DNA of 64,000 nucleotides. It comes from Deinococcales bacterium (GTDB taxonomy: Bacteria > Deinococcota > Deinococci > Deinococcales > JAAFIG01). The number at the start of each line of letters is the position of its first letter. The stretch's first letter is position 1. The notes below the pieces were generated by a model. The model had not been told where the DNA came from, searched no databases, and worked only from the letters and a program-made list of their open reading frames with translations. The translations under genes and the position numbers were made by a program. The stretch lies in contig JAYWGM010000095.1 in assembly GCA_043778225.1 (NCBI GenBank), positions 1-64,000 on the forward strand, read 5' to 3'. Shown here one piece after another: positions 1-64,000 of this stretch.

Positions 1-105
1 GGTGCTTGTACAGTATCTGCCAACGGTAGCGATTTTAACGTTATTGTGACTGGTGGAGCATCATCCGATAGTGTTAGCTCGCTCAATGGTCAACAACCAA
101 GGTAA
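1..105 (+). CDS. 3' end of a type IV pilin-like gene (partial), paralogue of the next gene
   Basis: Frame 1 reads GACTVSANGSDFNVIVTGGASSDSVSSLNGQQPR*, which aligns by eye with the C-terminus of 213..638 (GSCSITVVNSGFLVSVVGGLSAGSASSLNGSIPR*). Confidence 0.75.
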   Translation, partial: GACTVSANGSDFNVIVTGGASSDSVSSLNGQQPR

Positions 106-119
106 TCCGAATCTACCAT

Positions 120-165
120 AACCGAAAACCGACTAGGGTAAAGAATCTCTGGTCGGTTTTCGGTT
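120..165 (+). terminator. Hairpin / probable intrinsic terminator between pilin genes
   Basis: Inverted repeat aaccgaaaaccgactagg ... tctggtcggttttcggtt. Confidence 0.55.
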
Positions 166-212
166 CAAGCAGACACTTTATCTCAACGATATCAAACTCG
201 AGAGGAGGTGTT

Positions 213-638
213 ATGAGTCAAACTCGAGGTTTTACCCTAATTGAATTGTTGATCGTTATTGCAATAATCGGAATTTTAGCAGCAGTTTTAATTCCACAAA
301 TGTTAGGCGCACGAATTGCAGCCAACAAACGGGCTGTTCAAGCTCATTCAGGAAATGTATACAAGGCTGCTGAAGCAATCCGTAGCGAGAATTCAAGCCT
401 TACCGACATAGCTATTGCAAGTGCAGTCGAAGCTGTCTGCCGTTCTGTCAGCCCTGTCGTTTCAATTTCCGTTTCAGGAATCATGTTCCGATATGGATGG
501 AGTATCGCACCAGCATCAGTTATAGAAGCAGGTGGTAGTTGCAGCATTACAGTTGTCAATTCAGGATTTTTAGTTAGTGTTGTTGGTGGTCTTTCTGCTG
601 GTTCTGCATCATCACTCAATGGAAGTATTCCACGGTAA
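213..638 (+). CDS. Type IV pilin (prepilin with N-methylation motif)
   Basis: G|FTLIELLIVIAIIGILAAVLIP class III signal peptide; two Cys; GGAGG SD upstream. Confidence 0.9.
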   Translation: MSQTRGFTLIELLIVIAIIGILAAVLIPQMLGARIAANKRAVQAHSGNVYKAAEAIRSENSSLTDIAIASAVEAVCRSVSPVVSISVSGIMFRYGWSIAPASVIEAGGSCSITVVNSGFLVSVVGGLSAGSASSLNGSIPR

Positions 639-655
639 ATTTATTGCACTAATTC

Positions 656-689
656 CCTCACTAGGCTTATTCTAGTGAGGCTGTTTTTT
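656..689 (+). terminator. Intrinsic terminator after pilin
   Basis: cctcactag-gcttatt-ctagtgagg stem followed by a T-tract. Confidence 0.7.
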
Positions 690-702
690 AGCAAAGGACA
701 AA

Positions 703-2148
703 ATGAATAAAGAGTTAATCAGCACCAAGTCTATATTTATAATATTTTTTATCGCACTTGCGTTTGTATATCCTAATTTATATTATCCAGTTATTAATCC
801 GTTGGTTTCTTGGAGCTTACCCAGAATTATTCTGCTTTTGTTGTCATTTATTTTAACAATTTTAGCCTTAAAGTCAATTAAAATTAAAGGATTCCTGTTA
901 TTTTTTGTGGTTATAAATATTTTTTTAGTAAGTATTCAGTTTTTTAATCCCCTTGAAGATGAATTAATTTACACAATTTTAGGTGTTGATGATAGATTGG
1001 ATGGAATTGCTTATCAATTCCTTTTTATAGTATTTATAATTTTTGCAAACTACTGTATTCGCATACTAAACAATAAGACAAAATCTTTTTTATATTTTTC
1101 TCTTATCTCGGCAGGAGTAATTCAAAGTATTGTTTTAGTACACCAGTATACTTGGGTTCCGTTAGATTTAATATTTAGAAAAATATATTTTAGATTCGAT
1201 TCTCCTATGGGTTTAACAGGACACGCGGGTTATACTGCGGGTTTATTAGTACCTTTAATTATTATTGGAATTTTTACGACACAAAGTAAAAATCGAATAA
1301 TCTCCATTCTATCTTATGTATTTACTGCAATTATTTGTTTTGGCTTAAATCTTACCCAAAATCGCTCTTCACTTATCGCACTAAGTATTGTGCTTATTTT
1401 TTGGATATTCATCAGCTTAAAAAATATAAAGAAAATTAGTTTTATGGTGCTTTGTGTTATCTTAATTAATTTTTCTGAAAATATCCTACCCAAGAATCCT
1501 ACGTCAAGTAGAGACCTTTCAAATCCACAAACTTTAACAACAAGACTTGAAATCTGGAAATTTTCAACAGAACTTTTACCGCAAAGCTGGGGATTTCCTT
1601 TTTGGGGTGGAGGAACTGGAAATTTAAAACTACAAATTACCGACCAACTTCCAATAGAAAAACTAATGCTTTTTTACGAAAAAGAATACGGATGGCAATC
1701 AAGTAAAAATATCAAAAAGATTACCCCTCTGAATGAAAAGGATGCACCAAAACGTCAAAGAATGTATTTAGTCAAATATAATGATGGCGAACTTAAACCT
1801 GTTCGCTTAACTCTTGACCGCGCCCATAATTTCTTTCTGGATAAAGCCTTTTCGATTGGTTTAATTGGTGCGGTTGTCTGGATGATTTTCTATATCTATC
1901 CAATTGTAGCGTATTTCAGATTAAAGCCATATCAAAAAACTTTTGAGCAACAGGCTCTAAGCATGGCACTTATTGCCATTCAAATTTACTATATTTTCTG
2001 GTTTTCAGTCATGCAGGTTGAACCCATTCATGTGGTTGTGGCACTGATGGCATGGGTTGGCATCGAACGCGCCAAAGCCATGCCAGACCCAATAACTCAA
2101 GGTTTAAGCTCAAACATCTCCCCTACCCCCCAGTCACTCGAGACTTGA
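703..2148 (+). CDS. O-antigen ligase / Wzy_C-family membrane protein, probable pilin O-oligosaccharyltransferase
   Basis: Many TM helices, TQNRSS motif, R..IW and RAHNFFL..G..G loop motifs; adjacent to pilins; very AT-rich. Confidence 0.75.
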   Translation: MNKELISTKSIFIIFFIALAFVYPNLYYPVINPLVSWSLPRIILLLLSFILTILALKSIKIKGFLLFFVVINIFLVSIQFFNPLEDELIYTILGVDDRLDGIAYQFLFIVFIIFANYCIRILNNKTKSFLYFSLISAGVIQSIVLVHQYTWVPLDLIFRKIYFRFDSPMGLTGHAGYTAGLLVPLIIIGIFTTQSKNRIISILSYVFTAIICFGLNLTQNRSSLIALSIVLIFWIFISLKNIKKISFMVLCVILINFSENILPKNPTSSRDLSNPQTLTTRLEIWKFSTELLPQSWGFPFWGGGTGNLKLQITDQLPIEKLMLFYEKEYGWQSSKNIKKITPLNEKDAPKRQRMYLVKYNDGELKPVRLTLDRAHNFFLDKAFSIGLIGAVVWMIFYIYPIVAYFRLKPYQKTFEQQALSMALIAIQIYYIFWFSVMQVEPIHVVVALMAWVGIERAKAMPDPITQGLSSNISPTPQSLET

Positions 2149-4454
2149 CTCATTGGTACATCCAACCCATCGCGCCAAAGCGGTAACAAATTGTCGTAGT
2201 TCCTCGAGAATGGGTCGCCACTTTGCCCCATTGGGTGAATATACCGACTTTTATCGAGGCTCGAGAAGTCAAAAATACTGCGGTAACTCGCCCCAGCCCG
2301 TTGCACAAAGCTGTCTTGGTTGTAATTGCCAACATTGACCGTCAGGCGGCTGCCATTGGTCGGAATACTGCGGTTGACAAAAAATCCGACGGTCGGGTTA
2401 CTGCCAATCAGGGCATTAAATTGGGCAATGTGCAATTTGCGCCAATTCCATTCGGCTGGATTACTGCCAAGTTGTTTCTCAAGCGCCGCCGCCCCGTTCT
2501 CGAGGGCGTTCTGCATAATGATCTGGCAAGTCTCGAGGCTGCTGGTGCGCTTATCGTCGCAGTAGGGGCTGCCCTTACTCATGGCTGGAATTAAAAATGT
2601 CGGTTCATCAAAGTATTTGAAACCCGCTTCGTCCTCGAGTATCCGCGTCAGTTCACGGTAATAAAAAGCAAAAGCGGTCGCACCAGTGCTGTCAAGGGTG
2701 GCTTTATTGTTCCAGCTACGGACTTCGTTTTGCAAACGCTTGGCGACTTCGGATTTTGGCACAAGTGCCAGTAAACCGGGCATCAGTTCTCGAGAAACAA
2801 TACTTTCATTATCGTTTTGGGCGGCTCGCATGGTGGCAATGGTGTGCTTGGGGGTCTCGAGAATCAGTTCGCGGATGCGTTGGGCGCGGTAGCCTTCGTT
2901 GTAGGTGCTGTATTCTGGCAAATCTGCGCCAAAGGGCAGGGTGCGGTTGTTGGCGGTGACAATAAAGCCTTCTCGGGGGTTTAGTACATTGGGCAAGTCT
3001 TCAAATTTTTGGTAGCCCGTCCAGTCTGCGCCTTTGCTGGCTTCGGCTGGAAAACGTCCATCCCAGTTGCGAATCGGGATTTTTCCGGGCGCATAGTAGC
3101 CAATGTTGCCAGTGTCGTCGGCATAGACAAAGTTTTGTTGCGGTGTGACATAGCGGCGCATGGCGGTCTTAAAATCATCCCAGTTTTTAGCATAGTTAAA
3201 ACCCAAAAAGGCATCGAGCGTGGTGTCATTTGGCTCGAGTGCCACAAAGCGCAGGGCAATCGCTTGGGTTTCGGGGAGTTTCACGCCAACTGCCCCAAGG
3301 TCAGAGATTATCGGACCATAAGCACTGCTGCGGATGACAAATTTTTCTTCTTTCCCACCGACTTTAATCGTTTCTTCTCGAGACTCGAGTTTGACAAAAC
3401 CGTTTGGGGTTTTATATGCACCATCTTTAATTTCGAGTAAAAACAAATCTTGGGTATCTGGGGCAGTGTTGGTTGCGCCCCATGCAATTCGTTCGTTGCG
3501 TCCAAGCACCACACCCGGCACACCAGGCAGGGTTGCACCAATCGCAGAAACCGTATCACCTTTAATATCGGCTAAGTACCACAGGCTTGGGGCTTGAAAG
3601 CCAAGGTGCGGGTCGTTGGCTAAAAGCGGTTTACCCGATTCGGTTCTCGAGCCACCAACCACCCAATTATTGCTGCCCAAACCTTTTTCGTAGCCCAGTC
3701 CGTACTGTTCGCGGATACCTCTAGCGGTGTTCTGCACATTTTGCATCGTCATCTCGAGGGCTGCCGAAATAACGGCGGGCTTACTGCGTGGTGGCTCGAG
3801 TCCAGCAATGTTGAGTTTGCCTTTGTAATCCTCCAAGCGCAGTACCGTTGGGTAAGGCTTGGTGTATTCGGGTTTGAGAGCATTAAAACCAGCCAGACCA
3901 ACTTTTTTCAGTAAGCTCAGGTTCTCGAGTTCGCCATTCCAATTGCTCGAGAGGTTATACGCCAGCATTTTTGACCAGACCAAACTATCGGCGGGTTTCC
4001 ACGGTTCTGGTTTTACGCCCAATAAGCTAAATTCGATTGGATAGTTACCTTGGGCAATCACATTGTTGACCCCAGCCACATATGCCTCGAGAATCGCTTT
4101 ACTGCGTGGCTCGAGCGCCGCATAAGCACTTTCGGCAGCCCGATAAAAGCCCCATGTTCTTAAAAATTTATCTTGGTCGAGCGCCGCGCTACCCAGCACT
4201 TCGGATAAGCGCCCAGCCCCAGTTCGGCGATTGAGTTCCATCTGCCAGAGTCGGTCTTGGGCATGGCTAAAACCAAGCGCATAAAAGGCATCCAAATCGG
4301 TTTTGGCGCGGATATGCGGCACGCCCCATTGGTCTTTTTGAATCGTGACCGGTGCAGTCAAGCCCCGAACAGCTTGGGTATTGAGCGCAGCAGGGCTACA
4401 AGCAACGATAACCGCAACGCCTAAAAGCGCAGCAACAACAATTGGTTTTTTCAT
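2097..4454 (-). CDS. Penicillin acylase family (Ntn-hydrolase) lipoprotein
   Basis: DQWGVPHI, HAQDRLWQM, G|SNNWVVGGSRTESGKPLLANDPHL beta-subunit start; lipobox VIVAC. Confidence 0.92.
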   Translation of the reverse strand: MKKPIVVAALLGVAVIVACSPAALNTQAVRGLTAPVTIQKDQWGVPHIRAKTDLDAFYALGFSHAQDRLWQMELNRRTGAGRLSEVLGSAALDQDKFLRTWGFYRAAESAYAALEPRSKAILEAYVAGVNNVIAQGNYPIEFSLLGVKPEPWKPADSLVWSKMLAYNLSSNWNGELENLSLLKKVGLAGFNALKPEYTKPYPTVLRLEDYKGKLNIAGLEPPRSKPAVISAALEMTMQNVQNTARGIREQYGLGYEKGLGSNNWVVGGSRTESGKPLLANDPHLGFQAPSLWYLADIKGDTVSAIGATLPGVPGVVLGRNERIAWGATNTAPDTQDLFLLEIKDGAYKTPNGFVKLESREETIKVGGKEEKFVIRSSAYGPIISDLGAVGVKLPETQAIALRFVALEPNDTTLDAFLGFNYAKNWDDFKTAMRRYVTPQQNFVYADDTGNIGYYAPGKIPIRNWDGRFPAEASKGADWTGYQKFEDLPNVLNPREGFIVTANNRTLPFGADLPEYSTYNEGYRAQRIRELILETPKHTIATMRAAQNDNESIVSRELMPGLLALVPKSEVAKRLQNEVRSWNNKATLDSTGATAFAFYYRELTRILEDEAGFKYFDEPTFLIPAMSKGSPYCDDKRTSSLETCQIIMQNALENGAAALEKQLGSNPAEWNWRKLHIAQFNALIGSNPTVGFFVNRSIPTNGSRLTVNVGNYNQDSFVQRAGASYRSIFDFSSLDKSRYIHPMGQSGDPFSRNYDNLLPLWRDGLDVPMSQVSSDWGVGEMFELKP

Positions 4455-4501
4455 GTGCAGCTAGTTTAGCCAGTTTTTACTCGCGGCGCAAGGATGCAGT
4501 C

Positions 4502-5755
4502 CTATTGTGCAGTGCAAGCCGTGGCTGTACAACTAAAGCCTTTGCTCGGTGGCTCGAGCAAGACCAGATTGCCAGCACTCACATTCACTCCAGCCCCAAG
4601 AACATTGAGGTCAAATACCAAATTTGCCACCGATTTTGTACCGATCGACATGACCGCCAATGGATTTTGATTGGCAGGATTAAAGTTAAGACCCATAAAG
4701 GCTTTGCTGTCGATGTTTGGACCAGCTACACCATAAACCTTTATGCCCACCAAGAGTTTAGCAAAGACTTCGGCAGTACCGTCAACTTGGGTTTTATAAC
4801 TAAAAGTTGGAGTCAGACCAAAGGTTGGGGCTGTATTGGTGGCTGTCCACGGATTCGGAGCGCCTCGGACGTATTTAATCCCGTATTTCATGTTAGTTAA
4901 ACTGGCTTCAACACTGGCTTTAGCGCTGACCGTACCGTTCACCGTCATGCGGTAGCCAATCACTGGCTCGAGGGTCACAACGATCACCACAGGGATTGCC
5001 CCAATTAAAAAAGTACGGTTATAGGAAATTGGCTTTTTAAGAATCGGGATGACTGTTTCGGGTTTACCTGCACCGACCGTAGCCGCAAAATCGCCGTTTA
5101 ACTTAACTTTGAATGTTCCACCCATACCGACTTCAAAACGTTCAACCGAACCATTGGAAAATTTGAGATTAAATGTCGGCTGCAAGTTATTTTCGATGTT
5201 ACCCGACACTTTTAGGGTGGCTGCCCCAAAAACAAAAGTCCTTTCGTTAAAGCTCAGAATTAAGGACTGTGGTCGAGCAAGATTTTTTTGCAAACTGACC
5301 CCAGACTCGAGATTAGCAGGCAAAATTTCTGCACCAGCAAAGTCTAAGCTACCAAAATCCATATTGACTGTACCTTTACTGATGGCGGTCTCGAGGCTTG
5401 AGGGCGTGGTTTCGATGTAGACCTTGGCAATGTCTTGTGGACGAGCGCCGACTGCACCAAGGGTGGTGATTTTACTGATTTTTCGGATGATGCCATCGTT
5501 GCAGTTACTAGCGACGGTATCGCCAACCGCTAAACCAGTTGGGTCAGTCAGCAGACGGTTGGCTTCAATGGCATCTATGGTGCTTGGGTCTATGGACTTA
5601 AAAGCTGGGGCAACCGAAATTAAATCGGCTGGGTCTTGCACCACACTCGAGGCTGGTTGAACTGGGGCAGAAGTACAAACCGGCGGTGGTACGATGGGGT
5701 TACAAGCCAGAACTCCAACCACTAAAAAAGCGGTGATAACAGCGTAGCGTTTCAT
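4502..5755 (-). CDS. Hypothetical beta-rich lipoprotein
   Basis: 417 aa ORF, lipobox VLAC, ATGA overlap with the upstream gene. Confidence 0.75.
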   Translation of the reverse strand: MKRYAVITAFLVVGVLACNPIVPPPVCTSAPVQPASSVVQDPADLISVAPAFKSIDPSTIDAIEANRLLTDPTGLAVGDTVASNCNDGIIRKISKITTLGAVGARPQDIAKVYIETTPSSLETAISKGTVNMDFGSLDFAGAEILPANLESGVSLQKNLARPQSLILSFNERTFVFGAATLKVSGNIENNLQPTFNLKFSNGSVERFEVGMGGTFKVKLNGDFAATVGAGKPETVIPILKKPISYNRTFLIGAIPVVIVVTLEPVIGYRMTVNGTVSAKASVEASLTNMKYGIKYVRGAPNPWTATNTAPTFGLTPTFSYKTQVDGTAEVFAKLLVGIKVYGVAGPNIDSKAFMGLNFNPANQNPLAVMSIGTKSVANLVFDLNVLGAGVNVSAGNLVLLEPPSKGFSCTATACTAQ

Positions 5756-6243
5756 GGGGTCACCTCGATATTGGTCTCGGATAAGTCAATGATTTGGGCG
5801 TTGCTGCCCTCAATGGCTAACTTGATGGCGGTCTCGAGTTGGGCATTGTCTAAGCGCCCACGCGGCACAGTTTTCAGGGCAACATTGGTAAAAATCAAAA
5901 CCACCCGATTCTGACCCGTTGGCGCACCAACCACATAGGCTGCTTGGGCATTGCCTTGGCGGTCATCGGCTCGAGGAAAAGTGTGCTTACCTAAACCAAG
6001 TTGGACATTGCTCTCAAGTGGTGTGGTATTGCCTGTTGCGCCATACGAAAGCAAGGTCACAAAACCGGCTCGAGCCAATTGAAAAGAAAAACGTACCTGC
6101 TCACCGATTTTATAGCCAGCCCCCTCGGATTTATCGGGCAAAAATCCAGAAATAACCGCACTATTGGCAAAGCCTGTTCGATCCAAACGGGCTGGGGCGC
6201 AGGCTGCAAGAAAACACAAAGTCAGGAGTAAAAAGAAACGCAT
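5752..6243 (-). CDS. DUF4384-like lipoprotein
   Basis: Lipobox LAAC; Y.IGE.V.F....R.G.V.L and FP motifs typical of DUF4384. Confidence 0.65.
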   Translation of the reverse strand: MRFFLLLTLCFLAACAPARLDRTGFANSAVISGFLPDKSEGAGYKIGEQVRFSFQLARAGFVTLLSYGATGNTTPLESNVQLGLGKHTFPRADDRQGNAQAAYVVGAPTGQNRVVLIFTNVALKTVPRGRLDNAQLETAIKLAIEGSNAQIIDLSETNIEVTP

Positions 6244-6314
6244 GGCACAAATTCTACTGCGCTTTTACAAATTTACCGTGAGGAATCCCATATTTATCGT
6301 TCAGGACTTCTTCA

Positions 6315-7016
6315 TTAATCTTTCTCGCGCAAGCCAAAAATGACGGCTTCAAGCGCTTCAGGTCTGAGCAACACAATTAAGCCTGGGCGGGTTTTAATGA
6401 TGTTCTCTTTCTCGAGGTCACGCAAAGCCCGAGTGATTGTTTCACGGCTATTGCCTGTGCGGTTGGCGAGGTCTTGGTGGGTAAACTCGAGGGTTGGCAG
6501 CCCATCTTTGCTGCTCTTAAAGCCGCCACGCAAATATAAACCTTGCAGGGCATAGGCGATACAGGCTTGGGTACTGGCAAAAGAAAGCATTTCGACTTCG
6601 CGGTTCATATCGCCTAAGCGCTTTGCCAAAATTCGGGTTAAATTCCAAAGCACATGAGGATGCCTGTCTAAAATCGCCTTGAGGTCTTCGCGGTAAATCA
6701 CCAAGGTGCTGACTTGATCAAGGCAATATGCCGTGGCACTGCGCGGGCTGCTCGAGATAACCGCCATTTCGCCAAGCACTTCTGGGCTGCTGAGGACTGT
6801 AAAAATGCGTTCGCGCCCTTCGAGGTTGGCTCGAGAAACCTTGACCCGCCCATCGTGAATCATATAAATCGCTTCGCCGGGGTCGTCCTCGCGGAAAATC
6901 GCCGACTCGGCTGCAAAAACCCGCACGGTCGTGGCTTCAAGTGCCATTTTTATGGCAGCTTCCGGCGCTCCGCTAAACAGCGAAGACCGCTCTAAGGCAG
7001 AACGCAGATCATCCAC
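6315..7016 (-). CDS. Crp/Fnr-family transcriptional regulator
   Basis: cNMP domain (GEMA...PRSATA) plus HTH THQDLA...SRETITR; GTG start 6 nt after TAGACT. Confidence 0.92.
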   Translation of the reverse strand: MDDLRSALERSSLFSGAPEAAIKMALEATTVRVFAAESAIFREDDPGEAIYMIHDGRVKVSRANLEGRERIFTVLSSPEVLGEMAVISSSPRSATAYCLDQVSTLVIYREDLKAILDRHPHVLWNLTRILAKRLGDMNREVEMLSFASTQACIAYALQGLYLRGGFKSSKDGLPTLEFTHQDLANRTGNSRETITRALRDLEKENIIKTRPGLIVLLRPEALEAVIFGLREKD

Positions 7017-7055
7017 AAAATCAGTCTAGCACGTGTGGTATGTTTACCAGCGAAG

Positions 7056-7712
7056 ATGGCAATTTCTTTAGCAGTCAACGCCCTATTTCATTCTTTTCCA
7101 AGCACCGGCGAGGTTTTGCGTGGGGTCAGTTTTAGCCTCGAGGCTGGTTGTGTACTGGCAATTTTAGGTCCTTCGGGCAGTGGCAAGAGTACGCTTTTAC
7201 ATTTATTGGGCGGCTTAGAAGCCCCAAAGTCTGGCGAAGTCATTTGGGGGACAAGCAGCCTCGCTGGAGTCAGCCAAGAGATTTTAGCCCGTCGTCGTGC
7301 CAAAGAAGTCGGTTTTGTTTTTCAGCATCATTATTTGCTCGAGGATTTAACGACCTTAGAAAATGTGATGCTCCCGAGCCTGATTGCCAAAGCCGCCAAC
7401 CCCGAGCGTGCCAAAATGCTGCTCGAACGGGTTGGTCTATCCGAGCGCAGCCATGCTTACCCGCGCACCTTATCGGGTGGCGAGCGCCAGCGCTGTGCCT
7501 TGGCTCGAGCCTTGGTGACTAAACCCAATTTTGTGCTGGCAGACGAACCGACTGGCAGCCTAGACCGTGCCAATGCCGAGCGTGTTTTTAGTTTATTGGT
7601 AGATTTAGCCCATCTCGAGCAAGCTGGCGTGGTGATTGTCACCCACGACGAAGCCTTGGCGCAAAAAGCTGATCGAATTATTCGGCTCGAGGATGGAATG
7701 ATAAAGAGCTAA
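7056..7712 (+). CDS. ABC transporter ATP-binding protein (LolD-like)
   Basis: GPSGSGKST, LSGGERQR, LADEPTGSLD, VTHD; start moved to ATG 7056. Confidence 0.88.
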   Translation: MAISLAVNALFHSFPSTGEVLRGVSFSLEAGCVLAILGPSGSGKSTLLHLLGGLEAPKSGEVIWGTSSLAGVSQEILARRRAKEVGFVFQHHYLLEDLTTLENVMLPSLIAKAANPERAKMLLERVGLSERSHAYPRTLSGGERQRCALARALVTKPNFVLADEPTGSLDRANAERVFSLLVDLAHLEQAGVVIVTHDEALAQKADRIIRLEDGMIKS

Positions 7713-7795
7713 GGTTAAAAGGGAAAAAGGTTAAAAGTGTTTATACCTCACTCTTAACCTTTTTTCCCTTTGACCTTTTAACCCTTCTTTAACCC
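7711..7795. repeat. Octamer (AAAAGGTY-type) satellite forming a long hairpin between convergent genes
   Basis: aaggttaaaagggaaaaaggttaaaagtg ... cactcttaaccttttttccctttgacctt. Confidence 0.75.
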
Positions 7796-8941
7796 TTACT
7801 TACTCGGGCATTTTAAGGCAACCACAGCGCGTTCAGCTTCTTTGTACTGCCCAGCCCCACCAGCATATTGAATGGCTTTGGCATAGGATTTACAGGCTTC
7901 TTCTTTTTCGCCTGTGGCTTCGTTGGCTTGCCCCAACCAGAACCAATAGAGTTGGTTATCTATATCTATTAAGACCGCACGGCTGACTTGGTTTTTAGCA
8001 TCCTTGGCGCGTCCGAGTTGTAAGTAAACTCGCCCTAGAAAGTAAAAATTCTCATGATAGATAAGTCCAGTATCAGCTTTAATGGCTTGCTCGAGAACTG
8101 GACGAGCGAGGTTCAGATTATTCTGTACAAACAAAACAGTTCCGTATTGTCCAATGGTAAAAGCATTCTTACACTTGATTGCACCACAAAGGTTATAGGC
8201 TTGGGTGGCTTGGTCAGCCGCCAAATCCAAATCGCCTTTGGCATTGCGCTCACGGTAGACTCGAGCCAAATAGGCACGGACTTCGGCATCCCTTGGGGCA
8301 ACATTGACAGCTCGTTTTAAGATTTCCACGGCTTTATCAAGTTTATTGGCAGCAAAGTACAATGTACCCAAGTTAAACATTGGATTGACTTCGTTAGGCG
8401 CTAAAGCCACTGCCTTTTCAAAATTTTCAATCGCTTTGGTTTCATCGCCACGGTCTTTGTAAATTGTGCCGCGCATATTAAAAATTGCGGTCTTGGCTTC
8501 GACACTTGTACCAATTCGCTCGGCATCATCAAGCACTTTTAGGGCTTCGTCAAGTAAAGCGGTTAAGCGATTTCGGTCACTCGAGGCACGCCATTGCAAG
8601 CGGTAAGTATCCGATAAAGTCACATAGCAGCGCCAATACTTGGCATCCACACTGATACAACTTTTAAGATGCTCGACAGCCGCCGAAAAAAGTTTTAAGC
8701 GAGCCTCAGTACGACCAAGGTGTTGCAAGGCTTCAATGTTTTTTGGCTCGAGTTCAACACAACTTCTAAACGCAATATAGGCTTGGTCTACTAAACCTTG
8801 TCCATAATAGAGCTTTCCAAGTGGCATAAATTGTACACAAGTATTTGCACGAGAAGGCGCGGTGGGTGGCTGATTCTGCGCCATGGCTGGCACACAAAAA
8901 GCACAGAGGGTTAAAAACGTTATTTGAAAGCGTGACAGCAC
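7796..8941 (-). CDS. Secreted TPR-repeat protein
   Basis: Multiple TPR motifs; signal peptide ending AMA-Q; GTG at 8941 preceded by AAGGAG (ORF track start 9043 is likely too long). Confidence 0.85.
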   Translation of the reverse strand: MLSRFQITFLTLCAFCVPAMAQNQPPTAPSRANTCVQFMPLGKLYYGQGLVDQAYIAFRSCVELEPKNIEALQHLGRTEARLKLFSAAVEHLKSCISVDAKYWRCYVTLSDTYRLQWRASSDRNRLTALLDEALKVLDDAERIGTSVEAKTAIFNMRGTIYKDRGDETKAIENFEKAVALAPNEVNPMFNLGTLYFAANKLDKAVEILKRAVNVAPRDAEVRAYLARVYRERNAKGDLDLAADQATQAYNLCGAIKCKNAFTIGQYGTVLFVQNNLNLARPVLEQAIKADTGLIYHENFYFLGRVYLQLGRAKDAKNQVSRAVLIDIDNQLYWFWLGQANEATGEKEEACKSYAKAIQYAGGAGQYKEAERAVVALKCPSK

Positions 8942-9009
8942 AAGTTCTCCTTGGTGAATACTCGAGATGAGGCTCGAGGAGTTGCAGTTGCCCATATGGG
9001 CTAAGTTTT

Positions 9010-9059
9010 TTCGCCCATACAGGCTTGGTATCGGTTCGCCCATACAGGCTTGGTATCGG
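9010..9059. repeat. Perfect 25-bp tandem duplication (2 copies)
   Basis: ttcgcccatacaggcttggtatcgg at 9010-9034 and 9035-9059. Confidence 0.9.
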
Positions 9060-9126
9060 CAGGAAGTTTACGAAGCCGACCTTGGCATCGGGTGAAGTGG
9101 GCGTGAGAAGCGTGGGTTAAGGCGCT

Positions 9127-10710
9127 TTAGCGACTGGGCTTCCAGATTTTTGCAGGCTTATCGCGCTCAAAAATATAAAAGGAATTGCCCGAGACCGACT
9201 GCCAATCGCTTTTGAGACCATCTGGATATTGGACTCGCACTTCCGCCGTCTTACTGACCCCTAAGCCAAAATGTACCCAACCAAGCTGCCCACTGACATG
9301 ACCGCCGCCGATTGTTAATTCTCGGCGCAGGATTTTTCCATCCTCGAGTTTGACCTCGAGCCAACTACCGATGGCATTGCGGTTGCCTCCAGCCTGACGA
9401 ATTTGCAGTTGTAACCAGTTGTTTGGGCTGGTGCTGGTGTTGCGCCAAATTTCGGCGTTATCCCAACGATTGACGACCACCAAGTCGAGCCAGCCATCCA
9501 AGTTAAAATCTGCCAGCATTGCGCCACGTCCGCGTTTGCCACTGGCAACCCCTGCTTGGTCGCCGCTCTCGAGAAATTTACCATCAGGTTGCTGCAAAAA
9601 TAAGTTGTTGGGGTCAGACATTGCAAAGTCGGGCATCAAAGCAACGTTACCTTTTGCCACAAATAAATCGGTTAGGGTATCGTTGTTGACATCTTCAAAT
9701 TGAGCGTGCCAACCTGTGCTGGGTCGGGTGTTATCGCCAATGTAAGGGCGGTGTGCCGTGACTCCTTTTTGAAAAGCAATATCGGCATATTGTGGGCGAG
9801 TGCTGTCTTTTGCCAGAATTTGTAATTTCTGGTCCGCCATGCTGGTCAGGTAATACTCAGGGTAGCCATCGCCGCTCAAGTCATGACTGGCAATACCCAT
9901 GCCCCAAATCTGCAAACGCCGCCAGCCTTCATCTTCGGTGTATAAGCGCGGTGCTTGTTGGCTCGAGACCTGCCAGAGTTGTTCTTGACCACCTTTATAA
10001 TACTCACGGTCGTTGGAGACCCGCAAACTTGGTGTTCCAGAACGATTCCAATCCGAAAAAAGCATCGATAAACTGCAATAACTTGGGCGCAAAGGACTTG
10101 GCGTAGCAAATAAACGGCTCGAGGCTGGACGAATCAGCCAGTTATCGGTACAACTGCCCCACGGGTACTCGGTTTGGGTGCGGTCAACATACGAGCCAAT
10201 AGCAAGGGTTGGTAAAGTCTGCCCAGCTTCCCAAGTGGCGGCAAAGGCGGTGTGCCAAGCGTCGCCGGCTGTAAAATTCCAAAGGGTATTGGCATCTTCA
10301 AATTGGCACTTGCCCAAACCGCGAAAAAGCACATTTGCACCAAGCCGCAAAACCATTAAGTCGGTATTGCCATCGGCATCCACATCGAGCGGATATGCTC
10401 CGATCGTATCGGTCAATTCTAAGCCACTGAGCAGCCTCGAGAAACGCAGTGTTCCGGCACGGCGCGAGAGATTGCGGTAAAGCGTGGCTGGGCTTGTGCC
10501 ACCCGCCGTAAAAATCTCTGGGTAGCCATCGTTATCGCAGTCAAAAACGGCTGTGCCACCACCGACCATAAATTCCCAATCGCCTTCGTAGCGGCTCGAG
10601 ATTCCACTGCTCTTGGTTTCGTCGCTAAATTTGGCAATCGTTACGCCGCTTTGCCCGACCGCCGCCACGCCAAGTGCCACCGCCAGAAATACATAAATTG
10701 TTAAACGCAT
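9127..10710 (-). CDS. CRTAC1 / ASPIC-UnbV family FG-GAP repeat protein
   Basis: Repeated D.D.DG..D motifs; C-terminal NRNAIGS...GGGH.S...VHFGLG...V.YPDG. Confidence 0.85.
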   Translation of the reverse strand: MRLTIYVFLAVALGVAAVGQSGVTIAKFSDETKSSGISSRYEGDWEFMVGGGTAVFDCDNDGYPEIFTAGGTSPATLYRNLSRRAGTLRFSRLLSGLELTDTIGAYPLDVDADGNTDLMVLRLGANVLFRGLGKCQFEDANTLWNFTAGDAWHTAFAATWEAGQTLPTLAIGSYVDRTQTEYPWGSCTDNWLIRPASSRLFATPSPLRPSYCSLSMLFSDWNRSGTPSLRVSNDREYYKGGQEQLWQVSSQQAPRLYTEDEGWRRLQIWGMGIASHDLSGDGYPEYYLTSMADQKLQILAKDSTRPQYADIAFQKGVTAHRPYIGDNTRPSTGWHAQFEDVNNDTLTDLFVAKGNVALMPDFAMSDPNNLFLQQPDGKFLESGDQAGVASGKRGRGAMLADFNLDGWLDLVVVNRWDNAEIWRNTSTSPNNWLQLQIRQAGGNRNAIGSWLEVKLEDGKILRRELTIGGGHVSGQLGWVHFGLGVSKTAEVRVQYPDGLKSDWQSVSGNSFYIFERDKPAKIWKPSR

Positions 10711-10782
10711 AAGTACAGTCTAAACCTCGAGACTCGACAGCAGCAAGTTTTTTCTGGCATACTAAACACAGGAGGAAATACC

Positions 10783-11013
10783 ATGCCAGAAATTGAATTG
10801 ACCGCCGTTTTTTATGTGACCGTTCCCGACGATATAGACCCTGATGATGTAACAATCGAAGTGTCTGATGATGGTCTTGTTTCGTTTTTTGCCGACGGCG
10901 AAGAAGTTGCTACCGCCGAAGATATAGAAGGCTATGAAACCGAAGGTGTCTATCTCGAGGATGACGATGATGATGACGAAGAGGATGACGAAGAAGAGGA
11001 TGACGAAGACTAA
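10783..11013 (+). CDS. Small hyperacidic hypothetical protein
   Basis: 76 aa, GGAGG SD, followed by a terminator; 36 D/E and no K/R/H. Confidence 0.7.
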   Translation: MPEIELTAVFYVTVPDDIDPDDVTIEVSDDGLVSFFADGEEVATAEDIEGYETEGVYLEDDDDDDEEDDEEEDDED

Positions 11014-11046
11014 AATAAAATCCCCCAAATTTGGGGGATTTTATTT
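11014..11046. terminator. Bidirectional intrinsic terminator
   Basis: aataaaatccccc-aaatt-tggggattttatt between convergent genes. Confidence 0.7.
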
Positions 11047-12592
11047 AAGGAATCAAGTCGGTGTTGCTTTGTGGTAAGGGCTTGGGTTCATGGTCGTCGT
11101 CTCGAGGATAGGCTGGAGCAGTCAATTCGTGATAATCTAAGCCCTCGATTTCGGCTTGTGGCTTGACCCGCATTCCAGCACCAAAACGATCAATTGCCCG
11201 AAACATCAAATAACTGGTTGGCGCAACCCATAAAACATTGGCAGCAATCCCAATCAGTTGTGCCACCAACTGTTGCCAATTGCCATACAAAATACCTATT
11301 ACTGCCGTTTCCACACCATTAAAACCACGCCCATATGTGCCATCGGCAAAAATGCCAACGCTCAGTAAACCCCAAATACCACAAATACCGTGAACCGGAA
11401 TGGCCCCAACCGCGTCGTCTATCCGCCAATGCTCGAGTTGTTCTGTCCCCCAAACCACCAGTAAACCAGCCACTGCCCCAACCACGACGCTGGCTGGAGC
11501 GCCCAAAAAAGCACCCGATGCCGTATTGGCAACCAAACCGCCGAGCATTCCGTTGGCAACCATCGCAAGGTCTATACGCCCTTTGAGCGCTGACGTATAA
11601 AGCGCAGCTGCAATCATCCCAGCCGCCGAACAAATCATAGCGCTGACCGCCACCGTCACAAAGCGTATATCGGTGGCAGCAAGGGTTGAACCGGCGTTAA
11701 AGCCAAACCAACCGAACGCCAAAATAAACGTGCCAAGTACCGCCAATGGCGCATTGTGTCCACTGATGGCTCGAGATGTTCCATCGCGGTTAAAACGCCC
11801 GATGCGTGAACCAAGAACCAAAATACCAGTGTAGCTCATGATTGCGCCAGTTAAATGCACCACCCCAGAACCAGCAAAATCGACATAGCCATTGCCCAAC
11901 CCTAAATTTTTACCCAGTTGCGATAACCAACCGCCGCCCCATGCCCAATTGGCAAAAACTGGGTAAATAAACATCGAAGCCCCAAGCGCATACAAAATAA
12001 AAGCCCCAGTGCGCCAGCGCTCGGCTAATGCTCCCGTTGGAATGGTCAGGGCGGTGTCTAAAAAAACCAAATGAAAGAAAAACAAAGCAAAAGTCGCCAC
12101 ATCATAGGCATTGCCCGATAAAGCAAAACCCGTGCAACCCAGCAGCCCCCATTTTTGATCACCAATGGTAATACCGAGCGAACAATTGAGGTTTTGTCCA
12201 CCACCAAAAGCCGCCACATTGCCGCCAGAGCCACCCATTTGCAGCGCAAAACCAACCATCAAAAAACCAAGCACCCCTAAGCCGTAAACCAAAAGGTTCA
12301 TCATGACGGTATGCCCAGCATTTTTGGCTCGAGTAAAGCCAGCCTCAACCAGCGCAAAGCCCGCCTGCATAAACATCACCATAAACATCGCAATCATGAC
12401 CCAGACAAGATTTAAGGCAACTCTGGTCTGCCCAAGAATTGCACCAAGGTCTTCGACCGACAATGGCGTGGTTGGCGTTGGGTCGGTGATGTTACCGATT
12501 CCACCCGTGGTAGCCCCACTTGGGTCAGTCGCAAGGGCAACGCCTGTAAAACAAAGCGCCAAAACCAGTGGCAACCAATGACGCGGACTCAT
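11045..12592 (-). CDS. amt: Ammonium transporter (Amt family)
   Basis: MQAGFALVEAG, GALAERW, DFAGSGVVH, WFGFNAGS, DDAVGAIPVHG. Confidence 0.95.
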   Translation of the reverse strand: MSPRHWLPLVLALCFTGVALATDPSGATTGGIGNITDPTPTTPLSVEDLGAILGQTRVALNLVWVMIAMFMVMFMQAGFALVEAGFTRAKNAGHTVMMNLLVYGLGVLGFLMVGFALQMGGSGGNVAAFGGGQNLNCSLGITIGDQKWGLLGCTGFALSGNAYDVATFALFFFHLVFLDTALTIPTGALAERWRTGAFILYALGASMFIYPVFANWAWGGGWLSQLGKNLGLGNGYVDFAGSGVVHLTGAIMSYTGILVLGSRIGRFNRDGTSRAISGHNAPLAVLGTFILAFGWFGFNAGSTLAATDIRFVTVAVSAMICSAAGMIAAALYTSALKGRIDLAMVANGMLGGLVANTASGAFLGAPASVVVGAVAGLLVVWGTEQLEHWRIDDAVGAIPVHGICGIWGLLSVGIFADGTYGRGFNGVETAVIGILYGNWQQLVAQLIGIAANVLWVAPTSYLMFRAIDRFGAGMRVKPQAEIEGLDYHELTAPAYPRDDDHEPKPLPQSNTDLIP

Positions 12593-14049
12593 GTGTTGCG
12601 CCTCATTCGTGCCACCATCGACTTTAATGAAACCCGCATTCGCTCGAGTGAACCAAGCATATCGCCAATTTCATCGTTGGATTCGACTGTCACAGTGCGG
12701 TCGAGGTCGCCAAGGGCAATGCGGTTGGCTTGGTCGGTTGCCGAGATAATTGGACGCGACAACCTTGCGGCTAAAGCATTGGCTAAGAAAAGCGCAAAAA
12801 CAAAAATGACTGCCAGCGCAATTAAAAGTGGAATAATCGCCTGAACAACCCGAGTTGGAATTTCGGCTAGAGAAAACACAATGTGAACTTCACCAATGAC
12901 TGTATCTTCTGAGGTAGCCAAGGTATTGTCTTTAATTTCTGCAACTGAGCCAATATAGGGTTGTCCACGGAACAAAACCGCACCAAACTTCAAACCCTGT
13001 GCTTCAAATTTCTTAAACTCATTGTCTATTTCAACCGCTTCCTCAGCAGTCATATTGATAGTTGATGCAAAAGCTGCAAGCTCGCCGTTTGTACCAGAAA
13101 TAGCCAAGACTTTAGCCGCATAGATAATAGCTGTTGTTTCTAATGTCTGGGTCAAATTGTTTTTGGCTTCGGCTTCCAGTTCTTTCAACGCGGTTGGCGA
13201 AGGTAATTGTTCGACCAGACCAAAATTGGCTTTGGCAAGTCCAAGGGCTGCCTGATATGCCCGTAGCCCGAGTTGCTCACGGTAAATCTGCGGCAATTGG
13301 TACGCCATAAAAGCGATTGTCCCTAAAGCCACCAAAACATAAGGCACAATCAAAGAAGCCAGCATCTGATTACGCACACTGGTGCGCGGCATGGCACGGT
13401 CTCGAGCTTTGCGGGCTTGTGGTGGCAAATCTGATTGTACAATTTCTTTTCGGTCAAACCCCACGGCTGTTCCGGGGGCAGCAAATGGGTCGGCATTCTG
13501 GGTATTTTCGGAGTTTCCTCGAGCCATATTGGGCGCAGCAAATGGGTCTGACTTTGGTGCTGCAAACGGGTCAGATTTTGGCGCAGCAAAGGGGTCAGAC
13601 TTTGGGGCTGCAAATGGGTCAGACTTTGGCGCAGCAAAGGGGTCGGACTTTGGGGCTGCAAATGGGTCAGACTTTGGGGCTGCAAAGGGGTCGGGTTTCG
13701 GCGCAGCAAAGGGGTCAGACCCTTGGGCGTTAAGCGGTGGAATACTGGGGGCAGCAAATGGGTCTGGGGCATTGAGAACTGGCGGCACGGCGGCTGGGGG
13801 GACTTGTGGCTCGTTTTCGGCAGCATTCTCGAGGACATCTACCTTGACACCTGCACTGCGTAAGATATTGGCAACCGTGTTGGCTTGGTTTTGGTTGCTG
13901 GCTCTGGCAATTCTCGAGCCAGCTTGCCTCGAAAGCAGCAATTGCAATTTTTCTGGACTGCCACCCAAGGCTGGGGCAGTCAGTAGCGCCACCCGCTTGG
14001 CTTCGCTGTCCGATAACGGCTCGCTTAAATGAATACTAAAATGACTCAT
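12589..14049 (-). CDS. Membrane HAMP-domain protein with N-terminal cytoplasmic domain and DPFAAPK repeat linker, no output domain
   Basis: Two TM helices around an extracytoplasmic domain, terminal HAMP (PI...A..IA.GDL......NDEIG.M...L..M); ATGA overlap with amt. Confidence 0.8.
   Translation of the reverse strand: MSHFSIHLSEPLSDSEAKRVALLTAPALGGSPEKLQLLLSRQAGSRIARASNQNQANTVANILRSAGVKVDVLENAAENEPQVPPAAVPPVLNAPDPFAAPSIPPLNAQGSDPFAAPKPDPFAAPKSDPFAAPKSDPFAAPKSDPFAAPKSDPFAAPKSDPFAAPKSDPFAAPNMARGNSENTQNADPFAAPGTAVGFDRKEIVQSDLPPQARKARDRAMPRTSVRNQMLASLIVPYVLVALGTIAFMAYQLPQIYREQLGLRAYQAALGLAKANFGLVEQLPSPTALKELEAEAKNNLTQTLETTAIIYAAKVLAISGTNGELAAFASTINMTAEEAVEIDNEFKKFEAQGLKFGAVLFRGQPYIGSVAEIKDNTLATSEDTVIGEVHIVFSLAEIPTRVVQAIIPLLIALAVIFVFALFLANALAARLSRPIISATDQANRIALGDLDRTVTVESNDEIGDMLGSLERMRVSLKSMVARMRRNT
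13529..13720 (-). repeat. Coding 24-bp tandem repeat, 8 units of (S/P)DPFAAP(K/N)
   Basis: Units visible in DNA with synonymous variation. Confidence 0.92.
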
Positions 14050-14060
14050 ACAACCCCCAA

Positions 14061-14122
14061 ATTAAATTCTATAAATTTCTGGTCATTAAATTCCATAAAT
14101 TTTTGGTCATTAAATTCCATAT
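14061..14122. repeat. 24-bp tandem repeat (~2.6 copies) at a gene junction
   Basis: attaaattcYataaatttYtggtc repeated, overlapping the stop codon at 14110. Confidence 0.8.
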
Positions 14123-14892
14123 TTACTCCGAAGCTGCACCAAAATTTTCACAAAGCGCTCTTGCGTAGCGACATCACCAATGCTGTCTGCCAATGCCCGC
14201 AGCGTTTCCGAAAAACGGGTGGCTGGCAATTGTGCCAAATCGACACTTAAATCGCGGCAAACATCGGCGTATAAAAACTCTCCGGCTGGACCTAAAAGGC
14301 TGATGTAGGCACGGCGCAACTCGAGTGTAAATTCGTTGGAGACCGTATTGGTGCTGGCTTTACTGACCTGCAATAAACCACGGGCGCTCAAGGCAGCCGC
14401 CGCTTGGCGCGTTCGGGATTCTGACCAGTTCAGGCTTTGCCCGACTTGGCGCAAGGTGGCTGTACCGTTTAGGCGTGGCAAGAACATCAGTTCATCGGCA
14501 GAAAGGGTCAGTTCGCCTTCAAATTGCCCAACCATTCTGGCGCGTCGGTCGAGGTCTACGCCCAAATCAAAATCGGAGATACCTTCATCTTCGGCAACCG
14601 CAATCGAAAGCGCCAGACCCTCAAGCGAGGTATCTATGCTCGAGCGGGGGCTGCGTTCGCCCGAGTGAAAGCGAAAACGCCCACCCGCCCAAGCCGTCAT
14701 TTTGCGAATCGCATGCTGCCCAAGTAAGACACCCGCCTCGGCGTGAACCACTTCGCCGTTGTTGACATAAATACTGGCATCTTCTTGCCCAAATAAAACC
14801 TCGAGCCGCCCAGAAGCACCGGTCTCTTTTAGGTACGACAGCAGACTGAACAATTGTTCTTTTTCTAACGCACCAGAAAGTGTACTCATCAA
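14110..14892 (-). CDS. DUF4388 (PATAN-like) domain protein
   Basis: N-terminal LSGAL....L..LL......SG.L.V.......IY...G.VVHA......G..AI.....W..G.F.F pattern; wHTH-like middle. Confidence 0.75.
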   Translation of the reverse strand: MMSTLSGALEKEQLFSLLSYLKETGASGRLEVLFGQEDASIYVNNGEVVHAEAGVLLGQHAIRKMTAWAGGRFRFHSGERSPRSSIDTSLEGLALSIAVAEDEGISDFDLGVDLDRRARMVGQFEGELTLSADELMFLPRLNGTATLRQVGQSLNWSESRTRQAAAALSARGLLQVSKASTNTVSNEFTLELRRAYISLLGPAGEFLYADVCRDLSVDLAQLPATRFSETLRALADSIGDVATQERFVKILVQLRSKYGI

Positions 14893-14898
14893 AGACCT

Positions 14899-15915
14899 TT
14901 AGAGCGGGCAAATCACTTCAAGACCAGCTGCCCGCCACAAACGACGGTGCTTATCTCGAATTGGAGCTAAAAGAGGATAGAGGGCTTGGGGTGGAATAGA
15001 AAGCTGTTTTAGGGTTTCAAGGTAAGCTGCCACCAAACCTTCAAACAATTCACGACTTGGCGAGCCGATAAACAAAAGCCCGGCGGTATAGCGCAATTCC
15101 TCGAGAAATGGGTCGAGCAATGGATAGCGCTCGACCAGTTGTAAGCGGGCTTTACGAAAAGTTAAATCCCAAGTGTCTTTGCCGCGCACCGAATCGGTGC
15201 GCTTTTCGCAAAAAGACAGGATTTCATTCCAAGTGCGGGTCAGTTCATCAAACGATGCCTCACCCAAAATCGTGTCTTGGTCAAGGCTCGAGAAACCACT
15301 TTTGCTGTAGACCGCAAAGCGGGTGTTGTCTTCGCCTGCCTCGAGCGCGATTCGGGTTTGGGCTTCTTGCTGAAATAAAATTCGCCCCGATTGCTCGTAA
15401 CTGACCAAGACGGCTGCACCGTTATTATAGGTGATGATGCCACGCCAATCTAAGCCAAGCGCCAACAGTTGCCCAGTTAAGTTCTGTTGTTCAATCGCGG
15501 CAATCACTGCACTAACCGAAGCCTGAGGCACAACCCGCTCGAGTTGCAATTGCCAAGTCGCAACCTCGAGTAAACTCTGAACCGCATAGCGGTCGAGGGT
15601 ATACAAACTGATGCTGGCATCGCGGTTCATATAGAGCGACATAAACCCTTCACGGCTTAGGGTTTGCGGCGTGTCGGTTGCCACTTGCCCGACCACGCCC
15701 GCCAAACGTGAGTCAATAAAGTAGGCTCGAGCCATGGCTTGTGGCGTTTGCAGGATTGAGAACCCAGAAAACTGGCTACGCGACTCGACATCTGCCTCGA
15801 GCATATCCCAACGAATTAAGGCACTCGACAAGGCTTGAAAAATCGGTGCATCCAAAGGCACAGGCGGCAATGCAAACGCCGTTGGGGTGATGGTTGTTTG
15901 TATTTCTGGATTCAC
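14899..15915 (-). CDS. Hypothetical protein, possibly with tandem DUF4388/PATAN-like domains
   Basis: Two F/LSG/TG-beta-hairpin segments resembling DUF4388; 6 nt from the next gene. Confidence 0.55.
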   Translation of the reverse strand: MNPEIQTTITPTAFALPPVPLDAPIFQALSSALIRWDMLEADVESRSQFSGFSILQTPQAMARAYFIDSRLAGVVGQVATDTPQTLSREGFMSLYMNRDASISLYTLDRYAVQSLLEVATWQLQLERVVPQASVSAVIAAIEQQNLTGQLLALGLDWRGIITYNNGAAVLVSYEQSGRILFQQEAQTRIALEAGEDNTRFAVYSKSGFSSLDQDTILGEASFDELTRTWNEILSFCEKRTDSVRGKDTWDLTFRKARLQLVERYPLLDPFLEELRYTAGLLFIGSPSRELFEGLVAAYLETLKQLSIPPQALYPLLAPIRDKHRRLWRAAGLEVICPL

Positions 15916-15964
15916 ATTTCGCCTCGCTCTCTAGGATTCTTTTGACCGTACAGCCGACTATGTA

Positions 15965-15982
15965 TTGTAGTTGATGCTACAA
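15965..15982. promoter_or_regulatory. Palindromic operator candidate TTGTAG-N6-CTACAA (GTA-N8-TAC)
   Basis: Perfect 6-bp inverted repeat 50 bp upstream of the 15915 start. Confidence 0.4.
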
Positions 15983-16014
15983 ATTATCACACCTTCTTCG
16001 GACATCATGCAGTA

Positions 16015-16635
16015 TTACTCGAGTTCTTGCTTTCGGATGTGCAAATCCAAACCTCGCTTTTCTAAAACAGTCCGACCAGCCACCTGTGCTAAACACAACA
16101 AGGCTCGAACTTCTATTCCCAAAGCCGCCACCGCAATCCGCGAGCGCCCCCCTAAGTAACTTTTTTCAATCAAGGCAGCCACTCCCACGGCAGATGCGTT
16201 ACTATACTCTATCAGATGCAATAAACCCAAAGTCATGATGCCTTCGCTTAAAACATCACGAAAAATTAAGACTCGAGCCTTTTGGGGCAGCGCCCCTCGA
16301 GCAATAGCTAAGGTTTTTCCAGCAATTTGCACCTGTAAAAGTGATTCGTCTTGTAGAAAACCACTCGAGTCAGCATCATCAGTCTCGACAATATCCAGAA
16401 TCTGAGCGCTGACAAATGGAATTCCTAAGCCTTGTGACAAGGCAAAAATCAGCACTGGATGATCCGACGGGGCTGCCAGAATCACATCGGCTGGTGGCAA
16501 ATGCTGCTGCAATGCCTCGATCAGCGCCATAATCATCAGAGGTGATAACTGCTGGGTAAAAACACCCGCTTGCAGCACAGCTTCTGGCTGTTGCAAGACA
16601 AAATCCTTAAATTGCTCGAAATAAGACAAAGACAT
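16015..16635 (-). CDS. Xanthine/adenine phosphoribosyltransferase-like protein with degenerate PRPP loop
   Basis: RVLIFRDVLSEG (canonical DD replaced by RD), AVGVAALIEKSYLGGR tail typical of Xpt. Confidence 0.7.
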   Translation of the reverse strand: MSLSYFEQFKDFVLQQPEAVLQAGVFTQQLSPLMIMALIEALQQHLPPADVILAAPSDHPVLIFALSQGLGIPFVSAQILDIVETDDADSSGFLQDESLLQVQIAGKTLAIARGALPQKARVLIFRDVLSEGIMTLGLLHLIEYSNASAVGVAALIEKSYLGGRSRIAVAALGIEVRALLCLAQVAGRTVLEKRGLDLHIRKQELE

Positions 16636-16729
16636 GAACTTTTATAGCCTACCGCATCTAGGCTGGTCAAAAACAAAATTTTCACATCTGCCCCTACTCA
16701 AAAAAAATGTTTTCACCTAGTCTGGCATC

Positions 16730-18757
16730 ATGAAAGACACGCCAAACGCGCTTTTATTCGAGACCAGCCCTTATCTCTTACAACACGCTTACAATCCAGT
16801 CCAATGGCTGCCGTGGGGTGAGGCTGCCTTTGAAGCCGCCAAAACTCGAGACTTACCGATATTTTTGTCGGTCGGATACAGCGCTTGCCATTGGTGTCAT
16901 GTGATGGAACACGAGAGCTTTGAGAATCAAGAAATAGCCAATCTGATTAACTCGCTTTTTGTACCAGTCAAGGTAGACCGCGAAGAACGCCCCGATGTGG
17001 ACAGCATTTATATGAATGCTGTGCAGATTTTAAGCGGTGCGGGTGGCTGGCCGATGACCGTTTTTTTAACCCCTGACGGCAAACCGTTTTATGGTGGCAC
17101 GTATTATCCACCAATCGACCGCTATGGCAGACCGGGTTTGACTCGAGTGCTGATGTCGGTTTCTGAGGCGTGGAACAATAAGCGCCAACAATTGCTCGAG
17201 ACCGCCAACGACCTGACCAACCACTTAAAAAACTTTGAGAACCTCAAAAGTAATCCGACCCTTGAAGCAGCCCTCAGCCAGAACGCCCTGAGCAACCTCG
17301 AGCGCAGTTTTGACCCGCAGTATGGCGGTTTTGGGGCAGCCCCCAAATTTCCCAACGCCGCCAATCTTGAGTGGTTGCTTGAGCATTGGCAGCGCAGCAA
17401 AAACCCCAAATCCCTCGAGATGCTGACCAAAACCCTCGATTCTATGGCAGATGGTGGCATTTACGACCACTTGGGCGGCGGTTTTGCCCGTTACAGCACC
17501 GACGAGCGCTGGCTTGCACCACACTTTGAAAAAATGCTCTACGACAACGCCCAACTGATTAAACTTTATACTTTGGCTTGGCTTGCCACCAAACAAGAAA
17601 GCTATTTTTTGACCGCCAAAGAAAGCCTTGAATATCTACTGCGCGAAATGCAGAGTCCCGAAGGTGGTTTTTACAGCGCCCAAGATGCTGACTCCGAAGG
17701 CATCGAAGGTAAATACTTTGTTTGGGATGAAACCGAGGTAGACACCATCCTCGAGACCGACAGCCCACTCTTTAAGCGGGCGTATGGGGTTGTGCCACAA
17801 GGCAACTGGGAACATAAAAATATCCTGACTCGAGCCGCCAGCCAAAGTGAACTTTTAGAACTCAATCCAGAGTTTTATGAAATCCTCGAGAACTGCAAAA
17901 CCAAATTATTTTTAGCCCGAGAAAAACGTATTAAACCAAGTCTGGACGATAAAATTCTGTGCAGTTGGAACGGGTTAGCACTCGAGGCACTGGCAATTGC
18001 TGGGCGCTTGATGGGTGGACGTGCGCCCAAATACTTAGCCCATGCTCAAAAACTGGCTGGATTTTTACTTGAGAAGTTTGCCTACCGCCACGACGGCTAT
18101 TTACGACTTTGGCACACCTACAAAACGGGCAGCCAAGCAAAAATAACGGGGATGCTCGAGGATTATGCACTTTTAGGGCTTGGAATGCTCGAAATGTACC
18201 AAAGCACCTTTGAAACCCAGTACCTCGAGACTGCCCAAGACTTGAGCCGCAGTATGCTCGAGTTTTTCAAAGACCCAAGCGGTGGGTTTTTTGACACCGC
18301 CACTGATGCCGAGACCCTGATTGTGCGCCCCAAAAGTTATTTTGATTCCGCCATGCCCAGTGGCAACGGTGCAGCCAGTTTACTCTTGATTAAACTCGCC
18401 AGGCTGACCAGCCAAGATGGTCTCGAGCAAACTGCCCTCGAAGCGGTGCTGCATATGCAGGAAGTGATACAGCGCCAGCCGACTGGCTTTGGTAGCCTGA
18501 GCCGTGTTCTCGAGCAGCATCTGGCGCTGCACCAAGAAATTGCCATTGGCGGCGACTTAGCCCGCGACGACACCCAAGCAATGCTCAAAGTCATTCGCCA
18601 AAAATACCAGCCGCACACCGCAATTGCGGCTGGAAATGCAGTGCTGCCTTTGCTCGAGAACCGCCGCAGCCTTGAGCCAAAAGTCTTTATTTGCGAAAAT
18701 ATGGCGTGTCAAATGCCGATTGATAATTTGGAAGCGTTGGCAAAAGCCTTGGGTTAG
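16730..18757 (+). CDS. Thioredoxin-domain protein, YyaL/SSP411 family
   Basis: [51 protein letters not shown]. Confidence 0.93.
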
Positions 18758-18760
18758 GAA

Positions 18761-19060
18761 TTACGGCTGACCAAATAAATCATCTTTGGCATCAAAAAAC
18801 TCGAGCATTGGGGTACGTTTAAGGTTCATTTCTTGGGCAATTTGGCGTTGCAGCCAGCCCTTAGCGTGATTGAGGGCAGCCACCGCAGGTGCGGCTTCGC
18901 CCATGCAGGACACAAAGACTTTGGCTTGCACCAAATCGCTGCTGATACGAACCCGTTCGACCGAGACAATCATCGGTAAACGCGGGTCAGATAACTCGAG
19001 AATCGCACTGGATAAAACTCGAGCCACGGCAGATTCAACTTGGGCAACACGGTTACTCAT
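18761..19060 (-). CDS. rbfA: Ribosome-binding factor A
   Basis: DPRL...V..V..S.DL..AKVFVS...AL..AKG.L......LKRTP.L.F. Confidence 0.9.
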   Translation of the reverse strand: MSNRVAQVESAVARVLSSAILELSDPRLPMIVSVERVRISSDLVQAKVFVSCMGEAAPAVAALNHAKGWLQRQIAQEMNLKRTPMLEFFDAKDDLFGQP

Positions 19061-19119
19061 ACGTCACCTCGGGTAGCACGGTTACTCATACGTCACCTCG
19101 GGTAGCACGGTTACTCATA
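19048..19119. repeat. 29-bp tandem repeat (2.5 copies) between glmM and rbfA
   Basis: cacggttactcatacgtcacctcgggtag at 19048 and 19077, partial copy at 19106. Confidence 0.95.
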
Positions 19120-20431
19120 TGCCTCCAAGGCGACGAATAATGCTGGCAACGCTTTCAGCAAGTTCTGCCGTTTCGGTCTCCGATTGTGCTTCGACCATGA
19201 CCCGCAGTAAACTTTCTGTACCACTGGCACGGAGGTTAATCCGTCCTCGCCCTTCGAGCTTGGCTTCGGCAATGTGCAGCGCCGCTTGGACTTCTTGGTG
19301 ATTGGCAATCGATTTATCTTGCACCCGAACATTGACCAGAATTTGCGGGTACAACGGCATTTCCTCGCGCCATTGCTGCAAAGATTTGCCACTCGAGCGC
19401 ACCGCTTTTAGGGTCAGCAACGCCGAAAGCATTCCGTCGCCAGTCGGAGCAGCATCCAAAAACAGGGTGTGTCCGCTTTGTTCGCCACCCAGTGTTAAAC
19501 CTTTCTCGAGTAGGCGCTCATGAACATACCTATCCCCTACTCCAGTGCGCTCGAGATGAATGCCTTGTTCGCGCAATTTGACTTCTAAACCCATATTGCT
19601 CATCAGGGTTGCCACCACAGTCCGCTCGCCTCGAGTCACACCATTGATGTACAAGACATGATCGCCGTCTATCAGTGTGCCAGTGTTGTCCACCAATAAG
19701 CACCTATCGCCGTCGCCATCAAAAGCCACACCGAGGTCAAAGTTCATGTCGCGCACCACCTTTTGCAGCGTTTGCGGGTGGGTACTGCCGCAAAGGGTAT
19801 TGATGTTGCGACCATCTGGGTTGGTATAAAGCGCAAAAACATCTGCGCCTGAGCGTTGAAAAATTTTGGGCGCAAGTCGGTGGGTCGCGCCGTTGGCACA
19901 GTCCAAAGCAATTTTTAAGCCACTGAGATTAGGCGCGTGTTCCATTAAAAAACTCGAGTAAAGCCGCTCGGCTTCACGGTAATCGGTGACTGCGCCAATG
20001 TCTGCGCCAGTCACTTGGGGTAAATCTCGCTCGAGGTTGGCTTCGATTTCGAGTTCGAGGGCATCGGTTAATTTTTCGCCACTCGAGCCAAAAAACTTAA
20101 TGCCGTTGTCTTGGTATGGATTATGCGAAGCAGAAATCACCACCCCAGCCGTCGCCCCAAGTTGGCGCACCAAGTACGACACCCCCGGCGTGGGCATCAC
20201 CCCAAGATGAATCACGCTGACCCCTTGAGCAGTCAAACCTGCCGCCAAGGCTGCCTCGAGCATATCGCCCGATTGCCGTGTGTCCATACCAATCACAACC
20301 GTGGGCTTGCGCGATTGACCCTTAAAGACCTCGGCGGCTGCCTGCCCGAGTGCCAAAGTCCAAGCGGCGGTCAAAGGCACTTGCCCAGCCACTGCCCGCA
20401 CACCATCTGTTCCAAAGAATTTCCGACTCAT
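19115..20431 (-). CDS. glmM: Phosphoglucosamine mutase
   Basis: FGTDGVR, VISASHNP, FDGDGDR, GGEQSGH, RASGTE. Confidence 0.95.
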   Translation of the reverse strand: MSRKFFGTDGVRAVAGQVPLTAAWTLALGQAAAEVFKGQSRKPTVVIGMDTRQSGDMLEAALAAGLTAQGVSVIHLGVMPTPGVSYLVRQLGATAGVVISASHNPYQDNGIKFFGSSGEKLTDALELEIEANLERDLPQVTGADIGAVTDYREAERLYSSFLMEHAPNLSGLKIALDCANGATHRLAPKIFQRSGADVFALYTNPDGRNINTLCGSTHPQTLQKVVRDMNFDLGVAFDGDGDRCLLVDNTGTLIDGDHVLYINGVTRGERTVVATLMSNMGLEVKLREQGIHLERTGVGDRYVHERLLEKGLTLGGEQSGHTLFLDAAPTGDGMLSALLTLKAVRSSGKSLQQWREEMPLYPQILVNVRVQDKSIANHQEVQAALHIAEAKLEGRGRINLRASGTESLLRVMVEAQSETETAELAESVASIIRRLGGI

Positions 20432-20454
20432 GAAAAGGTATTCTAAACCCAGAG

Positions 20455-20928
20455 ATGAACGAAAACGAAATCAAGACCATGCTCGGCTTAGCATTTCTCG
20501 AGAATCACCCAAGGCTCGAGGTGCTGCAAAACCTTGCACGAATTGCCGCAAAACTCGAGGATACCCAAATGCAAGCGGTTATTTTGAACACTGCCGAGCG
20601 AATTTATCTGCCCAGTACCGCTAGACTAGCACCAAGCAGCCAAGACGAGATTTTTATGGCGCTGTACAACTTTTGTGAACATTGCCTCGAGGCAACTTTT
20701 TTAACCATGCAAGACCATGACTTTCGGGACGTACATCGTCAGATGGAGCAAATCATGGTGGTACAAGAAGAAGCATGGCGCAAAAACCGCCGCTCGAGTG
20801 CCAGCCCTGCTGCCAATACTGCCTTAGACTGGCTTGGTGAGTCCATCATTGGGCGCAGTCTCAGTGTGGCTGAACGGGCAGTGTTGCGCGGGTTATTTGT
20901 ACGTCGGCAGCTTTTGCGTGGCACTTAA
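20455..20928 (+). CDS. Hypothetical helical protein
   Basis: 157 aa ORF filling the gap, divergent from glmM. Confidence 0.6.
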   Translation: MNENEIKTMLGLAFLENHPRLEVLQNLARIAAKLEDTQMQAVILNTAERIYLPSTARLAPSSQDEIFMALYNFCEHCLEATFLTMQDHDFRDVHRQMEQIMVVQEEAWRKNRRSSASPAANTALDWLGESIIGRSLSVAERAVLRGLFVRRQLLRGT

Positions 20929-20954
20929 TCTAAAAGCTAGGCTATACTGACCCG

Positions 20955-22427
20955 ATGAAAAGAATCATGCTTTGTGTTGCCTTGGCGCTCCTTGCGGGTT
21001 GCTGGCGTTTTTCGACCGATGTCAGTTTTACGACCGACCCAAGGGTGCTGCGCGGCACATGGACTGGCGCAACCGAGTCCGCCTGTAGCGAAGCACTCTA
21101 CATTCCAATCAACGCCAGCATGAACTCGAGCGGCACACGATTTTTTGCCGTTTCCAATAAAATGCTCGAGGTTTTTGATGCCACCAATGGCACAAAACTG
21201 GGTGGTTTTAACCTCACATCAGCCACTTTGCCTGTGATTTGGTCGCCAGACGGCACAAAAATTATTTATTTACGCACCACCGCTAACTCGAGTGTCGAAC
21301 GGGCTGAGGTCAATCCAACAACTGGCGCAGATTTAGCCACAGCCACCCTAGCCACCGATTTTGCTGGCACAGACTTTAATTATAACAACGACCTGACTCG
21401 AGTGGCAGCTTTTGTGACTTCAAACTTTAGTGGTGTGTCTCGAGTTAATTTATACGATGTGGTCAGTGGTGTGTTGATCAAATCCAAAAGCCTGACCTCA
21501 GTTTATGCCTACACAATTGCACTCAATGCGGCTGGAACGCAAATGGCATACAGCGCCATTGACTCTGGAAAATCGCAAATTTGGACTCACGATTTTAACA
21601 CCGACCTCACCAAAAAAGTCTTTGAGCAAAGTGGCGAAATTTCTTTTGGAAAGCCAAGTTTTTTTGGCACAAATCAACTGGTTGTTCAGTTTGTGCAACA
21701 AACCACCAATCAGGGTCCACAACTTGGCATTAAACGCATTAACTTGACCGACCTCAGCAGTAAAGACATCCCTGTACCTTACGGTTTTGGCGCTCGGGTT
21801 TCGGCGGATGGCACACGCTTTGGCTATGTTGAAAATGATACGCTGTTTATTAAAAATCTCGAGACCAACACAATTGTGGCACAAAAGCCACTGACCAGCA
21901 TCAGTCAATACGGCAGCCCTTACGGAACAATTTTAAGCAGCAACAGCACTGGCTCAACTTGGTTGGTTTCTGGGACTCGAGTCAACTGTTCGTTACGGGC
22001 TTTTGACGCAGCAACCCAAGACTTGACCCCAAATGCAAAACTGGCTTCTGACGACAGCCAAACCGTGGTGATGAAATTCGTGCCAACCTACCGCGACTCG
22101 AGCAGCTACACCCTAACTGGCACAATTAAAGTTGGGACAAATGCCGAGCGCAATATTCGTGGTTCGGTCAGTGTGCCACAAGGATGTTCACTTTTTGACA
22201 GCAACAATTGTGAAAAATTAGTGCCTAGCACTTCGCCAATTCAGCTTCCATATCCACTCACCCAAGTGCATTATGTCAATCTACAATACGAAAACGGTGA
22301 TGTTTTTGAATATCAAGTGGTTGCCGTCGGGTATCGTTATGACCAGAAAAGAGTACAATTTTTCGCTGGGAATTATGCGAATGGTCAAAATAAAAAATTT
22401 CTGCTCGACCCGCCAGCCGCACCATAA
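20955..22427 (+). CDS. Lipoprotein with TolB/WD40-like beta-propeller, paralogue 1 of 4
   Basis: Lipobox LAGC, DPRVLRGTWTG, WSPDG-type blades. Confidence 0.8.
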   Translation: MKRIMLCVALALLAGCWRFSTDVSFTTDPRVLRGTWTGATESACSEALYIPINASMNSSGTRFFAVSNKMLEVFDATNGTKLGGFNLTSATLPVIWSPDGTKIIYLRTTANSSVERAEVNPTTGADLATATLATDFAGTDFNYNNDLTRVAAFVTSNFSGVSRVNLYDVVSGVLIKSKSLTSVYAYTIALNAAGTQMAYSAIDSGKSQIWTHDFNTDLTKKVFEQSGEISFGKPSFFGTNQLVVQFVQQTTNQGPQLGIKRINLTDLSSKDIPVPYGFGARVSADGTRFGYVENDTLFIKNLETNTIVAQKPLTSISQYGSPYGTILSSNSTGSTWLVSGTRVNCSLRAFDAATQDLTPNAKLASDDSQTVVMKFVPTYRDSSSYTLTGTIKVGTNAERNIRGSVSVPQGCSLFDSNNCEKLVPSTSPIQLPYPLTQVHYVNLQYENGDVFEYQVVAVGYRYDQKRVQFFAGNYANGQNKKFLLDPPAAP

Positions 22428-22479
22428 GACAAAAGTTAAACGATATAACCCTGTCTGAAATCTGAGCTATACTGACTGC

Positions 22480-23937
22480 ATGAAAAGAATTATGCTTTGT
22501 GTTGCCTTGGTATTCCTTGCGGGTTGCTGGCGTTTTTCGACCGATGTCAGTTTTACCACCGACTCTCGAGTGTTGCGCGGTACATGGACTGGAACACTTG
22601 AAAAGCAGTGTGAAAATGTTACTTCCTTTGCTACATTTAGCCCAGATGGAACGCGATTTTTTACAACTAACGCAAAGGATTTGGAAATTTTTGCTACAGC
22701 AGATGGCACAAAACAAGGCAGTTTTACAGTCCAGAACAGAACTTCTCCAATTATCTGGTCTGCCGATAACTCGGGACTGGTTTATATACGAACCAGCACA
22801 AACCTAGGTCTAGAAAGAGTGACTGTCAATCCAATCACAGGCGCAGATGTCACCGTTAGCCCACTAACAGGAGAGTTTTCGGGAAGTCTTTACGCTTATA
22901 GTCAAGATTTAACTCGAGTTGCCTTGGTCAATAGTTCTAGCATCAATGGAGTTACAAGAATCAATCAATACGATCTACTAACAGGCAACTTACTTAAATC
23001 TGTAGCGCTGCCAAACATCACCCCAACATACTTAACGCTCAGCCAAGATGGAACAAAAGTTGCTTACGGAGCTAGTTTAGCCTCCAAAACACAAGTTTTT
23101 GTTCTTGATTTTGCTACGGAAATAATCATCAAAGTATTTGAAGAATCCGTCAGTAGTCTAACTCTACGTTTTTTCGGTACAAATCAACTTCGTTTGACCT
23201 ACACACAATATGGAAACGCTGTAACTCCAACCATCATCAAACGAATTAACCTAACTACATTAGCTACTCAAGACACCTCGATACCGCTCTATGGCGGTTA
23301 TCAAATTCGAGAATCAAGCGATGGAACTCGAATTGGTTATTTTATAGGAAAAACTTTGATCGTAAAAAATCTTGAAACTGGCGCAATCGTTTCCCAAATA
23401 GAACTTGAAACCACTTCAAATTACTCTCCTATTGTGCTTAGTTCAAATGATAGTGGCACAATCTGGCTAGTATCAGGCACAAGGGTTGGTTGTACCCTAC
23501 GCATTTTCGATGCGACCCAACAAGTTTTTACAACCAACGACATTTCTCTAACCGACGATGATTTTCAGACCGCAGTATTTACTTTTGTTCCGACCTTTCA
23601 AAGTTCAAAACGGTATACCCTTACAGGAACAGTTAAAATGGGTTCTGGACCTGAGCGTAAAATTGTCGGGGCAGTCACTGTTCCCGAGTATTGCTCTTTG
23701 TTCGCTGGTGACTGTGAACAACTAGTCAAAACAGCTCCTCCACCTTACTACACCAGCATATACGACGGGGTTCACAACGTCCAATTTGAATATGAAAATG
23801 GTGTCACTTTTGGTTTTTATGACTTGCTAGTAGGTAAACGCAAAGATACCAAAAAAGTACAATTATTCGGTGAGCGCAGGAATAACACTGACGGTAAGCG
23901 TTACAGCTTACAAATCAATCCGGTGGTTGCACCATGA
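22480..23937 (+). CDS. Beta-propeller lipoprotein, paralogue 2 of 4
   Basis: Near-identical N-terminus to paralogue 1; FSPDG/LSQDG blades. Confidence 0.8.
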   Translation: MKRIMLCVALVFLAGCWRFSTDVSFTTDSRVLRGTWTGTLEKQCENVTSFATFSPDGTRFFTTNAKDLEIFATADGTKQGSFTVQNRTSPIIWSADNSGLVYIRTSTNLGLERVTVNPITGADVTVSPLTGEFSGSLYAYSQDLTRVALVNSSSINGVTRINQYDLLTGNLLKSVALPNITPTYLTLSQDGTKVAYGASLASKTQVFVLDFATEIIIKVFEESVSSLTLRFFGTNQLRLTYTQYGNAVTPTIIKRINLTTLATQDTSIPLYGGYQIRESSDGTRIGYFIGKTLIVKNLETGAIVSQIELETTSNYSPIVLSSNDSGTIWLVSGTRVGCTLRIFDATQQVFTTNDISLTDDDFQTAVFTFVPTFQSSKRYTLTGTVKMGSGPERKIVGAVTVPEYCSLFAGDCEQLVKTAPPPYYTSIYDGVHNVQFEYENGVTFGFYDLLVGKRKDTKKVQLFGERRNNTDGKRYSLQINPVVAP

Positions 23938-25388
23938 AACGCCACTTTCAATATCTCATTCTGCTGTTGTTACTGGCTGGCTGTTGGCGCACACCTACTG
24001 ATGTAAATTTCGAGTCTGACCCTCGAGTGCTGCGCGGCAACTGGACAGGAACGCTCGAGAAACAGTGCAGTCAGTACATTCCTCAAGGTGTTTTTAGTCC
24101 TGATGAGACTAAATGGTTTTTGCTCGAGAATCAAGTCTTCAAATTGTTTGACAGCAACAGTGGTGTAATGCTGGCGACTTATACGATGAAAAACCTCGCC
24201 TCTCCTATAGTTTGGACAGCCGACAGTAGCGGCTTGATATATTTACGAAAACCACAATCTCAATTTCAACGAGTAACCATCAACCCGCTGACAGGACTTG
24301 AAACAGCATCTATTCCCCTCAATTCAGAATTGACCAATGTTTACGGCACATTCAATCGAGACTTGACCAAGGTTGCTATTTTTTCAATCTCAAGTATCAC
24401 TGGAATCCCTCGCATTTTTCTTTACGACTTACTAACAGGCGATTTAATTAAATCTGTGGTCGTACCAAACTTAACTTCCTCTTACCTCAATGCAATTCTT
24501 AGCCCAGATGGCAATCAATTTATTTACTCTGTTTCCATCTCTAACAGCGGACCACTTTCGCAGGTTTGGCAAGTGAATTTAGTGACAGAAACCATCACCA
24601 AAGTAGCTCAGGGTGTTTACTCATATCCAAGACTACAATTAGCTGGCTTAAATCTGTTGAATATCAGTTATACAGAGTATGTCCATCCCATCAATTACAC
24701 AATTGTCGAACGTATTGACTTAACTACGCTTCAAAATAATAAAATAACTGTCGGCAAAAGTATTTACTCAAGTATTTTTTCAAATGATGGAAATCAAATG
24801 GGATACATTGAAGACAGCATATTTTATATCAAAAACCTCAACGACCAAGCCATCGTTGGTCAAGTTGCTCTGGGTTCGGTAAACCCCTTAGCCAGTGGCA
24901 GTTTATACGGTGCTTCAAATAATTCATGGTTGTTATCTGGTGCAAATAGTGGTTGCACTTTACGGGTCTTTGAAACAATCCAACAAAAGTTCTTAACCAC
25001 GGCTGCCCTCGAGCCAGCTAATTCTCAATCAGTCTCATTTTCGTTTATACCTACCTATCGTGACTCGGGTAGTTATACTTTAACTGCAACTATGCAAATC
25101 GGAACAACCGCAGCACGCAGTATTTCTGGTGTTGTCAGCGTTCCAAATTCGTGTACTCTTTTTGGCGGAGATTGCGAACGATTACTTAAATTTACACCCG
25201 TTCCTAACTATAGCTACATTTATGATGGTATTCACAGTGTACAACTTGAGGAAAATGGCACACGATTGGAATTCGAGACCATGTTGGTTGGAAAACAAAA
25301 AAATTCTCAGAAGGCTCAGTTTTTTGGAGTTAAGTATCTTGATGGTCAATCGTATGTTCTAACCGCCAATCCATCGGTGACTCCTTAG
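23934..25388 (+). CDS. Beta-propeller lipoprotein, paralogue 3 of 4
   Basis: Lipobox LAGC, DPRVLRGNWTG; ATGA overlap with paralogue 2. Confidence 0.8.
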   Translation: MKRHFQYLILLLLLAGCWRTPTDVNFESDPRVLRGNWTGTLEKQCSQYIPQGVFSPDETKWFLLENQVFKLFDSNSGVMLATYTMKNLASPIVWTADSSGLIYLRKPQSQFQRVTINPLTGLETASIPLNSELTNVYGTFNRDLTKVAIFSISSITGIPRIFLYDLLTGDLIKSVVVPNLTSSYLNAILSPDGNQFIYSVSISNSGPLSQVWQVNLVTETITKVAQGVYSYPRLQLAGLNLLNISYTEYVHPINYTIVERIDLTTLQNNKITVGKSIYSSIFSNDGNQMGYIEDSIFYIKNLNDQAIVGQVALGSVNPLASGSLYGASNNSWLLSGANSGCTLRVFETIQQKFLTTAALEPANSQSVSFSFIPTYRDSGSYTLTATMQIGTTAARSISGVVSVPNSCTLFGGDCERLLKFTPVPNYSYIYDGIHSVQLEENGTRLEFETMLVGKQKNSQKAQFFGVKYLDGQSYVLTANPSVTP

Positions 25389-25447
25389 ATTGAAATTGGT
25401 TTGTCCGTAACCAGCCAGATGCACATATCTACGCTATACTCCAAGCC

Positions 25448-26941
25448 ATGCGAAGATTCTTTAGCTTTTTTACAGTGCTATTTTTACTGGCAAGCTGTGA
25501 ACGCACACCAAGCAATGTTTCATTTGCCACAGACCCTCGAATCCTGCGTGGCACTTGGACTGGCACACTTGAAAAAGTTTGTCAGGGCAGATTTTACAAT
25601 AGTCAATTTAATCCAATGGCAACTCGAGCCTTGGTACAACAAGGAAATGCCTTTAGTTCAACAATCACCCACACTTTATTTGACACCACCAATGGTACAA
25701 AATTAGGTTCATACAATTTAGAAAATTTAGTTTCACCAATAATCTGGAAGGCTGATGGCTCGAGACTGGTTTTTCTTAGGAAGTCAAATAATACACTTTT
25801 GCGTGTCGAAGCTAATCCTGTTACTGGAGCAGATGAACTCAGCACTCCACAAGCTAATCTTGACCTCAGTACATTTGCTTCCTACGAATACAATTCCGAT
25901 TTAACTCGAGTGATCAAAAACACTGGCGACTCAAGTGGTCTAACATTACGAATACTCGATGTGGCGACTGGAGAAGTATTAAGAACTCTGTCTGGCGTGA
26001 GCTACGGTACATATCAACTCAGTGCTGACGGCACAAAAATTGCCTATATGAAATTCTTAAATCAGAAATACGAAGTCTGGGTGACTGATGTCAGCACAGG
26101 AGACCATCAAAAGTTACTGCAACTCGAGGATTTTAATGTCAGCCGATTTTCTTTTCAGGCAAACACTTCGTTAAACCTTTTTGGCAACACAAACACCGCT
26201 ACTATAAAACAAATCAACCTGAAAACCCTAGAACTGACCAATTTATTGCTCGAGACAGCAACACAGGCAAATTGGGGGTTATTTTCCACCGATGGAAAGC
26301 GGATTGTCTATCAACTTAGTGACCAAGATGGGTTCAAAGTCAAGAATTTGGATACAGGAGCGCTGGTCTTTGAAAAGCCTTTCGCCAGCAAGCAACTCAT
26401 TGGGACTTCAAGATACCCTAATCGAGGAGAAGTGATTGCAATTTCTGCCGATGGAAAACAAGTGATAGCAACTCCAGAAAAAAATTGGCAGTGTGTCGCT
26501 CGAGTCTTGAGTGCAGATCAACAACAAGATTTAGTGGTTGAAGTACCCGAATCACAAAATATCAGCTTGGAATTCAAACCCACATTCCTCGATTCGCAAA
26601 GTTACAGTGTTTCTGGAACAGCTAAAATTGGTCAGTCAGAGGCAAAATCTATCCGTGGAAATGTACAAATTCCAAATTCTTGCTCGAGATTTGCGTATTC
26701 AATTTACGGATGCGAAAAATTGATGACAGCCTTACCGCCACCACCCCCTTGGTCTTTGGATTTTCAGGATGTTCATTTTGTGGAACTGAATTACAGCGAT
26801 GGCAGCGCTTTTCCAACCAAGAATGATCACATTGGAATTAACAAAAACACCCAAACTCCCCATATCTTTACCCGAACATTTTCCTTTGACCTTTCCTCTG
26901 AAAAAATTTCTTACTATCTCGATGTGCGTCCAACACCATAA
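25448..26941 (+). CDS. Beta-propeller lipoprotein, paralogue 4 of 4
   Basis: Lipobox LASC, DPRILRGTWTG; own TATACT -10. Confidence 0.8.
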   Translation: MRRFFSFFTVLFLLASCERTPSNVSFATDPRILRGTWTGTLEKVCQGRFYNSQFNPMATRALVQQGNAFSSTITHTLFDTTNGTKLGSYNLENLVSPIIWKADGSRLVFLRKSNNTLLRVEANPVTGADELSTPQANLDLSTFASYEYNSDLTRVIKNTGDSSGLTLRILDVATGEVLRTLSGVSYGTYQLSADGTKIAYMKFLNQKYEVWVTDVSTGDHQKLLQLEDFNVSRFSFQANTSLNLFGNTNTATIKQINLKTLELTNLLLETATQANWGLFSTDGKRIVYQLSDQDGFKVKNLDTGALVFEKPFASKQLIGTSRYPNRGEVIAISADGKQVIATPEKNWQCVARVLSADQQQDLVVEVPESQNISLEFKPTFLDSQSYSVSGTAKIGQSEAKSIRGNVQIPNSCSRFAYSIYGCEKLMTALPPPPPWSLDFQDVHFVELNYSDGSAFPTKNDHIGINKNTQTPHIFTRTFSFDLSSEKISYYLDVRPTP

Positions 26942-26957
26942 GCCTTATACTAACGCC

Positions 26958-27887
26958 ATGATTCACACCATCACCTTAAACCCGACGCTTGACCTGACCT
27001 ACATGGTGGATGCCTTCCACGAAGAAGACACCATCCGCGCTCATACCGTTTACCGCGCCCCCGGCGGCAAAGGCATTAACGTCTCGAGAATGGCAACCCG
27101 AATACATCATCCGAGTGTGGCATTGGGCTTTATTGCTGGCGGCACTGGACTCGAGGTGGCACGGCTGCTCGAGGACGAAGGGGTCAATACTTGGTTTACG
27201 CCGCTCGAAGCTGGCGAAACCCGCACCAACCCGATTATTCAAGCCACCGACGGGCGGCATTTGCGGATTTCGGGTTTGGGTCCGGTTGCCGATGCTCGAG
27301 CTTTACAAAGCCTGCGCGATGGTGTCTTTGCACTGCGCCCGCCAGACTGGCTCTTGGTCAGCGGCTCGAGACTGAAAGGCGTACCCGAAGATTTTTACAC
27401 TGGCATCATCGAAGAAGCCAACCGAACTGGAATTCAAACCGTAGTAGATGCTGACGGCGCAGAACTCGAGCAGGGCATTCGGGCTGGGGCAAAGCTGATT
27501 AAACCCAATCGCCATGAACTCGAGCGGCTGCTGAAGCGTCAATTGCCAAGCCTAGAAGATGTATTAAGGGCTGCTCGAGAAGTGCTGGAGATGGGTGGTG
27601 TCAGCATTATTGCAGCTTCGATGGGTGGCGATGGGGCGCTGCTGGTCAGTGAGGATTATGCTTACCTTGCTAAGCCCCCAAAAATTCAAGTTGGTAGTGC
27701 AGTTGGGGCTGGCGATAGTTTCTTGGCAGGCTTGTTATCTAAACTTGCCGAAGGTCTCGAGCCAGCCGCCGCCTTGCGTTTTGCAATTGCTTGTGGCAGC
27801 GCAACTGCCTGTGTTCCCGGTTCTCAACTTGGCAACCTCGAGTTGATTCAAAGTCTCGAGCCACAAGTCCAAGTAGAAACCTTATGA
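26958..27887 (+). CDS. 1-phosphofructokinase family (PfkB) hexose kinase
   Basis: MIHTITLNP.LD, GGKGINV, KPN..EL, VGAGDS; start moved to 26958. Confidence 0.9.
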   Translation: MIHTITLNPTLDLTYMVDAFHEEDTIRAHTVYRAPGGKGINVSRMATRIHHPSVALGFIAGGTGLEVARLLEDEGVNTWFTPLEAGETRTNPIIQATDGRHLRISGLGPVADARALQSLRDGVFALRPPDWLLVSGSRLKGVPEDFYTGIIEEANRTGIQTVVDADGAELEQGIRAGAKLIKPNRHELERLLKRQLPSLEDVLRAAREVLEMGGVSIIAASMGGDGALLVSEDYAYLAKPPKIQVGSAVGAGDSFLAGLLSKLAEGLEPAAALRFAIACGSATACVPGSQLGNLELIQSLEPQVQVETL

Positions 27888-28720
27888 GTCTGCCATTGTA
27901 CTCGCCGGCTCGAGTGGCAGCTTTACTCGAGCAGTACAGCCTACGCGCCACCAAAAGCCTTGGGCAAAACTTTTTAATCGATGGCAATGCACTGCGCTAT
28001 ATGGTCGAGGTCAGTGGCGCAAATGCCGACAGCCATGTTCTCGAGGTCGGTCCGGGCTTGGGGGTTTTAACCCATGCCCTTGCAAAGACGGGCGCAAATG
28101 TCATTGCACTCGAGAAGGACGCTCGACTCGAGGCGGTGCTGACCGAAACCTTAGCCGATGTCCCCAATGCAAAAGTTATTTTTAGCGATGCGCTGGTGTG
28201 GGATTACAGCCAATTGCCAGAAAATTCGCTGCTCTGCGCTAATTTACCCTATTATATTTCAACGGCTTTAATTACCAAGTTTCTCGAGTCCAAAAAGTTC
28301 TCTAAGCTGACTTTTTTGGTACAGCGCGAAGTTGCCGAACGGCTCGAGTCTGCCCCCGGAGAGGATGATTACGGCTTTTTAAGTGCTGTGGTCAGTTTGT
28401 ACGGACACGCTAAGCGCTTACGCGATGTCAGCAAAAACAGTTTTTATCCAGTCCCAGATGTGACCTCGAGCATCGCCCAGATTACGATTCGGGCTGGTGC
28501 TGAACCGCCTAAGGGAATGATTAAAGTGCTTGAGGCAGCCTTGCACCACCGTCGCAAAACGATTCGCAACAATTTACGACTGGCAAATTACCCAGACGAT
28601 CAAATCGAGGCTGCGCTGCGCTATGCCAACCTCGAGCCACGCACCCGTGGCGAGGACATCCCGCTTGAGCAATTGGCATTGGTGACAGAAGTGCTGGAGG
28701 GTCAAAAGGTTAAAAGTTAA
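27884..28720 (+). CDS. rsmA: 16S rRNA m6,2A dimethyltransferase
   Basis: KSLGQNFL, LEVGPGLG.LT, ANLPYYIST, QREVAERL; ATGA overlap with the pfkB-family gene. Confidence 0.95.
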   Translation: MSLPLYSPARVAALLEQYSLRATKSLGQNFLIDGNALRYMVEVSGANADSHVLEVGPGLGVLTHALAKTGANVIALEKDARLEAVLTETLADVPNAKVIFSDALVWDYSQLPENSLLCANLPYYISTALITKFLESKKFSKLTFLVQREVAERLESAPGEDDYGFLSAVVSLYGHAKRLRDVSKNSFYPVPDVTSSIAQITIRAGAEPPKGMIKVLEAALHHRRKTIRNNLRLANYPDDQIEAALRYANLEPRTRGEDIPLEQLALVTEVLEGQKVKS

Positions 28721-28725
28721 AAAGG

Positions 28726-29517
28726 TTAAAAGTGAGTTTTGCCTTTACCCTTATTTTTCGCAAAGCCCCAAAAGCGTGGGGTTTGGTCGGTCACGGGCGC
28801 ACCGTCTGGGTATTCGGCAAAATAGGTCTCGAGAAAACCTACTTTTTTAAGGCTGGTCTCGAGTTCTTGCTTACTGTAGCCACGCTCTAAGTGGACTTCG
28901 TGGAATTCTTCTAGCAGTGCGCCTTGGTCGTCCATCATCCAGATATGGGCGGTGACTTCGCCTAGATTTTGGGCAGTGGCTTGGTGTGTCCAGTGATAAT
29001 GGGCTGCGCCGTCGGTCAGTTGTACCTCGCCAGCAAATTCGTCGTCCTCCCAGAGGTCGGTCACGCCAAGTGGGGTATTGCAGTCGAAAACAAAAATACC
29101 ATCGGGCAAAAGATGAGTTTTGATTCGTTCTAGAGTCTGCTCGAGGTCGGCTAACTTGAGTAGATTGTTTAGACTATCGAAGACACAAATAATCAACTGA
29201 AAGTGCTTAGGGATATGTAACTCAAGGAAATTCTGATGGTAAAATTCGGTGTTGGGGAGTTTGGCTCGAGCCACACTGAGCATATCCAAACTCATATCCG
29301 CACCAGAAACGACAAATCCTCGCTGAACATACGGCACACTACTGCTGCCCGTTCCACACGCCAAATCCAGCATTGTTATGCCCTCTCGAGCCTCGAGCCA
29401 GCCGAGTTCTGCCAAGACCTCGAGCGAAAAATCCGCCCAGTCATCGTATTCGACATCGGCAAAAATGGCATCGTAGACACGGGCGAGGCTCGAGAATGGG
29501 GCTTTTTCTTGGTTCAC
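28726..29517 (-). CDS. Class I SAM-dependent methyltransferase
   Basis: LDLACGTG, D.S.DML..A, FDSLN.L, GIFVFD. Confidence 0.88.
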   Translation of the reverse strand: MNQEKAPFSSLARVYDAIFADVEYDDWADFSLEVLAELGWLEAREGITMLDLACGTGSSSVPYVQRGFVVSGADMSLDMLSVARAKLPNTEFYHQNFLELHIPKHFQLIICVFDSLNNLLKLADLEQTLERIKTHLLPDGIFVFDCNTPLGVTDLWEDDEFAGEVQLTDGAAHYHWTHQATAQNLGEVTAHIWMMDDQGALLEEFHEVHLERGYSKQELETSLKKVGFLETYFAEYPDGAPVTDQTPRFWGFAKNKGKGKTHF

Positions 29518-29552
29518 AAGCACAAGTATAAGGTAAAAAGGTGGAGTTTTAT

Positions 29553-30449
29553 TCAGCCAACGGTATTTGTCCAGAGCCTCGAGCCATCGGAGTCAAAAAT
29601 CCTGACTCGAGCCGTAGGAATACCTTCTGGCAAGTTAAATTCGATTTTTGCCCCAAATTGCGTCTCGAGGATTTCACCGTTTGGCGCGACCAATTCGGTC
29701 GTGTAGGCATAGTGATGCTCGGCTCGAATCTCGAGTTTAATGCTTTTGGGCTGCATCTCGAGCGATAAAAGCATGATACCTGTGCTGCTGTAAAAATCGC
29801 CAGCTTCGAGTGCCGCCAAAATTGCCTTTTGCTCGAGAAATTTGGCTTTAACCACCACAAAGGCTTGACCGGGCAAACTTTTATAGCCCCAGAATTCGCT
29901 AGCAAAATCGTGGCTATCGTCCGAGGCAATACCGTGCCATCTTTGCCCAGCCAAACCATCCCAGAATTGGTCGGTACTTGGCTTACCACCCGCCCCAAGG
30001 TTATTGCAGTTGGTGCTGGCGTTCCAAATCTCAAATAAATTGCAGTTCTTTAAGCCCAATAAATGCCGAGGCTCAAGCGCCCAATAAAAGTTTGGGTGAT
30101 TGACGATTGGCACACCACCCAGAGCGCGAATACTGTCAATGCTACCCTGCAAAAGCGCCTCGATACTCGAATACAACGGCAATTCTGGCATGGCACTGAT
30201 ACCAAGCCCGTTAAGATGAACCGGCAATCCTTCGGCAACCGTGGTGATTTCCACCCCCGGAATAACCAAAAAACTCGAGTCGGCAATACCAGTACCCGCT
30301 AACCAATTGGCATCGAACGGATGATTATGGTCGGTCATGCACAAAAAATCATAACCATGGGCTTTATACCAAGCACAAACCACAGGCGGAGCAGAATCGC
30401 CATCGGAAACATACGAATGCGTGTGGGTATTACCTTTGAACCATGGCAT
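29553..30449 (-). CDS. PHP-domain metallo-phosphoesterase (CehA/McbA-like)
   Basis: KGNTHTHS..SDG, TDHN, GVE, NHP, SDDSH; AAGGAG SD before 30449. Confidence 0.85.
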   Translation of the reverse strand: MPWFKGNTHTHSYVSDGDSAPPVVCAWYKAHGYDFLCMTDHNHPFDANWLAGTGIADSSFLVIPGVEITTVAEGLPVHLNGLGISAMPELPLYSSIEALLQGSIDSIRALGGVPIVNHPNFYWALEPRHLLGLKNCNLFEIWNASTNCNNLGAGGKPSTDQFWDGLAGQRWHGIASDDSHDFASEFWGYKSLPGQAFVVVKAKFLEQKAILAALEAGDFYSSTGIMLLSLEMQPKSIKLEIRAEHHYAYTTELVAPNGEILETQFGAKIEFNLPEGIPTARVRIFDSDGSRLWTNTVG

Positions 30450-30468
30450 AGTGTCTCCTTTGGAGAGA

Positions 30469-30520
30469 GGTGAAAAGGTCAAAGGGTTAAAAGGTGAAAA
30501 GTTTTTGACCTTTTCACCTT
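30469..30520. repeat. Octamer satellite hairpin (AAAAGGTB)
   Basis: ggtgaaaaggtcaaagggttaaaaggtgaaaag ... tttgaccttttcacct. Confidence 0.75.
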
Positions 30521-31541
30521 ACAATCCTAACCAGGCTTCAGGGGCAACCTCGAGACCAACCGTTTGCCCTCGGGTAAAAATCTGGGTGTTTGGTACTCGA
30601 GCAATCCAAAGTTGACCAGCCACATTGACCAGCACTTGTTGGGTTGCTCCCAAATAGGTGACCAATTCGACTGTGCCGACAAACTGGGCTGGAGACTCGA
30701 GCAATTGCACATTTTCTGGACGCACACCAAGTTTACTTGTGCTGTTGGGGATATTTGGCAAATTCAGGGTTTGCTCAAGTAGTCTAAATTGCTGCTTCTC
30801 CACATTTTTGACCTCGAGCAAGTTCATTTCGCCAACAAATGCCGCCACAAATGAAGTCGCGGGTTTCATGTACAAATCTCGTGGTGCGCCGAGTTGCTCG
30901 ATTTTTCCATTGTTCATTACGACCACACGGTCTGCCATACTCATGGCTTCTTCTTGATCGTGGGTCACAAGCAGCGTCGTGATGCCAAGCTCGAGTTGTA
31001 GGCGTTTAAGTTCGGTGCGAAGTTCAACCCGAATTTTGGCATCTAAAGCCGAAAGTGGTTCATCTAAAAGTAAAACCCGTGGTTCTCGAGCCAATGCCCG
31101 AGCCAATGCCACCCTTTGGCGCTGCCCGCCCGACAAAGACTGCACCGCCCGCTTATCAAAACCAACCAAGCCAACCGTTGTTAAAAGTTCTTGGACTCGA
31201 GCCTCGAGTTTATTCTTGCTCCATTTGGCGACCCGCAAGCCAAAACCGATGTTGCCAGCCACACTTAAATTTGGAAAAAGCGCATAGTTTTGAAAAACCA
31301 TCCCGACTTCTCGAGCCTCGGCAGGGAGCTTAGTCACGTCGGTTTCGCCAATAAAAACCTGCCCAGTATCTGGGATTTCAAACCCAGCCACACAGCGCAG
31401 GGTCGTGGTTTTGCCACAGCCCGAAGGTCCAAGCAACGCCAGCAATTCGCCGGACTGAACCTCGAGACTTATATCATCTACGGCAGCCTTACCTTGGAAT
31501 CTACGCGAAACATTCTCGAGCCTAATTGGAACACTACTCAT
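30519..31541 (-). CDS. ABC transporter ATP-binding protein (PotA/FbpC-like, TOBE tail)
   Basis: GPSGCGKTT, FQNYALFP, LSGGQRQR, LLDEP. Confidence 0.92.
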   Translation of the reverse strand: MSSVPIRLENVSRRFQGKAAVDDISLEVQSGELLALLGPSGCGKTTTLRCVAGFEIPDTGQVFIGETDVTKLPAEAREVGMVFQNYALFPNLSVAGNIGFGLRVAKWSKNKLEARVQELLTTVGLVGFDKRAVQSLSGGQRQRVALARALAREPRVLLLDEPLSALDAKIRVELRTELKRLQLELGITTLLVTHDQEEAMSMADRVVVMNNGKIEQLGAPRDLYMKPATSFVAAFVGEMNLLEVKNVEKQQFRLLEQTLNLPNIPNSTSKLGVRPENVQLLESPAQFVGTVELVTYLGATQQVLVNVAGQLWIARVPNTQIFTRGQTVGLEVAPEAWLGL

Positions 31542-31617
31542 AAAAACCTCGAAAACTGGCTCAAGTGAAATTTCAATGACTTTTTCCCTTTTAACCTTCT
31601 TCCCTTTTGACCTTGCC

Positions 31618-32409
31618 TCATACCGTCACCACCGAACTCGAGTCTTTTTTCTGGGCTAGTGCAAACGCGCCCAAGCCCCATGCAACCGCAAAGGCGATGA
31701 AGCTGATGGCAGCACTGCGGTGTCCATCTTGGGAATTGGTTAGGTATTGGTAGTACGGTAGGGTTTCCCAAGCACTGCCAACAATCAATTGCGCCAAGCT
31801 AAACTCACCAAAGGCAGCCGAGAGCGCCAGAACACCACCTGAAAGCACACCGGGCAGGACGGTTGGCAAAATCACCCAAAGTAAAATCTGCAAGTCGTTC
31901 GCCCCAAGGCTACGGGCGGCTTCGGACAATTCGCGGACATTGGCGGCTTCAAAAGCATTGGCGACCGCTCGGTAGGCAAAAGGCAGCACCCCAACCGTCA
32001 CAGCCGGGATTAACAGCCATGGTGTGCCAGAAATTGCCAATGGCGGATTAGAAAAAATCCGAATCAGCCCAACCGCCAAAATAACGCCCGGAAAAACAAA
32101 AATCCACAAGCTCAAAAACTCGAGAACTGCTGCCAGTTTTGGCACATACAGTGTAACCGCAAAAAGGGTTGGCACTAAAAAAGCAATGCTGATTCCGACC
32201 GCCGCCAGTGCCAGCAGCAAACTTCGACCTGCCGCAGACCAAAAACGGGCATCGGCAAAAAGCGTCGTCCAGGCTTTAAGCGTATAACCGTCTGGAATGA
32301 GGGTCGTCCAAGCCGTCGAGAAACTATAAATCATGGTCATCAAAATCGGTATCGTCAAAAACAAAAACAGCAACAACAACAAGCTGCGCCGTAAGACTGT
32401 CCAAATCAT
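31618..32409 (-). CDS. ABC transporter permease
   Basis: EAARSLGA loop, TM helices; start 32409 overlaps the upstream stop. Confidence 0.88.
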   Translation of the reverse strand: MIWTVLRRSLLLLLFLFLTIPILMTMIYSFSTAWTTLIPDGYTLKAWTTLFADARFWSAAGRSLLLALAAVGISIAFLVPTLFAVTLYVPKLAAVLEFLSLWIFVFPGVILAVGLIRIFSNPPLAISGTPWLLIPAVTVGVLPFAYRAVANAFEAANVRELSEAARSLGANDLQILLWVILPTVLPGVLSGGVLALSAAFGEFSLAQLIVGSAWETLPYYQYLTNSQDGHRSAAISFIAFAVAWGLGAFALAQKKDSSSVVTV

Positions 32410-33239
32410 TTTATACCTCCCTCTAAGCGGGCAGCCCAACGTCTCGAGCCTCGGTACACCACAAGGCAAATCAGCAGCACCAGTGCCATCATACACGCCA
32501 GCGCCGCCGCCGCTCCGGGGTTATAACCAACTTGCCCAGAAACCTGAAAACCAATTTGGGTTGGCAATAAATTGATACTGCCCTGCGAAAGCGCATAAAC
32601 CGTGGCATATGCACCAAATGAGTTAGCAAAAAGCAGCACAAACGAACCCAAAAGGGTTGGCAACAACACTGGAATGCCAACCCGCCACCAAAATAATAAT
32701 GGCGAAGCCCCAAGTCCTCGAGCCGCCTCGAGCCAATCTTTTTGAATGGCGGCAAAAGCTGGCAGCATTAAAACGGTCATCAGTGGGATTTGAAAATACA
32801 AATAAATAATGTGCAAATTCTGCCGACGGTAAATATCGATTTTCTCGAGTCCCCAACTTTCTAAAATAAAATTAAAAACGCCACTCGAGCCAAGCAGCAC
32901 GATAAAAGCAAATGCCAATGGCACACCCGCAAAATTAGCGGCAATGCCACATAATCCGCCCAAAAAGCGCTGAGTCCGTGGGCTGCTGCGCCACAATGCG
33001 CCAGCCGCCAGCGCCCCAAGCACCGCGCCCTCGAGCGCACTTTGTAAACTGAGCGAGACACTATTGCCCAATGCTCGAAAAAAAAGTGGCTTGGTGGCTT
33101 CTTGCCAATGCTCGAGGGTCAATCCAGTTTTATTGGTAAAGGCGGTCAATACCAAGTACCCACCCGGTAAAACCAGAAAAAGCAACAAGAAAAAAAAGAA
33201 AACAAAAACAATACCAACCGATAAAAAACGCAAATTCAT
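32406..33239 (-). CDS. ABC transporter permease
   Basis: EAARGLGA loop, TM helices. Confidence 0.88.
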   Translation of the reverse strand: MNLRFLSVGIVFVFFFFLLLFLVLPGGYLVLTAFTNKTGLTLEHWQEATKPLFFRALGNSVSLSLQSALEGAVLGALAAGALWRSSPRTQRFLGGLCGIAANFAGVPLAFAFIVLLGSSGVFNFILESWGLEKIDIYRRQNLHIIYLYFQIPLMTVLMLPAFAAIQKDWLEAARGLGASPLLFWWRVGIPVLLPTLLGSFVLLFANSFGAYATVYALSQGSINLLPTQIGFQVSGQVGYNPGAAAALACMMALVLLICLVVYRGSRRWAARLEGGIK

Positions 33240-33255
33240 GCGAACTCCTAAAAAC

Positions 33256-33310
33256 AAGTTAAAAGGTCAAAAGGGAAATAGAACCTTTTAACCTTTTAAC
33301 CTTTTAACCC
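33256..33310. repeat. Octamer satellite hairpin downstream of the SBP gene
   Basis: agttaaaaggtcaaaagggaaa ... accttttaaccttttaaccttttaaccc. Confidence 0.75.
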
Positions 33311-33314
33311 TGTC

Positions 33315-34376
33315 TTACTGCCCTAGCACTTCGGTTGCCCATTGGTCGCCAATGGTAACTACGATTTTTGGCATTTCTTTCCAGGCTTTGATTGGAATCA
33401 CTTTTTGGTACTGAAAGGCTGGAATCATTTTGGCACGGATTTCAGCCGACAAGCTGTTGCGGATTTTGGCACGGATTGGTTGAGCGCCACCTTCGGCATA
33501 CAAGCGTTGACCTTCGTCGGAGAACAAGAATTCCATGAATAACTTGGCAACATTCGGGCGAGCCGTAAAGGCGTTAATCACTGGCGCATATGGTCCGACG
33601 GTTGTTCCATCTAAAGGAATCTGAATAGCCAATTTAATACCTTCGTCGGCGAGTTGACGGCGAAAAGTTAAGCCGTTGTAATCCCAGTTGATACCAATAG
33701 CAACTTCGCCTTTTTGGATGTTGGCTAAAGATGGCACGGTTGGAATCAGATTGCCCGATTTTTGCAGTTTAGCAAAGAAATCAATACCCGGTTTGATGTT
33801 GGTTTCTGAGCCGCCCATTGCCATGGCAGCCGCAATCACAGCGTATTGGGCATTGGCAGCCCGCCGTGGGTCGTTGATTGCAATTTTACCTTTGTACTCT
33901 GGACGCAGTAAATCTTTCCATGAACGCGGGATATTTTTGACCAATTTGGTGTTGACCACGAAGGAGACTGCCCCGTAATAGGCTGCTGCGAAGTAACCAT
34001 CTGCGTTTTTTGCCCAATCTGGAATTTCAGCCCATTTGCTGTTCTTGTATGCCATAAAGACACCTTGTTCAACGCCATTAGGACCAAATTGCAAGCCAAC
34101 ATCGCCAACATCGGCAACAGGCGCATTTTTCTCGGCTAAAAATTTAGCGATTTCTTCGGCGCTGCTCATGTCGGTATCGCTGTTGGTCACGCCATAACGG
34201 ACAGTAAAGACCTTCCACATTTTTTCGTAATTGAGCCAGTCGTTGGGAATACCATAACTAACAATTTTACCTTCAACTTTGGCTTTAGCTGCCAATTCGG
34301 CAATTGAATCCGCCGCCAAAACCAAGCTAAGACCCGTAAAAAGCGCTGCGCCAAATAACATCATCGATTTCTTCAT
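33315..34376 (-). CDS. ABC transporter substrate-binding protein (Fe3+/polyamine/phosphoester cluster)
   Basis: Signal peptide, P.SWKDLL.PEYKGKI, AKLF.EFL.SDEGQ; GGAGG SD. Confidence 0.88.
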   Translation of the reverse strand: MKKSMMLFGAALFTGLSLVLAADSIAELAAKAKVEGKIVSYGIPNDWLNYEKMWKVFTVRYGVTNSDTDMSSAEEIAKFLAEKNAPVADVGDVGLQFGPNGVEQGVFMAYKNSKWAEIPDWAKNADGYFAAAYYGAVSFVVNTKLVKNIPRSWKDLLRPEYKGKIAINDPRRAANAQYAVIAAAMAMGGSETNIKPGIDFFAKLQKSGNLIPTVPSLANIQKGEVAIGINWDYNGLTFRRQLADEGIKLAIQIPLDGTTVGPYAPVINAFTARPNVAKLFMEFLFSDEGQRLYAEGGAQPIRAKIRNSLSAEIRAKMIPAFQYQKVIPIKAWKEMPKIVVTIGDQWATEVLGQ

Positions 34377-34557
34377 ACATCCTCCTAAGAACCGTGCTTT
34401 GGTATGTAAACGCCGAATTGTCAGGAGTGTATCAAATCAAAGCAGCCCTAAGTAGATATTTTTTTGGACTCGAGTCAATATATCAGCCCGCTTTAAGTTT
34501 GGTGCAAGCCCAGAACCGATTGTGTAAACTTGGTGTGCAAAACATAAGGAGAAAAAT

Positions 34558-35208
34558 ATGGCAGCATTGGTCGCAGAATTTATTGGCACATTCGCTTTGA
34601 CCCTGATTGGTGTAGGCGCAATCCTCAACGGCGGGGCGGGATTGATCGGTGTAGCATTTGCCCACGGCTTGGTAATTGTGGTTTTTGGCACAGCCTTAGG
34701 CGCAGTTTCTGGTGGACATTTTAATCCCGCCGTCAGTATTGCGATGTTAGCCACTGGGCGCATCGGCGCAGCCAAAGCGGCTGGCTATATCGCTTCGCAG
34801 GTCTTAGGCTCGATTGTGGCAGCCTTTATTTTGACTCAAGTTTTTCCAGCCGAAACTGTGGCAGCAGCCAAACTCGGCACACCGTTGCTCTCGAGCAGCA
34901 CCGGCATCGGGGCTGGGATTATTCTCGAGTTTATTGCCACTTTCTTTTTGGTGACGGTTATTTTTGGCACTGCCGTGGATGCTCGCTCCCTAAAAATTGG
35001 TGCGCCCTTTATTGGTTTAACCGTGACCCTCGATATTCTCTGCATTGGACCAATAACCGGCGCAGCCATGAACCCAGCCCGCAGTTTTGGACCCGCCTTG
35101 GTCAGTGGCAACTTAGATAACTTCTGGTTGTACTGGATTGCGCCAATTGCTGGGGCAGTGGCGGCGGCATTTTTGTACGATGGGCTTTTTCATAAACGCA
35201 CCGATTAA
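34558..35208 (+). CDS. MIP-family channel (aquaporin)
   Basis: AEFIGTF, SGGHFNPAV, MNPARSFGP. Confidence 0.95.
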   Translation: MAALVAEFIGTFALTLIGVGAILNGGAGLIGVAFAHGLVIVVFGTALGAVSGGHFNPAVSIAMLATGRIGAAKAAGYIASQVLGSIVAAFILTQVFPAETVAAAKLGTPLLSSSTGIGAGIILEFIATFFLVTVIFGTAVDARSLKIGAPFIGLTVTLDILCIGPITGAAMNPARSFGPALVSGNLDNFWLYWIAPIAGAVAAAFLYDGLFHKRTD

Positions 35209-35220
35209 GCATTCTTTTGA

Positions 35221-35253
35221 AGACCTGCCCGTTAAATTTTGGGCAGGTTTTTT
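35221..35253. terminator. Intrinsic terminator
   Basis: acctgccc-gttaaatttt-gggcaggt plus T-tract. Confidence 0.65.
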
Positions 35254-35255
35254 CA

Positions 35256-36578
35256 TTATGCCAAAGCTCGAGCTTTGAGTGTTTCCTTTGCCCATTCTCG
35301 AATCTCGAGCGAAGCATCAAAAACACATTCCTCGAGAATAGATTGTGGCAAAATTTGCAGTTGCTCGAGGAGTTTTAGGATATTTTGACGACAGCGTATG
35401 CAGCGATTTTTTTCATAAACAAGGACAAGGGATTTTAGTGCATTTGGTGTGATATTTGCTGTGAAAACATCAACAACATTTTTTGATACATCCTCAAAAT
35501 CATGTTTATCAGGAATCTCAGTCAGCAGCGCATTCTCAATAAATTCGTGGTCGCCTTCTCGATAGTTTTTGATAAAGAATCCAAGTGCAAGTTGTGGATG
35601 GTCAGGGTAATTGGCTTGGTATTTGAAAGCAAAGTCACGTACATCTGGGTGTGAAATTTTGTAAAGAACAGATAGCGCCCACTGAACAACTTCAAGGTCG
35701 GGATGTTGTGCCAATTCAATAATCAATTGTGGACGCTTTGGAAATGGACACTCCATAAAAATACTGAGCAAGCCTTGAATTTCTAAGGAATCTTTTGCAT
35801 TTTCAAGCGCTTGCACTGCTTTGTCTATGTCAAACACAGTAGCACTTTTTGCCCATCGTCTTGGAAGGTAAGCACCATAGAAAACAGGTTGGCGTTTTAT
35901 CCAAGTGTACAGTTGTTCAAATGTCCATTGTTCAGGTAGAACTGCGTTTTTACTTTTTTCTCGAGCCTTCCGATAACGCTCTTCGCATTTATTTTCTGCT
36001 TGAGAGTAAGCGTCAATCGTAGGTTTCCCAGCCCATTGAGACCGATAATTTTCAACAGTCTCTTGTCCAAAAAGCCGTTGTGCAAAGTCAATGAGTTGGT
36101 CACTTGGAATAAAGTCTTTGTCTTGTATCGCCAATTGCCCCAAAGTATCCAAAACCCTGTAAAAACCGTCTATACCATCTAATTCCAGAATAGCCTCTGA
36201 ACAGGGGTCTCCATATCGGTTTCTTTCTTCTGGGTCACTTAAAAAGCAACGAATAATGGCTTCTTTGGCTGATGGGAAACCTTCTTTGGCAAACAAAATG
36301 CACAAATCTACAATCTGTTGATTGGATTCGCCGTCCTCTCCTAGATGCAAAAGCGCCTCCAATAACCCAGACTTAATTGAGGATGGATTGCTTGAATGCT
36401 GAATAACTTCATAGAAGTATTGCTCACGTCCGCCTTCGCTCTGAAAATTAACCCCACCAAACGTCAGACAAGCCTCGAGAATGACATCTTCATAAGGTGC
36501 AGGATCATGGTTTTTCAAATGTTGTATGGCACGTCCGAAACCCATTTCTAGGGCGTGCTTAAACTCGAGCGGAGTCAA
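35256..36578 (-). CDS. Hypothetical helical (HEAT-like) protein
   Basis: 440 aa ORF, AT-richer, C-terminal CxxC; TTG start. Confidence 0.7.
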   Translation of the reverse strand: MTPLEFKHALEMGFGRAIQHLKNHDPAPYEDVILEACLTFGGVNFQSEGGREQYFYEVIQHSSNPSSIKSGLLEALLHLGEDGESNQQIVDLCILFAKEGFPSAKEAIIRCFLSDPEERNRYGDPCSEAILELDGIDGFYRVLDTLGQLAIQDKDFIPSDQLIDFAQRLFGQETVENYRSQWAGKPTIDAYSQAENKCEERYRKAREKSKNAVLPEQWTFEQLYTWIKRQPVFYGAYLPRRWAKSATVFDIDKAVQALENAKDSLEIQGLLSIFMECPFPKRPQLIIELAQHPDLEVVQWALSVLYKISHPDVRDFAFKYQANYPDHPQLALGFFIKNYREGDHEFIENALLTEIPDKHDFEDVSKNVVDVFTANITPNALKSLVLVYEKNRCIRCRQNILKLLEQLQILPQSILEECVFDASLEIREWAKETLKARALA

Positions 36579-36740
36579 ATTATCCCTCGAGCATTAGTTG
36601 TGTGGTGCTTCATGCGTTCCTCCTAATAGAATTCTTGTTTCGTTGGCAGTCAAGGTTTTTCCACGCATAAAAAGCACCTCCTTCAAGGTGACTCGAGTGT
36701 ACTGCTTTCATGGCGCTTGGGCATAAGCACAATGGCTGGT

Positions 36741-36896
36741 TTAGAGTCGCAAATCCTCGAAATCCGAATCGTACTCGAGTGGCTTAATGTACTCAACATC
36801 CTGACTCCATTTATCGCGGCGTAAAGTAACTGTAACCGTGGTTTTACCCGAGCCATTTGGACCAGCAATCAACAGTAAAACTGGTTGTAAATTCAC
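36741..36896 (-). pseudogene. Truncated zeta-toxin-like P-loop ATPase
   Basis: GTG start overlapping the upstream stop; MNLQPVLLLIAGPNGSGKTT...VEYIKPLEY, stops after 51 aa (absent from the ORF track). Confidence 0.7.
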
Positions 36897-37075
36897 CGAA
36901 CACCTTGAAACTGTTTTAACAACTCGAGCTGCCCAGTGGCAATTCGTTGGCGCATTTTTTGCAAACGCAATTCGTCTTCCTCGCGGATATGGGCAAAAGC
37001 ACGTCGGGTCAACTCGAGCAGTTGCGCGTCAGTTGGTTCAAAGTCTGGGTCAGCTAAGTTCTTGTAGTCCTTCAT
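36893..37075 (-). CDS. Small protein, probable antitoxin partner of the zeta-like ATPase
   Basis: 60 aa, EPTDAQL motif, TACAAT 7 nt upstream, GTGA coupling to the ATPase remnant. Confidence 0.6.
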   Translation of the reverse strand: MKDYKNLADPDFEPTDAQLLELTRRAFAHIREEDELRLQKMRQRIATGQLELLKQFQGVR

Positions 37076-37141
37076 GTTGGGTATTGTACTGTATTCGCAT
37101 CCGATTTTCTTTTAGCCTTAAAAGCGCGTAAACTGGCGCTA

Positions 37142-37840
37142 GTGTCCAAATTTCCTTTAATCAAAGCCGAATTAAAACAAAAACTCTTGGCTGGCGGCTA
37201 CCGCGAAGGCGAAGCCCTGCCCAGCGAAGTGACCCTTGCCAAACATTACGGGGTCTCGAGAATGACGGCGCGACGGGCGGTGGACGAACTCGAGCGCGAG
37301 GGATACATCTTTCGGATTCAAGGCGCGGGCAGTTTCCCGACTGGCAAGCGTTTCCGCCAAGGGGTTTTTCGGGTACGAAGTTTAGAAGAAATGGCAATGG
37401 CAGCGCATGGTGCGCCCTTCACTCGGGTTCTCAAAGCCCAAATCGGAGTCGCAAGCCACGAAATCTCCAGCGCCCTCGAGTTGCCAATCGGTGCAGCCGT
37501 CCTCGAGATTCAACGTTTACGCGGTATCGAAGACCAAGCCCTGTTGCTCGAGGAACGGCATTTTAGAATAGACAACACCGAAAAACTCTTGCGTTTACCG
37601 TTGCACCAAGAAAGTATTCATGCGCTGCTGGTTGGCATTGGAATTACGGTCGCTAAAGTCGAACAAACCCTAGCCGCCGTGACGCTTGATGTGACTCGAG
37701 CCAAACTGCTGGATGTACCCAATGGCGCGGCGGCTTTTTTAATGACCCGCCACAGTTTTACACCGACTGGCATTCTGGGTTTCTCGAGGTACTGGGTGCG
37801 CGGCGATGGTGGGGCTTTTGCCAGCGCTTTCGAGCCTTAA
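37142..37840 (+). CDS. GntR-family regulator (HutC/UTRA type)
   Basis: LPSE..LA..YGVSRMT.RRA...L...G.I.R.QG.GSF plus UTRA-like C-terminus. Confidence 0.9.
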   Translation: MSKFPLIKAELKQKLLAGGYREGEALPSEVTLAKHYGVSRMTARRAVDELEREGYIFRIQGAGSFPTGKRFRQGVFRVRSLEEMAMAAHGAPFTRVLKAQIGVASHEISSALELPIGAAVLEIQRLRGIEDQALLLEERHFRIDNTEKLLRLPLHQESIHALLVGIGITVAKVEQTLAAVTLDVTRAKLLDVPNGAAAFLMTRHSFTPTGILGFSRYWVRGDGGAFASAFEP

Positions 37841-38385
37841 AGAATAACCGCCACAAAAAATCCAGCCAACCCAGAGACAATCGCCGATAAAACCAAAGTA
37901 ATCACAATTTTGGTGCTGTCAGTCATGTTCATGCTGCTTTGGATTGCCAAATAACCAAAGTAGACACTGGCAGCCAACGCCGCAAGTGGCAAAAGTGGCA
38001 CAAGCAACAAGCCGACCAGACTAATCACCAAAACAAAACCAACTAGGGCAGTTAAAATTTGCAACGGAATGTAAAACAGCGCAAAAGTGTACGCCACTTG
38101 GTCAATCGTGCCAGTGCCGTCTTGTTTTGACCCCAAAAAATGCACCATATAGACAAACACAAAAAAGCTCAGGACAGTTGCAATGACACCACCGACAGCA
38201 GCCAATAAGCCAGCCGATAAACCAAACAAACCAATAATAACTGCGCCTATCGCCACATAAATCAACGCATCACGCATTGTGCCTTTGTTCTCAAATTGCT
38301 CGAAGGTGGCAACGCTGGGCTTGGTTAAAACTTGAATACTTTGTTGAAACATCTCGGGGATAGGCACACTGGTGGGTTCAGTCAT
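37837..38385 (-). CDS. YIP1-family membrane protein
   Basis: VLTKP...TF followed by ~5 TM helices. Confidence 0.7.
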   Translation of the reverse strand: MTEPTSVPIPEMFQQSIQVLTKPSVATFEQFENKGTMRDALIYVAIGAVIIGLFGLSAGLLAAVGGVIATVLSFFVFVYMVHFLGSKQDGTGTIDQVAYTFALFYIPLQILTALVGFVLVISLVGLLLVPLLPLAALAASVYFGYLAIQSSMNMTDSTKIVITLVLSAIVSGLAGFFVAVIL

Positions 38386-38490
38386 AAAATTCTCCTTGAA
38401 CGTATCCTAGCACCAAATCAGAAACTCGAGCAGTGCAACCCCTATTCTGCCCTTGACAGCCTGAACTTAAACTGGCACACTTGAGCGCTT

Positions 38491-39420
38491 ATGGACTCTA
38501 ACTCGAGTGATGACCTCTTCAATAAAACTTACGCTGGCTTTGTGGCAATTGTTGGTAAACCCAACGTTGGTAAAAGCACGCTTCTTAATACCCTACTTGG
38601 TGCAAAGGTCTCGGCGGTCACGCCCAAACCTCAGACCACGCGCCGTGGAATGCGCGGTATTTACACTGGTTACGGCGAAACTGCCCCCTATCAAGCTGTT
38701 TTTGTAGATACCCCCGGGCTGCATAAACCTGCCGATGCGCTTGGTAAATACATGAACAACGAAGTTCACAATGCCTTATCGGATGTGGATGCGGTGGTCT
38801 GGGTGGTGGATTTGCGCCGCCCACCTGCCGAAGAAGATAAATTGGTGGCTCGAGCCATCTCGCCATTTGATAAACCTTTGTGGTTGGTCGGTAATAAACT
38901 CGATGTGGCTAAATACCCCGACGAAGCCATGACTGCCTATGCCAAATTGCTCGAGCGAGACGATGTAGAACTGGTTAAACTAAGCGCCCAAAACGACCCT
39001 GAAGCGGTGCAAAAACTGCTGGCAGAAGTCCTTAAAACCCTGCCCGAGAACCCACACTTTTTCCCAAACTATGGACGCTCTGACCAGTCTCGAGAACAAT
39101 GGGCAGCCGAAATCATCCGCGAAGAAGCGATGCAAGCCTTATACGAAGAAATTCCGTACAGCATTGCCACAAGGGTCAACACCTGGATTGAACGCGACAA
39201 CGGAATGCAGTTTTTAGATGCAGAGTTAATTGTCGAGCAGTCCTCACACCGTAAAATTGCGGTTGGGGCGGGCGGCAAAATGCTCAAACAAATCGGCTTA
39301 CGCGCTCGTAAACAACTCGAGGTTTTCTTAAACAAAAAAGTTTATTTACAACTCGAGGTGATTGTCATGAGCGGCTGGCGCTCCGACACCGAAGCCTTGC
39401 GCGAACTCGGTTACGAATAA
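38491..39420 (+). CDS. era: GTPase Era
   Basis: [24 protein letters not shown] domain. Confidence 0.96.
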
Positions 39421-39424
39421 ACAC

Positions 39425-39495
39425 CGTAGGGGTGGGGCTTGCCTCGCCCTGCTAAATAATGTCCCAGTGGGCGAACACAGAGGTTCGCCCCTACG
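39425..39495. repeat. Inverted pair of GTAG-type REP palindromes (REPIN-like)
   Basis: GTAG-GGGTGGGGCTTGCCTCGCCC on + and GTAG-GGGCGAACCTCTGTGTTCGCCC on -. Confidence 0.75.
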
Positions 39496-39520
39496 AAAGA
39501 AATTTCGTCAGGAGTGATTT

Positions 39521-40918
39521 ATGCACAAAGTTGCAATTGTTGGTCGTCCGAACGTTGGTAAAAGCAGTTTATTCAATCGAATTATTGGTCGTCGGGCAGC
39601 CGTGGTTGCCGATATGCCCGGGGTGACTCGAGATGTTAAAGAAGAGATGTACCTCTACGAAAATCATCGTATTCTGATGATGGACACGGGCGGACTGTGG
39701 AGCGGTGACGAGTGGGAAACTAAAATTCTCGAGAAAGCCGAAATGGCGATTCACGACTGCCGTTGTGTGATTTTTGCAGTGGACGGGCGCGAGGATATTA
39801 CCAGTGCCGATTATGAAATTGCCGAATGGTTGCGCCGCCTTGGTAAACCGGTGATTCTGGTAGCCACAAAAATAGACCATTACAAGCACGAAGACCAGTT
39901 GTCCGAGATTTATGCACTCGGTTACGGTGTACCGATTTGCACCAGTGCCGAACACGCCCGTGGACTCGAGGAACTGATGGATGCGGTGGTGACACACCTA
40001 CCGACCGATGAAGAAGATATTTCGGCGGTTGCGCCCATCCGTGTGACTTTTATTGGTCGCCCAAATGTTGGCAAGTCGAGCATGGTTAATGCGGTCACCA
40101 ATTCTGACCGTGTGATTGTCTCGCCAATTGCTGGCACAACCCGCGACAGCATTGACATCGAATTTGATTACGCTGGCACGCGCTTTGTCTTGGTGGACAC
40201 GGCTGGTATTCGCCACCGCCCAGCCGATAATGTCGAGTATTACTCGCAGCAACGCTCAGAACAAGCCATTGCCAAAACCGATGTGATTATGTTGGTCATA
40301 GACCCATACGACTTAGGCGACCACGAGTTAAAACTTGCCAACATGGCATACGACAGTGGTAAGCCCGTAATTATCGTGATTAACAAATGGGATTTGGTCG
40401 AAGAAGACGACCTCGAGAAACGCTCCAAGGACATTGATTATAAATTAAGTCACCTTGAGTTTGCACCGAGGGTTTATACCAGTGCGATTAACGAATATGG
40501 CATCCACGAACTCCTTGCCGAAGCCACCAAGCTCTATAACCTCTGGCAAACCCGCATTGGCACTTCTGAACTCAACCGTTGGCTCGAGGTTTGGCAAATG
40601 CGCCAAGCTGTGCCAAACTTTAACGGCAGACCATTGCGGATGTACTTTTTGACCCAAGCCGAGATTGCCCCGCCAACTTTTGTGTTTTTTATTAACCGCG
40701 AGGCATTTGTAACCCGTGCCTACGAGAATTTTTTACGTAACCGCATCCGCGAGGATTTGGGCTTACCAGGTATTCCAGTGCGGGTGATTTGGCGCGAAAA
40801 AGGCGGCTGGAAAAAGAAGATGGAAGACGATGCCGAGGCGGTTGCCGAAAGCGCCCCTAAGCTCTCGAGAAGCCAGCGCAAAGCCGCCAAGGAAGCCAAA
40901 GACGCAGCCAACAATTAA
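39521..40918 (+). CDS. der: Ribosome biogenesis GTPase Der
   Basis: Two GRPNVGKSS G-domains, GVTRD / GTTRD. Confidence 0.96.
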   Translation: MHKVAIVGRPNVGKSSLFNRIIGRRAAVVADMPGVTRDVKEEMYLYENHRILMMDTGGLWSGDEWETKILEKAEMAIHDCRCVIFAVDGREDITSADYEIAEWLRRLGKPVILVATKIDHYKHEDQLSEIYALGYGVPICTSAEHARGLEELMDAVVTHLPTDEEDISAVAPIRVTFIGRPNVGKSSMVNAVTNSDRVIVSPIAGTTRDSIDIEFDYAGTRFVLVDTAGIRHRPADNVEYYSQQRSEQAIAKTDVIMLVIDPYDLGDHELKLANMAYDSGKPVIIVINKWDLVEEDDLEKRSKDIDYKLSHLEFAPRVYTSAINEYGIHELLAEATKLYNLWQTRIGTSELNRWLEVWQMRQAVPNFNGRPLRMYFLTQAEIAPPTFVFFINREAFVTRAYENFLRNRIREDLGLPGIPVRVIWREKGGWKKKMEDDAEAVAESAPKLSRSQRKAAKEAKDAANN

Positions 40919-40986
40919 GCTCAAGACCGGCAAAACTTTAGTTTGGTGTTCAAAGCCCCAAATTTATGTAAACTGATAGACAAATC

Positions 40987-42921
40987 ATGAGCCACAATCT
41001 TGCCAATCAAATACCAGCCACGGGTTTTAATAAACTCGAGTTAGAACGGCGCTTAACCGAAGCAACCATGCTCAAACACATTGTTGCCACGGCTGGCGCA
41101 CCGCTCGAGCCAGTGATTGTCTTAAATGTAATTTGCGCTGAGTTAATCGAAGTGGTGGGTGTTCAACACGCTGGTTTTGCTCGGCTCAACGACGACGGCG
41201 AAGCCCTGACGATTATTTCTGAATTTAGGTCTGGTAACACAGGCAACCTTGGGGCGCAGATTCCGCTCGAGAACAACGAAGTGACCCAATTGGTAATTTC
41301 ACGGCGGCAACCCGTGGCGGTCTTGGATGCCCAAAACGACCCACGCATGGGGGCTGGACGCGAGGCTGCCAAAGCCTTTGGGGTCGCAAGTATGCTGATT
41401 GTGCCGATTATTTCTGGGCGGCGGGTGATTGGCACACTGGGTTTAGATTCCTATTTGCCACGCGAATTTAACGAACACGAAATCGAAATTATTCAGAGCG
41501 CCTCGGCGGCAGCAGCGCCTTTACTCGAGAATGCCGAATTATTTGACCAATTGCGAGCAGAATTGCGCTATCGCCAGCAAACCGAAACCGAATTGCGCCG
41601 CTCGAGAATGATTTACCAAGAACTGGTCAATTCCTTAGAAGGTGTGGTCTGGGAAGGCGAATACCGCGATGGGGCTTTGCACTGCACTTTTATCAGCCGC
41701 CAAGCCGAGCGCTTATTTGGCTACTCGAGCGAGCGCTTTTTGGGCGTGCGCGAAAACAACCTCTGGGCGCAGGTCTTTCAAGCCGATGATTGGTTGGCAA
41801 TGAATTTGCGCTTGCGCCATGCCACCAAAAGCCTCGAGCCACTGGAAATCGAAGCTCGAGCCTACGACGACCAAGGCGAATTGATGTGGGTTCAAGACCG
41901 CATCACCTTTGCCCAAGTCGAGGACAGCTTGCGGGTGCGTGGCTTAATGGTCAACATCACCGAACATAAACGCTCAGTGCGCTTGGAGCGCGAACGCAAC
42001 CAGATTCTAGAATTGATTGCCCGTAACATCGAACTCGAGGAAGTGATGAAACGCATTTGTGAATTGGCAACCGCCCAATTTCAACGGGCTGGCTGTGCCA
42101 TCAGTGTTGTGCGAAATGGAAACCTCGAGTTGCTTGCCAGTCATGGTTTACCCAACAGCCTCAAGTCTTGGTTAAAACGCCCACTCGAGGAAACGGCTTT
42201 TAGAACTTGGGTAAGGCAACTCGAGACCACAACCGATCCGCGCTTATCAGAAAACGAACGCGAATTGATGATTAAAAACGATTTTCGCACGATTCGCAGC
42301 TTGCCGATTCTGGTCTCAGAAAAAGCGGTTGGCGTAGTCACGGTTTTTTTACCAAACAGCGCCAATCGCAATTTTCGGGTGCTGCACACCACCACCGAAC
42401 TAAGCGCCATCGCCATAGACCGCAACACCTTGTTGGAACAACTCGAGTACCGTGCGACCCACGACCCACTGACCGATTTACCAAACCGTGCGCTCTACCA
42501 AGAACGGCTGACCGAAGCGATGCGCCAAGCTGACCAACAAAAAAGCATGGTTGGTTTACTCTACATTGACCTCGACAACTTTAAGTTTGTCAATGACAAC
42601 TTTAGCCATGCCACTGGCGACGAACTCTTAAAAAACATCGCACGGCAACTGAGCAGTGAAACCGTCGGCTCGAGTACCGTGGCACGTTTGGGCGGCGACG
42701 AGTTTGCCGTGGTTTTGCCGAACTTGCAGCAACCCGAAGAAGTGGCGCAAATCGCGGCTCAACTGGCAAAAAGCCTGACCACTCGAGTGGTGATTGGGAC
42801 TCACCAGCACGAAGTCAGTGCCAGTATCGGAATTGCAATTTATCCACGTGACGGCAGCAGCGCCGACGAGCTTTCAAATGTGGCAGACCATGCGATGTAC
42901 AGCGCCAAGCAGCAAAAATGA
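40987..42921 (+). CDS. GAF-PAS-GAF diguanylate cyclase
   Basis: HDPLTDLPNR, DLDNFK.VND, RLGGDEF intact. Confidence 0.9.
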   Translation: MSHNLANQIPATGFNKLELERRLTEATMLKHIVATAGAPLEPVIVLNVICAELIEVVGVQHAGFARLNDDGEALTIISEFRSGNTGNLGAQIPLENNEVTQLVISRRQPVAVLDAQNDPRMGAGREAAKAFGVASMLIVPIISGRRVIGTLGLDSYLPREFNEHEIEIIQSASAAAAPLLENAELFDQLRAELRYRQQTETELRRSRMIYQELVNSLEGVVWEGEYRDGALHCTFISRQAERLFGYSSERFLGVRENNLWAQVFQADDWLAMNLRLRHATKSLEPLEIEARAYDDQGELMWVQDRITFAQVEDSLRVRGLMVNITEHKRSVRLERERNQILELIARNIELEEVMKRICELATAQFQRAGCAISVVRNGNLELLASHGLPNSLKSWLKRPLEETAFRTWVRQLETTTDPRLSENERELMIKNDFRTIRSLPILVSEKAVGVVTVFLPNSANRNFRVLHTTTELSAIAIDRNTLLEQLEYRATHDPLTDLPNRALYQERLTEAMRQADQQKSMVGLLYIDLDNFKFVNDNFSHATGDELLKNIARQLSSETVGSSTVARLGGDEFAVVLPNLQQPEEVAQIAAQLAKSLTTRVVIGTHQHEVSASIGIAIYPRDGSSADELSNVADHAMYSAKQQK

Positions 42922-43011
42922 TAAAGAACTCTGGCAAGCTCATCTGGCTTGTGCTACTAATTTGCCATGCGGACACAATTTTTTCGGGCTCATCGGACTA
43001 GAGTGTTGTCT

Positions 43012-43671
43012 ATGCGAATCGCCCTGGGCTTTTTTGCGCTATGCTTGGTGGCTTGCGCCCCACAACCGGCTCGAGTGACTGGACAAACCAACGCTGGAGC
43101 GAGTGTCGCGTTTTACCCCAGCCAGTCTGGGGCAATCTGGCAGTACCTCAAAGAAGGCGAGCGTGCCGACAGCCTGCCTTACGCGATGCGAGTCGAAGGT
43201 CCTCAGAGTTACAACGGACGGGTTCTGACTGGAATGCGTTTTGTTGGGCGTGGACAGGACATTTCGTATTTTCGTCAGTTTGATGAACGCGGCGTGCGCC
43301 TGATTGCCCAAGGTGCAGCTAATTTTTACGAATTGGTCTACGAAAATCCGATTCTCGAGTATCCGCCCGCCAAAGAATTGGTGGTTGGTAAAACATGGAG
43401 CGGCACAACCTTAGCCACCCTAACCCCAGCCAGGCAAGTGCCACAGCAACTCAAATACACCTATCAGTTTCGGGTGGTGGCAAAAGAAAAATATCGTGTT
43501 GCCAATACCGATTACGATGCTTTTTTAATTCTGCGCGACAACCGTTTAGAAGATTTAAGCGGCAAAACCGAAGCCGTTATTGAATCACAACGAATTCGTT
43601 TTGTGCCGTACATCGGCGAAGTCCAAACCCGCGAGGGTCTGGTTTTAATCAATTACAACTTTAAGAAATAA
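43012..43671 (+). CDS. Hypothetical lipoprotein
   Basis: Lipobox LVAC; start moved to ATG 43012. Confidence 0.7.
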
Positions 43672-43682
43672 AGAGGAGCGCT

Positions 43683-45554
43683 ATGAGTGTGCTAGACCGT
43701 GTCAACCTGCCAGAAGATGTCAAAAAACTCGAGTTAGACGAACTCGAAACGCTTGCCGCCGATGTTCGTGCCGAGATTATTCGGGTTTGTTCGCGTGGTG
43801 GCTTGCACCTTGCCTCGAGCCTTGGCACAGTCGAACTGACCGTAGCCCTGCACCGTGTTTTCTCGAGTCCACAAGACCGGCTGCTGTGGGATGTCGGGCA
43901 TCAGGCTTATGGGCATAAAATCCTGACGGGGCGCAAAGACCAGATGGACACAATTAAAAAAGAGGGTGGCTTATCGGGCTTTACCAAAGTCTCGGAAAGC
44001 CCACACGATGCGATTACTGTCGGACACGCCAGCACCAGCCTAGCCAATGCGTTTGGCATGGCACTGGCTCGAGATGCGCTTTTGAAAGACGGTTTAACGA
44101 CCGATTTCCATGTCATTCCAATTATTGGCGATGGCGCACTGACCGGCGGTATGGCACTGGCAGCCCTGAACAACATTGGCTACAAGCAAACCAAAATGCT
44201 GATTGTCCTGAACGACAACGAAATGTCTATTTCTGAAAACGTTGGCGCAATGAACGCTTATTTTCGTACCCTGCAAGTCCAACCTTGGTTTCAGAATGCC
44301 GAAAAAGGTGGCAAAAAACTGGTCGGCAAAGCCTTGGGTGGTCTGGTCTCGAGGGCAAAGGATGCGGCTCGAACTTTTTTTGACCCGCACAGCAAAAATC
44401 CGTTTACTGCCATGAACTTGCGCTATGTTGGACCAGTCGATGGGCATAACGTCAAAGAACTGGTCTATTTACTCGAGCATATTAAAGAACTCTCCGGACC
44501 AACTGTGCTGCACATTGTGACGCGCAAAGGCAAAGGCATGGACATTGCCGAAGAAAACCCAATTTATTGGCACAGCCCAGCCAAGTTCAATGTCGACGAA
44601 CCCGAAGAAGTCGGTAAGTCCTACACTTGGTCAAATGCTTTTGGCGAAGCGGCCATAGAAATCTGCCACGAGCGCAAAGATGTCTACATGATTACCCCAG
44701 CCATGCGCGAAGGCTCTGGGCTGGTCGAGTTTGCCCAGATTCACCCCGAGCGCTATTTGGACACTGGTATTGCCGAAGAAGTCGCGGTTACAGCCGCCGC
44801 CGGTATGGCACTGCGCGGGGTGCGCCCGATTGTGGCGATTTACTCAACTTTTTTACAGCGTGGTTTTGACCAATTGGTTCACGATGTGGCGATTGAAAAC
44901 CTCAATGTGATTTTTGCGATTGACCGCGCTGGTGTGGTTGGCGCAGACGGTCCAACCCACCACGGAGTCTTTGACATTTCGTATTTGCGGCTTGTGCCAA
45001 ATGTCCAAATTGGTGTACCAAAAGATGCCACCGAGTTACGCGCCATGCTGAATACTGCCTTAACCATGACTGGACCGATTGCGATTCGTTATCCACGTGG
45101 CGGGGTTAAGCCTGTTTTAGCCAACTCGAGTAAACACATCGCTTGGGGAACGTGGGAGCGCTTGGTGGATGGCGACGACATTGTGATTCTTGCGACCGGC
45201 AATACCATTGGTTACGCCCTCGAGGCGGTCAAAGGCACACATGGGGTCGGGGTGGTCAATGCTCGGTTTGTTAAGCCACTGGATGCAACCATGCTCGAGG
45301 ACATCGCCCGCAGCGCTCGAGCGATTATCACCGTCGAGGACAACACGATTGTTGGCGGCTTTGGTAGCGCAGTTTTGGAGCATCTGGCGCACAAAGACCT
45401 CAAACCCGAAGTGCGTTTACTCGGTATTCCCGACCATTTTATGGATCATGCCGAAGTCAGCAGCCTGCACCGCCAAGCTGGCATAGACACGGCGGGGATT
45501 CAAAAAGTTCTCGAGCATCTGGGCGTAACTTTTGATTTGGTGGCAGCCGATTAA
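43683..45554 (+). CDS. dxs: 1-deoxy-D-xylulose-5-phosphate synthase
   Basis: [45 protein letters not shown]. Confidence 0.97.
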
Positions 45555-45628
45555 ACCAACCTTGTTATTCATAACATACAATCCTCATGAGGCAGCACTT
45601 TTTTGAAAAAGGCGCTAGACTATACCTT

Positions 45629-46360
45629 GTGAATAACTCACTTGGAAATTTTTTGGGGATGCTCGGCTTATCGGTTGCTATCGTGGTTGGTGCTTTTCTT
45701 GCCAGCAACGCCATTAAGGAGTCTCGAAGTGATTCGGACATTACGGTAACAGGCAGTGCGCGTAAGGCGATTACCAGCGACCTTGTGCAGTGGAAAGGCA
45801 GTGTTACGGCGGAAAGCGCTAATCTGCAAAGTGCAGTGGCGGACTTAAAGAAAAATGTTGGCCGCTTAAAGGCTTTTGTGGCAAGCAATGGCACTGGCAT
45901 CAAACTCGAGTTAGCCCCGATTTCGAGCGAGCCTTTAACCTACGAGCGTACCAATACCGACGGCTCGAGAACCACCATTCCAGCTTGGCGCGTGCGTCAA
46001 CGAATCGAAGTCTCGAGCGACCAAGTGCAAGAAGTAACAACTTTAGCCGCCAAAACGGCAGAGAATTTGCTCGCCAATGGTGTGCCATTTGAAGCCGAAC
46101 TGAGTTATTTGTACACCAAATTGGCAGATTTACGCATCGAAATGCTCGAGGCAGCCACAACCGACGCAAAAAACCGCGCTGTCACGATTGCCAAAGGGGC
46201 TGGCGTGGGGATTGGCGCACCGCGCAATGCTCGGGTTGGCGTTTTTCAGATTACGGCTAAAAATAGCCCAAGCGTAGACGATTACGGCGCATACGATGTC
46301 AGCAGCATCGAAAAAGAAATTACCGCCGTGGTTTCGGTGGCGTTTGCCTTAAAGCAGTAA
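45629..46360 (+). CDS. SIMPL (DUF541) domain protein
   Basis: ITVTGSA, A..DAK.RA..IA, GVFQIT; GTG start after TAGACT. Confidence 0.8.
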   Translation: MNNSLGNFLGMLGLSVAIVVGAFLASNAIKESRSDSDITVTGSARKAITSDLVQWKGSVTAESANLQSAVADLKKNVGRLKAFVASNGTGIKLELAPISSEPLTYERTNTDGSRTTIPAWRVRQRIEVSSDQVQEVTTLAAKTAENLLANGVPFEAELSYLYTKLADLRIEMLEAATTDAKNRAVTIAKGAGVGIGAPRNARVGVFQITAKNSPSVDDYGAYDVSSIEKEITAVVSVAFALKQ

Positions 46361-46373
46361 ATCAGCAAAAACG

Positions 46374-46415
46374 AGCGATGGGCTTTGAGCTTTTTGACGC
46401 TCAAAGCCCATCGCT
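46374..46415 (+). terminator. Strong hairpin / terminator
   Basis: agcgatgggctttgagc ... gctcaaagcccatcgct 17-bp stem. Confidence 0.75.
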
Positions 46416-46552
46416 TATTACCTTAAACCAAGATGAAGACTTTCTGAAGCCCTTGTGAAGTTCTTAATAAAAGTATTTATCGTTGCCCACGTATGAAAAG
46501 CCTTTAAGGAAACGAGCTTGATTCTCATGAAGACACTCATATACTATTTCTC

Positions 46553-47230
46553 ATGGACAGAAAACCATTGGTATTGGTCGTCGAAGACGAAAAAGACATC
46601 GCCCGTTTTATTGAACTCGAGCTTGCTGCCGAGGGCTATCAGACCGAAGTTGCTTTTGACGGGGTGACTGGCTTATCTAAGTTCCGCGAAGTCAACCCTG
46701 ACTTGCTGATTTTGGACTTGATGCTGCCCGTTTTGGATGGTCTCGAGGTGGCGCGTAGGGTTCGTAAAACCAGCAACACGCCGATTATTATTCTGACTGC
46801 CAAGGACAGTATCTCCGATAAAGTCGAAGGCTTGGACGCTGGCGCAGACGACTATTTAATTAAGCCATTTAGCATCGAAGAACTCTTGGCTCGAGTTCGG
46901 GCGCACTTGCGCCGTGTCAATCCAGCCGTCACAGGCGAAGTACGGGTTGCCGATTTGGTCATGAACCTTGATGGGCGCGAAGTTTTTAGAGGCGGACGGC
47001 GGGTCGAGTTAAGCGCCAAAGAATTCGAGTTACTCGAGTTATTAGCCCGTAACCCCGGTAAGGTTTTTAGCCGCTTTGAAATCGAAGAAAAAGTCTGGCC
47101 CGAATACACTGGTGGCAGCAACGTTGTGGATGTCTACATTGGCTACTTGCGCCGTAAACTTGAGGAATCTGGCGAACGCCGCTTAATCCACACGGTTCGC
47201 GGCGTGGGTTATGTGTTGCGTGAAGAGTAA
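46553..47230 (+). CDS. OmpR/PhoB-family response regulator
   Basis: [29 protein letters not shown]. Confidence 0.96.
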
Positions 47231-47236
47231 ACGTGG

Positions 47237-47290
47237 AGGTTAAAGGTCAAAGGGTTAAAAGGTTAAAAGTAAAAGGCTTTTCACCTTTTT
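47237..47290. repeat. Octamer satellite between response regulator and kinase
   Basis: aggttaaaggtcaaagggttaaaaggttaaaag ... cttttcacct. Confidence 0.7.
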
Positions 47291-47303
47291 TCTTGAGGTT
47301 TAT

Positions 47304-48770
47304 ATGACGCTGCGTTGGCGCTTAACGCTACTTTACAGTGGATTATCTGGTTTGTTATTGGCTTTGGCTTTTATTGTCACCTATGTTGGGGTGCGAAATA
47401 CCCTTGTCTCGAGTTTCGAGAAAGAACTGGACAGCACCCTCAATCAAGCCATCGAAATCATGAAAGGCAACAAGGATTACTTGGTCAGTCCCGATGAATG
47501 GAATGTTCTCTCGAGAGATGCTTATGGTCAAATCACGACTTATTTTAGCGAGCGCTTTATTGCCGAGGAATACTTGTTGCAGCAGCCTTTTCACAGCCGA
47601 AATAACAATTTGATTCTCAAAAACGATTCTGATATTACGCTTTCTGTCGCGGCTTGGCAGCAAGTGGAACAAAATAATGCTTACCGGGGAACTGGTACGT
47701 TGTCTGGAACAAAAGAAATTATTGCAGTACGGGCTGTTTTATTTGCGGCTGTACCAATCCAACAAGTCGGTACGATGATCCCAATTGTCTTGGTCGGTAA
47801 GTCCTTTGCCGACACCCAAGGCATTCTCGAGACCCTGCAACGCGCTCTGGTGGTGGTGGCACTGGTGGGGATTATCGCGGCTGGTTTTGCCAGTTATTTT
47901 GCAGCCCGCAGTGCATTAAGCCCAATTACCAGTGTGCGTGATGCCGCCGCCGGCATTGGTGGACGTAACCTCAATTTGCGTGTCCCAGAACAAGGTACAC
48001 GCGACGAAGTGGACGACCTTGCTAAAACCCTCAACGCCATGCTCGAGCGTTTAGAATCGAGCTTTGAAACCCAGCGCCGCTTTACTGCCGATGCCAGCCA
48101 TGAACTTCGCACCCCTGTCACTGCGATTGCGGGTCATGCCAGTTACCTGATGCGCCGCACCAACCCAAGCGAAGCCCAAAAAGAATCACTCGAGGCAATT
48201 ACAAACTTATCGGTGCGCTTGGGGCGTTTAATTGGCGACCTTTTGGATTTGGCACGGGCGGATGCTGGATTTGGAGTCGAACTTGTCGCCACAAACCTGA
48301 TGAGCCTTGCCGAAGATGTCCATCTCGAGGTTGTGGCGATTGCGGGTAACACCGAAATCGAACTGCTTGGCGACTCGAGCCTCAAAGCCCAAATAGACCC
48401 ACACCGAATCCGTCAAGTGATTCGCAACCTTGTGCAGAACGCCTTAAAAGCTGGCTCGAGTAAAGTGATTATCGGGATTGCTAAAGAAGAAAATATGGCT
48501 CGAGTTTCGATTACCGACAACGGCTCAGGGATTGCTACCGAACATATTTCTAAGCTCTTTGACCGCTTTTATCGTGTAGACAACTCGAGAGACCGCGCTG
48601 CTGGCGGAAGTGGCTTGGGCTTGAGCATTGTTAAATGGATTGTTGAAGCACACCACGGCAACATTGCGGTCTCAAGCGAATTGAATGTCGGAACGCGGAT
48701 AGATGTGCGTTTTCCAATTGGAGAAGTGAGTTTACCAAGCGTGATTAAAACACCAACACCACAAGTTTAG
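47304..48770 (+). CDS. Sensor histidine kinase (HAMP-HisKA-HATPase)
   Basis: DASHELRTP, NLVQNALK, DNGSGI, GGSGLGLSI. Confidence 0.95.
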   Translation: MTLRWRLTLLYSGLSGLLLALAFIVTYVGVRNTLVSSFEKELDSTLNQAIEIMKGNKDYLVSPDEWNVLSRDAYGQITTYFSERFIAEEYLLQQPFHSRNNNLILKNDSDITLSVAAWQQVEQNNAYRGTGTLSGTKEIIAVRAVLFAAVPIQQVGTMIPIVLVGKSFADTQGILETLQRALVVVALVGIIAAGFASYFAARSALSPITSVRDAAAGIGGRNLNLRVPEQGTRDEVDDLAKTLNAMLERLESSFETQRRFTADASHELRTPVTAIAGHASYLMRRTNPSEAQKESLEAITNLSVRLGRLIGDLLDLARADAGFGVELVATNLMSLAEDVHLEVVAIAGNTEIELLGDSSLKAQIDPHRIRQVIRNLVQNALKAGSSKVIIGIAKEENMARVSITDNGSGIATEHISKLFDRFYRVDNSRDRAAGGSGLGLSIVKWIVEAHHGNIAVSSELNVGTRIDVRFPIGEVSLPSVIKTPTPQV

Positions 48771-49354
48771 GATTTTAAGTCGGCAATAAATCGTCTAAAA
48801 AACTCGAGTTCCATCAACACGTTGGGATTGACTTTAGAAAGTGCCTGAAAAGAACGTTTGCCCTTTTTGTAGATTCGGTCGCGCCCACAGTCTTGGGTTG
48901 CATCGGCAAGCGCATCCTGCACTTTGTCTCGAGTTCTTCGCTCGAGACCAGCCAAAGGCAACAATTTAGCCACTTTGAAATCCTTGCCAAAAAACTGCTT
49001 CATGGCTTTTGCATCAGCCATCAGCCACGTCTCCATGCAAGTTGCCATGAATTGCACTTGCGTTTCGGTTGTACCCAAAGGTTGTTCCCAGCCATCTCGA
49101 GCTTTCAAATGCGCCCAGACCGAAGACAAGTCCACAGGGTCTTCGCTGTCCACAAGCATACAAGCCATCGTTTTTATATCTGCACTCCAAAGCTCAGTCT
49201 TAAAATCCTTAAACGTCTGATTTCTCGAGCCACACGCCACAATCTCAATGCCAGTCAAGCCAGCTTTCTCAAGTAAAATTCTAAACGCCTTACGACACTC
49301 AATTTTGGTGGCGTTTGTATCGCCGCCACCTTCGACGTATAAAATTACCCTCAC
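48767..49354 (-). CDS. DUF4276-like (TOPRIM-fold) protein
   Basis: VILYVEGGGD, LVDSE, CMETWLMAD; GTGA overlap with the ATPase. Confidence 0.7.
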   Translation of the reverse strand: MRVILYVEGGGDTNATKIECRKAFRILLEKAGLTGIEIVACGSRNQTFKDFKTELWSADIKTMACMLVDSEDPVDLSSVWAHLKARDGWEQPLGTTETQVQFMATCMETWLMADAKAMKQFFGKDFKVAKLLPLAGLERRTRDKVQDALADATQDCGRDRIYKKGKRSFQALSKVNPNVLMELEFFRRFIADLKS

Positions 49355-50508
49355 CAGCGTGTCCCACCCAATTGACCACGCATCCAAAGCTGACCAAGAC
49401 GGTATTCCTCGAGCCAGATTTTTAAGTTTTCTGGGTCAAGGCGCTTAATTTGTGTTTGTCCATCGGTTTTTTCGCAAGTGAAAACATATTCTGGGTAATC
49501 GGTTAGGGCATCTATCAGGATTTCGGAATGGGTTGTTATAATTAACTGTGTGCGTGTTGCCGCCGTGACCAACAACTGCGCCAGACTCGGCAGAATATCT
49601 GGATGCAGCCCAAGTTCGGGTTCTTCGATACAAATAAGCGGCGGTGGCTTGGGGTCACAAAGAATTGCCAGTAAACACAAATAACGCAACGTCCCATCCG
49701 ATAATCGCGTGGCTGGGATGCTAAATTTGCCCTCAGTTAAAAAAATCTGGGTCGTACCACCCTGAATCAGGACATTAAAATCCGTCAAACCCTGATACAA
49801 CAAGCGCAGGTTCTCGAGAATCGCATTTTTGAACTCTGGATTGACACTCGAGCGACTTAATACCAACCCAAGATTGGAGTAATCCTCTGCCAAGTAATCG
49901 TTTCTCGAGTCGGCTGGTTTTGGATTACGGAGGATATTTTTGCGCCCAAAAGACCATTCGCGGTAAATACGGATTTCTGGATAAATTCTTGACAATTCAG
50001 ATATTTGCGGATACCTCATAAAGTCTTTAACTTGAGTAATTATCGATTTTGACGATGAGAAAGTTCTTGCTGGGATTTCTTCTACCCTTTGGTCACTGGA
50101 AACGATTTTTAATTCAGATTTATCGTGGAAATATAAGGTTTTTTTATTTTGAAAAGGTTCTCCAGAGATAACTTCTCTGCTAATTGATAGGCTTTCTGAC
50201 CCAACAAGAAAACTAATCTCGTGCATCCACTGAAAATCATAATAGTGTCCGAGTATTTCCAATGAGATACGCGAGATAGTATTACCTTTCCAAGCCCATT
50301 CTCCCAAACCACCATTTTCGATCAATTCGCCTTCCAAGTCTCCTGCCATAGCTCTGAGCAAACCAATGACATCAATTAAATTTGATTTCCCCGAACCATT
50401 TGTACCAATTAAAACATTTAAGCTCGAGAGCTTTATCGGCTCGGTTTCATCACCAAAAGACAAAATGCCTTTTGGTGTTATCTCGAGCAACAGCCGTGAA
50501 TCTGACAT
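49351..50508 (-). CDS. AAA_21 / ABC-type ATPase (AbiEii/AriA-like)
   Basis: GTNGSGKS, LSDGT, IEEPELGLHP, TTHS; start moved to 50508. Confidence 0.88.
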   Translation of the reverse strand: MSDSRLLLEITPKGILSFGDETEPIKLSSLNVLIGTNGSGKSNLIDVIGLLRAMAGDLEGELIENGGLGEWAWKGNTISRISLEILGHYYDFQWMHEISFLVGSESLSISREVISGEPFQNKKTLYFHDKSELKIVSSDQRVEEIPARTFSSSKSIITQVKDFMRYPQISELSRIYPEIRIYREWSFGRKNILRNPKPADSRNDYLAEDYSNLGLVLSRSSVNPEFKNAILENLRLLYQGLTDFNVLIQGGTTQIFLTEGKFSIPATRLSDGTLRYLCLLAILCDPKPPPLICIEEPELGLHPDILPSLAQLLVTAATRTQLIITTHSEILIDALTDYPEYVFTCEKTDGQTQIKRLDPENLKIWLEEYRLGQLWMRGQLGGTRW

Positions 50509-50538
50509 GACCCCATCATAGCGTATTAAAATACCTTC

Positions 50539-51951
50539 ATGACCCCAACCGAATTCCGTGCTTTTGGACACACCTTAATAGATTGGATTGCCGATTACCG
50601 CGCTGGCATCCGCACCCGCCGCGTTTGGAGTGGTGCCAAACCAAACGATTTGCTCGAGCAACTGCCCGCCGTCGCGCCACTCGAGCCAGATAGCCCACAA
50701 GACTTACTGCACGACCTCGAGACGCTGATTCTGCCAAGCATCTCCAATTGGCAACACCCGATGTTTTTTGGGTACTTTCCAGCCAACTCGAGCCTAGAAT
50801 CGGTACTGGGCGATTTGGTCTCGAGCGGGCTTGGGCAACTTGGGCTTAACTGGGCAGCCAGTCCAGCCTTGACTGAACTCGAGCAACGAATGCTTGAATG
50901 GATGCAGCAAGTTTCAAACATTCCCACGCACATGAAAGGCGTGATTCAGGACACCGCCAGCACTGCCACGATGGTGGCTTTAATATCGGCTCGAGAACGC
51001 AGCACCAATTACGCCCTCGCCCGAGGCGGTTTACAGTCTGAACCTCAAGCCCAAATGATTTACTTTTCGATTCAGTGTCACTCGAGTGTCGAAAAAGGTG
51101 GCTTGCTGGCTGGTTTTGGCAAGGATAATCTGCGGATTGTGCCAGTGGATAAGAACTTTGATTTAATTCCAGCCGAACTAGAACGCATGATTCTCGAGGA
51201 CATTGCACTTGGCAAGAAACCCTGCGCGATTGTCGCCACCGTCGGCGGCACAACCACCACGGCTTGCGACCCCCTACCCGAACTGGCACGGATTGCTCGA
51301 GCCTATGGTTTATGGCTTCATGTGGATGCCGCAATGGCTGGCAGCGCCATGATTCTGCCCGAGAAACAAGATTTATTTGCGGGTCTCGAGGGGGCAGATT
51401 CTTTGTGTCTAAATCCGCATAAATGGCTCGGTGCGACTTTTGACTGCTCGTTGTATTACGTGGCTGACCCTGAACATTTGGTGCGGGTAATGAGTACCAA
51501 CCCCAGTTATTTGCAAACCAGCACCGATGGACAAGTGACTCAGTACCGCGATTGGGGCGTACCGCTTGGGCGGCGAATGCGAGCGCTCAAACTCTGGTTT
51601 TTACTGCGACTCGAGGGTGTGGCAAAACTCCAAGCCAGATTGCGCCGCGACCTCGAGAGTGCAAAATGGCTCGAGCAGGAAATACGCAACACAAACAATT
51701 GGCAAGTCCTAAATCCTGTGCGGCTTCAAACCCTGTGCATTCGCCATGAACCAGACGGACTCGAGGGGGCAGACCTAGACCAACACACCCTTGCTTGGGT
51801 GAATCAAATCAACGCAAGCGGCAATGCGTACCTCACGCCAGCTATTCTCGATGGTCGTTGGATGGTTAGGGTATCCATTGGCGCACTCGAGACAACACTT
51901 GAAGATGTGAAGCACTTATGGGCATTGATGCAAGAAGCCGTGGGATTGTAA
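50539..51951 (+). CDS. Group II PLP-dependent decarboxylase (aromatic L-amino acid decarboxylase-like)
   Basis: WQHP.FF.YFP, W.ASPA.TELE, WLHVDAA.AG, NPHKW, LGRR.RALKLW. Confidence 0.92.
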   Translation: MTPTEFRAFGHTLIDWIADYRAGIRTRRVWSGAKPNDLLEQLPAVAPLEPDSPQDLLHDLETLILPSISNWQHPMFFGYFPANSSLESVLGDLVSSGLGQLGLNWAASPALTELEQRMLEWMQQVSNIPTHMKGVIQDTASTATMVALISARERSTNYALARGGLQSEPQAQMIYFSIQCHSSVEKGGLLAGFGKDNLRIVPVDKNFDLIPAELERMILEDIALGKKPCAIVATVGGTTTTACDPLPELARIARAYGLWLHVDAAMAGSAMILPEKQDLFAGLEGADSLCLNPHKWLGATFDCSLYYVADPEHLVRVMSTNPSYLQTSTDGQVTQYRDWGVPLGRRMRALKLWFLLRLEGVAKLQARLRRDLESAKWLEQEIRNTNNWQVLNPVRLQTLCIRHEPDGLEGADLDQHTLAWVNQINASGNAYLTPAILDGRWMVRVSIGALETTLEDVKHLWALMQEAVGL

Positions 51952-51955
51952 GTTA

Positions 51956-52561
51956 CTACAAAACTTTTCCTATGGCTTTCAAAGCAAACCGCTTAAAAGT
52001 CTCAAGTTTTTTTAAGCGTTGTAAATCAGGCAATTTCTGGGCAATCCGAATGGCGTGTTTGGAATCTACAAATTTGTAGCCAAGGTTTTGTTCAAAAAGG
52101 TTTATTAACCGACTTTTTGGATCAAGTTCTCGCTCAGGTTTTTTTGGCAGGGACAATTTTTTACGAGGTTTTAGAAGCTCATTCAAAGCCCGTTCATCTG
52201 CCAACAACCAAGCCTCCAACATTTTTTCGATGCACAACAAATACACAGGTTGATTCTCGAGTATTCCAGCATTAGACAAGGTTTTCAAGACACTTTGACG
52301 TTCTTGAAAACGACAATACGGCATTCCCTTAGTCGGGTAGGATGGGTGCAAATCCCAGACAATAACAACCCGTTCGCAGCCCTCCGCTAGTAAATTCCGA
52401 GCCGCAATTCCACAGGCTTCGATTAAATCCTTTTTATTGGTCATGGCAACAACTCGAATATCCTTCTCGAGCAACGAAGAATCAAGCATTCGCAACAAAT
52501 GAGGCAAGACCTTTATTTCCGCACCATCAGAAGTAGACTCAACAATCAGTCCAATTTTCAT
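51956..52561 (-). CDS. DUF4276-like (TOPRIM-fold) protein, second copy
   Basis: IGLIVES..D, IVWDL, LEAWLLAD, PE...DPK; ATGA overlap with the ATPase. Confidence 0.65.
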   Translation of the reverse strand: MKIGLIVESTSDGAEIKVLPHLLRMLDSSLLEKDIRVVAMTNKKDLIEACGIAARNLLAEGCERVVIVWDLHPSYPTKGMPYCRFQERQSVLKTLSNAGILENQPVYLLCIEKMLEAWLLADERALNELLKPRKKLSLPKKPERELDPKSRLINLFEQNLGYKFVDSKHAIRIAQKLPDLQRLKKLETFKRFALKAIGKVL

Positions 52562-53688
52562 GCCTCACCAGCACGCAATTGACCCATGGTGTACAACTGC
52601 CCTGGATTAAATTTCTCAGTCCATCTTTGCAGTGTTTGGTTATTGCTCGGGTCTGGACGAAAAAATTGTGGCGCACCATCTACACGTTCCACCAGTACAA
52701 TTTCATTAAAACGCAGTAAATCCAATAAGTACGGCGAATGGGTTGTAAAAATCACTTGAGATTTACCAGAAGTGGTTAAATACCGAATTTCATCTAAAAT
52801 AAGTTGCACGGTTCGCGGGTCAAGTCCATTCTCGAGTTCTTCAATCACAATTAAAGGTGGTGGTGTTGGATGACGCAGCACACAAAGCAAAGCCAGTACC
52901 CGAAGCGTACCGCTCGAGAGTAACCAACCGGGTACTTTGAATTCTTTTTCGGTCAGTTGCAAGTACACTGTGCGTTCAAGTTCAGAAGTAATGCTTGGCT
53001 GAATGTTTTTTGCGTATGGCAGAACATACATTAGGGTTTCCACAATGCCTTCAAAAGCTTGAGCGTCTAATTCTCGGATGCTCAACAGGTACTCGGCAAC
53101 ATTAGAACCATCTTTGGCTAAACGCACTTGGCTTGAAGCCCGTTGTCTAGGTCGAGGCAAGCCCATATTGGCTGGTGCTAACTCGAGAAATTGCCAGTTA
53201 TGAACCATCCATAAAAATTTTGCTTCTGGTTGCGAATCTGAGTTGGTTTTGCGTATTTTCCCAACTTTAACAATCTCTTCGCGCTTAAAACCAACAAAAT
53301 CCAAATTCTTATTTCTTGCACTAATTTCATAATCTACTCGCAGTTGCTGTTGGTTGACCACAGCACCAAAAAGAAATTCAATCGGGTTGGACAACCAAGT
53401 CCGAGGCAAATCTGGAATCTCAATTTCGTATTTTTCGGGTTGAGGTTTGGCTTTTGCCAGAGCCTCCTGATGCCAAATATATTCGATACCTTTCCAGTGC
53501 TGCATGGCAACATCTAAACGATTAACAACAATGGTTTGAAAAGTTTCAAGTCCTTCGATTAAACTGCTTTTACCAGCCCCATTATTACCAATAAAAGCTG
53601 TAAGAGGCGTAAATTGAACACGTCCACTATCCAAAATTGCCTTAAAGTTCTTCAAACGCACAGACCGTAAATGCAAATTAGAAGCCAT
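52558..53688 (-). CDS. AAA_21 / ABC-type ATPase, second copy
   Basis: GNNGAGKS, LSSGT, IEELENGLDP, TTHS. Confidence 0.88.
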   Translation of the reverse strand: MASNLHLRSVRLKNFKAILDSGRVQFTPLTAFIGNNGAGKSSLIEGLETFQTIVVNRLDVAMQHWKGIEYIWHQEALAKAKPQPEKYEIEIPDLPRTWLSNPIEFLFGAVVNQQQLRVDYEISARNKNLDFVGFKREEIVKVGKIRKTNSDSQPEAKFLWMVHNWQFLELAPANMGLPRPRQRASSQVRLAKDGSNVAEYLLSIRELDAQAFEGIVETLMYVLPYAKNIQPSITSELERTVYLQLTEKEFKVPGWLLSSGTLRVLALLCVLRHPTPPPLIVIEELENGLDPRTVQLILDEIRYLTTSGKSQVIFTTHSPYLLDLLRFNEIVLVERVDGAPQFFRPDPSNNQTLQRWTEKFNPGQLYTMGQLRAGEA

Positions 53689-53691
53689 ACT

Positions 53692-54048
53692 TCAACCAAC
53701 CCCCTCGAGCAACACAGCCCGAATTTGACCTGACACACCCACAAAATTATTCAACACATCAAAATTAGAAAACCGCACCACCCGCAAACCAAGCCCCTCA
53801 AGAAATGCAGTGCGCTCTGCATCATAAGCCAAACCTTCGGGCGTAAAATGCTGCGAACCATCCACTTCAATTACCACCTTACAAGCGGCACAATAAAAAT
53901 CCACGATGTACCAACCAAAAGGACGTTGCCGCCGAACTCGAGGTTCAAAATCACGCAGCAACTCAAACCACAACCTCGCTTCCGCTCGAGTCATCTCACG
54001 GCGCATTGCTTGCGCTCGAGGAATAAGGGCTTTGGTGTACGTTTTCAT
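53692..54048 (-). CDS. DUF559 (Vsr-like) endonuclease
   Basis: R..MT.AE..LW, RRQ.P.G.YIVDFYC, IEVDGSQH, D.ERT..LE..G..V.RF.N; start moved to 54048. Confidence 0.9.
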   Translation of the reverse strand: MKTYTKALIPRAQAMRREMTRAEARLWFELLRDFEPRVRRQRPFGWYIVDFYCAACKVVIEVDGSQHFTPEGLAYDAERTAFLEGLGLRVVRFSNFDVLNNFVGVSGQIRAVLLEGVG

Positions 54049-54110
54049 CAAAGGATTGTACTGCAAAAAGCAAAGCACCCACGTGGTAACACGCGGGAAG
54101 GGCAACAGCA

Positions 54111-54254
54111 CCCCCCGCCGCTTCGCGGCGACCCCCTGCTTCGCAGGGGGTGACTTTTCTAATGCTAAAAGCTAAAAGCCCAAGCCCTGCGCTCTTAGCC
54201 CTCCCTGCGAAGCAGGGGAGGTGGCTCGAGCTTGCGAGAGACGGAGGGGTGGGG
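54111..54254. repeat. Inverted pair of double-hairpin palindromic elements next to DUF559
   Basis: ccccccgccgcttcgcggcgaccccctgcttcgcaggggg on + and cccctccgtctctcgcaagctcgagccacctcccctgcttcgcagggagg on -; both share CCCTGCTTCGCAGGG. Confidence 0.75.
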
Positions 54255-54265
54255 TTGCCCCGCAC

Positions 54266-57200
54266 TTACTTGATCAACCCATTTCGCACGTCTTGATATG
54301 CGTTAAGTGCAGCTAACCTAACCCCTTCGGTGACGAGCGGGAAGGTCTCGAGGATATGTGCAAATTCGCTTTCAGTTAAGCCGTACAGGTGTGCAATTAG
54401 CCCGTCCAATTCGGCGCGGAGTTTGGCGCGTTCGGTGGGAATAGTAGCCCCATCCTTATGACTGCCTAAGCCAGCGCTTTTGGCGAGTTCGTCGAATTCT
54501 GGTGTGGTACAAATAAGTTTGGCGGCTCGAGTGACAATGGGTTTGAAGCGTGTGTCTCGAGTGGTAAGACGAGGAACTGGGGTTTGGTAGACAAAGAAAA
54601 AATTCATTTGTGTTGCAACTCTTTGACGTAAAGAGAAATCTACGATGTAGCTGCTCATGACTGCATCTAAAAACAAAATTTCTGTGTCAGAAATCTCGCT
54701 ATTTTCAAATTTTAGAACTTGTAAGGAGTTCCCACAAAATACGTCTTTAGGTACGACCATACAAACCATTGTGCGTTCGTTGGTGTTGCCAGTTATTGAG
54801 CGGCAACCAAATCGGTAACGCTGATAATCTAATTGTTGTTCTGTGTCTTCTGTTCGTCCGAGTATGGCGGCTCGAGCGGTTTTTTGGTTAAGCCAGTAGC
54901 GTGGTTCGGCGTAGTGTGCGTCAAAATGCCAAATCATTTTTCCTTCGTAGAGTGGTAAATCATTTTTAGTTTTTGCAGACTGAAATAAGTGGCTATCATT
55001 GGTCATGTCAAATTCTCGAGTCAAAGAAAAGTTCCATGTTTTCTCGAGTTGTTCGCCCAATAACGGAAACAACGCCATTTTCTCGGCAATTTCAATGTCT
55101 GTTACCGACTTAAATTCCATTACGCTTAACGAGTCTGGACTTAGCCGCCGTATTAAATCCACATTTATTTTCAGTCCTACTTCGTTTGGAAATAATTCTA
55201 GGTCGCTTGTGTTGTGGCGCATAAAAGCAGCCGAGAATTCTTTGGTAAAGCCCGATTTTTCAAAGGTTAGCACCACAAATTTGAAGCGGCTGTCCACATT
55301 TTCAAAAACTGTTTTCCGATTCTCAAAACAAAATAAGCCCGTAACCTTTGTTTCGGCAAACAGCATTTCGCGCAAAGGCATTGTGCCTAAGTCGCTGTAA
55401 ATCCCACTTGGAATTACAATTCCACAAAAACCATCCGAACGCAACAAACGCCAGCATTGTTCGGTAAATAATTTGTAAAGGTTCACATCACCGCGTCCTT
55501 GGTGCTGATACTGGCTGCCTGAGCGATAAAAAGCACTGACATGAGGGTATTGACTCAAGTATTTTTCGTACTCGAGCCTGATTGTTTTATCTTTAAGCAG
55601 TTTAGCCAGTTCTGCTTGGAATTCCTTAACGCTGGTTGTGCGGCGGTCAACCGTACCCGTGTACCTGCCAACAAATTCTCGGTCTATTGGCTTGAAAGTA
55701 TCCCACGGCGGATTGGCAATAATTGCATCAAAACCGCCCTCTTTCATGGCTTCGGCAAATTCAAAACCCCAATGGAATGGCTCGAGATTTTCAATGTCAG
55801 CGAGTGTCAAAGCACGTTTGGTGGTTTTGCCTTCTTTATTTTTAGTTGTGTCCCAACTGGCTTCTTCAAAGCGAATGCCCTGATTACCAAATTCCTCGAG
55901 CAGCATCGGATTCAAGACTTTTAAGGCTTCGGCTTGTCCTTCTCGCAAGTTCTTTTGTAGACCCTGTAAATTTTCAATTCCTAGTTCCGCAGCCCCACGA
56001 TAATCTTTGAGTTGCCGTAAACGAGTATCAATAATTTCTTGATAAGTTTTTGTTCTTAAACCTGCTTCTGGCGCATCAAACATTGCCAACTGTGCATCAT
56101 TTACTCGAGTATTAAAATTAGTTTCGTCTATGTGCATTAAGCCAATTAAGCTGTTGCCACTTAAAATATTAAAATCGATGTTCGGTAGTGGCTCGAGGTC
56201 TTCGACACTTTTGGCACTGCTGACCATGGCTAGAAAAAGCCGTAATCTTGCAATGTCGGTGGCTTCGGGCATTAAGTCCACACCAAATAAGTTATCGGTC
56301 ACAATGCGGCGTTTGACCACATAAGTAAAAGTGCTGCGGTTGCCTTGCTGGATTTTCTTCCAATTGTTTAAGTACGGGTCGTTAAGAATATCTATGCGTC
56401 CTAGAATTGCGCCGTAAATATCGGTCAGGGTTTTTAGGGCTGCTATTAAAAATGCGCCCGAACCACACGCTGGGTCGAGTAATTTTAACTTCGGGAGTAC
56501 CTGCTCGAGTAATTCTGTGCAGAGGTTCGCATCGAGTTTTAGGAGCATTTCGGGTAAATCGCTAAATTTCTTTTGGGGTAATCCTGCCACGCCACGCCCA
56601 ACATTGACTTTCTCGAGAATCAGTTGGTGAATGGTTTGTTTGCATAGGTACTCGGTTATTTCTGGGCGGGTGTAATACGCGCCGAAGGCTTTGTTATTGA
56701 TGTATTTTTCAAAAATATAACCAAGCACGTCAGGGTTTATTTCGTTATCTTTACCTTCTGGGGTGTCGTCTAAATTCCAAGAGTAATCGCTAAAAAGTTT
56801 GAATAAATTGGTAAAGGCTTGGTTTTGTACTTCTATATTCTGGTTCTCGAGTTCGATTCGGTGCGCCAAAAAAAGTCCACCGTTTAAGTATTTGATATGT
56901 CCTAGTTTTTGTTGTGTGGCTGCGTCTCGAGCCTCGGGTGGTTTGGCAAATCCTTCAAAAAACAAGTCTTTTAGAAAGTCCTGATAAAAATTTGTGGTTT
57001 TGTACGCCTCGAGTTTCTGGTCTAAGTAATTTCGGTTGCCATTGTCGCCGCTTTTGGTGTCTAAAAAACCCTTGGCTTGTAAAAAGTAAATAAACATCAG
57101 GCGGTGCAGCAGCACACTCGCATAATGGGCTTTGTCTTTTTCGTTTTCGATGCCAGTTATAAAGTCTCTAAACTCGAGCCGTACCGCATCGAATTCTTTA

Positions 57201-57706
57201 TAGAATTTCTTAGTAACTTTTTCAACATCCAGCGCGTTACCTAGGCGTTTGACAGCTTCGGTAACTGGTAGGTTGCCGCGTTCGTCGAGGTCGGAAATAT
57301 CCACGAACATTCCAATTATTTTGGAAATAAATAAGTCACCTGTTTGACCTTTTACAAATAAATGGTCGCGGTCTATTTCTTTTTTGCCATCGCGTTTCAC
57401 CCAGTACCAGAGGCTTTGGGTGGGTGCGTCCAGCTTGTCAGTAAAAATAATTAAGTGTTCAAAAGCCAGTTTCGTAATTTCTTTATGAAAACTTTTACGC
57501 AAGTTTTTGTTGGTCAGGGCTGCTTGGTTTTCGATTTGAAATACTTTAACGCCGCCTAGTGTCGCAATTTCTTGGTAATGGCTGGTTATTGTGCCATTTT
57601 TAAGGCTCGAGATTCTGGGGTTGCTGGGGTTATTCCAACCTAAATCTCTAAAAACTTCACCAAAGTTAAAATCTTGTAAGTGTTGACGCAGTTTTTTAAT
57701 ATTCAT
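54266..57706 (-). CDS. Large amino (N6-adenine type) DNA methyltransferase, Eco57I / type IIG-like
   Basis: YLNGGLF, LGYIFE, GAYYT, LDPACGSGAF (motif I), IIANPPW (motif IV), C-terminal target recognition region. Confidence 0.9.
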   Translation of the reverse strand: MNIKKLRQHLQDFNFGEVFRDLGWNNPSNPRISSLKNGTITSHYQEIATLGGVKVFQIENQAALTNKNLRKSFHKEITKLAFEHLIIFTDKLDAPTQSLWYWVKRDGKKEIDRDHLFVKGQTGDLFISKIIGMFVDISDLDERGNLPVTEAVKRLGNALDVEKVTKKFYKEFDAVRLEFRDFITGIENEKDKAHYASVLLHRLMFIYFLQAKGFLDTKSGDNGNRNYLDQKLEAYKTTNFYQDFLKDLFFEGFAKPPEARDAATQQKLGHIKYLNGGLFLAHRIELENQNIEVQNQAFTNLFKLFSDYSWNLDDTPEGKDNEINPDVLGYIFEKYINNKAFGAYYTRPEITEYLCKQTIHQLILEKVNVGRGVAGLPQKKFSDLPEMLLKLDANLCTELLEQVLPKLKLLDPACGSGAFLIAALKTLTDIYGAILGRIDILNDPYLNNWKKIQQGNRSTFTYVVKRRIVTDNLFGVDLMPEATDIARLRLFLAMVSSAKSVEDLEPLPNIDFNILSGNSLIGLMHIDETNFNTRVNDAQLAMFDAPEAGLRTKTYQEIIDTRLRQLKDYRGAAELGIENLQGLQKNLREGQAEALKVLNPMLLEEFGNQGIRFEEASWDTTKNKEGKTTKRALTLADIENLEPFHWGFEFAEAMKEGGFDAIIANPPWDTFKPIDREFVGRYTGTVDRRTTSVKEFQAELAKLLKDKTIRLEYEKYLSQYPHVSAFYRSGSQYQHQGRGDVNLYKLFTEQCWRLLRSDGFCGIVIPSGIYSDLGTMPLREMLFAETKVTGLFCFENRKTVFENVDSRFKFVVLTFEKSGFTKEFSAAFMRHNTSDLELFPNEVGLKINVDLIRRLSPDSLSVMEFKSVTDIEIAEKMALFPLLGEQLEKTWNFSLTREFDMTNDSHLFQSAKTKNDLPLYEGKMIWHFDAHYAEPRYWLNQKTARAAILGRTEDTEQQLDYQRYRFGCRSITGNTNERTMVCMVVPKDVFCGNSLQVLKFENSEISDTEILFLDAVMSSYIVDFSLRQRVATQMNFFFVYQTPVPRLTTRDTRFKPIVTRAAKLICTTPEFDELAKSAGLGSHKDGATIPTERAKLRAELDGLIAHLYGLTESEFAHILETFPLVTEGVRLAALNAYQDVRNGLIK

Positions 57707-57713
57707 ACCAATC

Positions 57714-57950
57714 CTAGATGAGCGCTATAATTTCGGTAAGACTTCGTTCGCGTTGTTCAGCGATGGTGCTGAGAATATCGTGGAGTGTCCCGACTTTAAT
57801 TTGCTTGTGCATTGGAATGACAATGTGGGCTTGGGGTGGTCCTGGGTGAGTGAATCTTGCATGACTGCCATTTTGTCGAATGAATTGATACCCTAAGCGT
57901 TCAACTGTCCTCGCCAGTTGTTCGCCGCTCATGTCTCGAGGCAATTTCAT
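57714..57950 (-). CDS. HicA-family toxin
   Basis: LGY...RQ.GSH......IVIPMH..IKVGTL..IL. Confidence 0.88.
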   Translation of the reverse strand: MKLPRDMSGEQLARTVERLGYQFIRQNGSHARFTHPGPPQAHIVIPMHKQIKVGTLHDILSTIAEQRERSLTEIIALI

Positions 57951-58165
57951 GCAGCGTTGACCAAGAGTAATTCGTCTTTCACGTAATGCAGTGCGACCAA
58001 TTTGGGTTGTGCTTCGGCGGAGTCAAAATATGCGCCTAGTGCTTCGCGGATATTATTTTTGAGTTCTTCCCATGTTTCGGCTTGGGTAAAAATTGGTTTA
58101 CCCAGTGCTTTGGCGTGATAACCGCCTTCTTCTGCGTCGCGGATTTCAAAAATAAGTTCGGTCAT
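57947..58165 (-). CDS. HicB-like antitoxin (RNase H-like fold only)
   Basis: EEGGY.A......FTQAETWEEL..NIREA; ATGA overlap with hicA; start moved to 58165. Confidence 0.8.
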   Translation of the reverse strand: MTELIFEIRDAEEGGYHAKALGKPIFTQAETWEELKNNIREALGAYFDSAEAQPKLVALHYVKDELLLVNAA

Positions 58166-58188
58166 GATTTTAGTGTACCTGATTTTTT

Positions 58189-61100
58189 TTAGATCAATCC
58201 TAGGGAACAAATAATTTCGGTGGTTTTGCTGTCCTGTTCGGCTTGAATGTTACACAATCGGTTATCTTCGCGTAACGTCAGGACAAGGTTCATCAGGTCT
58301 TCGTCGCTGATACTGTTTTTGAGTTGTCGCCCTAGGGTATCACGGGCATTCTCGAGCAACGGGTAACGGTATATGTCGTCTGTGGCTGCATGAATGGCTT
58401 GATTCTCGAATAAACTGCCTTGGATTTTTTCGGCATAATTTTTTAGACGTTGATACGTTTTGAAGCGGGCATCGCTGCGTTTACCAAGTTGTCCGCTCAG
58501 GCTTTGGTCTTCGGCGGCAACCAGTTCCATACCCCGTGTTACAAGTTCATGGTGATTCTCGGCTCGAGTTTGACTTGGGGTGTTTGGGTTGCAAGCTGCC
58601 ATTTCTAGGATTGTTAATTGCGAATACGAAACATTATTGCCATTTTGGTCTAACCACACCAGTGCATCGTTGCCTTGGCTACTTCGGGCATAAACCAGTG
58701 CGCCTTGTGGTTGCTCGAGACTGGGAACGTGGCGTTTAGCGGCATAAACCACGTTGGGCATATCGCGGATTTGATTTTCAAAATTTGGATTGTTCTCGAT
58801 GGCTTTTTGCCAAATGCTGTAGGCATAACTGGCGAGGTCTACTTCGGTGTCGGTTTCACCATCGAGTAAGCCGCTTTTTTCGTTGTATAAGTCTAGGATT
58901 ATGTTTTCATCATCGTCTTCAAAAAATTGTTCGTCTGTACCGATCACTTCAGCATTTTGTTTTAATCGGCTTTTAACACGGCGGCGTAAATTGATGATTC
59001 GTTCGACTCCTTCGGCGGGCAGAAAACTGTAACAAAATATCTTTTCGGCTTGTTGTCCAATGCGGTCTACTCGTCCTGCTCGTTGAATCAGGCGAATAAT
59101 TGCCCACGGTAAATCAAAATTCACGACAATATGGGCATCTTGTAGGTTTTGTCCTTCGGATAGCACATCCGAAGAAATCAGTACCCGAAGTTCGTCGCTT
59201 ACTTTTTTATCGTTGCTGCGTGGTGAAAAACGCCACGCCAAGGCAGTTGGGTCGTTGCTCGAGCCGACAACACCCGACATTTTTTCTATTCCTCTGGCTT
59301 TTAATTCTCGTTCTAAGTAATGCACTGTATCGGCAAACTGGGTGAAAACCAAAATTTTTTCTTCGGGATGGGTTTTTTCTATCAGGTTTTGTAGTGCCTT
59401 TAGTTTTGTGTCAAGGTCGGGATTCCAACGCCCACAGTTTTTTAGCACCTCTTGAATCGCGGTTGCGTCTAATGTTAAATGCTGGTGTAATTCCTTGGCA
59501 AAAAGGTCGCTGCGTAACCATTTGAAACGCTTTTTGAATTGGGTCGCATAATCATTGTATATTTCGGCAGCTTTACTTTTCATTTCGGCTTGACTTAAAA
59601 AAATAGTTTCGGAGTTTCTACTTTCATCGGGTTCATCCTCATTGCTGGTTTCATCGTCTATTAAGCTCATCTCGAGTAAAGTTTGGGTATTGTCGTCGGC
59701 ATCTTCATCCGAAAACCTTGCATCTAATAACTCGGCGGTCTGTGTTCCAATTGGTAATGGCAGGTTGTGTTCAAGCGCGTACAAAAATATATAATTACGC
59801 AGCACATGACGTTCTAAACTCTGTACAAAGGTCGTGCCACCACTCTCGAGCCGCTTAAAGAGGTTGGTCCGACAAAAACCAATTAAGCGCTTACCAGCTC
59901 GTCCTAAGTTCTGAATTTGTTTCTGCTCGAGGGTTGTGGGGGCAATGGCTGGTTTCTCGAGAATGTACTTACCCAGTCCGTAACGTGGCAAGATCAGGTT
60001 TTCTATTGCAAAAATAACTTGGCTCGAGTACAAACGGGCATAAGGGTCATTTGGGTTTTGGTCGTCTATTGCAAAGCGTACAGTTTTAGGTTGACGAGTT
60101 GGGAAATACGAACGTTTTCCGTTAGCAAAGGTCAGGTAAGCCCGTCCAGTATCGTCTTTTTCGGCGTATATGTTCTGAATGAAACTTCGGGTTCGGCGTA
60201 CCATAAATAAACGCATTAGTTCGCGCCAGTCGTCTGGGAATTCACTTTTCTCAAAGGCTTTAATCGAACGAGGATTGGTCTGTAAATGCCCAAGTTCATG
60301 TTCGCCTTTGGCGCGAATCAGGGCTTCTGGTCGAATTCCAAGGTCGGTCTCTTCTTTAATGAATAACCCTAGTTGGCTCGAGAGGTCAAGGTAGGTTTTG
60401 TTATAAGGCGTGGCGGACAGCAAAATACATTTGGCTTTGCAGAGTTCGATGTATTCTTTAATAATTTTGTAACGCCGACCTTCGCGGTTGCGTAAATTAT
60501 GACTTTCATCTATTAGAACCAATTGGTTTGGGCGTTGTTCAGGTAATTTTTTGACCACCTGAGTGATTGGTAAAACTCGAGCGTTCAAGTCGTACTTATC
60601 AATGTAGTCCTGCCACATCTTAGTGAGGTTTTTAGGACAAATAATCAGAGTACGGGCTTGAAAATCTTGTTCATAAAGTTTTATCAGCGCAGTTGCCATC
60701 AGGGTTTTACCAAGCCCAACCACATCGCCTAGAATTACCCCACCGCGTTTATTCAAATGATTTGCGGCAATGCTAACGGCTTTTTCTTGGTATTCAAATA
60801 ATTCGCGCTTTAATTGCTTTGGAATCGTAAAAGAATTGATGCCCGCTCGAGCATCCGCCGAAAGGTGGTATGCCATTTTAATATAAATTTGATACGGTGT
60901 GACCGCATTACCAGCCCATGAAGCATCAATAATTTCAATCAGTTCTTGGCTAATGTCTAAACTCCAACGGTCAGCCCAACGATCTTCAAACCAGCCTTGT
61001 AGCTTCTGAGCCGCATCAGCATCGAGTACATCCACGTTTAACTCGCCTTGTTTAGCCAATCCAGCCAGCGTTAAATTACTCGAGCCAAGATAAGGCACAA

Positions 61101-61563
61101 TTGGGGTAATACGGTCAGAGCGGTGCATTAGATATAACTTAGCGTGTAAGCCCTGACGTACTGATAATTTCACCACCACTTTGCCGCTTTTTAGTTGCTC
61201 ACTCAGACGGCGCAAACCTGCTTCATCGGCGTTACTGGGTGCGCCATAAGTCAGTTGTTTCTTAAAATGCTCTGCTGTTTGGCGCTGCAAACGTTTTGCT
61301 GTGGCATTATCAAGCTCTTGATGACCTTTTGTTAAATTGTATAAAACTCGCAGTTCATCTTGGGGCAAGCTCTGCATTCCAACCAATAACCGTACTCTTG
61401 ATTCTGGTGTTCCTGTCCAAGTTTCGATATGTGAGTCCAGTAATTTCCAACCACGCATATTAAAATAACCAACACAAAAATCGGCACGAGATGAACTTTT
61501 AAGTGTTGCTATGAGGGTCGGCGATAGGAACTGTTCGATATTATCAAAAATCCTAGGCATCAT
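58189..61563 (-). CDS. PLD-nuclease-SNF2 helicase fusion
   Basis: N-terminal LHAKLY...GSSNLT (HKD-like), DVVGLGKT, DESH, SATP, SEGQNLQ, QRAGRVDRIG. Confidence 0.9.
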   Translation of the reverse strand: MMPRIFDNIEQFLSPTLIATLKSSSRADFCVGYFNMRGWKLLDSHIETWTGTPESRVRLLVGMQSLPQDELRVLYNLTKGHQELDNATAKRLQRQTAEHFKKQLTYGAPSNADEAGLRRLSEQLKSGKVVVKLSVRQGLHAKLYLMHRSDRITPIVPYLGSSNLTLAGLAKQGELNVDVLDADAAQKLQGWFEDRWADRWSLDISQELIEIIDASWAGNAVTPYQIYIKMAYHLSADARAGINSFTIPKQLKRELFEYQEKAVSIAANHLNKRGGVILGDVVGLGKTLMATALIKLYEQDFQARTLIICPKNLTKMWQDYIDKYDLNARVLPITQVVKKLPEQRPNQLVLIDESHNLRNREGRRYKIIKEYIELCKAKCILLSATPYNKTYLDLSSQLGLFIKEETDLGIRPEALIRAKGEHELGHLQTNPRSIKAFEKSEFPDDWRELMRLFMVRRTRSFIQNIYAEKDDTGRAYLTFANGKRSYFPTRQPKTVRFAIDDQNPNDPYARLYSSQVIFAIENLILPRYGLGKYILEKPAIAPTTLEQKQIQNLGRAGKRLIGFCRTNLFKRLESGGTTFVQSLERHVLRNYIFLYALEHNLPLPIGTQTAELLDARFSDEDADDNTQTLLEMSLIDDETSNEDEPDESRNSETIFLSQAEMKSKAAEIYNDYATQFKKRFKWLRSDLFAKELHQHLTLDATAIQEVLKNCGRWNPDLDTKLKALQNLIEKTHPEEKILVFTQFADTVHYLERELKARGIEKMSGVVGSSNDPTALAWRFSPRSNDKKVSDELRVLISSDVLSEGQNLQDAHIVVNFDLPWAIIRLIQRAGRVDRIGQQAEKIFCYSFLPAEGVERIINLRRRVKSRLKQNAEVIGTDEQFFEDDDENIILDLYNEKSGLLDGETDTEVDLASYAYSIWQKAIENNPNFENQIRDMPNVVYAAKRHVPSLEQPQGALVYARSSQGNDALVWLDQNGNNVSYSQLTILEMAACNPNTPSQTRAENHHELVTRGMELVAAEDQSLSGQLGKRSDARFKTYQRLKNYAEKIQGSLFENQAIHAATDDIYRYPLLENARDTLGRQLKNSISDEDLMNLVLTLREDNRLCNIQAEQDSKTTEIICSLGLI

Positions 61564-61660
61564 TTTTCCTTATCATTAACATCCATCATATCCTCAAAAT
61601 GACTTTTGGCACGCTTGTGGGTATTGATGCGTGAAGCTGCTGAAAGGTAAACTTTTGGGT

Positions 61661-61948
61661 ATGACCGTTACCCCAGCCGAAATGGAACACCTGAAAAAAC
61701 TAGCCAGACTCGAGATGAGCGCCACAGAAACCGAAGCCGCCGCCAAGGACATCAATAATATCCTCGAGAGTTTCAAAGCCTTGCAAAACCTTGACTTGAG
61801 TGCTTTCCCTGAAATGCCACGACCTGTGCCAATGCAAAACATCATGCGCCAAGACGTTGCCGTGGCTGGACTCGAGCAGCGCGAAGCGATGGCAATTGCG
61901 GTAGAAGCCGAAGATGGTTTTTTCAAAGTGCCGCGTACAGTTGAATAA
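61661..61948 (+). CDS. gatC: Asp/Glu-tRNA amidotransferase subunit C
   Basis: HL.KLARL, MR.D, DGFFKVP; start moved to 61661. Confidence 0.9.
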   Translation: MTVTPAEMEHLKKLARLEMSATETEAAAKDINNILESFKALQNLDLSAFPEMPRPVPMQNIMRQDVAVAGLEQREAMAIAVEAEDGFFKVPRTVE

Positions 61949-61993
61949 AAATCGAACCCCATTTCGGGATTCGATTCAGGCTCGAGTAAAATG

Positions 61994-63901
61994 TTACGGC
62001 ATCATTGGACCGGGCGCAGTGACTCTTAACTGTGCGTTTGTGCTGGTTAAAGTGCCAACCGAATTACTGACGACCACATAGAAAAGGGCAAAATCATCTT
62101 GGTTGGTTGTAGCTGCAATGGTGTAACTCGAGCTGGTCGCACCAGAAATAAGTACCGAATTACGAAACCATTGGTACGAAATTGGGTTTGTGCCAGTGGC
62201 TGTAACACTGAATGTGGCAGGCATTCCAAGAAATACCATTTGCGGACCCGGTTGTTGGGTAATCGAAGGGTCTGGAGCAGCCGTGACAGTCAGGGTAGCG
62301 GCAGCACTGGTCACACTGCCAGCCAAGTTGGTTATTACAACTGTAAACTGTGCGCCATTATCGGCAAGGCTAACGGGAGAAATACCGTAAATACTATTGA
62401 TTGCATTCGGAATCAAAACACTGTTTCTGTACCACTGAAAGCTGACCGCCGTGGGGCTGTTGCTGCTAACTCCAAACGTAGCCGCTTGTCCAACCACCTT
62501 ACTCAGGCTTATCGGTTGGGCGGTAATGATTGGAATCGCTCCAGGTGTGGCTAACACATTCAGGGTCGCGGCAAAGCTGGTGACACTACCGCCAAGGTTG
62601 GTCACAACCACCGTAAAAACTGCGCCATTGTCGGATAGAACAGTGCTGTTCAGCAAATAGCTGCTGGTGGTTATATTTGGAATCAAAACAGCATTTTTGT
62701 ACCACTGATATGTGACAGGGCTACCACTCGAGACCGTGACCGAAAAGCTGCTTGGGCTGCCAACAAGCACAGTCGTACTGCGTGGCTCAGATAAAATAAC
62801 GGCTTTTTTGTTGATAATCACATCGCTTAGCACCAAACAAGTCGTTAAGGTTATATCGGTGCTAGAAGCACCAACTTGAACTGTATTGGATTCTTGAGTC
62901 TGCGTTGTACCTTTGACTGCCAGCAAGGTGGCAATGGCGTTTTTCTTGATTGGGATGCGAAAGGTATTGGTATTGGCGTTTGAATACCTGATGCTTGTTC
63001 CCGAATAGTTAAACCCTTGGCTCGAGACGCTAAAACCAGTCGTAATTGGCAGATTGGCCGAATCCACCAAGCAACCACTGACAAAAATCGTGTTGTAAAC
63101 TTGGTCGGCATTCCAAAACGAAAAATGGCTAACTGTACCTTCGTAGTACCGATTGGTTGGTGTGCCAAGCAATGTTGCAGTGCCTTCCTCGAGCCAACGC
63201 CCCGTGGTTTCGTTAAAGTAAAAAAGTGGAATCGTAGCTGGCAAAGTGATAGCGCGGCTGGCAACTGGAATCCGAATCGTGGCGGTTTTACCAGCGCCAA
63301 GATTGAGCTTATTGCCATTTGAATCACTTAGTTCGATGTTTAACGCGCCAAAACTTTCAATGCTTTCTATTTGGCTGCCATTCTGGGCAGTGTAATCGCC
63401 GGGCATACTCTGTGGGTTAGCGGCTGGGTCAATCGGTGTAACTTGGGCGGTAATGTTGCCGCTTGCCAGTACACCAGTCGCCGCGTCAACAAGGCTGTTG
63501 GCACTCAAAGCAACTTGGGCGGACGAACTCGGAACACTGACAGTGGTATTGACATTGGCGGCAAAAGTTGTGCTGACCGCGATTTTACTTAAAACAACTT
63601 GGGTGTCACTAGTCTGATTTTGCAGCACCGCCAGATTTCTAAATGCCGACACATAACCAAGCGCTTCAAATTTTACAACTGCTTGGTCAGTTATGGGAAG
63701 ATTGGCGAACTCAAAACTTCCATTTGCAATAGTGGTACTCGAGAAACCACCAACACTGATTTTGGCATTGGCTAATGGCAGCGCCGTATCGAGTGCCAGA
63801 ACTGTACCTGCAATTGTGCCGATGGCTGGCGCGGTGCTGCCGCCACACGCCGATAAAAAGAGTGCGAAAAGCGAACAAGCCAGCAGTAAACCTTTTTTCA
63901 T
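61994..63901 (-). CDS. Surface lipoprotein with carboxypeptidase-regulatory-like domain and three Ig-like repeats
   Basis: Lipobox LSACGG; V.HFS.WN; three I..QP....V..G....F.V......YQW..N repeats; start moved to 63901. Confidence 0.8.
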   Translation of the reverse strand: MKKGLLLACSLFALFLSACGGSTAPAIGTIAGTVLALDTALPLANAKISVGGFSSTTIANGSFEFANLPITDQAVVKFEALGYVSAFRNLAVLQNQTSDTQVVLSKIAVSTTFAANVNTTVSVPSSSAQVALSANSLVDAATGVLASGNITAQVTPIDPAANPQSMPGDYTAQNGSQIESIESFGALNIELSDSNGNKLNLGAGKTATIRIPVASRAITLPATIPLFYFNETTGRWLEEGTATLLGTPTNRYYEGTVSHFSFWNADQVYNTIFVSGCLVDSANLPITTGFSVSSQGFNYSGTSIRYSNANTNTFRIPIKKNAIATLLAVKGTTQTQESNTVQVGASSTDITLTTCLVLSDVIINKKAVILSEPRSTTVLVGSPSSFSVTVSSGSPVTYQWYKNAVLIPNITTSSYLLNSTVLSDNGAVFTVVVTNLGGSVTSFAATLNVLATPGAIPIITAQPISLSKVVGQAATFGVSSNSPTAVSFQWYRNSVLIPNAINSIYGISPVSLADNGAQFTVVITNLAGSVTSAAATLTVTAAPDPSITQQPGPQMVFLGMPATFSVTATGTNPISYQWFRNSVLISGATSSSYTIAATTNQDDFALFYVVVSNSVGTLTSTNAQLRVTAPGPMMP

Positions 63902-64000
63902 GGTGTTTCCCCTTTGTGCTGTCTCGAAGTGGCTCGAGTTGAGATTAGTACAGAACAAAGTCTATTTCTGGGGTCTTAAAAGGGTCTTAATGGTTACTCG

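Follow-up and report, generated by a model that had tools for sequence, protein, structure and literature searches.

CTCGAG as a hyper-abundant, HIP-like DNA word in an uncultured family of Deinococcales

Introduction

The palindrome CTCGAG saturates a 64,000-nt stretch of Deinococcales DNA (hereafter the window), raising the question of what generates this hexamer and what keeps it in place. The closest precedent is HIP1, the highly iterated palindrome of cyanobacteria, whose function has been open for three decades and whose methylases confound cause and consequence. An initial annotation of the window, made from the sequence by eye, likened CTCGAG to HIP1 and suggested that methylation-directed repair, an uptake or recombination signal, or nucleoid organisation might maintain it.

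Results

Exact counting yielded 342 copies of CTCGAG in the window (5.3 per kb; 15–34 per 4-kb bin), in full agreement with the earlier hand counts of 47 in positions 1–10,000 and 32 in 54,266–61,563. The sites occupy all three frames of the called genes (177, 65 and 69 in frames 0, 1 and 2; 311 in total) as well as the DNA outside genes (31), as had been claimed, and the window copies show no extended consensus beyond the six bases. The genome to which the window belongs (G000) carries 24,877 copies in 4,029,277 bases, corresponding to 6,174 per Mb (~6.2 per kb, about one per 160 bases), with all 107 contigs at 4.0–10.6 per kb. The distribution is even, 2-kb windows spanning 3–21 sites (1st to 99th percentile) without a strong cluster, and the tRNA and tmRNA genes contribute 6 copies in 5,658 bases. 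Under Markov models of order 0, 1 and 2, the genome-wide observed/expected ratios were 26.7, 47.5 and 15.1, respectively. Relative to a synonymous-codon shuffle (below), the next palindromic hexamer stood at 1.7, the hexamers ranked next overlap CTCGAG, and its single-base variants are all rare relative to the full word; comparable enrichment of other hexamers, the outcome that would have undone the initial proposal, was thus not found.

The most trivial explanation would be a bias in codon pairs or amino acids, or an error of assembly. The Leu-Glu frame indeed holds 60% of the coding sites in G000. However, shuffling synonymous codons within genes while keeping the protein (mean of 5) left 2,349 copies versus 22,060 observed, a 9.4-fold excess that is present in every reading frame, and the intergenic excess is equal, at 5.8 per kb or 13-fold above the second-order expectation. 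Whereas 69% of Leu-Glu pairs are encoded as CTC-GAG, CTC accounts for 9% of the other Leu codons and GAG for 22% of the other Glu codons; the Leu-Glu dipeptide itself is about doubled, and rare codons are fixed by the word. Against an artefact, 19 separate assemblies agree, and contigs from two sequencing runs are almost identical to the window, although one of these runs is possibly its source. Three runs compared over 20 kb yielded contigs that were nearly the same or came from other organisms, and polymorphism of no use; run X3 makes up a small share and does not count as evidence. The shuffle and the intergenic counts refute codon-pair and amino-acid bias, in line with the initial view that no single codon pair explains the pattern, and the probability left to such trivial causes is negligible. 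These data confirm that the hyper-abundance is real, DNA-level and HIP-like, and that such a word exists outside cyanobacteria, in a Deinococcota lineage.

Fresh low-GC islands are devoid of CTCGAG. One of these, an O-antigen-ligase-like gene in the window (Table 1), underlies a CTCGAG-free stretch that we read as recently acquired DNA yet to gain the word. In addition, some 30 restriction sites are nearly erased, and the Trp-Pro dipeptide stands at 9% of expectation. Across 111 genomes outside the families f1 (see below) and f3 (Deinococcaceae), CTCGAG excess and GAGCTC avoidance were not significantly linked (rho −0.15), the relation being negative only inside family f5 and positive in f4.

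Table 1. Features of the window and of the G000 genome discussed in the text
Feature	Position	Strand	Remarks
Dispersed CTCGAG copies	197..63938	.	first at 197, last at 63,933
O-antigen-ligase-like gene	703-2148		low GC (0.33); beneath ~1.9-kb CTCGAG-free stretch 229..2136
EngA/Der GTPase gene	39521..40918	+	core gene, 6 CTCGAG; marker grouping G000 with uncultured Deinococcales MAGs
DXP synthase gene	43683..45554	+	core gene, 11 CTCGAG (5.9/kb)
Eco57I/MmeI-like fused restriction-modification gene	54266..57706	-	GC 0.43, 18 CTCGAG (5.2/kb)
PLD-SNF2 helicase gene	58189..61563	-	adjoins the fused gene; GC 0.44, 13 CTCGAG (3.9/kb)
Restriction-site palindromes, nearly absent	1..64000		GGCC 6, TTTAAA 1, AAGCTT 1
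Palindromes with 0 copies	1..64000		GAGCTC, CTGCAG, GGCGCC, GACGTC, CCGCGG, TTCGAA
addA, candidate reader	G000:C79:31198-33810		outside the window
addB, candidate reader	G000:C32:43473-45914		intact; outside the window

The comparison across Deinococcota that the initial annotation had proposed revealed a broad but uneven excess. All 19 genomes of an uncultured Deinococcales family (f1) carry CTCGAG at 4.3–6.8 per kb, amounting to 12,000–35,000 copies per genome, and in four outgroup pools (g13, g22/g24, f2 and f4), drawn from three further families, the word ranks first or second of 1,149–2,072 hexamers. It is depleted in Deinococcaceae (rank 1,988 of 2,019 hexamers in named loci) and shows no excess in the Thermus-like genus g9 (94 observed, 119 after shuffling). 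Cultured relatives display a milder excess; on the named plasmid of M. silvanus it was 1.8-fold, with 29 versus 7.8 sites off frame. Bacterial SSU rRNA is absent from the G000 assembly; G000 groups with Deinococcales, and the HIP1 core CGATCG has an observed/expected ratio of 0.11 there, indicating that this is not HIP1 proper.

To delineate how the sites are maintained, we compared three close species pairs, in which 19 of 245, 33 of 281 and 24 of 216 observations of Leu-Glu CTCGAG sites showed a change (8–12% synonymous loss), whereas CTC and GAG codons elsewhere predict 46%, 58% and 61%, respectively. In the closest pair, 31 of 51 discordant partners differ by one base: CTCGAG is gained and lost through point substitution. 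Multi-base overwriting, considered because many partners at ~80% identity differ by 2–4 bases, was dropped as the closest pair shows mostly one-base differences. A weak per-site force at the DNA level holds the word, with a scaled strength of about 3 as estimated from the loss rate. One-off precursors had gained CTCGAG in 2 of 12 cases, too few for a rate. The one-off transitions of CTCGAG are 2-fold enriched rather than drained, which disfavours a one-step deamination-repair ratchet, and four-fold-site divergence near shared sites is flat, with no drop.

Neighbouring sites repel each other. The log-odds rise from about −1.9 at 6–11 bp through −1.5, −0.8 and −0.55 to −0.4 at 36–59 bp, symmetrically upstream and downstream and additively, on a scale of 20–30 bp and fading by 250 bp. 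Spacing was flat for four control codon pairs; for five other palindromes the log-odds also tend to be negative at distances under 36 bp, but with wide error margins. A benefit rising linearly with gap length describes the spacing much less well than a 1/d or 20–30 bp decay (log-likelihood −9,424 versus −9,043). Among periods of 4–60 bp, a 10–11 bp period is not one of the top periods of the pair correlation; the periodicity that Xu et al. describe for HIPs lies at tens of kilobases, and the contigs of G000 reach 154 kb at most. A second copy within ~30 bp thus lowers the worth of a site.

The orphan XhoI/PaeR7I/TaqI-like methyltransferase that had been expected to track the enrichment did not emerge. 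Profile searches in the 19 f1 genomes (PF00145, PF01555, PF07669), in six (PF02086) and in five (PF12950) found no family-wide methylase; clustering covered 125 candidate ORFs from 137 loci, a part of all matches, and one group of ~500 residues resembles, by eye, type I M subunits. The PaeR7I/TaqI-type profile had a full-length match in one of the 19 genomes, itself a row of the profile, and the single-contig genome G013 has neither type. Neither type tracks the excess: all 27 genomes of g9, a genus without CTCGAG excess, encode the TaqI type, and the three of 15 g13 genomes with a PaeR7I-type enzyme (2,195–2,442 copies per Mb) lie inside the range of the non-carriers (1,390–3,097 per Mb). The XhoI endonuclease (PF04555) was found in 0 of 19 f1 genomes and 4 of 42 others. 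Close relatives of the fused restriction-modification gene of the window occur, among the loci retrieved, in three other genomes of the family, and it is therefore not a candidate for a family-wide cognate methylase. As for repair enzymes, G000 encodes MutS and MutL, whereas E. coli MutH, Vsr, RecC and RecD queries found no match there; NucS, absent from most of g1 and present in f3, does not track the word and was rejected as its cause.

AddA was identified in 119 of 123 genomes outside Deinococcaceae (f1, 11 of 11 plus G000; f2, 45/48; f4, 15/15; f5, 47/48), as against 2 of 48 Deinococcaceae, both weak partial matches in longer frames; 26 of 27 g9 genomes have it despite their lack of excess. 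G000 encodes AddA together with an AddB with a Chi-scanner domain; a profile search (E 6e-11) and a fold comparison (top five hits) both relate the latter to B. subtilis AddB. Alignment over 14 rows showed no change at the positions corresponding to Q42, E129 and R132. The T44 position takes S, G, D or A within f1, and at the R70 position lineages that favour the word have N, Q or R. In a pocket comparison of 52 regions, four of them without the AddB N-terminus, the R70 position is Ala in 19 of 19 g9 genomes and 1 of 31 others; this split has exceptions, since G057 and G061 show no CTCGAG excess over GAGCTC despite an Arg, and Ala in G065 goes with 18 sites versus 11.9.

CTCGAG occurs in 10 of 43 CRISPR spacers, with 0.27 expected by composition, indicating that invading DNA carries the word too; the spacer donors carry it at host density. 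A viral scan for triple CTCGAG gave at least 128 stretches, of which 80 were examined; the 20 densest had no match to G000 proteins, and no phage of the family was assigned.

Discussion

Of the mechanisms initially suggested, active maintenance is borne out and an uptake or recombination signal stays in contention, whereas the methyltransferase-based version found no support. We tentatively favour, as a serious possibility, that CTCGAG acts as a Chi-like palindrome and owes its spread to biased recombination. The word would mark DNA that outlasts end resection and goes on to homologous recombination, with the AddAB helicase-nuclease as its most likely reader and CTCGAG acting as a Chi-like stop from either direction; as a palindrome, it has no orientation that replication could bias. 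On a broken or incoming molecule without CTCGAG, AddAB would run past and the position would be rewritten from the intact copy, while a molecule with the word would keep it; such conversion would spread CTCGAG without a fitness gain per site. Restriction sites, in turn, would be erased as this DNA traffic passes through the filter of many exchanged restriction systems. Protection from loss, neighbour repulsion, the distribution of AddA, the AddB match, the competence genes ComEC and ComEA, and the word in spacers all point this way, and HIP1 has been proposed to be Chi-like in action (bioRxiv 2024.09.10.611283). In T. thermophilus, addAB mutants transform 100–1,000 times better, and the same source states that addAB was not identified in Deinococcus (PMC9751324). 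On the other side, the AddA pattern amounts to one loss, in f3, where many other genes were also lost, and g9 has AddA without excess. Lineages with an excess of just 1.5–2-fold have AddA as well, so it cannot explain the extreme of f1. The AddB pocket is not constant among CTCGAG-favouring lineages and the R70-position pattern is mixed, the simple gap-length model fits the spacing poorly, other palindromes share the short-range tendency, and the Chi sites described in bioRxiv 2021.07.08.451572 are non-palindromic with an abundance attributed to codon usage. More doubtful is the wider proposal that Deinococcales AddAB responds throughout the order to CTCGAG as a palindromic Chi-like signal independent of methylation. 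Heavy exchange and biased recombination would then have driven one family to one site per 160 bases and, with restriction, erased ~30 other sites, rewriting codons and proteins in both directions, and Deinococcus would have lost the word on losing AddAB.

Alternatively, the nucleoid might be organised or protected by a plentiful protein that binds double-stranded DNA sequence-specifically with a 20–30 bp footprint, selection keeping an even coat of sites. The palindrome suits a dimeric binder, the repulsion is symmetric, additive and about footprint-sized, the density is even, and a chromosome role has been argued for HIP1 (Xu et al., PMC5861425); but no candidate protein was found, the 10–11 bp period is not prominent, and such a protein alone does not explain CTCGAG in spacers, leaving this reading unlikely. 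Somewhat less probably, CTCGAG may serve as a DNA uptake sequence that the competence pilus, or some other uptake protein, recognises and that molecular drive has multiplied, as happens in Pasteurellaceae and Neisseria. ComEC and ComEA are present in all five f1 genomes checked, and inspection by eye and by pattern added a DprA-like gene and three prepilin-type genes; uptake sequences leave the same signature, with encoded peptides about doubled and a drive comparable to codon selection (PMC2817400), and HIP1 abundance correlates with uptake-system proteins (PMC13756078). Yet the uptake cores in PMC2817400 are non-palindromic, ComEA has by eye no extra domain, no reader or receptor candidate was found, and host-density CTCGAG in spacer donors is not predicted by uptake drive for lytic phages.

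Repair could also act independently of methylation, a protein reading CTCGAG on one strand of a mismatch and correcting the other, such that losses are undone and gains fixed. This would account for the protection from loss and the rarity of single-base variants, and would act on any DNA replicating in the cell, spacer donors included; to our knowledge, however, a bias of such kind has no precedent. With no candidate enzyme among MutH, Vsr and NucS and no reason offered for repulsion out to 250 bp, we rate it as improbable. Slightly lower still we place Elhai's ratchet or a relative, in which CTCGAG is methylated by a cognate enzyme and repair guided by the methyl mark generates and preserves the sites. 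It can draw on MutS and MutL and on methylome data (PMC4752239) in which Marinithermus hydrothermalis, Meiothermus ruber and M. chliarophilus have m6A at CTCGAG but no matching restriction enzyme listed; moreover, the MAGs are 57–94% complete, and different methylases could serve different genomes. Against it stand the lack of an enzyme common to f1, G013 with neither type, methylases that do not track the excess, the flat four-fold-site divergence, and M. silvanus, whose six methylases include no CTCGAG entry, yet whose plasmid has the excess. The patchy methylases of at least two types would rather fit protection of an already abundant site than its cause.

CTCGAG in f1 represents an independent, denser HIP-like case in another phylum, with methylases not tracking the word, and its pairing with the near-loss of restriction sites is a striking instance of proteome editing by DNA-level forces. 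If AddAB reads CTCGAG, a recombination signal would override codon choice and amino-acid sequence genome-wide, contrary to the view that Chi abundance reflects codons only, and the word could help in practice to transform Meiothermus-like hosts; the T. thermophilus addAB mutants (PMC9751324) already exist as a test host.

Compared with HIP1 (GCGATCGC) and the alternate cyanobacterial HIPs (Elhai 2015, PMC4390886; Xu et al. 2018, PMC5861425), CTCGAG is likewise dispersed in all frames and between genes, independent of codons, conserved between relatives beyond codon needs, of substitution origin and absent from foreign islands. Its genome-wide 6,174 copies per Mb lie in the range of the class (500–2,500 or more per Mb), and its density in f1 compares with 0.3–2.7 per kb for HIP1. 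It differs in phylum and word, the main text of PMC4390886 containing no CTCGAG, and in having 67% GC versus 75–100% in the alternate HIPs that replace HIP1. Elhai predicted a cognate methylase in every HIP genome, whereas searches with four Pfam classes and the PaeR7I/TaqI profile revealed no enzyme of these folds common to f1; an XhoI/PaeR7I restriction-modification system is likewise not found in f1 (PF04555). The m6A methylases of Meiothermus and Marinithermus recognise the same hexamer in the same order; the available part of PMC4752239 covers methylation and local clusters, such as that near dnaA in Nocardia, and reports no genome-wide excess. The uptake sequences of Pasteurellaceae and Neisseria (PMC2817400) also accumulate by molecular drive and double encoded peptides, but have 9–10 base cores and hundreds to thousands of copies, fewer than CTCGAG in f1. 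The Chi of AddAB and RecBCD (B. subtilis AGCGG; PMC4614115, PMC4824097, bioRxiv 2021.07.08.451572) is, like CTCGAG, a short frequent word, and here too there is an AddAB with the inactivated-helicase scanner fold and a plausible filter on DNA ends. The base-contact residues differ from those of B. subtilis, and CTCGAG is a candidate for recognition; whereas the Chi sites in those papers are non-palindromic and argued to be codon-linked, CTCGAG overrides codon usage 9-fold.

CTCGAG is iterated throughout the genome

A recount reproduced exactly the hand counts of the initial annotation (47 copies of CTCGAG in positions 1–10,000 and 32 in 54,266–61,563) and gave 342 copies for the whole window. 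The assembly holding it, G000 (4.03 Mb in 107 contigs, 89% complete, GC 0.487), carries 24,877 copies, 15-fold over the second-order Markov expectation, with every contig in the range of 4.0–10.6 per kb. Based on our own gene calls (3,470 genes), the density was 6.2 per kb in coding versus 5.8 per kb in intergenic DNA. Synonymous-codon shuffling of the coding DNA did not remove the excess, with 22,060 copies observed against 2,349 after shuffling, distributed over the three frames as 13,171, 4,389 and 4,500 (shuffled 1,672, 368 and 308). Leu-Glu shows the strongest over-representation of any dipeptide (2.33), and 69% of these pairs are written CTC-GAG, whereas elsewhere 9% of Leu codons are CTC and 22% of Glu codons are GAG.

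The repeated unit is the bare hexamer, with small flank preference in the window as well as in G000; the rarest flanked form, CCTCGAGG, was present in 243 copies, against 1,117–2,032 copies of each of the three remaining 8-base palindromes. The density was 1.0 per kb in the lowest-GC 1% of genes and 3.2 per kb in the genes of 33 small, basic and in many cases ribosomal proteins, and the three longest CTCGAG-free gaps (3.4–5.6 kb) are low-GC islands. The one CRISPR array found in G000 contains the word in 10 of 43 unique spacers, where 0.27 would be expected by composition and 7.3 at host density; none of the 43 matches another contig.

Sites are protected against decay and repel each other

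We compared three f1 genomes (G003, G005 and G001; four-fold-site divergence 0.20–0.27, 34–47 kb of aligned codons per pair), counting observed and expected changes from both sides of each pair. Leu-Glu CTCGAG sites had changed synonymously in 19 of 245, 33 of 281 and 24 of 216 observations, versus 46%, 58% and 61% predicted from CTC and GAG codons elsewhere. For the closest pair, 31 of the 51 discordant partners were one base away, mostly by transitions, and the three one-off transitions were about 2-fold enriched once the word itself was masked. CTCGAG is thus kept by protection against decay, and these loss and one-off data contradict a mutational hot spot or a drained precursor as its source. 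Loss is reduced six- to sevenfold, which by our own calculation equates to a scaled advantage of about 3 per site.

CTCGAG occupied 23% of the Leu-Glu pairs flanked on each side by a site within 24 bp, 52% of those so flanked on one side, and 82% of those whose neighbouring sites both lay beyond 100 bp. The effect is equal upstream and downstream, fits a 1/d or a 20–30 bp decay, is still detectable at 100–250 bp and absent beyond 400 bp. Non-palindromic direct or inverted neighbours showed no consistent spacing effect. Since the effect of five other palindromes also tends to be negative below 36 bp, albeit with wide errors, part of the short-range repulsion may be general rather than word-specific. 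Intergenic pairs 21–30 bp apart are elevated, and 60 of 453 intergenic pairs at 12–40 bp form part of a longer stem (chance expectation about 14), which suggests that such pairs serve as terminator stems. A spacing of exactly 7 bp is likewise over-represented, with 123 pairs.

Distribution across the order

Among named records, G000 is closest to uncultured Deinococcales MAGs, with Deinococcus species coming next. All 19 genomes of its family f1 carry 4.3–6.8 CTCGAG per kb (densities from rounded genome sizes). In a survey of 171 genomes from the order, no other family exceeded 3.4 per kb, and the maximum in f3 was 0.27 per kb. From gene content and genome size we infer that f3, g9 and g13 correspond to Deinococcaceae, Thermus and Meiothermus. 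In coding pools of 23–257 kb, chosen partly around methylase and addAB genes, CTCGAG ranked first or second of 1,149–2,072 hexamers against codon shuffles in the genera g13 and g22/g24 and the families f2 and f4 (3.4-, 2.6-, 2.0- and 1.7-fold, respectively; off-frame 3- to 7-fold). The g9 pool was neutral (0.8), and in named Deinococcaceae loci the word was near the bottom of the ranking (9 versus 55 expected); Deinococcus avoids several other palindromes about as strongly. Given the excess in several pools outside f1, the order has long had a mild preference for the word, which f1 amplified. The CTCGAG excess in f1 is real, family-wide and actively maintained.

Restriction-site avoidance

In G000, 35 of 64 palindromic hexamers fall below 0.15 of expectation; its 4 Mb contain 131 copies of GGCC. 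The avoided words group into what we take to be some 30 classic type IIP sites (e.g. GGCC, GRCGYC, GGNNCC, GDGCHC, RCATGY, RGATCY, CCWGG), many reduced to 1–6% of expectation. Trp-Pro, which necessarily contains GGCC and supplies 69 of its 116 coding copies, reaches 0.09 of the expected frequency and Gly-Pro 0.34; both dipeptides appear to be depleted because their codons impose GGCC or GGNCC. The avoided set varies among f1 members, as do their methylase genes, which we read as heavy exchange of restriction systems. Across the order, however, the data did not support a connection of site avoidance with CTCGAG excess. A GroEL-like gene carrying otherwise avoided palindromes is possibly foreign or misassembled, and the window holds a probable defence island (Table).

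Location of features in G000, the window and related genomes (C, contig; L, locus)
Feature	Location	Description
addA	G000:C79:31198-33810	Candidate AddA
addB	G000:C32:43473-45914	AddB by profile and predicted fold
GroEL-like gene	G000:C15:117563-118936	Contig end; GC 0.59; 9 otherwise avoided palindromes
tRNA-like genes	G000:C19:9937-14171	26 in ~4 kb, most amino acids; GC and CTCGAG density normal
Tandem ORFs	window 20955-26941	Four, 484–497 residues, no Pfam match; first three with lipoprotein-like N-termini, first two 47% identical
Probable defence island	window 48767-53688 and 54266-61563	Two AAA_21 ATPase + DUF4276 pairs, fused restriction-modification gene, PLD-SNF2 helicase
ComEA-type proteins	L352, L353, L356, L358 (G013)	
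ComEA-type proteins	L349, L354, L357, L359 (G011)	

The extra ComEA-type helix-hairpin-helix proteins of genera g3 and g5 are short and signal-peptide-like, three beside the main ComEA.

Candidate readers of the word

The initial annotation had envisaged a methyltransferase tracking the enrichment. G000 encodes some two dozen DNA methyltransferases, many low-GC, none of which is common to the whole of f1. Table S3 in PMC4752239 lists active m6A CTCGAG methylases without restriction partner for Marinithermus hydrothermalis, Meiothermus ruber and M. chliarophilus and holds no such entry for M. silvanus, the named plasmid of which shows a 1.8-fold excess over 150 of its 348 kb. As queries we used a TaqI-like enzyme of G025 and a PaeR7I-like enzyme of G042, which presumably represent these types, the family labels being likewise presumptive. 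A joint profile matched at full length in one of 19 f1 genomes (G009); the protein concerned was already among the rows of that profile and shares only 28% identity with the enzyme of G042. Across the order, with at most eight candidates scored per genome, the TaqI type is present in 27 of 27 g9 genomes, which show no CTCGAG excess, and full-length PaeR7I-type carriers outside f1 span 730–3,058 copies per Mb, unremarkable within g13. The g9 TaqI-like enzymes (L306–L312, L373–L389 except L377) fall into at least two subgroups. Both types look like a shield for an abundant CTCGAG rather than its cause, and a methylation ratchet producing and keeping the word is an improbable reading.

A G000 helicase-nuclease of 871 residues, found with E. 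coli RecB as query, scores below the curated cut-offs of AddA models. AddA matches were obtained in 11/11 other f1, 45/48 f2, 15/15 f4 and 47/48 f5 genomes, and in 2/48 f3 genomes as partial matches in longer frames. The gene upstream of addA in most relatives is AddB by profile and predicted fold (pLDDT 74). In G000 the two genes are found on different contigs amid unrelated neighbours, but they adjoin in G006, G011, G013, G014, G016 and many outgroups; the AddB end carries a three-cysteine cluster, and the nuclease domain looks degenerate. According to PMC9751324, addAB was not identified in Deinococcus, and its loss in T. thermophilus raises natural transformation 100- to 1,000-fold.

We tentatively favour, at somewhat under even chances, CTCGAG as a recombination signal read by AddAB. 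An allele without the word would be resected and rewritten by recombination and one with it kept, so that recombination itself would favour a stop signal for an AddAB-like enzyme; the short-range repulsion could, speculatively, reflect the footprint of AddAB or the pairing of two palindromes within the strand that has been unwound. Against this stand a single evolutionary contrast as its basis, AddAB in g9 without CTCGAG excess, a poor fit of the linear gap model, and the non-palindromic nature of the Chi sites listed in bioRxiv 2021.07.08.451572. R70 of B. subtilis AddB directly contacts Chi bases, according to PMC4614115. At the corresponding site, 19/19 g9 genomes have Ala and 30/31 others have Gln, Asn or Arg, but the pattern is mixed, since the three g15 genomes without CTCGAG excess over GAGCTC carry Arg, Arg and Ala. 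Maintenance by a nucleoid-binding protein appears unlikely, a role as uptake signal less likely still, and a repair bias of a new kind favouring the word improbable, ranking just ahead of the ratchet.

Comparison with highly iterated palindromes

In titles and abstract starts of open-licence and bioRxiv literature, the phrase 'highly iterated palindrome' led solely to cyanobacteria, their proteins or phages, and nothing relevant connected Meiothermus, Thermus or Deinococcus with CTCGAG or with over-represented palindromes; the phrase combined with CTCGAG was not found in the same literature. Of the proposed likeness to cyanobacterial HIP1, the behaviour holds: CTCGAG in f1 acts like a highly iterated palindrome. 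Unlike for that class, no accompanying methylase common to the family was found, and we therefore rank it as a variant of the highly iterated palindromes.
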